Assembly (NCBI GenBank): GCA_002009975.1
Contig: MTLP01000011.1
Location: 1 to 20,986, forward strand
Origin: Thermococcus sp. JdFR-02
Lineage (GTDB): Archaea; Methanobacteriota_B; Thermococci; Thermococcales; Thermococcaceae
DNA length: 20,986 bases
Direction of reading: 5' to 3'
In this document: positions 1 through 20,986 of the stretch, one piece after another
Layout of the letters: every line of letters starts with the position of its first letter
How positions within the stretch are numbered: position 1 is the stretch's first letter
Notes under the pieces: model-generated
Database searches by the model: none
What the model was told of the DNA's origin: nothing
Seen by the model: the letters and a program-made list of their open reading frames with translations, nothing else
Made by a program: the position numbers and the translations under genes

Positions 1-1109
1 TCATCGATGATGTGGATCACCTGTACGCGCTCGTATGAACTTTCTTCCTGGTTCAGCCTGAAGGGGCCTTTCTTCTCGCAATGCTCACACAGATACGGTT
101 CCTTTACGCATCTGAGGTCTTCAGGTTGGGGGATATGGTTCAGCTCGCCACAGCGCTGGCACTCGAATACACCAACCACCAGCCTCGAGAATGGGAAGCC
201 CGCTCTGCTAACTATGCCCTCTAAACTCACCAGCTTGGCAAAGTAGCGAGGTTCGCCGATTTGCCTTGCTTCTATAACTTCAGGGACTCCTGAGACGCCG
301 ACATTTACAGACAGGGGAGCAATGCGCACATCCTCTCTGTCCTCGTCTGGTACCAGCAACTCCGCAGAGATATGATGACGTGCGGCTAGCCTGCCAGCGA
401 CTGCGCGAAGTTCCTGGAGTTCTCTGTCCGGATTTTCCAGCAGTCTGTCTGCGAGTTCGTAACTCAGTGCAGCCACATCGTCGAAGTCGATGATGAGGCG
501 CTTCTTCTCTGGGAAGTACCTGCCTATTTCGGCGAGCCTCCTGCGGTACTTATCGCCTGCGAGGAGCAACTCCCACAGGGAGTCGTGGCCAGTAATATTT
601 GCGATCTGTGTCGCCTTCAGAAGCCGCATTCTCAAGATGTCCTCCAGGGTCTCTGGCTTTTCCTCCGCCTTCTCTGCAATATCGCCGCAGGTAAGGGTAC
701 CATCGAGGCGTAACCTCAGAGCGCCGGCGTCGAGCATTAGGAGTACTGCCTTTCTTATTTCTTCCTCAGACTCTTCAGGGAACCTCTCAAGCAACTCGCC
801 GAGAGGAACACTGCGATGTTTCCTTACGATACTGAGCACACGATCTCTGATACTTATGGAATCATCTGCACGCTGGTTCCTATTTTCATCGCTACCCTTA
901 GGTACTTCGCTGGCAGAAAACGAGGGGGTTCTCTTTTCTTCCTCTACCTCTTCAGACCGAGACGTCTGACGGGTGAGTTCTGCAAAGACTTCCTTTACAA
1001 CGTCCAGCGGCGCTTCGAGCGCCTCTGCGAGTTCTTCTGGCATGGTGTCTGGCTGGCGCCGCAACAGGCGGATTATACGGCGCCTCAGCTCCTCTTCTTT
1101 AATAGTCAT
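1..1109 (-). CDS. mcm: MCM replicative helicase, N-terminal part (3'-truncated by the window edge), with a ~170 aa N-terminal extension containing two HTH/wHTH-like segments
   Basis: Manual translation from ATG 1109 (GGTGAG RBS overlapping the cdc6 stop) is open for 369 codons to the edge: MTIKEEELRRRIIRLL...YFPEKKRLIIDFDDVAALSYELADRLLENPD...KLVSLEGIVSRA...VFECQRCG...EPYLCEHCEKKGPFRLNQEESSYERVQVIHIID. This matches the archaeal MCM N-domain (A subdomain, OB fold, C4 zinc finger). The AAA+ domain would lie outside the window. Confidence 0.88.
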   Translation of the reverse strand, partial: MTIKEEELRRRIIRLLRRQPDTMPEELAEALEAPLDVVKEVFAELTRQTSRSEEVEEEKRTPSFSASEVPKGSDENRNQRADDSISIRDRVLSIVRKHRSVPLGELLERFPEESEEEIRKAVLLMLDAGALRLRLDGTLTCGDIAEKAEEKPETLEDILRMRLLKATQIANITGHDSLWELLLAGDKYRRRLAEIGRYFPEKKRLIIDFDDVAALSYELADRLLENPDRELQELRAVAGRLAARHHISAELLVPDEDREDVRIAPLSVNVGVSGVPEVIEARQIGEPRYFAKLVSLEGIVSRAGFPFSRLVVGVFECQRCGELNHIPQPEDLRCVKEPYLCEHCEKKGPFRLNQEESSYERVQVIHIID

Positions 1110-1115
1110 GGTCAC

Positions 1116-2354
1116 TCACCAGAAGTCCGTAAGGGTCTTCTTCTGCACACTGCCCCCGTTCTGAGCAGATCGGGCCGAGAGGTTGGGCTGGCTATTCTCG
1201 CAGAGAAGGTTCTTGGAAGTGAAGGAGTATTCTGTGGCAAGTGACTTTACTATCACTTCTTTAGCTTCAGCTGCGTCGTAATGAAACGCGGGGTATACGA
1301 ACCAATCAACTCCTCTCCCACGGCCCTTTCTCCCTTTTCTGACGATATCGACAAATCCCAAGAGCTCTAGCTGCTTCAGGAGGTCTGAAAGTCTACGCTG
1401 TGAGAGTGTCTTCGCTCCTATTTGCTTGGCAACAAAGTTGAACTGGTGGTAGATGTTCGTGGGACTTTCGCCATCCATTTTATCGAGCACGCAGTAGAGT
1501 AAAATTCTCTGGCTTTCGCTTAGTCTTTCAATGCTCTGCCGGATGAACTCCTTCTCTATTTCTCCCTCTGCAATTCTCACATCTCCTTCCGTGACCTTCT
1601 CCGATCCCCTTCTTATGGCCACATCGGCTGCCATCGAGAGGAGGTTCAGAGCATATCTAGCATCTCCGTTCTTCCTTGCAGCCATGGCTGCGCAGAGCGG
1701 AATAACGCTTTCTTCGAGAACGGCCTCATAAAACGCCTGTTCTGCCCTGTGCAAGAGTATATTCTCCAGCTGACTGGCATCGTATGGAGGGAAAAAGATC
1801 TTTCTTGGGATGAATGAGGATGAGACCCTGATGTCTTGGATGAGACTCAAAACAGCAAGATTGTTTGAAATTGCCACTATAGAGGTGTTGGGATGACGAG
1901 AGAGGTGGTATAAAAGCCTTTCACCGTCTTTCACCAGCATTTTGTCAATTTCATCAAGGATCACTATAGTTATGCCTTCATCAATAGCTTTTTTAAGGGA
2001 TTCCCAAGTCTCTACGAATCCAAGCCCTTTTAGAGGCACATCAAAGCCGCTTTCACGAGCCAGCTTTGCAGTAACCTGATACGCTGTTCCATCGGCCACG
2101 GTGTACAGTATCCTAGTATTTTCGGCCACCTCTGATAGCCGTTTTGCGACATACAGCACACAGGTGGTCTTGCCAGAACCTGGCACCCCGACCACAAGCA
2201 GATCAGGAGGTTTGCCCCCATCCAGTACATAACCGAGATAATGCTGCAGATCTTTTATTTCCTTATCTCTGCCCTGTAAAGTGTCTGGAACGTACTGGAG
2301 GTCGAGCACAGACCTGTTCCTGAAAATTCTTGGACGCTCAAATACTCCGTCCAT
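1116..2354 (-). CDS. cdc6: Orc1/Cdc6-family replication initiator (AAA+ plus winged helix), 412 aa
   Basis: N-terminal IFRNRSVLDLQYVPDTLQGRD, Walker A GVPGSGKTT, Walker B IVILDEID, FPPYDASQL, GDARYALNLL, and a C-terminal wHTH (LSDLLKQLELLGFV...GRGRG). Start moved from TTG 2429 to ATG 2354 because of the GGTGG RBS and a TATA box at 2387-2394. Confidence 0.95.
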   Translation of the reverse strand: MDGVFERPRIFRNRSVLDLQYVPDTLQGRDKEIKDLQHYLGYVLDGGKPPDLLVVGVPGSGKTTCVLYVAKRLSEVAENTRILYTVADGTAYQVTAKLARESGFDVPLKGLGFVETWESLKKAIDEGITIVILDEIDKMLVKDGERLLYHLSRHPNTSIVAISNNLAVLSLIQDIRVSSSFIPRKIFFPPYDASQLENILLHRAEQAFYEAVLEESVIPLCAAMAARKNGDARYALNLLSMAADVAIRRGSEKVTEGDVRIAEGEIEKEFIRQSIERLSESQRILLYCVLDKMDGESPTNIYHQFNFVAKQIGAKTLSQRRLSDLLKQLELLGFVDIVRKGRKGRGRGVDWFVYPAFHYDAAEAKEVIVKSLATEYSFTSKNLLCENSQPNLSARSAQNGGSVQKKTLTDFW

Positions 2355-2385
2355 TTGTACCACCCACACCCAGAAGAAAATGGAA

Positions 2386-2396
2386 GTATTTAAAAG
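2386..2396 (-). promoter_or_regulatory. Putative TATA box of the cdc6-mcm operon
   Basis: CTTTTAAATAC on the minus strand, ~32 nt upstream of ATG 2354. Confidence 0.6.
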
Positions 2397-2430
2397 AATC
2401 AATTTCAGCGATGTCTGAGAAGGTAGCAAG

Positions 2431-2923
2431 ATTGCGACTAAATATTTTACAGCTGTATAGCTTCACTCCTAGAGAGGACACACACGAGATTGCGAATAAA
2501 TCAGACACCCCTCTCCTAAATTTTGTTAACCGTATCGGCTCTTTAGGTCTAAGGTTCTGGACATCAGCTCTGGTTACCAAAGTAAAGAGAGAGCAGAGTT
2601 TGCATTGTAACATGAAGAAGGCTGCCTACTGTTAATCACGGTGAAAAAACAAAATAAAAAGTGAAAAATATAAAAAATTAAAAAATATTTTTCTTGCTTT
2701 ACGTGTTAAACACTAATATTTGCCTCTCAAAAACCCTCTATAGAAGCGATTTATTCGCAATTAGGTTAGCATAATTTCTAAAATTGCGAATAATATAAAA
2801 AATTTATGTTGAGAAGATACTTCAGCGACAAAATTTCTTCAGCTGTGTTGATTTATTCGCAATTTCGTGTGTGTCACCCTTCCGGGACTGAAGTTTTATA
2901 GCCGTAAAATATTTAACCGCAAT
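2431..2923. repeat. ~74 bp imperfect inverted repeat (arms 2431-2503 and 2849-2923) and six ATTGCGAATAAAT-like boxes
   Basis: Arm 1 is attgcgactaaatattttacagctgtatagcttcactcctagagaggacacacacgagattgcgaataaatca. The reverse complement of arm 2 is attgcggttaaatattttacggctataaaacttcagtcccggaagggtgacacacacgaaattgcgaataaatca. Boxes lie at 2431(+, degenerate), 2489(+), 2749(-), 2783(+), 2851(-) and 2911(-, degenerate). Confidence 0.95.
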
Positions 2924-2995
2924 TATATCGGGGTTACCAAAATCCTGATACGCAGGTTACCAAAACTCAGGAGTTACGTTTCTGGGGGAAGTGGG

Positions 2996-3016
2996 AGAGA
3001 GGGGGTCCCCCTCTCT
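2996..3016. repeat. Perfect 21 bp interrupted palindrome AGAGAGGGGG-T-CCCCCTCTCT
   Basis: Read directly: 10 bp arms around one central base. Confidence 0.9.
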
Positions 3017-3059
3017 TTAGTTTGATACAATTGTTTCCAAAAGATCCCAAGTTTTAGGT

Positions 3060-3070
3060 CTTTTAAATAC
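3060..3070 (+). promoter_or_regulatory. Putative TATA box of the HTH gene
   Basis: CTTTTAAATAC ~33 nt upstream of ATG 3103, with RBS AGGTGG at 3092-3097. The 11-mer is identical to the cdc6 promoter box. Confidence 0.6.
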
Positions 3071-3102
3071 CTCTTTCTTTTTCCTATTCAAAGGTGGTGT
3101 GA

Positions 3103-4299
3103 ATGAAGAATCTTACTCAAGGAGAGAGAAAATTCCTTAATTTTCTTGTTTCTAAAGCGTCAAATGGGATTTTGGAGGTATCTCTTCGCGAACTCGCCAG
3201 GGAACTCGGTATATCTCATCCTGCAATTTTAAAAAAGGTAAAAATTTTAACAGCCAAAGGCGCAATAAGTTACCAAAAAGGGAGGGGAAAAGTGCCATCA
3301 CGTATAATTGTTAAGGATTCAGGGATTACTAATTTTTCAAATGTAAAAGATCTAGAGGTTACCAAAAGCACAGATGTGAAAGCTCCCAAGGTTACCAATT
3401 TTTCAGAGGTAAAAGTTACCAAAAGTCATAACATGAAGGTTACCAAAACTCAGGAATATACAGAAAGTACTAAAACAGAAGGTTACCAAAAAGAGGATAC
3501 AAGGGTTACCAGAAGGACGGTTACCAAAACTTTAGATGCAAGGGAGAGGTCAAAAGGTGACTCTGGAGAAGCACCACACGACGAAGCGCGTAGTGCGGTA
3601 ATCCGATGGCTCAAAATGGGCGGGCCGCCAGACGCTAGGGAGATAGCCGCAGCTGCGGATCTTCCGGTATCAGCGGTTGAGAGGGCGCTTGCTGAGATCC
3701 AGAGGTTGCCAGAGAGACTGAATCCCTCTGTGGGAATCACTTGCGCTTCTGCTGAGAGGGGTGATGTTTCAGCAGAGCCGGGGCAGACCACGCTAAGCGT
3801 TGCACTAGACCACATAGGTGATGCGGGAAGTATCAAGCCAAGAAAGCACGTGGCAGATGCAGAACCGCCTTCAGAGAAGACATCGCCAGTCTCCCCGATA
3901 CAGGCATCGTTTTCCCAAGCCACCACCAAGGAAGCGCTGGCTTCTTCCCGCGAAGAGACAGCTAAGAGTGAGCCAGCACCGCGTTCTGATGATACCTCCG
4001 GGGAGGCAGGAGTACACTCCGCTTTAGCAACTATGCCCGTACAGCCTCCTCCACCGCCAGCAGTCAGAGTAGAAAATGAGAAGGTACTCGAAAGTTCTCA
4101 CAACAAAGAACGTCTCAAAACACTCACCTACCACCTTAAGAAGCTGACTGAGAGCAATGGTGCAGCGCTCGAGACAGAGTTGCTGCACATCTACACAATG
4201 CAAGGATGGGGGAAGGCTGAACTGAGAGAGGATCTCGCTGCACTGCAGCGACAAGGCAAAGTAGAAAGCGTAGGGAGCAGGAGATGGCAGCTGAAATAA
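3103..4299 (+). CDS. Multi-HTH DNA-binding protein (N-terminal wHTH, internal HTH, C-terminal wHTH, low-complexity linkers); candidate initiator or origin-binding protein
   Basis: N-terminal SLRELARELGISHPAILKKVKILTAKGAI (wHTH), internal DAREIAAAADLPVSAVERALAEI, and C-terminal KERLKTL...ELREDLAALQRQGKVESVGSRRWQLK resembling MCM/RPA C-terminal wHTH domains. Good RBS and TATA box. Confidence 0.8.
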   Translation: MKNLTQGERKFLNFLVSKASNGILEVSLRELARELGISHPAILKKVKILTAKGAISYQKGRGKVPSRIIVKDSGITNFSNVKDLEVTKSTDVKAPKVTNFSEVKVTKSHNMKVTKTQEYTESTKTEGYQKEDTRVTRRTVTKTLDARERSKGDSGEAPHDEARSAVIRWLKMGGPPDAREIAAAADLPVSAVERALAEIQRLPERLNPSVGITCASAERGDVSAEPGQTTLSVALDHIGDAGSIKPRKHVADAEPPSEKTSPVSPIQASFSQATTKEALASSREETAKSEPAPRSDDTSGEAGVHSALATMPVQPPPPPAVRVENEKVLESSHNKERLKTLTYHLKKLTESNGAALETELLHIYTMQGWGKAELREDLAALQRQGKVESVGSRRWQLK

Positions 4300-4694
4300 C
4301 GAAAAAGCCCCTCGTCGCGATGCAAAGAGGTCTGTGACAGGTAGACCACATAGCTCTCTTAGATACACAGAGAGGTGCGCATAGAGAATCGCAACGGTCC
4401 AGCCTACTTATAACCAAAGGGGAAAAATAACAGGGATTAAGGCAGATGCAATCACATCTATGATATGTTAGTTTAGAATTGTCTCTATAATCCTGTCCAC
4501 AATAAATTAACTTAATTTTTGTCTTTAAAGTCAATTTTTGAGCACATTCCTCTCGCAATACCTCTGAATATTAGGCATTTTTATCATTGGCTTGCACCTA
4601 TACCCCCAATTTTGGACTTCTTATTATGTGCAATATTCCGCCTCCTTAACAAGCTCATAGGCTGTCTTTTTGTATCTGGAGGGTGGCATTTGTC

Positions 4695-5135
4695 CTACTC
4701 CGCTCTCCCCATTATAAGCTGAAAGTCCTCCTCAGGAATTTCCCTCATAGCTTTGCCCTGAATGTGCCCAGTCCAGCGACGCTTGTTTTTGATAAAGCTA
4801 AGCTCAGGTATCAGCGACTTGAAGTCAATCGGCTTCAAGAAGATTTTTATCGGGCTGAGCTTTATTCGCAGCGGGTAGGTCTCCTTTCTATCAGGAGGGG
4901 AGTTGAATATCCTACTAGCATTTCTGAACATTTCAGAATCAACCTCGTAGGCAGCCACTACGCTAGGTGGCACGATCTCCTTATCTTTCCTGTGGGACAT
5001 TACGTAGATTAAGCACTTATCGCCTGGCTTCACTCTTGCTATAGTATTCCTGTGCCTCTCAGCCACTCCCCAGATATTTTTCTCTTTTATAACCTTCCAG
5101 TTTTCCTCTGTGGTTATGCAAAGCCAGAGGGTCAT
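4695..5135 (-). CDS. Standalone EVE-domain (PUA-like, archaeal UPF0310/DUF55-type) protein
   Basis: [21 protein letters not shown]...[11 protein letters not shown]...YPLRIKL...[19 protein letters not shown]...[15 protein letters not shown] is the typical archaeal EVE signature. Confidence 0.93.
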
Positions 5136-5145
5136 TAGTAACTGT

Positions 5146-5174
5146 TTTATAATTGGATGTATATTTATTTTTCG
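5146..5174. promoter_or_regulatory. Overlapping divergent promoters for the EVE and rhomboid-like genes (probably leaderless transcripts)
   Basis: Minus strand CGAAAAA-TAAATATA (5174-5160) ends 24 nt before ATG 5135. Plus strand TTTTATAA (~5146-5152) lies ~23 nt before ATG 5175. Confidence 0.5.
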
Positions 5175-5984
5175 ATGAAAATTATATATTCACTTTGGAT
5201 AAAGTTACTTATTCTTCTCTATGGTGTAATCCCTGCTATTTTAATTGCGTTATTTTACTTAGGAAAACCTTACGAAGACTTTTTAATACTTAAAAATACA
5301 GATCCCACAATTCTATCCATTTTATTAAATCATTATTATCATAATTCAGAAAAACATCTAATAAATAATATTCAAGGGTATCTTCTGCTCATAAGTGTTA
5401 ATTTAGCACAGTTAGCAACGTTGCATAGAGATTATAAGTGGTTTAAAGCCTGCTTAATTTTAGTTTTTGTGGTATTTCCGATTATAGGAAGTATAATATA
5501 TGTTTATTTTTCAAATTCAAGCTTTAATACTCTAGGTTTTTCATTTATAAATTCCGAACTCATAGGATTTATTATTGCAGGAACTGCAAAGTTTTATAAT
5601 AAGACGGTAAGTGGTTTTAAAAACCAATTTTTCCTTTTTATATACTTATCACTGTCGCTGCTAATTTACTTTTTTACGTATTTCGAATACATTAAAAAAT
5701 ATCTTTATTTGACAATATTCCCCATATCACTTTTATTTATTTCAATTGTATTTATTAAATCAAACTTCATTGAAATATTTCAGAAACTCATAGAAGGAGA
5801 TAAAAATGCACGAATTAAGTTCTTTATGGCATTCATGTTTCAGCTCTTATTTATAACCCTCTTACCTGCAATTTTTCCTAAAGTGATTGTTTTAAATGGG
5901 CATCAGATAAATATTTATCTTCATTTTGTAGGACTAGTTTTTGGTCTGTATCTGGTATATTTTACCGACATTAAACTCCGATGA
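5175..5984 (+). CDS. Polytopic membrane protein, rhomboid-like intramembrane serine protease family
   Basis: About 7-8 hydrophobic helices. [13 protein letters not shown] matches the rhomboid HxxxxHxxxN loop, LGFSF is GxSG-like with the putative catalytic Ser, and [12 protein letters not shown] contains HxxG with the putative catalytic His. Very AT-rich. Alternative start at 5157. Confidence 0.7.
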
Positions 5985-5996
5985 ATTGAAAATTTA

Positions 5997-8900
5997 TTAT
6001 ACAGATAACGCTAGCTTTAATATTTTAATAACAGAGTATGGATCGTTTCGTATCTGTTTAGAGTCGAATCTTAACACTTTCCATCCCAAGAGCTGTAGAA
6101 GGTTAGTAATTTCTCGATCATTTCTTGCAATCTCCCCCGTATGATACTTAATCCCATCAACATAAATAGCAATTTTTCTATCTCTATAAGCAAAGTCTGC
6201 TCTAGTAAAGGGCTTACTTTCATGATTAAGTATAACAACCTGAGCCTCTGGATCTGGTATTCCATTATCTCTTAGTAAATTGAGAAATCTTGCCTCTAGA
6301 GGTGACTCCACACTTCTCATCGTTATGTCAGCTTTTTTCTTTTCTGCTGTTCTTTCTTCTCTAGATTCTTCCAGTTCTTCTACTTTCTCAACTTCCGAGT
6401 CAAGCAAGGACTCCAAAAACTCTTTTATCACGTACTTGTCCAGAAGCATGTGGTCACGCTGATTGTAATAGTTTCTGAGGCACCTATAGCAGGCGGAATC
6501 GCACTCATGATTGTAGAGGATTTCGTAAGCTTTATCTATTATTTCTCTGAATCTTCGGATCGCTGCTTCCAGATACCCCACACCTCCAGGGATGTCCTCA
6601 TAAAGCACTATCTCTCTACTCATCTGACCATTTTCGACTACGCTTCGAACAAAACCCTTAACTTCATTGTACTCAGTCTCCAGTACAATGGAAATTCCGG
6701 TTAGAAGGGTGTGCAGCAGGGTCTTTGAAAATACTTCCTGATCAGAACCCTCTGGGATATTTGGAGTGATAATCAGCGAATCAGCGCTCTTCCTGGCTAT
6801 TAGGTCCACGCTCACTATATCCTCATCTGTGCCATCGCATCCCTTGTGTAGGTACTCCCAGGTAGCGTCATCCTCTTTCCACAGCCCGCACTTAATACAA
6901 ATATTAAATCTGGATCCGTTTTCACCTGAGTTCGCAACTAGTATGGTGGAATTTCTCCGGTATTTCAGTTCAAGCTTGTCCGCCACTTTATACCTTTTTC
7001 CTTTAATACCTTCTGATACTAGATACTCATTTACCTCGAATCTCCTTGAAGACCTGAACTCTTCAGTGGAGCTTATCCTCTCTACCCTTCTTGCATAATA
7101 TGTTATTGGCTCTAGGAACCTTCTCTTCTCAACTTCTGAACCACACTTGGGGCAATAGTTCTGATACGGGTCAAAGCTCACATAGCTGCAATCAGGATTA
7201 GTGCATCTCACATATCTTGTGTCCTCGCTTGTGGCAAAATCGATTACAGACCTCTTTTCTTGTGTCCCCACCCTGACGGTGAGATGCTTTCTTCTATCCA
7301 CATAAACATAATTTCCTGGGGCAAACTCTCTGACAGCTATCTCGCTGTCCCTAAGAATAGGCTCAACCCTGTCATGGATATTTAGCTCGCTCTGTATTCC
7401 TGGGAAAGCATAACCTGGCAGGAAGCCGTGGTCTCTCAGGTATGAGAGAGTATATGCCAGATACTCGTCTGTTAGCATTTTTGACTGCTTATCAATGAAG
7501 AGTTGCAGATCTTTGCTCTCATTTAAACGCAACCCTTCAGTGTCTCTTTTTTTCAGTAAATACTGAATATTCCTCTCTAAAAAGTTCAGAGCTTCTATCA
7601 ATGGAGCGAGAGTTTCCTCCAGTTCATCGAAGAAGCTGTCTATGACTTTTTTGATGTAGTCAATGCTCAGCCATTCTATCTTACCTCTCTGCACATCCTC
7701 TTTGAAAACCTGGAAAATCTCTTCAGCTATTTTATCCCTCCTCTCCCTCAGCTCCTCCTCCACCTCAGGGATTCTCTTAACTTTCCAAACATCACCTGTT
7801 TTTTCGACCATACCCTCCAAGAAAGCGGGAAGCTTTGAATTAAGCTTTTCAAGTATAAGGGACCTTATATGCCTTCTGATCACCCGCTCATTGTCAAGGT
7901 TGAAAAATGGGGGAATAATACCCCCTGAGATCATTTCCTTAGGTCTATCAAAGAAGTAAGAATCGTGCGGGGCACCTTTGGAATATGAGATTATTAGCGA
8001 TTTACCCTCCCGTCTCCCTGCTCTACCCGCTCTCTGAGCATAGTTTGATGGCTGAGGTGGTATGTTCCTCATAATTGCTGTTACCAGCTCACCGATATCA
8101 ACGCCAAGCTCAAGAGTAGGTGTGCACACCAAAACATTCTTTTTGCCCTCAGTGAACTCCCTCTCGTACTCCTCCCTCTGAAGAAGAGGTATCTGCCCGC
8201 TATGCTCCGCCACTTTAATAGTTATTGGCTCGTGGTTGGTATAGTGGTGGACGTAGAAGTTGCTCTCATCGACACTTGCTCTTTCTAATGTACCACTACA
8301 CCTGTAGGTGGTGCATCTGCCGTTAATATTAACAGAGAGCACCCTTGTGCAGCTTGGGCACTGCCAGAACTCTTTAAGCGGGACAATCTCCATCACATCA
8401 GGATTAACCATAAATCCAGTTGCCACTCTTCTTCCAAGTTGCCTTTCTACTATGTAGCCTTCTTTGCTGAGCAGGTGCACAATGTCCCTGAAGAAGGAGT
8501 GATGGTCGTCTGTAATCTCGAGAAGTCTCTCGGCAATCATCTGGAAAGCGGTCTTTGGACCTCTTGAGTGGGTAATGAAGGCTCCTATTTTAAAGCTACC
8601 GGTCTCAACTGGAGAGAAAGAGAATGCAGAGGTCTTCCAGTGCGGCGGTAGGGCTATCCCCCACTTCTCGAGAGTTCTTTTATCTGGCCTTCGGATAAAG
8701 TAGTCGTATGCTACTGCACGCCTGAAGCGTAGCTCATCTAAGAACACTTTGAGGAATTTAAGAAGTGTATCTTTATCCAGAAGGTACCTGCTGGCAATTC
8801 TCTCGAATTCCGGTGATTCTGCGAGATCGTTTAGCCTTCCATACTCAATAGTCAGTAGCCCCAGCGCTTCGAGGGTAGCTCTTAGCTTTGGTGGTTTGGA

Positions 8901-10982
8901 GAACTCATCGTAGATAAGAAACTCTATTTTCTCTATCTCCTCCCGTTCCAGCATTCTTGTCTTTGGTCTTTCGAATATTCCGAGTTCTACCCCTCGATTC
9001 CACACCTCTTCAGCAGCCCTCCTAATAGACAAGGGAATGTCTCTGTCTTTTGCAACTTCATAAAGGAGCTGCCTGATTGTGAACTTGAGGTGCCTGTCCT
9101 CCATGTAGCCTGCCTGATGGGCTGTGTCCTGCCTGTTATCGGTAAAAATCAGAGTTTTCCTTTCCGGCTGCTCGAGATTAGAGAGCACTGCCGTGGTGAT
9201 TATTGAGACATCTGCAGCATGTCCGCTTTTCAGGGGGGTTACTACTTCTCTGTTCCCATATCTTCCAAAGCAAGCTGGACACTGCAGAATCTTACCCCTC
9301 ACATACAACACATCTTTAAACTCATGGTCGCAGTTAGTGCCTTTAGCATCTTTGCTTAGAGAAAGCAGTCCACACTTCGGGCAGAAGTATGCCCTCTCCA
9401 CCTGTGTCCTTCCTCTTCCGTTGTCGTCCGCATACACCTGTTCAATGTTGTAAGTCAGGTGGACAGTATTTGGAGCAGACTCAAAGCTTGTGTTTGGTAG
9501 CAGATGCCCGGGGAACTCATCTTCATGCATCGTTTTCATGAAGTCTTGACCGCAACTTCTGCAGACTTCCAGGGGGTATGTTACTGAGCCACAGGATGTG
9601 CAGACCGCTTTTCCATCGTTGAAGATCTCCCCGCACTCAGGGTTAGAACACCTCACAAGCCCCTGAATTCCCCTGACAAAGATGTGTACCCTGGGCTTGT
9701 ACCTTGATTTACCGTCTTTTTTGGCGAACATTCCGCACAGGAGGTAAGCCCTCACTTCCCTCTTGATATCTTTTAAAGAGGAGGTACTCCTTTCTTTTAC
9801 CTCATCTTTAATCCTTTGAGCTATCTCTTCAAGAGTCATGGCTTCCTGAAGGAGCCACTTTTCAATGAGATGCGCAAGGTAGTTGTCCTTGAGTATGAAA
9901 TAGGCTTCCTCCTCAGGTGGCACACCCCGCCTTGGTCTTCTATAGGTGAGCTTGTGGATCAGCTTTAGTATCTGGTCTGGCCTATCGGGGTCTGCTTCAA
10001 GGTCGCTCTCGGTCAGTCTTGGTGCAGGAGGCACGTATGGGCTTGCAGGTTCCTCTGGCTCAAAGTAGTCCTCCTCGACAATCGAATCTGAATCAAAAGG
10101 CTCGCCAAAGAGATCCTGAGCGAAATCAATGACTGCCTGCCTCTCACTCTCTGCTTGTGATTTAAGCGTGGCGCTTGTGCCTATGCATATCAGCCTGTCC
10201 TCACCAAACTTGCCGGTGTGCTCCTTCAGCCTCCTTATAAGGCAGGCAATTTCTGAGCCAAGGGCTCCTCTATAGGTGTGTATCTCGTCAAGCACAAGAA
10301 ACTTCAGTAGCTTCTCTTTGAAGATTTTCTGGTCTTCCTTTCTAACTAAGAGGTATTCAAGCATGGAGTAGTTAGTGAGCAGGATATCAGGAGGGTTGTT
10401 TCTAATCTCCTCTCGTGACCACCTTTCTTCAGGTAGGGCGTCGTGAGGTCTCTGGCTCATAGCTTCTTGGGTTCTGGAGGTGTATATAGCAAAGCTTATT
10501 CTAGTTCCTTTTAACAGCCTCTTAAGCCTCTCGTACTGATCGTTGGCGAGGGCGTTCATGGGGTAAATTATCACTGCCTTAGTGCCGAGCTTATCTTTGT
10601 TTTTCATGCAGTACTCAATGATTGGTATCAAGAAGGCTTCTGTCTTACCGCTTCCAGTGCCGGTAGCAACTATTGTATTCTTGCCAGAAAGCACCCTCCT
10701 TATCGCCTTCTCTTGGTGAGAGTAGAGCCTCTCTATGCCATAGCCCTTGAAAATCTCTCCAACTTCAGCGGAGAGCAAACCTTCTTTTACAGCGTCATCA
10801 ATAGGCTTGCCCATAACATAGTTTTTCTCTAGGGAGATGTAGGGACCCGCCCAAAGAAGGCGCTCCTCTTCAATTTTCTGGTCAAGCTTCCCTAAAAGGC
10901 TCGGGTTGGAAACTGGGAAGGTTGTGGTTATGTACATCTTGAATTCTCTTAGTGTATCATCGGCTACCTGAAAGGGCTTCAT
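5997..10982 (-). CDS. Large YprA/Hrq1-like DExH-box helicase with Zn-ribbon inserts, DUF1998 (MrfA-type Zn-binding) and a C-terminal Vsr/DUF559-like nuclease; DISARM-related effector
   Basis: Helicase motifs LYSHQEKAI, TGTGSGKT, YPMNALANDQ, LLTNYSMLEYLL, VLDEIH, TSAT, AEHSGQ, TPTLELGVDIG and QRAGRAGR, plus several CxxC pairs. DUF1998 segment LYEDIPGGVGY...CDSACYRCLRNYYNQ. C-terminal ESPLE...RADFAY...IAIYVDGIKYH...LGWKVLRF. Confidence 0.92.
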   Translation of the reverse strand: MKPFQVADDTLREFKMYITTTFPVSNPSLLGKLDQKIEEERLLWAGPYISLEKNYVMGKPIDDAVKEGLLSAEVGEIFKGYGIERLYSHQEKAIRRVLSGKNTIVATGTGSGKTEAFLIPIIEYCMKNKDKLGTKAVIIYPMNALANDQYERLKRLLKGTRISFAIYTSRTQEAMSQRPHDALPEERWSREEIRNNPPDILLTNYSMLEYLLVRKEDQKIFKEKLLKFLVLDEIHTYRGALGSEIACLIRRLKEHTGKFGEDRLICIGTSATLKSQAESERQAVIDFAQDLFGEPFDSDSIVEEDYFEPEEPASPYVPPAPRLTESDLEADPDRPDQILKLIHKLTYRRPRRGVPPEEEAYFILKDNYLAHLIEKWLLQEAMTLEEIAQRIKDEVKERSTSSLKDIKREVRAYLLCGMFAKKDGKSRYKPRVHIFVRGIQGLVRCSNPECGEIFNDGKAVCTSCGSVTYPLEVCRSCGQDFMKTMHEDEFPGHLLPNTSFESAPNTVHLTYNIEQVYADDNGRGRTQVERAYFCPKCGLLSLSKDAKGTNCDHEFKDVLYVRGKILQCPACFGRYGNREVVTPLKSGHAADVSIITTAVLSNLEQPERKTLIFTDNRQDTAHQAGYMEDRHLKFTIRQLLYEVAKDRDIPLSIRRAAEEVWNRGVELGIFERPKTRMLEREEIEKIEFLIYDEFSKPPKLRATLEALGLLTIEYGRLNDLAESPEFERIASRYLLDKDTLLKFLKVFLDELRFRRAVAYDYFIRRPDKRTLEKWGIALPPHWKTSAFSFSPVETGSFKIGAFITHSRGPKTAFQMIAERLLEITDDHHSFFRDIVHLLSKEGYIVERQLGRRVATGFMVNPDVMEIVPLKEFWQCPSCTRVLSVNINGRCTTYRCSGTLERASVDESNFYVHHYTNHEPITIKVAEHSGQIPLLQREEYEREFTEGKKNVLVCTPTLELGVDIGELVTAIMRNIPPQPSNYAQRAGRAGRREGKSLIISYSKGAPHDSYFFDRPKEMISGGIIPPFFNLDNERVIRRHIRSLILEKLNSKLPAFLEGMVEKTGDVWKVKRIPEVEEELRERRDKIAEEIFQVFKEDVQRGKIEWLSIDYIKKVIDSFFDELEETLAPLIEALNFLERNIQYLLKKRDTEGLRLNESKDLQLFIDKQSKMLTDEYLAYTLSYLRDHGFLPGYAFPGIQSELNIHDRVEPILRDSEIAVREFAPGNYVYVDRRKHLTVRVGTQEKRSVIDFATSEDTRYVRCTNPDCSYVSFDPYQNYCPKCGSEVEKRRFLEPITYYARRVERISSTEEFRSSRRFEVNEYLVSEGIKGKRYKVADKLELKYRRNSTILVANSGENGSRFNICIKCGLWKEDDATWEYLHKGCDGTDEDIVSVDLIARKSADSLIITPNIPEGSDQEVFSKTLLHTLLTGISIVLETEYNEVKGFVRSVVENGQMSREIVLYEDIPGGVGYLEAAIRRFREIIDKAYEILYNHECDSACYRCLRNYYNQRDHMLLDKYVIKEFLESLLDSEVEKVEELEESREERTAEKKKADITMRSVESPLEARFLNLLRDNGIPDPEAQVVILNHESKPFTRADFAYRDRKIAIYVDGIKYHTGEIARNDREITNLLQLLGWKVLRFDSKQIRNDPYSVIKILKLALSV

Positions 10983-11094
10983 AAGCTTCCCCTCTTTTTA
11001 TTGTGTTGACTTTAGTTTTTAAAAAAGTTACTGCTTGGTTAATAAAAAATGGATAAGTTATCCAAGTCAGTTGAAGCAAGTTGTTTCTGCTCTC

Positions 11095-12072
11095 TCATGA
11101 GTACAATTCAGCTTCTCGCTTCCATTCGATTACTATTTCATAAAATCTTCTTTTTAGTTCTCCAGAACGTTCTATTTTCAAAAAAGCTTTGGCATACGAT
11201 TTAAATACTTTTTTAAATTCATATTTTAATGTGATACTTAACTGTGAAATATCAGAGCCTATTGATAATTCAATCCACTTTAGCAAAAAAATAAAAATTT
11301 GGTAGTACTGTTCTATAAACTCAGACATTTCATATTCAGTACCATCGAGAACTACAATCTTTTTTGATCCAGAATCATAAAAAATATTTGAATGAGATAT
11401 TTTATTTCTCAAAAGTTTAGGTTTGCCACTTCCACTACCAAAAATTGAATCGTTTTCTTGTGGAATGCCAATTATGCCATGTAGTACTTTATTTATCGTT
11501 CCTGCTGTAGCATGGTCTTTTCCCTTTCTTTTTATTTTTAAAAAATATTTCACAGATCCATTATTATCATGTTTTTTATTTGATTTTAAATATCTATATA
11601 ACTTCCTATCGACAATGTGCAAAATCAATTCATAAGTATTTACAAAAATCCACAAAAGAGTTGACATAAGAATACTTTCTGGCAATATTTTCTTATTTTT
11701 TTCTATATCATTCAGGACTTCTGTTATAAAATAAAGTGGTCCAGCAATTTCTAAGAAATCTTCGGCAGGTACTCTCGATATCGACACTAAAAATTTTAGT
11801 ATTTTTTCGTCATCAGGTGAAATCGAATATTTTTGACTACTAATGTTATGTTCAATATTTTTCAACATTTCAATAAGATTTTCAATGTTTTTCATGTCTA
11901 AATATTCATCTACCTTTTCGGCACTTTTTTCCAGAAATTTACTAAATATTATAGGGTTACCTGTAGATAATGCTTTATTAAGCTCTACTATATATTGTTG
12001 TTGAAAAATTTTGGTGGGAAGCTTTATATAACCTTTCTTTAAGAGGTATTCTACTAATTTAGCCTCGCTCAT
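11095..12072 (-). CDS. AT-rich hypothetical protein with a HEPN-type RNxxxH motif (putative RNase effector)
   Basis: Helical 325 aa ORF. LLRNKISHSN (motif at 11392-11409) is preceded by an NTYELILH helix that could supply the conserved HEPN glutamate. Confidence 0.65.
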   Translation of the reverse strand: MSEAKLVEYLLKKGYIKLPTKIFQQQYIVELNKALSTGNPIIFSKFLEKSAEKVDEYLDMKNIENLIEMLKNIEHNISSQKYSISPDDEKILKFLVSISRVPAEDFLEIAGPLYFITEVLNDIEKNKKILPESILMSTLLWIFVNTYELILHIVDRKLYRYLKSNKKHDNNGSVKYFLKIKRKGKDHATAGTINKVLHGIIGIPQENDSIFGSGSGKPKLLRNKISHSNIFYDSGSKKIVVLDGTEYEMSEFIEQYYQIFIFLLKWIELSIGSDISQLSITLKYEFKKVFKSYAKAFLKIERSGELKRRFYEIVIEWKREAELYS

Positions 12073-12233
12073 AGTATATCAGCTCCTTAGCTTTCCCCAA
12101 GGTTGTATTAAATAGAAATTTTCTCAACTCTCTCAATTTTAATTATTTCATAAGGTACATTAATAAATTGCTGAAGGGTGGATTCTCAATTAGCAAAAAC
12201 TTTATAGCCATTTCCAACATGAAATTTATCAAT

Positions 12234-12551
12234 ATGCCTGGCTTTGAACATGGATTTAATAGGGCTATAAGCGAAATAGTAGGTGGAATGGTTACAATGA
12301 TCATTGTTATTAATATTGCCCAAAATATAAACCCATCATTGGTTATGATGTTTAAAATAGTTGGATTTCTTAGTTTAATCGGTTTAATAATGGCAATGCC
12401 ATATTGGGGAACTTTTTACATGTTAGGATGGATTTATGCCATTGTAATCTTGTATCAAGCAGGTCTTGTTAATCTTTTAGAACTCTTCATATACGTCGGA
12501 TTTCCATCGTTTGTTTTGTTTAAAAGGATAACACGTAGTTTTGATTTTTAA
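12234..12551 (+). CDS. Small membrane protein (~105 aa, 3-4 TM helices)
   Basis: Almost wholly hydrophobic ORF. ATG 12234 is preferred because AAAAACTTTATA lies ~28 nt upstream; alternative starts are 12219 and 12168. Confidence 0.75.
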   Translation: MPGFEHGFNRAISEIVGGMVTMIIVINIAQNINPSLVMMFKIVGFLSLIGLIMAMPYWGTFYMLGWIYAIVILYQAGLVNLLELFIYVGFPSFVLFKRITRSFDF

Positions 12552-12565
12552 ATATAGTTTTTGAC

Positions 12566-12580
12566 AGAAAAATAAAAAAA
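12566..12580 (-). terminator. Putative oligo-T terminator after the 12582 stop
   Basis: The minus strand reads TTTTTTTATTTTT just after the stop, between convergent genes. Confidence 0.45.
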
Positions 12581-12581
12581 G

Positions 12582-13478
12582 TTAAATATTTTCTAAAAAT
12601 CTCCTAATAGCATAATAAACTATAGCATGGGTTGTCATAAGTGCGAGATTTGCATCTCCTCTATCAATACTTTTCCCAGTATGTGCCCCAGGTGCTATAA
12701 ATCGCCATGTACCCTTAAAAATTTTCTCAAAGTGTTTTCCTATATCTTTATCACCAAAAAATTTCTTCCAATCTGGCACAGGACGTTCATTTCCTTTTTC
12801 ATCTTTTTCTATCTTTTCAAATCCTTTATTTACAATTGCTTTTTTTACTTCTTCTAAAGCTCTTCTGCACTCAACAAGGGTATTTTTGTACTCACCTATT
12901 GAGAACTGTTTCCACGCATTGTTGAGGTGAGATACAGCATCCTTCAGCTCTTCTGGAGACTCAAGCTCCGGAACTTCCAATAGCCAGACCTTCTTATACT
13001 TTAGTTCTCTGAGGATTCTCTCCGTCCAGTCGCTTTTTGGGACTCTGCAGTTTAATTTGGGATTGGGAGGCATCCCAGCTAGAGATAAACTGTCTTGATA
13101 CTTATGCATCACAACCCCCTGCAGTTCTAGCTGGAAGTTTACGTCATCCCCATTCCTCAGCTTTTCAATCTGTTCTAATTCATAGTGATTCAGATCAAGA
13201 TTCAGCTGAATATGTACTTCACCAGTTGAGGGAATTTGAATAAATTGCCTATCAGAATACGCCCTACCTGCATAACCAGATGTTCTATTACCTATTACAT
13301 TGACTTTGGCATGGACACCCAAAAAGTACAATTCGCCAGAGGGGATATGTATGGGATTAAGGCTGATATCAAAAGATATCTGTGGAGAGAATGACATTGA
13401 ATTTGCATCAACACCTTCTACTCTCACTCCCCACCTAAAGGTCTGCTGTCCTATGTAAACCTCCATAGTTTCAGCCAT
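12582..13478 (-). CDS. Hypothetical protein with a beta-rich N-terminal domain and a C-terminal HEPN/Abi-like helical domain
   Basis: C-terminal AVSHLNNAW...EYKNTLVECRRALEEV...WRFIAPGAHTG...DRGDANLAL fits a HEPN/DUF4145-like pattern (Rx6H at 12681-12704). Start ATG 13478 has a GGGGTG RBS. Confidence 0.6.
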   Translation of the reverse strand: MAETMEVYIGQQTFRWGVRVEGVDANSMSFSPQISFDISLNPIHIPSGELYFLGVHAKVNVIGNRTSGYAGRAYSDRQFIQIPSTGEVHIQLNLDLNHYELEQIEKLRNGDDVNFQLELQGVVMHKYQDSLSLAGMPPNPKLNCRVPKSDWTERILRELKYKKVWLLEVPELESPEELKDAVSHLNNAWKQFSIGEYKNTLVECRRALEEVKKAIVNKGFEKIEKDEKGNERPVPDWKKFFGDKDIGKHFEKIFKGTWRFIAPGAHTGKSIDRGDANLALMTTHAIVYYAIRRFLENI

Positions 13479-13557
13479 TTGCAACACCCCTATCTATGCT
13501 GATATTCGCTACCAGGCATATTTAACAATTGTTGAGTGACTTGATACAAATACACTA

Positions 13558-16500
13558 CTAAAACTCCCCCAACCTCTTAGTCCTTATAATCTTCCCATCC
13601 CTAGTAAACTGCACCTGCTCCACAAACTTCTTTAGAGGTCTTAGGGGTTTTTCTGTTCCCTTCTTATACTTGCTCAAGTCAAAGCTCTCAGGCGATTTCT
13701 TCTTTTCCTCGGCGATTATTTTTCCAAGCCTCTCGTACTCCTCCAAGCAAAGCCTCTTCGTCCTGAACTCGCCAAAAGCTTCTGTTTCTTTACGCCTGAG
13801 CACTGGGAAGGTGTCCAGGATGTAGGCGAACTCCACTCTTGTCAGCCCGTAGAGGTGTGCCACTAAAGCATCTATCTCAGCCCTGAGCTGTGCTCTTTTT
13901 GCTCCGTCTCTCTTCTCGTTGTTTATGTAAACCCAGTCCGCCACGCCATACTCAGGGGACCACTTCTCGCTCAACCTCTCCCAACCTTCAACTCTACTCG
14001 TTTTTCCGAGGGTGTTCCAGTAGGGCTGGTAGGTCTCCTCCCATAGCTCAGCAAATTCTTCATCCACACATATCAGGCGTGCTGCTCTCGGCACAATCTG
14101 GTCAAAGTACCAGTTGCCAGAGGTGAGGCGGGGGATTGGAAGCTGGTAGAGGTAGAACATGGTCAAATTTGTAGTAACTTTCTGTCTAATTACATAATCT
14201 ACAATGTATGAATTAAAAATACTATTAAAGAAAAAGTGTTCAAATAAATCTTGAGCATTTATAGTAATGCTATTTAGAGAATGTCCACAGCCCGGTGATT
14301 TAAACGAAAATACAGGAAGAACACAAGAAACAAGGGTTCTTTCGTTTGTGTTGGATGCTATTGCTCTATATATTGATCGTGGAAATACAGGTACTCCTTT
14401 GTCAGCTAATCTGTTCAAAATAACTTCCTCACTAATCCAATACTGCGGCTTCTCATAAAACGCATCAAACTGCCAAATCATCTTGCCTTCATAAAGTGGC
14501 AGATAAACCTCCTTCTTTCCATTTCTCTCCACCAGCCACCTCAGCCCTTTCTCGTCTAAGGGCTTGGTTCCCATCTCCTTGAGCTTATCCAGAGTTACAA
14601 AGAGGTGAGAGTCGTTGGTCATGTGAAACTCTGTTGTGAACTTCACATTCCAGGGATAGTTCTCGTCACTCTCACCAAGCAGAGGCCAGTCATCATAAAT
14701 CTTCTCCGCGAGGTCTATGTCCTCCTGCCTCTTGAACTCCATAATTGAGAGAGTGTCAGGCGAGAATCTCTCAATGAGTTTCCTGGATATCCTCAGACCA
14801 TTCTCAGCAACCATAGGCAAAAGCCTGTCAAGCTCCTCAGCCTTCGGTGCAAAGCTACCCTGGAGCACCTCCCAGGGGTCAAGCTCCTCATCTCTAAGCT
14901 CTTCTGGTCTCGATCCGATGAAGAACCCTGCCCTGAAGCTGTAGTCTTCTTCCTGTTTCTCCTTCAGAGCCGAGAATAGAGTATATTTAAACCTGATATC
15001 TATTGAGGGGAATATCTTCATTCTGTTCTCTATTCCAATCAAATAAGATATTCTGGAGTTCTCAAGGAACATCCTCCTTAGCTCTGCGCACCCCTTATCT
15101 GTGTAAAGCCCTGAGGGAACAATAATTGACATCCTTCCCCGTTCTCTGATAAGCCAGAAGAACCTCTCAAGAAAGAGCTTGTACAGGTTTATATCTCCCT
15201 GGTATTGGTGAGGGTAATAACCAGAGTTTCTGAAATAATAGGATTGTCTCTCAATTTTGTCCTTATATTCCCTCCAGCTTTTCTTTATTGCAGGATTTGC
15301 CTCCATCAACTCTCTCATTACTCTTAACTTTTTCTGCTTGGTGTAGTCTCTAAAGTAAGGGTCGTAGTTGCTGAAGAACTCATCGCTGTTGGGCTTTACA
15401 ATGTCCCAGGGCGGATTACCAACGACAGCATCAAACCCTCCCTCGGCGAAGACCTCTGGGAACTCCAGCTCCCAGTGGAAGAACTTGTACTCCTGAGCGA
15501 GCCTCTCCGCCTCCTCAATCATGGCATCAAAGCTCTCATTGCCCTTTCCATCTTCCAGAATGTACCTGAGAATCTCAATGTACTCGTCGGTGGTGGGGAT
15601 CTTCTTGTCCGTAAACCAGAAGGAGCACCACAGGTCGTAAGCCCTTTTCAGCTTCAGGTAAAGCTTGCCTTCTTCAATCTCGCCCTTAACGAGCTGGGAG
15701 TAAAGCTCCTCCTTGAACTTGACAATGGACAGCGCCTCATCAGCCATATTGAGCTTCTGTCTCAGCTCAATTACATCCCTCATGTAGCTCAGCGGGTTTT
15801 CAAGCATTTTCCCTTCTGCTGTAAAGAAATACTTAACCTCCCTGCTTGCCTCCCTCACCCTCTTGTTGTGCCTTCTAAGCTCCCTGTCGCTGAAGAGCTC
15901 ATCAGGGACGAACTTCACCCTCTCGTGGTCAGCACCTATCAGGCTGTTGCCGCATTTAAGTTTGTGATCGAGAAAAGTCAGAGGCTTGCCCTTCGCCATT
16001 GTTGTGAGCCACAGCGAAACCTTGGCAAGCTCCACTGCAAGGGGGTTCAAATCAACGCCGTATATGCAGTTCTCCACCACAAGCCTCTTGAATTCCGCCT
16101 CCTTTTCGCTGTCTATATCCTCCTCGGCAATCAGGCCCTCTCTGAGCAGAGCCTCTTTGTACTTCTCAGCAAGAAAGTTGACAGCAGCCACTAGGAAGGC
16201 ACCGCTTCCCATGGCAGGGTCAAGGACCTTAATCTCCAGTATATCCTCTGAGCTCTTGCCATCGACCAAAGGCTCAAGAGCAGACCTCATCAGGAACTCA
16301 GTTATCTGCCTGGGAGTATAGTAGGTGCCTGTGCTCTTCCTCCTGCCGCCCCAGTAGCCCAGGTAGAACCTCCCTTCGGGGATCTCTTCAATTATTCTCT
16401 CCCCTCTCAGCCTGCTCTTGGGTACAGTCTGAAACTCCCCCTTTATCTTCACAACTACCAAGTCTTCCTCCGCAATCTTCGGCTCAAGCTCCAGCAGTCC

Positions 16501-17706
16501 TTCGTAAATAGAGCCGAGCTGCTCAATGCCAAGCTCCCTGTAGGATATAACCTCCCTTGTTCTTCCACGCCCTCCTGCGGTCAAGGTGAGGTCCCTGATT
16601 ACCTCGGCCATAACACTGTCGCTCACCCTGCACCTGTTGAGCAGTGGAGTTGAAGACTCTGAGAAGAGCTTTCCATTATAGGCAGGCACGTGAAGCTCGC
16701 TACTCTCAAAGCCTTCGTTAATAAGCTTAAAAGTAGCCTTAAGCGACTCCCACAGGAAGTAGCTGTTAGGATGGAAGCTGTTTCTTGGGTCTGCCACAAG
16801 ATCTCTCAAAAACTCAAGACTGTAGAAATTTCTGTACAGCGGGTTCCCAACGGGAAGCAGCTCAGTGCTCTCAGCATAGAGCAGAAAGAGAATTCTGTAA
16901 AGATAGACAAGAGACTCCTGATAGAGCTTCTCAAGGTCGAAGCCCTCGCTCTCAACAACATCCTTGTTGCTCTCATCCTCCAGGACCCCTCTTATGAACC
17001 TCTCCAAGGCTCTAAAGGCGCTCTCCCTGAGCTCGTCTCCCACTCTGATCGCATGCTTTCTGCTCTCCTCTTCCAGCACCTCGATAAGGCTCTTACCGCT
17101 CTCATCAGGCACAAAAGCCTCCTTTCTGAAAATAGCCCAGAACACCCTGAAAGAGTCCCTGTCCTCAAGCTCAAAGGTGCGCCACAGGTCAACCTCAAGG
17201 TAGGACCTATCCGAACTCAGGGGACTGTTTCTTATGAGCCTGATCACTTTCCCATTCGTAAGTATTCCATAGGGTGCCTTGGCGTAATAAAGTGCTCTCA
17301 CGAGCTCTTTGTGGGGCGATCTTGCGAGTCCTTCAGCTGCATCCAAGCTCTCTCCAAACCTTAAAAATCTGAAGATTACAAGCGGCTTGTTGTTATATTT
17401 CTCAATAGCTGAGATTTTAATTTCACCCTTCTCTGTCTCTATGCTGTTTCTCCACAGTGGCGAGAAGCCCAGCTTTTGAAAGATGTGCTTAAGCCAAATA
17501 TTCCACATCTCACTGAGCGAAGTCTTATCGCCAAGTGTTCCTCCATACCTGTCGAATCTGTACAGCAGCCACCTGTAAGCTTCGTTTACTGTGCTTTCAC
17601 CAAGCTTTCCCTTCAGTGACCTTTCGTTTAAAATATTGCCCAAAAAGTAGTCTGAGAAGAATCCTCCAGCGTTTATTACGTTGGAGTAAACGGCAGGTTT
17701 TCTCAA
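13558..17706 (-). CDS. Eco57I/type IIG-like N6-adenine DNA methyltransferase (DrmMI-like), 1382 aa
   Basis: RRKSTGTYYTP, motif I VLDPAMGSGAFL, IYGVDLNPLAVELAKVSLWL, motif IV GFDAVVGNPPW, and a C-terminal TRD region (YRAIASNTNERT). The TTG start overlaps the upstream TGA stop (TTGA), implying translational coupling. Confidence 0.93.
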   Translation of the reverse strand: MRKPAVYSNVINAGGFFSDYFLGNILNERSLKGKLGESTVNEAYRWLLYRFDRYGGTLGDKTSLSEMWNIWLKHIFQKLGFSPLWRNSIETEKGEIKISAIEKYNNKPLVIFRFLRFGESLDAAEGLARSPHKELVRALYYAKAPYGILTNGKVIRLIRNSPLSSDRSYLEVDLWRTFELEDRDSFRVFWAIFRKEAFVPDESGKSLIEVLEEESRKHAIRVGDELRESAFRALERFIRGVLEDESNKDVVESEGFDLEKLYQESLVYLYRILFLLYAESTELLPVGNPLYRNFYSLEFLRDLVADPRNSFHPNSYFLWESLKATFKLINEGFESSELHVPAYNGKLFSESSTPLLNRCRVSDSVMAEVIRDLTLTAGGRGRTREVISYRELGIEQLGSIYEGLLELEPKIAEEDLVVVKIKGEFQTVPKSRLRGERIIEEIPEGRFYLGYWGGRRKSTGTYYTPRQITEFLMRSALEPLVDGKSSEDILEIKVLDPAMGSGAFLVAAVNFLAEKYKEALLREGLIAEEDIDSEKEAEFKRLVVENCIYGVDLNPLAVELAKVSLWLTTMAKGKPLTFLDHKLKCGNSLIGADHERVKFVPDELFSDRELRRHNKRVREASREVKYFFTAEGKMLENPLSYMRDVIELRQKLNMADEALSIVKFKEELYSQLVKGEIEEGKLYLKLKRAYDLWCSFWFTDKKIPTTDEYIEILRYILEDGKGNESFDAMIEEAERLAQEYKFFHWELEFPEVFAEGGFDAVVGNPPWDIVKPNSDEFFSNYDPYFRDYTKQKKLRVMRELMEANPAIKKSWREYKDKIERQSYYFRNSGYYPHQYQGDINLYKLFLERFFWLIRERGRMSIIVPSGLYTDKGCAELRRMFLENSRISYLIGIENRMKIFPSIDIRFKYTLFSALKEKQEEDYSFRAGFFIGSRPEELRDEELDPWEVLQGSFAPKAEELDRLLPMVAENGLRISRKLIERFSPDTLSIMEFKRQEDIDLAEKIYDDWPLLGESDENYPWNVKFTTEFHMTNDSHLFVTLDKLKEMGTKPLDEKGLRWLVERNGKKEVYLPLYEGKMIWQFDAFYEKPQYWISEEVILNRLADKGVPVFPRSIYRAIASNTNERTLVSCVLPVFSFKSPGCGHSLNSITINAQDLFEHFFFNSIFNSYIVDYVIRQKVTTNLTMFYLYQLPIPRLTSGNWYFDQIVPRAARLICVDEEFAELWEETYQPYWNTLGKTSRVEGWERLSEKWSPEYGVADWVYINNEKRDGAKRAQLRAEIDALVAHLYGLTRVEFAYILDTFPVLRRKETEAFGEFRTKRLCLEEYERLGKIIAEEKKKSPESFDLSKYKKGTEKPLRPLKKFVEQVQFTRDGKIIRTKRLGEF

Positions 17707-20627
17707 CTCAACGCCCCCCTAGGTATAATCATCGCCGCCGAGATAACCTCGGATGCCTTACCATTGCTCCGTCTAACACTTATTTCTCCGCTCTTCTCAA
17801 GGTCCCTGAGCCTCGCCTCAGCATTCTTTTTGAGGCTTTCAATTTCGCTGGTAATCCTTCTATTTCTCAGCTTTGCCTCCCTTACTTCTGACGGATCTGC
17901 TCCTAATAGGGTTGTCTGTATAGACCTTTTCTCCGCCTCTAACTCCTTAATCCTGGCCTCCACGTAATCTTCAATATCTCTCTTCTCTTCTTCCACCCTT
18001 AATGAGAGTGAGGCTGCTAATTCTTCAGCAAGCCTTGTAGCTATGTTCTCAATCGCATCAAAAGAGTGGTTCAGTGCAAGTTCCCATTTCTTCTCAAAGT
18101 TTTCCTTCAGAAATTCTGGTGGTGCATTTATTTTCAGGCTTTCGGCAGCAAGTGCGTTAGCGGCTGTGTATTCGTCCTCAACCTTATCCTCCTCGAGGTT
18201 AACAAAAATCGGTACAAGCCTCTCCTCCACAACCTTACCATAGCCATTCTGAAGCTTCACGAGGTGCACAAAAAGGATACCCAGAGGGAAGCCCTCAACC
18301 ACCTTGTAGGTTACCCTGTAATCATTGACAGGGTGATATAGGAGCCTCCTGTACTCCCGCAGAACCGCGGAGATTAGTGGGTGAGTGAGTGTGAGAAATT
18401 CCACGCTCCCATCCCTGAGAGCGACCTTACGGCTAAAAGTTGCCTTCTCATATAAGCTCTCAACTCCAGAGTACCTTAAGTTCTGAGGAACCTCTATCCT
18501 GTAAATTTCTGGAACAATCTCCTCAATTCTACCACCATGCTTCCTGATCATGTGCTCTGTGAGCCCCTTTAGGTCAGTGAAGTCAGGAAGCTCTGTTCTG
18601 GTGGAATCTATTGTGCCTTTTACTTCTTTCTCCTCCTCTTTTGTGTGTCCAAAAAGTGCTAGAGTCCTTATTTCTTTATTATAAGTGGTTAGAATTTCCC
18701 TGATATATCCGTCAAGCTTCTTTTGAGCTTCTTCTACCTCCTCTTTTGTCTCTTTTCCCATTAACTCGTCAATCAGCTTGTCCTGCTTGAATATCCCTAG
18801 CACATCCGTCACTGAGCCTGTGTCCCTTTTTATATCTATAAGCTTGGTGATTAAGAGCTTAAGAATATCAGACTCGTAGCTGTCCACCAAATGGAGATTG
18901 TAGATCCTCACTCTCCTCTTCTGCCCCCATCTATCAACTCTGCCATTCCTTTGCTCCAGTCTGTTGGGGTTCCATGGGAGTTCGTTGTGTATTATTATTG
19001 AGCAGTTCTTCTGGAAGTTGAGCCCCTCGCTAGCCGCATCTGTGGCGATGAGAATCTTGCAATCAGGGCTGTTAAAGAACCTGTCAGCTTCCTTTCTCTG
19101 CCTTGAACTCATCATTCCATTAAGCAGCGCTATCTTCCCTTCGTAGCCATTCCGCGAGAGAAAGTCGTAAAGATACTTCTGGGTGTCTCTGTATTCTGTG
19201 AAAATAATGACTTTTTCGTTATCTTCGGTTTCTTCTCTCAAAATTTCGAGTATTTTATAAGCTTTAGAATCTCCGACTACTAATGCCTGCTCAACCATTC
19301 GGAGAATCTTCTCTAACCTCTTTTTCTCCCTCTCGATACCTTCAATGGATGTTTCCAGGGTGGTTCTGAGCACATCCGCTTCCACTTTTTCGATCTGTCT
19401 TTCTGTGAGACTCACCCCCTCAATGTAGCTTCTTTTCAGAGCGGTGTCCATCTGATATCTCAAATTTTCCAGGTTGCTAATTCTGTATTCGAGTGAGCGG
19501 CGAAGTGCCTCAAGGCTGCTCATGAGTCTCTTCTTTAAAATAACCATTGCGAAGGCTACCGACTGAGCTTCTTTTGTCTCTAATGCTTTCTTGTAGTATC
19601 TGTCGGCATACCGGGCAAGTTCTTTGTAAATCTTTTTCTCTAAGTCGGATTTGAATTCTACATCAATTATCCTAACCTCTGGCTCCTTAAACGTTCTATC
19701 TCCATTGTCCTCTACGATCTGGCTTTTAAGTCTCCTTACGAAGTATAACTTAGCATCTTTTGATAGCTCACCGTTCGGCCTTACGAGTCTTTCGTCCAGG
19801 AGCCTCAAAATACTGCGGAAGCTTTCAGGTCTTCCAGAGTGAGGCGTGGCGGTTAAGAGGATGAGTGATTCACACCTTTTTGAAATCTTCTCACCGAACC
19901 TTGCTCTATCGGTCTTGTTGTGGACGTAAGATAAATAATGTGCCTCGTCGACTATAACAACGTCCCACTTTACGTTTTCTATCTTCCTGAAAACATCTTC
20001 CCGCTTAATATAGTCAATAGATGTTATAATTCTGTCGTAAGCCTCCCAGGGGTTAATTCCTGTTTGGATTTGTGAGCTAATTTCTTTAATCCTGCTGCTG
20101 TCGAAAATCTCAAAGTCAAGGTTAAACTTATCCTTAAGCTCGTCCTGCCATTGCTCTTGAAGCGAAGCTGGTGTTACAATAAGAACCCTGTTTGCTTTGT
20201 TCCTGGCAATTAGCTCCATTAAAATAAGCCCGGCTTCTACAGTTTTTCCCAAACCAACATCGTCTGCAATCAAAATTCTTGGCTTTAGAAGCTTTTTTAT
20301 TCTGATGAGGGGTATAAGCTGATACCTCTCGATTTTGATTCTGCTATTAAGGATGGATAATAGAAACTTGTTGGAATGAGTGAGTGAGTAATTAATCGCA
20401 TCCACAAAGTATTTCCAGTATTCTGGGTTGGTGGGCACTGTGAACTTAAGTTGTGCAGAATCTAAAACCTTGATGTCCTCTAATGAAGCGATGCATGTTA
20501 CTTTTTTGCCATTTAAAGGTCCTTCTTTTGCCTTTGCGACTAGTTTATAAGAGTTCCCCAGCTCTGAAACTTCCTCTACCTGCCAGGTTATCCCCCTCAT
20601 CAAAATATTCTGCCCAACTTCTAGCAT
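17703..20627 (-). CDS. drmD: SNF2-family helicase, DISARM DrmD-like
   Basis: ILIADDVGLGKTVEAG, VIVDEAH, LLTATPHSG, VIIFTEYRDT, ATDAASEGLNFQ and LPWNPNRLEQRNGRVDRWGQ, with a C-terminal coiled coil and a GGAGG RBS. Coupled to the downstream methyltransferase. Confidence 0.88.
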   Translation of the reverse strand: MLEVGQNILMRGITWQVEEVSELGNSYKLVAKAKEGPLNGKKVTCIASLEDIKVLDSAQLKFTVPTNPEYWKYFVDAINYSLTHSNKFLLSILNSRIKIERYQLIPLIRIKKLLKPRILIADDVGLGKTVEAGLILMELIARNKANRVLIVTPASLQEQWQDELKDKFNLDFEIFDSSRIKEISSQIQTGINPWEAYDRIITSIDYIKREDVFRKIENVKWDVVIVDEAHYLSYVHNKTDRARFGEKISKRCESLILLTATPHSGRPESFRSILRLLDERLVRPNGELSKDAKLYFVRRLKSQIVEDNGDRTFKEPEVRIIDVEFKSDLEKKIYKELARYADRYYKKALETKEAQSVAFAMVILKKRLMSSLEALRRSLEYRISNLENLRYQMDTALKRSYIEGVSLTERQIEKVEADVLRTTLETSIEGIEREKKRLEKILRMVEQALVVGDSKAYKILEILREETEDNEKVIIFTEYRDTQKYLYDFLSRNGYEGKIALLNGMMSSRQRKEADRFFNSPDCKILIATDAASEGLNFQKNCSIIIHNELPWNPNRLEQRNGRVDRWGQKRRVRIYNLHLVDSYESDILKLLITKLIDIKRDTGSVTDVLGIFKQDKLIDELMGKETKEEVEEAQKKLDGYIREILTTYNKEIRTLALFGHTKEEEKEVKGTIDSTRTELPDFTDLKGLTEHMIRKHGGRIEEIVPEIYRIEVPQNLRYSGVESLYEKATFSRKVALRDGSVEFLTLTHPLISAVLREYRRLLYHPVNDYRVTYKVVEGFPLGILFVHLVKLQNGYGKVVEERLVPIFVNLEEDKVEDEYTAANALAAESLKINAPPEFLKENFEKKWELALNHSFDAIENIATRLAEELAASLSLRVEEEKRDIEDYVEARIKELEAEKRSIQTTLLGADPSEVREAKLRNRRITSEIESLKKNAEARLRDLEKSGEISVRRSNGKASEVISAAMIIPRGALS

Positions 20628-20837
20628 GCGCCGCCTCCAAATCAGAAGTTGATTATAAGGATTATAAAAGAATTATAATAAATTTACTATCCAACCCTCA
20701 CAGTTTCTACCACTCTGTTTTGAGGTTGTAGATCCGCCCCCACATCTGATTCTTTTAAAAGCCAATACAGGGGGATGTCACTTTTCCAGCGCTCCTCCGC
20801 AAACAACAGATACAAAAAAAGAGCACCTTCTCTTTTC

Positions 20838-20963
20838 ATGGCAAGCCACTACTGCCTCTCCTGTGGTGCCCCTGTCGCTAAGGGGAGGTTCCTCTGCGAT
20901 ACCTGTGAATCCTCACTTCTGGAGAAGCTCTGCAATGCGCAACGCTACAACATGAAGGGGTGA
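20838..20963 (+). CDS. Zn-ribbon microprotein (CxxC-x10-CxxC), ~41 aa
   Basis: MASHYCLSCGAPVAKGRFLCDTCESSLLEKL... The stop sits in GGGGTGA, a plausible RBS for a next gene starting at TTG 20970. Alternative start at 20775. Confidence 0.55.
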   Translation: MASHYCLSCGAPVAKGRFLCDTCESSLLEKLCNAQRYNMKG

Positions 20964-20986
20964 ACCAATTTGACCAGTCCAGATTT

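What the first reader, a model, noticed from the sequence alone, without database searches (positions are those of the whole stretch)
2572..3529. Iteron array running from the origin into the HTH gene's coding sequence
Seen: 11 co-oriented (G/A)GTTACCAAAA-type copies with a GGTNACC dyad core, 3 intergenic and 8 intragenic, several spaced 23-24 bp apart. Inside the gene they are read in two frames (VTK/VTN/VTR versus GYQK/SYQK), and a 19-mer is shared exactly with an intergenic copy, so the constraint appears to act on DNA rather than protein. Known: lambda O-type initiator genes carry their iterons in the linker after the N-terminal DNA-binding domain. Inference: the protein binds within its own gene, for initiation, autoregulation or a centromere-like partition function.
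Basis: partly seen in the sequence, partly recalled or inferred. Interest (0 to 1): 0.78.

Follow-up and report, generated by a model that had tools for sequence, protein, structure and literature searches.

The report
Iteron array inside archaeal initiator gene
A mobile element of a heat-loving archaeon carries a row of identical 11-letter DNA sites that runs from its replication origin into the gene of a DNA-binding protein, an arrangement like that of phage lambda, and with the same DNA word that many bacterial phages use.

Summary
Eleven co-oriented GGTTACCAAAA-type boxes lie at 2572-3529 (GTTACCA: 12 found, 1.1 expected). Three are intergenic and eight lie inside gene 3103-4299, read in two frames. 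Six of the 7 exact copies in the 2.36-Mb genome are here.

The window is a foreign contig. It carries MCM, Orc1/Cdc6, an ORB-flanked AT-rich origin, and then a gene for a protein with three small HTH/winged-helix domains.

A syntenic relative (L001, protein 55% identical) keeps 14 boxes, all co-oriented. Codons are identical in 24 of 25 box codons against 19 of 41 in the folded N-terminal domain. One box sits in a different frame. So the constraint is on DNA.

The same word is one arm plus the A-tract of a GGTTACC-AAAAC-GGTAACC iteron. That iteron sits in the linker of lambda-O-type (Phage_rep_O) or HTH_36 initiator genes in 16 of 28 phage loci, against 0 of 16 tested ORFs from two control words.

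Best reading: these are iterons bound by the gene's own N-terminal winged helix and serve origin function or control. Binding itself is untested.

Closest known: lambda O/ori and Sulfolobus WhiP/oriC3. I class it as a new variant of a known kind.

This scan has noted origin-in-initiator-gene arrays on other DNA. It found no look-alike of this protein, nor of the phage array tried.

The parts
3..1115 (-). 5' part of an MCM helicase gene, cut by the contig end. It has a short N-terminal extension with a weak HTH.
   Evidence: Pfam MCM_N and MCM_OB. 84.7% identical to L001 MCM residues 300-599. Residues 19-47 resemble the MarR-type HTH of L001 MCM, 15 of 29 identical.
1116..2429 (-). Orc1/Cdc6 initiator gene. 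The true start is probably the ATG near 2354 (my reading of the translation).
   Evidence: Pfam Cdc6_lid 1.6e-23, Cdc6_C 2.6e-10, AAA domains. 86.6% identical to the L001 copy.
2428..2502 (+). Left ORB-like repeats (2428-2444 and 2486-2502). The 27-nt arm 2477-2503 is the inverted partner of 2849-2875.
   Evidence: Inverted repeat I2, 27 nt, 96% complementary. 17-mer scan. The same 21-mer is conserved in L001 at 5156-5176 and 5682-5702.
2572..2582 (+). Box 1 (GGTTACCAAAG), inside the ORB-bounded origin region.
2640..2700 (.). AT-rich stretch, candidate unwinding element.
   Evidence: Sequence read. Lowest GC of the region, 0.27, in the 2600-2799 window.
2748..2924 (-). Right ORB-like repeats: 2748-2764 (-), 2781-2793 (+), 2850-2866 (-), 2910-2924 (-).
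   Evidence: Repeat families D9, I2, I7, I8, I10. 17-mer scan.
2932..2942 (+). Box 2 (exact), intergenic.
2955..2965 (+). Box 3 (exact), intergenic. Its extended 21-mer CAGGTTACCAAAACTCAGGAG is identical at L001 5530-5550.
3061..3069 (+). TATA-like TTTTAAATA about 35 nt before the start codon. It is part of a 25-nt inverted repeat shared with the cdc6 upstream region (2373-2397).
   Evidence: Read by eye (inference). Inverted repeat I3.
3103..4299 (+). Gene of the 398-aa protein P0001: wHTH (residues 1-72), low-confidence linker (73-155), three-helix HTH (156-202), low-confidence linker (203-329), winged helix (330-398).
   Evidence: Pfam LexA_DNA_bind 7.1e-07 at residues 1-61. AlphaFold2 model, pLDDT by block.
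3268..3278 (+). Box 4 (AGTTACCAAAA), frame SYQK. It lies in a strand of the DNA-binding domain's wing.
3357..3367 (+). Box 5 (exact), frame VTK.
3390..3400 (+). Box 6 (GGTTACCAATT), frame VTN. The nearest L001 box (6259) is 4 nt off and reads GYQN.
3414..3424 (+). Box 7 (AGTTACCAAAA), frame VTK.
3438..3448 (+). Box 8 (exact), frame VTK.
3481..3491 (+). Box 9 (exact), frame GYQK.
3504..3514 (+). Box 10 (GGTTACCAGAA), frame VTR. It has no counterpart in L001.
3519..3529 (+). Box 11 (exact), frame VTK.

Best explanation
The GGTTACCAAAA boxes are protein-binding sites kept by selection on the DNA, an iteron array that belongs to the replication module of an archaeal mobile element.

Proposed mechanism. 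The N-terminal winged helix of the protein encoded by gene 3103-4299 binds each 11-bp box, probably one domain per box and head to tail. This would coat about 1 kb, from inside the ORB-bounded origin to the linker-coding part of its own gene. The resulting nucleoprotein complex would sit beside the Orc1/Cdc6-bound ORB repeats and the AT-rich stretch. Through the protein's two further HTH/winged-helix domains it would help or gate loading of the element's MCM. This role is like that of lambda O at ori-lambda or WhiP at Sulfolobus oriC3. Occupied boxes inside and before the gene would also throttle its own transcription.

Shown here: the array, its DNA-level conservation, the origin-like anatomy, the domain layout, and the identity of the box with the arm plus A-tract of a phage O-type iteron.

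Inferred: who binds, and what the binding does.
For: (1) Enrichment and locality.

(2) Relative L001. It has the same gene order, MCM, Cdc6, ORB origin, wHTH gene. It has 14 boxes, all on the gene's strand, with GTTACCA found 13 times against 0.8 expected.

(3) DNA-level constraint. Same codon at 24 of 25 identical-residue box codons, against 135 of 194 outside and 19 of 41 in the N-terminal domain; Fisher p = 0.0036 for boxes against all outside. In the linker, box-to-box bases are identical at 54 of 57 against 67 of 106 non-box bases. All 11 linker VT dipeptides use GTT ACC, where codon usage predicts about 0.09 and 0.07 each for the two loci.

(4) Frame switching and turnover. There are six in-register box pairs, one pair offset by 4 nt in another frame, and one box private to each locus. 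P0004 reads GYQK where P0001 and P0003 read VTKS.

(5) Information is confined to 11 bases.

(6) Link between the DNA-binding domain and the boxes. All 4 proteins with the N-terminal wHTH (P0001, P0003, P0004, P0005) have VT[K]/YQ peptides right after it. The one relative without that domain (P0006) has none.

(7) All linker boxes fall in the low-confidence segment 73-155 of the model.

(8) The same word inside initiator genes. Of 28 viral loci found with the doubled 11-mer, the match lies in an ORF with Pfam Phage_rep_O in 6 and HTH_36 in 10. For two control words, 0 of 16 ORFs tested, from 29 loci, have either family.

(9) The phage 434 record annotates four gpO-binding iterons of the form arm-AAAAC-arm inside gene O.

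(10) hhalign of the archaeal N-terminal domain against the Phage_rep_O N-terminal domain gives P = 80.8%, E = 1.3e-5.
Against: No binding data exist.

The N-terminal domain is a generic wHTH by Pfam. The best match is LexA_DNA_bind at 3.9e-6, HTH_36 reaches only E = 0.018, and Phage_rep_O is not listed. It is also generic by fold search: MarR, CodY and RbkR-type hits rank as well as or better than plasmid RepA N-terminal domains, and all have E above 0.02. The hhalign value is what unrelated wHTH domains can give, and against the HTH_36 group it is nil (P = 0.4%).

The archaeal boxes are single arms. Positions after AAAA carry almost no information, unlike the phage dyads.

The AT-rich stretch lies outside the gene.

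Other DNA-binding domains sit in the module: the Cdc6 winged helix, the MCM N-terminal HTH, and P0001's own second HTH.

Only two loci with DNA were available, and they share the box, so no covariation test was possible.

The control scans kept only 600-base flanks, against 2000 for the real scan.
Confidence: 0.55

Rival explanations
1. Maintenance or centromere-like site. The array would be the place where the wHTH protein gathers copies of the element for segregation or tethering, like parC/ParR, tubC/TubR, or the EBNA1 family of repeats beside oriP. It would not be an initiation element.
For: There are many co-oriented direct repeats (11 and 14) spread over about 1 kb, more than an operator needs. 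They are bound, on this reading, by a wHTH protein, as in TubR/tubC (recalled). The array lies beside the AT-rich core and does not replace it.
Against: No ParA, TubZ or actin-like NTPase was found among the ORFs of the window or of L001 that were scanned. The contig is incomplete, so this is weak. Spacing is irregular, from 15 to 43. The same word in phages sits in initiator genes.
Confidence: 0.15
2. Pure autoregulation. The boxes would be operators and roadblocks by which the protein sets its own level, with no part in replication.
For: The boxes flank and fill the 5' third of the gene. wHTH proteins of the LexA and MarR type are mostly repressors.
Against: No box overlaps the TATA-like element, and the nearest boxes are about 100 nt upstream in the window. 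Boxes also lie inside the ORB-bounded origin in both loci, at 2572 and at L001 5532-5586. The homologous DNA-binding domain is fused to a Prim-Pol-like fragment in P0005, though this match is weak (PF09250, E = 0.03).
Confidence: 0.12
3. The boxes are real sites but are read by another protein of the module: the N-terminal HTH of the element's MCM, the Cdc6 winged helix, or P0001's middle HTH.
For: L001's MCM has MarR-type HTH domains (1.8e-10). The window's MCM keeps a weak remnant. A preprint on Thermococcales viruses proposes that such MCM extensions recognise origins (PMC12934983, passages read).
Against: The box peptides travel with the P0001-type N-terminal domain, in 4 of 4 proteins with it and 0 of 1 without. 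The MCM extension differs by about 228 residues between the two loci while the boxes are unchanged. A separate set of inverted ORB-like repeats fits Cdc6.
Confidence: 0.13
4. Peptide repeat or leftover of tandem duplication with no function at the DNA level.
For: Three 33-nt units at 3309-3415 are 66-73% alike, so part of the linker grew by duplication (family D1).
Against: The boxes are read in two frames, and there are intergenic copies. Flanks have decayed to no information while the 11 bases are kept. Box codons are identical across a 55%-identical homologue.
Confidence: 0.03

Closest known systems
Phage lambda/434 O protein and ori-lambda (Pfam Phage_rep_O, PF04492)
   Same: An N-terminal wHTH is followed by a linker whose coding DNA holds the protein's own iterons, which are read in several frames. 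Each iteron has an A-tract (AAAAC). In the phage 434 record, four gpO sites are annotated inside gene O. A subgroup of Phage_rep_O genes uses GGTTACC-AAAAC-GGTAACC, whose first 11 bases are the archaeal box.
   Different: The archaeal boxes are single arms, not dyads. They also spread into the intergenic origin. The AT-rich stretch lies outside the gene. The partner genes are Orc1/Cdc6 and MCM, not P and DnaB. PF04492 is not matched. The C-terminal domains are unrelated by every search run.
Sulfolobus WhiP and oriC3 (Samson et al. 2013, PMC3607249; passages read)
   Same: An archaeal winged-helix initiator is encoded beside an origin. [quoted passage not shown]
   Different: WhiP is crenarchaeal and Cdt1-like. 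No CDT1 family appears among P0001's Pfam hits. WhiP acts without Orc1/Cdc6 at oriC3, whereas here an Orc1/Cdc6 gene and ORB-like repeats are part of the module. I could not compare the sequences, because no WhiP sequence was obtained from a tool.
RepA_N plasmid initiators (pSK41, pTZ2162)
   Same: The N-terminal domain binds iterons. [quoted passage not shown] That their origin lies inside the rep gene is recalled, not read here.
   Different: There is no sequence match. The structural match to RepA N-terminal domains (4pql, 4pt7, 5kbj) is weak, with E 0.05-0.12 and rmsd 4.7-4.8, and is worse than to MarR-type regulators.
Archaeal Orc1/Cdc6-ORB origins
   Same: Inverted repeats flank an AT-rich stretch next to an orc1/cdc6 gene. 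This is the general design described in the abstract of PMC4010727 (search listing only).
   Different: Known ORB origins are not described with a second, co-oriented 11-bp array that runs into a neighbouring gene. I found none in the searches.
MCM-encoding viruses and integrated elements of Thermococcales (PMC12934983, preprint; passages read)
   Same: An MCM with an N-terminal HTH extension on a mobile element of this host group. Earlier notes call the host Palaeococcus- or Thermococcus-like (not checked by me).
   Different: That study reports no Orc1/Cdc6 and no classical ORB in its viral genomes. This element has both, plus the separate wHTH protein with boxes.

Membership tests
Lambda O type initiators (Phage_rep_O) | N-terminal domain matches PF04492 | tested here: not met
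   PF04492 is not among the hits at E up to 10 for residues 1-76 of either locus. Profile-profile comparison gives P = 80.8%, E = 1.3e-5 over 66 columns at 17% identity, which is suggestive only.
Lambda O type initiators (Phage_rep_O) | Iterons lie inside the initiator gene, just after the DNA-binding domain | tested here: met
   Seven boxes lie at codons 85-143, after the domain that ends near residue 72. The phage loci and phage 434 have the same layout.
Lambda O type initiators (Phage_rep_O) | Each iteron is a dyad, arm-AAAAC-inverted arm | tested here: not met
   Only one arm plus the A-tract is conserved. Information after the box is at most 0.5 bit per position.
Lambda O type initiators (Phage_rep_O) | C-terminal domain that recruits the helicase loader | not testable with these tools
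WhiP / Cdt1-like winged-helix initiators | Several winged-helix domains, gene beside an origin, binding sites inside its own ORF | tested here: inconclusive
   Three HTH/wH domains are modelled. The gene abuts an ORB/AT-rich region. Sites inside the ORF are shown as conserved DNA but not as bound.
WhiP / Cdt1-like winged-helix initiators | Sequence similarity to Cdt1 | tested here: not met
   No CDT1 family appears among the Pfam hits at E up to 0.01. There is no such chain in the PDB sequence search.
Iteron plasmid Rep (RepA/RepE/pi) and RepA_N | Membership of the Rep families by sequence or fold | tested here: not met
   No Rep family appears in Pfam. The fold matches to RepA N-terminal domains are weak and no better than to regulators.
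Archaeal Orc1/Cdc6-ORB origin | orc1/cdc6 gene next to inverted repeats that flank an AT-rich stretch | tested here: met
   Cdc6 domains. A 27-nt inverted repeat, 96% complementary, and further copies. GC of 0.27 between them. The repeats are conserved in L001. Origin activity itself was not tested.
Plasmid centromeres (parC/ParR, tubC/TubR) | A partner NTPase gene beside the site-binding protein | tested here: not met
   None was found among the ORFs scanned in the window and L001. The contig is cut, so absence from the whole element is not shown.

The most novel reading that the evidence does not exclude
The box and its reader would be one module shared across domains of life. On this reading an O-type origin organiser, a winged helix plus GGTTACC-A-tract iterons written into its own linker, passed between bacterial phages and an archaeal element. 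In the archaeon it works with an Orc1/Cdc6 loader and an MCM helicase in place of P and DnaB. That would make a hybrid origin in which a phage-type iteron binder selects the site for a eukaryote-type helicase.
Probability: 0.3. Interest if true: 0.85.

Novelty: new variant of a known kind. Interest (0 to 1): 0.62.

Why it matters
Origins written into the initiator's own gene are textbook for lambda and are reported once in archaea, for WhiP. Here the arrangement sits in a mobile element of a Thermococcales-like host, next to a complete Orc1/Cdc6, MCM and ORB module. A recent survey of that group's viruses did not find such a module.

The element offers a compact, testable case of how a sequence-specific accessory binder and an Orc1-type initiator share one origin.

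The exact identity of the box with a widespread phage O-type iteron raises a concrete question. Either origin-recognition modules have been exchanged between domains, or both lineages converged on the same word. The two near-identical arrays also give ready-made sites for binding tests.

Tried and rejected
**Protein relatives.**
- None were found in genome contigs or viral contigs, in plasmids or phages by tblastn, or in 60 relatives of the host (0 of 60).
- Only 6 hits came from 1.84 billion representatives, and 2 of them (P0007, P0008) are spurious repeat proteins.
- P0005's N-terminal part has no relatives.
- L085, fetched with P0006, is an unrelated phage locus with no array.

**Pattern-scan loci with no initiator.** Of the 82 loci found with the box pattern, 10 of 28 viral and about 50 of 54 genomic ones are chance pairs. 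They fall in TonB receptors, IF-2, an integrase and other genes, or in no ORF.

**Other checks that gave nothing.**
- Rfam shows nothing real; the astro_FSE match scores 20 bits against a threshold of 70.
- No tRNA was found.
- The sigma-70 promoter scan is irrelevant for an archaeon.
- BLASTP of P0001 against the MCM N-termini is not significant, with E of 1.7 and 52.
- My first reading, that the window's MCM lacks any HTH, was wrong and was dropped.

**Tools unavailable.**
- The Atlas was unavailable.

**Sequencing runs.**
- No RNA holder is listed.
- Laid contigs gave no new allele. The window's form has 0 differences in the pieces of X1, X2 and X3.

**Literature.** String searches for the box or its peptides found only unrelated primer hits, 23 papers in all.
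Full report
**Observation.**
- GTTACCA occurs 12 times in the window, 11 of them co-oriented between 2573 and 3526. Shuffles expect 1.1, and none of 100 reaches 12.
- The 11-mer with up to two mismatches gives 16 matches against 5.8 expected.
- Six of the 7 exact copies in the 2.36-Mb genome lie at 2932-3529.
- Three boxes are intergenic (2572, 2932, 2955). Eight lie in gene 3103-4299. Six of these read VT[K/N/R] and two read [S/G]YQK.
- A 19-mer is shared by 2954-2972 and 3437-3455.
- Spacings of 23-24 occur four times, but the series (23, 33, 24, 24, 43, 23, 15) is not phased.

**Setting.** The window is a whole contig. Its GC is 0.437 against about 0.375 for most of the genome, so it is foreign DNA. 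Earlier notes of this scan call the host Palaeococcus- or Thermococcus-like. I did not check that.

The contig carries, on the minus strand, an MCM gene cut by the contig end and an Orc1/Cdc6 gene. After these comes a roughly 700-base intergenic region, and then the wHTH gene. In the intergenic region a 27-nt inverted repeat (2477-2503 and 2849-2875, 96% complementary) and four shorter copies of its core face each other across the most AT-rich stretch of the region, where GC is 0.27. That is the usual anatomy of an archaeal ORB origin beside its initiator gene. Origin activity itself is inferred. The rest of the contig holds an EVE-domain gene and a defence cluster.

**A relative keeps the array as DNA.** One metagenome locus, L001, has the same order: MCM, Cdc6 (86.6% identical), the same ORB 21-mers, and the wHTH gene (55% identical).
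- It carries 14 boxes, all on the gene's strand, 6 before the gene and 8 inside it. GTTACCA occurs 13 times against 0.8 expected.
- A profile of all 25 boxes has its information confined to 11 bases. The flanks are at background.
- In a codon alignment, residues identical in both proteins use the same codon in 24 of 25 box codons. Outside the boxes the figure is 135 of 194, and in the folded N-terminal domain only 19 of 41 (Fisher p = 0.0036 for boxes against all outside).
- Within the linker, box-to-box bases agree at 54 of 57 and other aligned bases at 67 of 106.
- All 11 linker VT dipeptides of the two genes are GTT ACC, and all 5 YQ dipeptides are TAC CAA. The single VT elsewhere is GTC ACA.
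- Six boxes are in register between the loci. One pair is 4 nt apart and in different frames (VTN against GYQN). One box is private to each locus.
- A third homologue known only as protein, P0004, reads GYQK where the other two read VTKS. It has 5 VT-type and 6 YQ-type motifs.

Part of the linker did grow by duplication of a 33-nt unit, which explains how boxes multiply. It does not explain why only the 11 bases persist.

**The protein.** It is very rare. Three clusters appear in 5.8 billion sequences, and 4 real hits in 1.84 billion representatives. It was found in 0 of 60 relatives of the host.
- The AlphaFold2 model rests on an alignment of only 3 sequences and has a mean pLDDT of 57.6. It shows three confident small domains: a wHTH at 1-72, a three-helix HTH at 156-202 and a winged helix at 330-398. 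They are joined by low-confidence segments at 73-155 and 203-329.
- The seven linker boxes all lie in segment 73-155.
- The eighth in-gene box encodes a strand of the first domain's wing, so it may be partly under protein constraint.
- By Pfam and by fold search the first domain is a generic wHTH of the LexA, MarR or CodY type.
- Two partial relatives are informative. P0005 joins the same domain, again followed by VNK/VTK peptides, to a zinc-finger-like region and a fragment that weakly matches Prim-Pol (E = 0.03, below the cut-off). P0006 has only the second and third domains and has no box peptides. So the boxes travel with the first domain.

**Link to phage O-type initiators.** Scanning public contigs for two copies of the 11-mer 4-34 bases apart gave 54 genomic and 28 viral loci.
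- In many of them the word is part of a 19-base dyad, GGTTACC-AAAAC-GGTAAC(C). It is repeated 3-7 times inside a gene, on the coding strand, directly after an N-terminal wHTH, and translated as VTKTVT or GYQNGN.
- Of the 28 viral loci the host ORF matches Pfam Phage_rep_O in 6 and HTH_36 in 10. Two more align with the HTH_36 group but have no Pfam hit, and 10 show no initiator.
- Of the 54 genomic loci, 2 match Phage_rep_O and 2 belong to the untyped group. The rest are chance pairs.
- Two control words of the same composition gave 9 and 20 viral loci. None of the 16 ORFs tested matched either family. The controls had shorter flanks.
- One of the phage proteins is 37-39% identical over 93% of its length to the O proteins of lambdoid phages. 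The phage 434 record annotates four gpO sites of the form TCCCTC-AAAAC-GAGGGA inside gene O.

The archaeal box is thus the first arm plus A-tract of an iteron class used by a large group of bacterial phage initiators, at the same place in the gene and in the same orientation. The archaeal sites lack the second arm.

Profile comparison of the archaeal first domain with the Phage_rep_O domain gives P = 81%, E = 1.3e-5. This is the same level as Phage_rep_O against the HTH_36 group (P = 79%). Against the HTH_36 group itself it gives nothing. I take common descent of the module as possible, not shown.

**Mechanism.** I commit to iterons read by the first domain of P0001, acting at or on the adjacent Orc1/Cdc6 origin, with self-repression as a side effect (confidence 0.55).

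The DNA-level constraint is close to certain. The function rests on position: boxes lie inside the ORB-bounded region in both loci, at 2572 and at L001 5532-5586. It also rests on analogy.

The rivals are a maintenance site, pure autoregulation, and another reader such as the MCM N-terminal HTH. That HTH is present in L001 and survives weakly in the window.

**What is known.**
- For lambda and 434 the arrangement is classical.
- In archaea, Samson et al. 2013 report that WhiP is a tandem winged-helix, Cdt1-like initiator required for oriC3. It is recovered by ChIP mostly inside its own ORF and footprints on AT-rich repeats there (PMC3607249, passages read).
- RepA_N initiators bind semi-palindromic iterons that converge on a poly-A tract (PMC7145576, passages read).
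- A 2026 preprint on Thermococcales viruses finds MCMs with HTH extensions but no Orc1/Cdc6 and no classical ORB (PMC12934983, passages read).
- My searches found no description of an ORB origin joined to a co-oriented array that enters a neighbouring gene (listings and abstracts only). They found no paper holding the box or its peptides in a relevant sense.
- This scan has noted origin-in-initiator-gene arrays in phages and plasmids, and one wHTH array in small archaea. These were not tested here. Nothing in the scan is like this protein, nor like the phage array tried.

**Verdict.** This is a real, conserved binding-site array and a new variant of a known kind. Interest is moderate to high because of the archaeal Orc1/MCM context and the shared word with phage O-type iterons.

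**Not done.** No binding or complex test was possible. No covariation test was possible. No DNA was available for P0004 or P0005.

Noticed in passing
window 5997-20627: A defence gene cluster sits on the same contig. It has a 1661-aa DruE-like helicase with MZB and DUF559 domains (5997-10982), a DrmMI-like/type IIG methylase (13558-17706) and a DrmD-like SNF2 helicase (17703-20627). Two ORFs without any family lie between them (11095-12072, 12582-13487). L001 has a DruA fragment beside its MCM.
   Followed up: partly
L056-L083, L038, L047, L008, L010: A GGTTACC-AAAAC-GGTAAC(C) iteron class is written into the linker of initiator genes of at least two Pfam families (Phage_rep_O and HTH_36) in many phage contigs and some bacterial genomes. 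It is translated as VTKTVT or GYQNGN. One string search of the paper library found no description of it.
   Followed up: partly
window 2704-2736 vs L001 5298-5330: A 33-base block beside the AT-rich core is inverted between the two elements (93.9% identical on opposite strands). The outer ORB repeats and all boxes keep their orientation. The boxes inside the origin lie on opposite sides of the AT-rich stretch in the two loci.
   Followed up: no
window 2373-2397 and 3059-3083: A 25-nt inverted repeat (80% complementary) includes a TTTAAA-type element. It stands before both cdc6 and the wHTH gene, as if the two divergent genes shared a promoter design. The cdc6-side copy matches the L001 wHTH upstream region.
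   Followed up: no
L001 536-3784 vs window 3-1115: The MCM of L001 has about 228 more N-terminal residues than the window's, with two HTH domains (MarR_2 1.8e-10). The window keeps only a weak remnant of the second.
   Followed up: partly
P0005 (protein only): The same wHTH domain, followed by VNK/VTK peptides, is fused to a zinc-finger-like region and a fragment that weakly matches Prim-Pol (E = 0.03). It comes from a contig of at most 3.3 kb.
   Followed up: partly
window 2300-4400, runs X1 and X2: Contigs of two metagenome runs hold both the window's form (0 differences) and an L001-like form at similar contig depth. The two related elements with the same boxes therefore co-occur in the same samples.
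   Followed up: no
window 4695-5135: An EVE-domain protein gene (6e-22) lies between the wHTH gene and the defence cluster.
   Followed up: no
window 166-201 of P0001 vs MCM residues 14-49: P0001's second HTH and the MCM N-terminal HTH align at 31% over 36 residues. This is not significant (E = 52), and it is noted only as a lead.
   Followed up: partly

What the first reader, a model, noticed from the sequence alone, without database searches (positions are those of the whole stretch)
5997..20627. Archaeal DISARM-related system: SNF2, methyltransferase and one fused helicase-DUF1998-nuclease
Known: class 1 DISARM is drmD, drmMI, drmA (helicase), drmB (DUF1998) and drmC (PLD nuclease). Seen: drmD-like and drmMI-like genes are coupled, but helicase, DUF1998 and nuclease occur in one 1661 aa YprA-like protein with a Vsr/DUF559-like nuclease, and there is no PLD gene. 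From recall, this resembles the recently named ARMADA-type YprA systems; the extra UvrD-like helicase I associate with them is not in this window. Inference: a minimal three-gene archaeal variant in which methylation marks self and the helicase-nuclease attacks non-self DNA.
Basis: partly seen in the sequence, partly recalled or inferred. Interest (0 to 1): 0.78.

Follow-up and report, generated by a model that had tools for sequence, protein, structure and literature searches.

The report
ARMADA type I defence with cargo
This is an archaeal copy of the three-gene ARMADA type I anti-virus system described in 2025, ordinary in itself, but with unnamed extra genes, one carrying an RNase-like (HEPN) domain, wedged into a slot that holds other defence genes in related genomes.

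Summary
On the minus strand lie a DrmD/BrxHII-like SNF2 helicase (17703-20627), a 4-nt-overlapping PglX/DrmMI-like N6-adenine methyltransferase (13558-17706) and a 1661-aa YprA-family helicase with fused DUF1998 and a C-terminal Vsr/DUF559 nuclease (5997-10982). No PLD and no UvrD-like gene is in the window.

This is not a new minimal DISARM variant. It is ARMADA Type I (Bell et al. 2025), which by definition lacks the extra helicase and is reported with this gene order in archaea. In a tree of 102 homologues the helicase falls among those with the same neighbours and tail.

It holds three low-GC genes without family hits:
- a beta-sandwich plus HEPN-fold protein (298 aa);
- a small membrane protein (127 aa, opposite strand);
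- a helical protein with an invariant Rx4H motif (325 aa).

In 21 of 36 related loci this junction holds unrelated genes, many of them known defence genes, so these are probably swappable defence cargo.

The contig also carries Orc1/Cdc6, a cut MCM gene and an origin-like repeat region, and differs in GC from the host, so it is likely a mobile element. The scan found ARMADA I with cargo before on other DNA. Interest is modest.

The parts
17703..20627 (-). armA-like gene: SNF2/RapA-type helicase (DrmD/BrxHII-like), 974 aa; Walker A GLGKT at residues 125-129, DEAH at 227-230
13558..17706 (-). armB-like gene: PglX/DrmMI-like N6-adenine DNA methyltransferase, 1382 aa; SAM motif at 496-504, NPPW at 764-767; its TTG start overlaps the armA stop (TTGA)
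12582..13478 (-). Cargo gene 1 (P0134, 298 aa from the ATG at 13478): N-terminal beta-sandwich (residues 1-146) plus C-terminal HEPN-fold domain (174-298). R205 is near-invariant and H266 invariant across the family. GC3 0.34.
12168..12551 (+). Cargo gene 2, opposite strand: 127-aa protein with three hydrophobic stretches (small membrane protein by eye). It fills most of the gap between the other two cargo genes. GC3 0.31.
   Evidence: no hit in Pfam, PADLOC, NCBIfam or PHROGs
11095..12072 (-). Cargo gene 3 (P0002, 325 aa): all-helical protein with an invariant L-R-N-x-I-x-H motif (R222, H227; Rx4H, HEPN-like). GC3 0.215.
5997..10982 (-). armC-like gene: YprA-family DEAD/DEAH helicase, 1661 aa; Walker A GSGKT 110-114, DEIH 232-235, eight CxxC motifs, fused DUF1998 and Vsr nuclease
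6477..6716 (-). DUF1998/MZB zinc-binding module of armC (residues 1423-1502; C1494, C1498 and C1501 invariant)
6015..6305 (-). Vsr/DUF559-type nuclease tail of armC (residues about 1560-1656; E1563, D1596 and H1614 invariant in 25 homologues, D1609 at 90% or more)
1116..3102 (.). Context: orc1/cdc6 gene (1116-2429, minus) beside an origin-like intergenic region (2430-3102). The region has six copies of ATTGCGAATAAAT-like boxes in both orientations around an A/T-rich stretch.

Best explanation
The locus is an ARMADA Type I anti-virus system in the archaeal gene order armA (SNF2), armB (N6-adenine methyltransferase), armC (YprA helicase with a Vsr nuclease tail). It sits on a compositionally foreign contig that also has its own Orc1/Cdc6, MCM and origin-like region, in a Thermococcaceae-type archaeon. 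Inferred working, by analogy with DISARM/BREX and with the tested E. coli Type II system: ArmB methylates a host motif; ArmA and ArmC use ATP to translocate on invading DNA; the Vsr domain cuts it. Shown here: the three genes are intact with catalytic motifs present, and they are linked across many genomes. Not shown: methylation, the target, or how self is told from non-self. Between armB and armC lies a 2.6-kb insert of three low-GC genes. This junction is a variable slot in related loci and often holds stand-alone defence genes. I therefore read the insert as independently acquired defence cargo, most likely an HEPN-type (RNase) abortive-infection module. In that reading the fast-diverging beta-sandwich of the 298-aa protein senses infection, and the Rx4H protein and/or the HEPN domain degrade RNA. 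This last step is inference only.
For: Domains and motifs of the three core genes come. They match the published definition and archaeal gene order, the domain description of the helicase and the active C-terminal Vsr nuclease. Walker A/B and NPPW lie at positions close to those mutated in E. coli ArmA, ArmC and ArmB.

Of 101 full-length homologues taken from 159 fetched loci, I counted those with at least 8 kb of flank on both sides. Among these, 8 of 11 with a Vsr tail have both an ArmA-like and an ArmB-like neighbour, against 1 of 28 without the tail.

In a FastTree of 102 rows, a branch with 100 local support separates 46 rows (none with a tail or such neighbours) from 56 rows that hold all of them. 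The window lies in the second group, in a 19-row subclade (support 82) with loci of the same gene order.

The slot: 36 loci have the methyltransferase upstream of the helicase and aligned to its end. In 21 of them the corrected gap is 725-8053 nt, and in 15 it is under 600 nt. The window's gap is 2575 nt. Of 51 slot ORFs of at least 150 aa on the operon strand, only 9 fall in 3 BLASTP clusters, and none matches the window's. Of 36 slot ORFs scanned, 21 hit Pfam families. These include HTH+Peptidase_M78 (4 loci), Abi_2, McrB-like AAA_5 with DUF2357, TIR-DUF2252, OLD-type ATPase-TOPRIM, GmrSD (2 loci), SMODS with TIR-SAVED (CBASS) and HNH. One more hits the PADLOC candidate PDC-M30A.

GC3 is 0.49, 0.585 and 0.49 for the core genes, against 0.34, 0.31 and 0.215 for the cargo.

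Cargo folds: the 298-aa protein's C-terminal domain matches HEPN structures (2hsb_A Z 11.8, rmsd 3.4, 117 aligned; 1wol_A Z 10.5, rmsd 2.8, 105 aligned; several other HEPN chains follow). Of 43 family members, 5 hit Pfam HEPN and 4 hit DUF4145. Its N-terminal domain diverges faster than the HEPN domain in 8 of 10 homologues. The 325-aa protein has an invariant Rx4H in 10 sequences.
Against: No published ARMADA reference sequence was in my tree. Clade membership rests on context labels that I assigned, on FastTree only, and the nearest subclade has support 82.

PADLOC 2.0.0 has no ARMADA model, and its best hit for the helicase is DruE (2.1e-169).

Type I has not been tested in the texts I read; only E. 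coli Type II was.

The BrxA-like, beta-barrel and MarR-like inserts described for ARMADA helicases were not checked by structure.

For the cargo:
- The 298-aa protein lacks a canonical Rx4-6H. Its conserved R205 and H266 lie 60 residues apart.
- The HEPN reading of the 325-aa protein rests on a motif plus weak fold matches (7ae2_A Z 5.7, rmsd 4.8, 124 aligned; 1jog_A Z 5.4, rmsd 4.3, 128 aligned). Foldseek, Pfam and hhalign against an Abi_2 protein (probability 0.14) give nothing.
- Neither cargo family was found in any of the other fetched loci, so defence linkage beyond this lineage is almost untested.
- 15 of the 36 slot ORFs scanned had no Pfam family, and some slots hold a transposase or a two-component pair. 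The slot is therefore not purely defence.

The contig may belong to a plasmid or to a co-binned organism. Its GC is 43.7% against a genome mean of 38.1%.
Confidence: 0.85

Rival explanations
1. A new minimal class-1 DISARM variant in which DrmA, DrmB and a replacement nuclease are fused.
For: The SNF2 and methyltransferase genes hit DrmD and DrmMI models best. The helicase carries DUF1998, as DrmB does.
Against: The helicase hits DruE models at 2.1e-169 but DrmA at only 5.2e-22. The published YprA phylogeny puts fused, Vsr-tailed helicases with BrxHII/PglX-like neighbours in ARMADA, nearest to Druantia and not to DISARM. There is no separate drmB and no PLD drmC.
Confidence: 0.03
2. The three inserted genes are integral, lineage-specific subunits or regulators of this ARMADA system, not independent cargo.
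For: Two of the three are co-directional with the operon and lie between two core genes. Close relatives keep a homologue of the 298-aa protein on contigs of the same recorded length as their near-identical helicase (14529 and 16057 nt). In run X5 the 325-aa and 127-aa genes lie together at about 97% identity.
Against: 15 of 36 related loci have no room for any gene at this junction, and the other 21 hold unrelated genes. Cargo GC3 is far below that of the core genes. The cargo proteins diverge much faster than the helicase: the 298-aa protein's homologues are 79% and 68% identical where the helicase on a same-length contig is 92% identical or lies in the same 90% cluster.
Confidence: 0.12
3. 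The locus is a silent or decaying passenger on a mobile element and gives no defence in this host.
For: It is foreign in composition. It is absent from the other 132 genomes of the phylum: one has a distant 1805-aa helicase without ArmA/ArmB neighbours. No RNA run holds it, which is no evidence either way.
Against: All five minus-strand ORFs are intact over 14.6 kb with catalytic motifs present. Near-identical copies occur in runs of several studies.
Confidence: 0.1
4. A Druantia-like system: the helicase is a DruE and the neighbours are an unrelated restriction-modification pair.
For: The best PADLOC hit is DruE1. The closest solved relative is a 2108-aa DEAD/DEAH helicase (9tu7_Y, 2.3e-68).
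Against: No DruA-D, DruH, DruF/G or DruM match turned up among the 10 window ORFs scanned. The helicase has a Vsr tail and groups with homologues that have ArmA/ArmB neighbours, apart from the 46 tail-less, neighbour-less homologues.
Confidence: 0.03

Closest known systems
ARMADA Type I (Bell et al. 2025, bioRxiv 10.1101/2025.09.15.676423 / PMC12458937; I read sections 5-8, term passages, and searched supplementary table media-1.xlsx)
   Same: It has the three components: a BrxHII-like SNF2 helicase, a PglX-like methyltransferase with NPPW, and a YprA helicase with fused OB-CON-DUF1998 and a C-terminal Vsr nuclease. There is no ArmD. The gene order is the one reported for many archaea.
   Different: Three unrelated low-GC genes sit between armB and armC. 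The main text does not describe such inserts: one search found 0 hits for 'inserted between', 'hotspot', 'additional genes' and 'accessory', and 2 hits for 'embedded', both in other senses. In the stored part of Table S1 (the file is cut), 8 Thermococcales rows were found and none is typed ARMADA Type I; 5,428 ARMADA Type I rows are in the held part. MAGs with other names would be missed.
ARMADA Type II of E. coli (armABCD; Bell et al. 2025; mBio 2026, PMC13463889, passages read)
   Same: ArmA, ArmB and ArmC are homologous in domain content. Walker and NPPW motifs lie at similar positions. This is the only ARMADA type with experimental proof of defence in what I read.
   Different: Type II adds ArmD (a GajB-like UvrD helicase with a RelE domain), is reported absent from archaea, and its ArmC often carries extra inactive nuclease domains. 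None of this is present here.
Class 1 DISARM (drmD, drmMI, drmA, drmB, drmC)
   Same: An SNF2 helicase and an adenine methyltransferase of the same families, plus a YprA-family helicase with DUF1998.
   Different: The helicase and DUF1998 are fused. The nuclease is Vsr-type and fused, not a separate PLD. The helicase is far closer to DruE models than to DrmA models.
Druantia DruE helicases
   Same: These are the closest helicase models. The closest solved structure is probably also a DruE, but its entry is titled only 'DEAD/DEAH box helicase', so that is my guess.
   Different: No Druantia partner genes are present, and ArmA and ArmB are present instead. By the paper, the Vsr tail is predicted active in ARMADA, whereas Druantia III has PLD domains and Druantia I/II have an inactivated Vsr.
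HEPN-domain defence and toxin proteins (HEPN-MNT toxins, AbiD/F Abi_2, AbiJ, RnlA/LsoA, Csm6; family roles partly recalled)
   Same: The 298-aa cargo protein has an HEPN-fold C-terminal domain, and some family members hit Pfam HEPN or DUF4145. The 325-aa protein has an Rx4H motif.
   Different: The window's own proteins match no Pfam, PADLOC, NCBIfam or PHROGs family. The 298-aa protein lacks the canonical Rx4-6H and adds a beta-sandwich. No nucleotidyltransferase partner is present.

Membership tests
ARMADA Type I | YprA-family SF2 helicase with fused OB-CON-DUF1998 module in one polypeptide | tested here: met
   Pfam DEAD 1.3e-30, Helicase_C 1.7e-15 and MZB/DUF1998 3.4e-12 in one 1661-aa ORF. 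Solved YprA/MrfA 6znp_A matches at 3.7e-38.
ARMADA Type I | C-terminal Vsr-type (PD-(D/E)xK) nuclease domain predicted active | tested here: met
   Pfam DUF559 at 26.7 bits, over its 20.6 cut-off, on residues 1595-1655. E1563, D1596 and H1614 are invariant in 25 homologues. Which of these are the catalytic residues of Vsr is recalled, not tested. phmmer of the tail alone found no solved structure.
ARMADA Type I | Adjacent BrxHII/RapA-like SNF2 helicase (ArmA) | tested here: met
   PADLOC DrmD 1.3e-145 and BrxHII 1.8e-126; NCBIfam RapA 8.5e-69; Walker A and DEAH present.
ARMADA Type I | Adjacent PglX-like N6-adenine methyltransferase (ArmB) with NPPW | tested here: met
   PADLOC DrmMI 7e-116 and PglX 9e-14; NCBIfam BREX-1 PglX 1.4e-18; NPPW at 764 and the SAM motif.
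ARMADA Type I | Helicase belongs to the ARMADA clade of the YprA tree, not to Druantia, DISARM or Dpd | tested here: met
   In a tree of 102 homologues the window lies on the side of a 100-support split that holds all Vsr-tailed, ArmA/ArmB-linked rows (counts). Caveats: FastTree only, labels are by context, and no published reference sequence was included.
ARMADA Type I | BrxA-like, beta-barrel zinc module, MarR-like and coiled-coil HTH inserts in the helicase | not tested
   Only CxxC motifs at 461, 474, 534, 568, 875, 1277, 1362 and 1498 were seen. No structure of the helicase was predicted.
ARMADA Type I | No ArmD (GajB-like UvrD helicase with RelE domain), which defines Type II | tested here: met
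   No UvrD-like or RelE hit in the 12 ORFs scanned. Past the 3' end of armC lie a convergent membrane-protein ORF and an EVE gene.
ARMADA Type I | Protects against viruses | not testable with these tools
   In the texts I read, only Type II of E. coli was tested.
Class 1 DISARM | Separate drmA and drmB genes and a PLD nuclease drmC | tested here: not met
   Helicase and DUF1998 are fused, and no PLD family hit was found in the window ORFs. DrmA models reach only 5.2e-22 against 2.1e-169 for DruE.
Druantia | DruE together with DruA-D, DruH, or DruM/F/G partner genes | tested here: not met
   PADLOC gave no Dru partner hit for any of the 10 window ORFs scanned.
HEPN superfamily (298-aa cargo protein) | Four-helix HEPN fold | tested here: met
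   2hsb_A Z 11.8, rmsd 3.4, 117 of 126 aligned; 1wol_A Z 10.5, rmsd 2.8, 105 aligned. Six of the ten best rows carry HEPN in their title. 5 of 43 family members hit Pfam HEPN and 4 of 43 hit DUF4145. The tool warns that Z under about 13 for helical bundles can be a common arrangement.
HEPN superfamily (298-aa cargo protein) | Canonical Rx4-6H RNase motif | tested here: not met
   The conserved R205 (90% or more) and H266 (invariant) lie 60 residues apart, and no Rx4-6H is conserved. It is therefore filed as HEPN-fold, not as a canonical HEPN RNase.
HEPN superfamily (325-aa cargo protein) | Rx4-6H motif | tested here: met
   R222-N-K-I-S-H227; the R and H are invariant in 10 sequences.
HEPN superfamily (325-aa cargo protein) | HEPN fold | tested here: inconclusive
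   7ae2_A Z 5.7, rmsd 4.8, 124 aligned; 1jog_A Z 5.4, rmsd 4.3, 128 aligned over residues about 98-273. These are tied with unrelated helical proteins. Foldseek found nothing at E<=0.001.

The most novel reading that the evidence does not exclude
The insert is a previously undescribed archaeal HEPN-based abortive-infection module riding in a general cargo slot of ARMADA Type I operons. It consists of a 298-aa beta-sandwich-HEPN protein, a 127-aa membrane protein and a 325-aa Rx4H protein. The rapidly diverging beta-sandwich would be the virus sensor. The 298-aa protein's family (1478 representatives at E<=0.001, unnamed) would then be a new, widespread defence family. The armB-armC junction would be a defence-gene exchange site comparable to those in BREX and type I restriction operons (that comparison is recalled, not tested here).
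Probability: 0.35. Interest if true: 0.6.

Novelty: new member of a known kind. Interest (0 to 1): 0.33.

Why it matters
The core finding adds little, because ARMADA Type I was published in 2025 and includes archaea. Three things give it some value.

- It is the only full ARMADA Type I found in the 133 genomes of this hyperthermophile phylum that I searched. No Thermococcales row is typed ARMADA Type I in the held part of the paper's table. That makes it a candidate for testing ARMADA in a genetically tractable archaeal order.
- It gives another independent example that the armB-armC junction is a swap site for defence genes. I did not find this in print, though this scan has noted it on other DNA.
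- The slot can serve as a guilt-by-association filter. Here it points to unnamed families, one of them large (1478 representatives) and carrying an HEPN-fold domain, as candidate defence genes.

Tried and rejected
Family searches on the cargo:
- Pfam, PADLOC, NCBIfam and PHROGs gave no hit for the 325-aa, 127-aa and 275-aa proteins or for the 298-aa protein (scanned from its 301-aa GTG start, and as the 298-aa form).
- Scanning each of the 10 members of the 325-aa family at E<=1 gave only scattered chance hits.

Fold and profile comparisons:
- Foldseek against PDB with the 325-aa model found nothing at E<=0.001.
- hhalign of that family against an Abi_2 slot protein gave probability 0.14. Against the 298-aa family it gave probability 0.34.
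- Profile searches of PDB sequences gave nothing meaningful.
- The ESM Atlas returned unnamed clusters only. The nearest named ones score 0.75-0.80 and are leads only.

Looking for cargo homologues with genomic context:
- Viral contigs: none.
- Plasmids: none.
- The 325-aa family in the phylum: 1 of 133 genomes, the window's own.
- The 298-aa family: 2 partial matches in 43 genomes of another archaeal phylum and 0 in 401 sampled genomes of another phylum.
- hmmsearch of both profiles over the six-frame ORFs of 168 fetched loci: none.
- The two partial matches lie near an SNF2-NOV_C helicase with a DUF1156 gene, and near a HepT-MNT pair. That is too little to count.

Binding: complex prediction on the 325-aa and 298-aa proteins gave no answer.

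Expression and coverage:
- No RNA holder is listed.
- In run X2 the methyltransferase and SNF2 part had almost no cover, while an identical contig spans 6035-11208. No contig bridges the uncovered part, so nothing follows.

Insert boundaries: only short A/T-rich chance repeats flank the insert.

Other checks:
- Rfam: 0 matches. tRNA genes: 0.
- The bacterial promoter and terminator scan was at shuffle level (27 found against 25.5 expected; 16 against 13.9) and does not apply to archaea.
- The missing AAA+ part of the cut MCM gene was not found at any contig end.
- The Vsr tail alone found no solved structure.
Full report
WHAT IS THERE. The window is one whole contig (C25, 20,986 nt) of a 2.36-Mb, 44-contig archaeal assembly.
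- 17703-20627, 974 aa
- 13558-17706, 1382 aa
- 12582-13487, 301 aa from a GTG. The start is more likely the ATG at 13478, which gives 298 aa. That ATG is preceded by AGGGGTG, and the 298-aa form is the one on public record.
- 11095-12072, 325 aa
- 5997-10982, 1661 aa

A 127-aa ORF on the plus strand (12168-12551) fills most of the 510-nt gap between the third and fourth ORFs.

THE THREE CORE GENES.

The 974-aa protein is an SNF2/RapA-type helicase:
- PADLOC DrmD 1.3e-145 and BrxHII 1.8e-126
- NCBIfam DISARM_DrmD 522 bits, below its 610 cut-off, and RapA 8.5e-69
- GLGKT and DEAH motifs present

The 1382-aa protein is a gamma-type N6-adenine methyltransferase:
- Pfam Eco57I 1.1e-28 and N6_Mtase 9.1e-15
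- PADLOC DrmMI 7e-116 and type IIG enzyme 1.4e-95
- SAM motif at 496-504 and NPPW at 764

The SNF2 stop and the methyltransferase start overlap as TTGA.

The 1661-aa protein has the following:
- DEAD, Helicase_C, MZB/DUF1998 (residues 1423-1502) and DUF559 (1595-1655, over the curated cut-off)
- Walker A GSGKT at 110, DEIH at 232, and eight CxxC motifs
- Invariant E1563, D1596 and H1614 in the nuclease tail across 25 homologues
- Best PADLOC models DruE (2.1e-169), with DrmA far behind at 5.2e-22
- Closest solved chains: a 2108-aa DEAD/DEAH helicase (9tu7_Y, 2.3e-68) and B. subtilis YprA (6znp_A, 3.7e-38)

None of the 12 ORFs scanned hits a PLD or UvrD family.

WHAT IT IS. Bell et al. (bioRxiv 2025; I read sections 5-8) define ARMADA as YprA-clade systems that share a BrxHII-like helicase and a PglX-like methyltransferase with DISARM.
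- Type I has just these three genes, occurs in 'a variety of archaea', and has the order BrxHII, methyltransferase, YprA 'in many archaea and cyanobacteria'.
- Type II adds a GajB-like helicase with a RelE domain and 'is absent from archaea'.
- ARMADA helicases carry a predicted active C-terminal Vsr nuclease.

The window matches this definition feature by feature.

I tested clade membership with my own data. From 159 loci around homologues (79 from genomes; 80 from metagenomes), I took 101 full-length helicases and labelled them by tail and by neighbours. I then counted only loci with at least 8 kb on both sides. Of these, 8 of 11 Vsr-tailed helicases have both an ArmA-like and an ArmB-like neighbour, against 1 of 28 tail-less ones.

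A FastTree of 102 rows splits with 100 local support into two groups. One holds 46 rows, none with a tail or such neighbours. The other holds 56 rows that contain all tailed and linked ones. The window, with its 66%-identical metagenomic relative L090, sits in the second group. It lies inside a 19-row subclade (support 82) with loci of the same gene order.

Caveats on this test:
- FastTree only
- Three long branches were flagged
- No named reference sequence was included
- Rows were dropped if the match did not span query residues 20 or lower to 1500 or higher, or if no ORF of at least 900 aa covered it

The mBio 2026 paper reports that DefenseFinder calls ARMADA II, and the preprint used PADLOC with ARMADA models.

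The armB stop and the armC start are 2575 nt apart. The genes in between have GC3 of 0.34, 0.31 and 0.215. The three core genes have 0.49, 0.585 and 0.49.

In the related loci, 45 have the methyltransferase upstream of the helicase on the same strand. In 36 of these the methyltransferase aligns to its end. Of the 36, 15 have a corrected gap under 600 nt and 21 have 725-8053 nt.

The gap ORFs are almost all unrelated to one another. Of 51 ORFs of at least 150 aa on the operon strand, 9 fall in 3 BLASTP clusters and none matches the window's.

I gave Pfam 36 of the 246 gap ORFs of at least 70 aa. I chose the long, mostly non-overlapping ones on the operon strand, plus one on the other strand. 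Of the 36, 21 hit families:
- HTH_3 with Peptidase_M78, in 4 loci (in 3 of these a conserved ~167-aa gene follows)
- Abi_2
- McrB-like AAA_5 with DUF2357
- TIR-DUF2252
- an OLD-type ATPase-TOPRIM
- GmrSD, in 2 loci
- SMODS with TIR-SAVED (a CBASS pair)
- HNH
- AAA_14-DUF4143
- DUF5615
- DUF6988
- GMT-wHTH
- and also a DDE transposase and a response-regulator/HATPase pair

PADLOC adds the candidate PDC-M30A and a weak LmuA-like hit. It also shows that one 'gap ORF' (in L130) is only the methyltransferase's own C-terminus.

So the armB-armC junction is a variable slot rich in stand-alone defence genes. I found no mention of this in the main text of Bell et al., nor in the listings and passages. 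I did not read its supplementary PDF. Earlier reports of this scan noted the same slot on other DNA. I tested it independently here.

THE CARGO PROTEINS.

The 298-aa protein (P0134):
- It has 11 relatives by word-index search, including itself.
- A profile search of the 1.84-billion-protein library finds 1478 representatives at E<=0.001, 529 at 1e-10 and 100 at 1e-30. It is a real, unnamed family.
- The AlphaFold2 model (pLDDT 84) has a beta-sandwich at residues 1-146 (3but_A Z 8.3, rmsd 3.3, 119 aligned).
- It also has a helical domain at 174-298 whose best matches are HEPN structures: 2hsb_A Z 11.8, rmsd 3.4, 117 aligned; 1wol_A Z 10.5, rmsd 2.8, 105 aligned. Sacsin HEPN, SO_3166, 4nqf and HEPN toxins follow.
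- Of 43 family members, 5 hit Pfam HEPN (best 7e-5) and 4 hit DUF4145 (best 8.4e-6).
- Across those 43, P32, E105, S149, W151, G195 and H266 are invariant, and R205 is conserved at 90% or more. No canonical Rx4-6H is present.
- The beta-sandwich diverges faster than the HEPN domain in 8 of 10 homologues, for example 48% against 91%.

The 325-aa protein (P0002):
- It has 10 relatives by word-index search.
- It is all-helical in its model (pLDDT 78, pTM 0.76).
- It keeps an invariant LRNxIxH motif (R222, H227), plus a conserved HATAG stretch and invariant D155-R156.
- The only domain-covering fold matches are HEPN proteins at low Z (5.7 and 5.4), tied with unrelated helical proteins.

The 127-aa ORF has three hydrophobic stretches and is on public record as a called gene.

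Co-occurrence, from recorded contig lengths only:
- A 92%-identical helicase and a 79%-identical homologue of the 298-aa protein both lie on a 14,529-nt contig.
- A helicase of the same 90% cluster and a 68%-identical homologue lie on a 16,057-nt contig.
- A 96%-identical fragment of the 325-aa protein and a 54%-identical homologue of the 298-aa protein lie on a 3,154-nt contig.

In run X5, one contig covers the 325-aa and 127-aa genes at about 97% identity. The 298-aa gene is only 85% identical over its 3' half and then runs into unlike sequence.

The cargo therefore evolves, or is exchanged, faster than the core.

HOW IT LIKELY WORKS.

Shown:
- intact genes with their catalytic motifs
- conserved linkage of the three core genes
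- a mosaic insert

Taken from papers:
- In E. coli Type II, all arm genes are needed for defence.
- Walker motifs of ArmA and ArmC and the NPPW of ArmB are needed.
- Defence is direct and not abortive.
- armB deletion strains were viable and lysed on infection.

Inferred:
- ArmB marks host DNA.
- ArmA and ArmC act on unmarked DNA, and the Vsr domain cuts it.
- The insert is a separate HEPN-type module, probably an RNase-based second line of defence.

A review states that ARMADA's restriction mechanism is unknown.

CONTEXT. The contig's GC is 43.7%, against a genome mean of 38.1%. It also carries:
- an Orc1/Cdc6 gene (1116-2429), one of four paralogues in the genome; the nearest is 41% identical
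- the N-terminal 371 residues of an MCM, cut by the contig end; the genome has at least four other MCM genes, one of them a 1699-aa frame in which the MCM domain lies in three separated pieces
- between cdc6 and an HTH gene, six ATTGCGAATAAAT-like boxes in both orientations around an A/T-rich stretch, which looks like an archaeal origin

Among 133 genomes of the phylum, only the window's genome has this helicase. One other genome has a distant 1805-aa homologue (27% identical over query residues 3-1519, so no tail match) with no ArmA or ArmB within about 15 kb.

In the held part of the paper's Table S1 (the file is cut), 8 Thermococcales rows were found. [quoted passage not shown] Type I rows do include Haloquadratum, Methanoplanus and Methanosarcina.

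Runs that hold the stretch are labelled subsurface, marine and hydrothermal-vent metagenomes. There are 13 holders in 7 studies, one of which may be the source.

The locus is most likely cargo of a plasmid or integrated element. I cannot exclude that the contig was binned from a co-occurring organism.

VERDICT. The system is a new member of a known kind. The modest new points are the Thermococcales host, the replicon-like context and the unnamed cargo genes in the variable slot, one with an HEPN-fold domain and one with an Rx4H motif.

Noticed in passing
window 2430-3102: Origin-like intergenic region next to orc1/cdc6. Six copies of an ATTGCGAATAAAT-like 13-mer lie in both orientations (at about 2431, 2489, 2748, 2781, 2850 and 2910) around an A/T-rich stretch at 2640-2690. 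There is also a 27-nt inverted repeat that is 96% complementary (2477-2503 / 2849-2875).
   Followed up: partly
window 3-1115 and 1116-2429; genome contigs C2, C7, C8, C9, C19, C22, C40: The contig carries an MCM N-terminal part, cut by the contig end, and an extra Orc1/Cdc6. The genome has four Cdc6 paralogues and at least five MCM genes, which suggests several integrated or extrachromosomal elements. The AAA+ part of this MCM was not found at any contig end.
   Followed up: partly
window 5157-5984 (+): A 275-aa ORF with very low GC (26.7%, GC3 0.24) that is strongly hydrophobic along its length (polytopic membrane protein by eye). It converges on the armC stop, 13 nt away. It has no family hit, and this exact sequence is not in the protein collection.
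   Followed up: partly
window 4695-5135 (-): An EVE-domain protein (Pfam EVE 6e-22) lies just beyond the locus. An 89-nt stretch of it is 81% identical to contig C18 (44.6% GC), another compositionally odd contig.
   Followed up: no
window 3103-4299 (+): A 398-aa protein with an N-terminal LexA-like winged helix (7e-7) and weak PHROG hits to replication initiator and DnaD-like loader families, facing the origin-like region. It is a possible element-encoded replication or regulatory protein.
   Followed up: no
window 4766 and 20835 (run X2): One contig of run X2 joins position 4766 to 20835, skipping 16,068 nt: the whole ARMADA locus, the membrane ORF and part of the EVE gene. Only 26 letters lie on the shorter side and likeness was set at 80, so it may be an artefact. 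If real, it marks an island-free form.
   Followed up: no
genome contigs C18, C22, C24, C26, C29, C32, C37, C38, C43, C44: About ten contigs have 42-49% GC against about 37-38% for the bulk of the assembly. They may be further mobile elements, rRNA-rich pieces or mis-binned DNA.
   Followed up: no
L124:3698-5949, L032:4543-9375, L094:7713-9494, L091:8046-9875: In related ARMADA Type I loci the same slot holds complete known systems or effectors: a CBASS pair (SMODS with TIR-SAVED), a McrBC-like pair, an OLD-family nuclease, and a TIR-DUF2252 protein next to a DDE transposase.
   Followed up: partly
L178:14417-19834 (genome G120): The only other YprA-like defence-type helicase found in the phylum is an 1805-aa protein in a complete genome of the largest genus. 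It has no Vsr-tail match and no ArmA/ArmB neighbours. [quoted passage not shown]
   Followed up: partly
L014:9459-9959, L018:9450-9959, L020:9462-9965: A conserved gene of about 167 aa with no Pfam or PADLOC hit follows the HTH-Peptidase_M78 (ImmA/IrrE-like) gene in three ARMADA slots. This may be an unnamed two-gene module.
   Followed up: no
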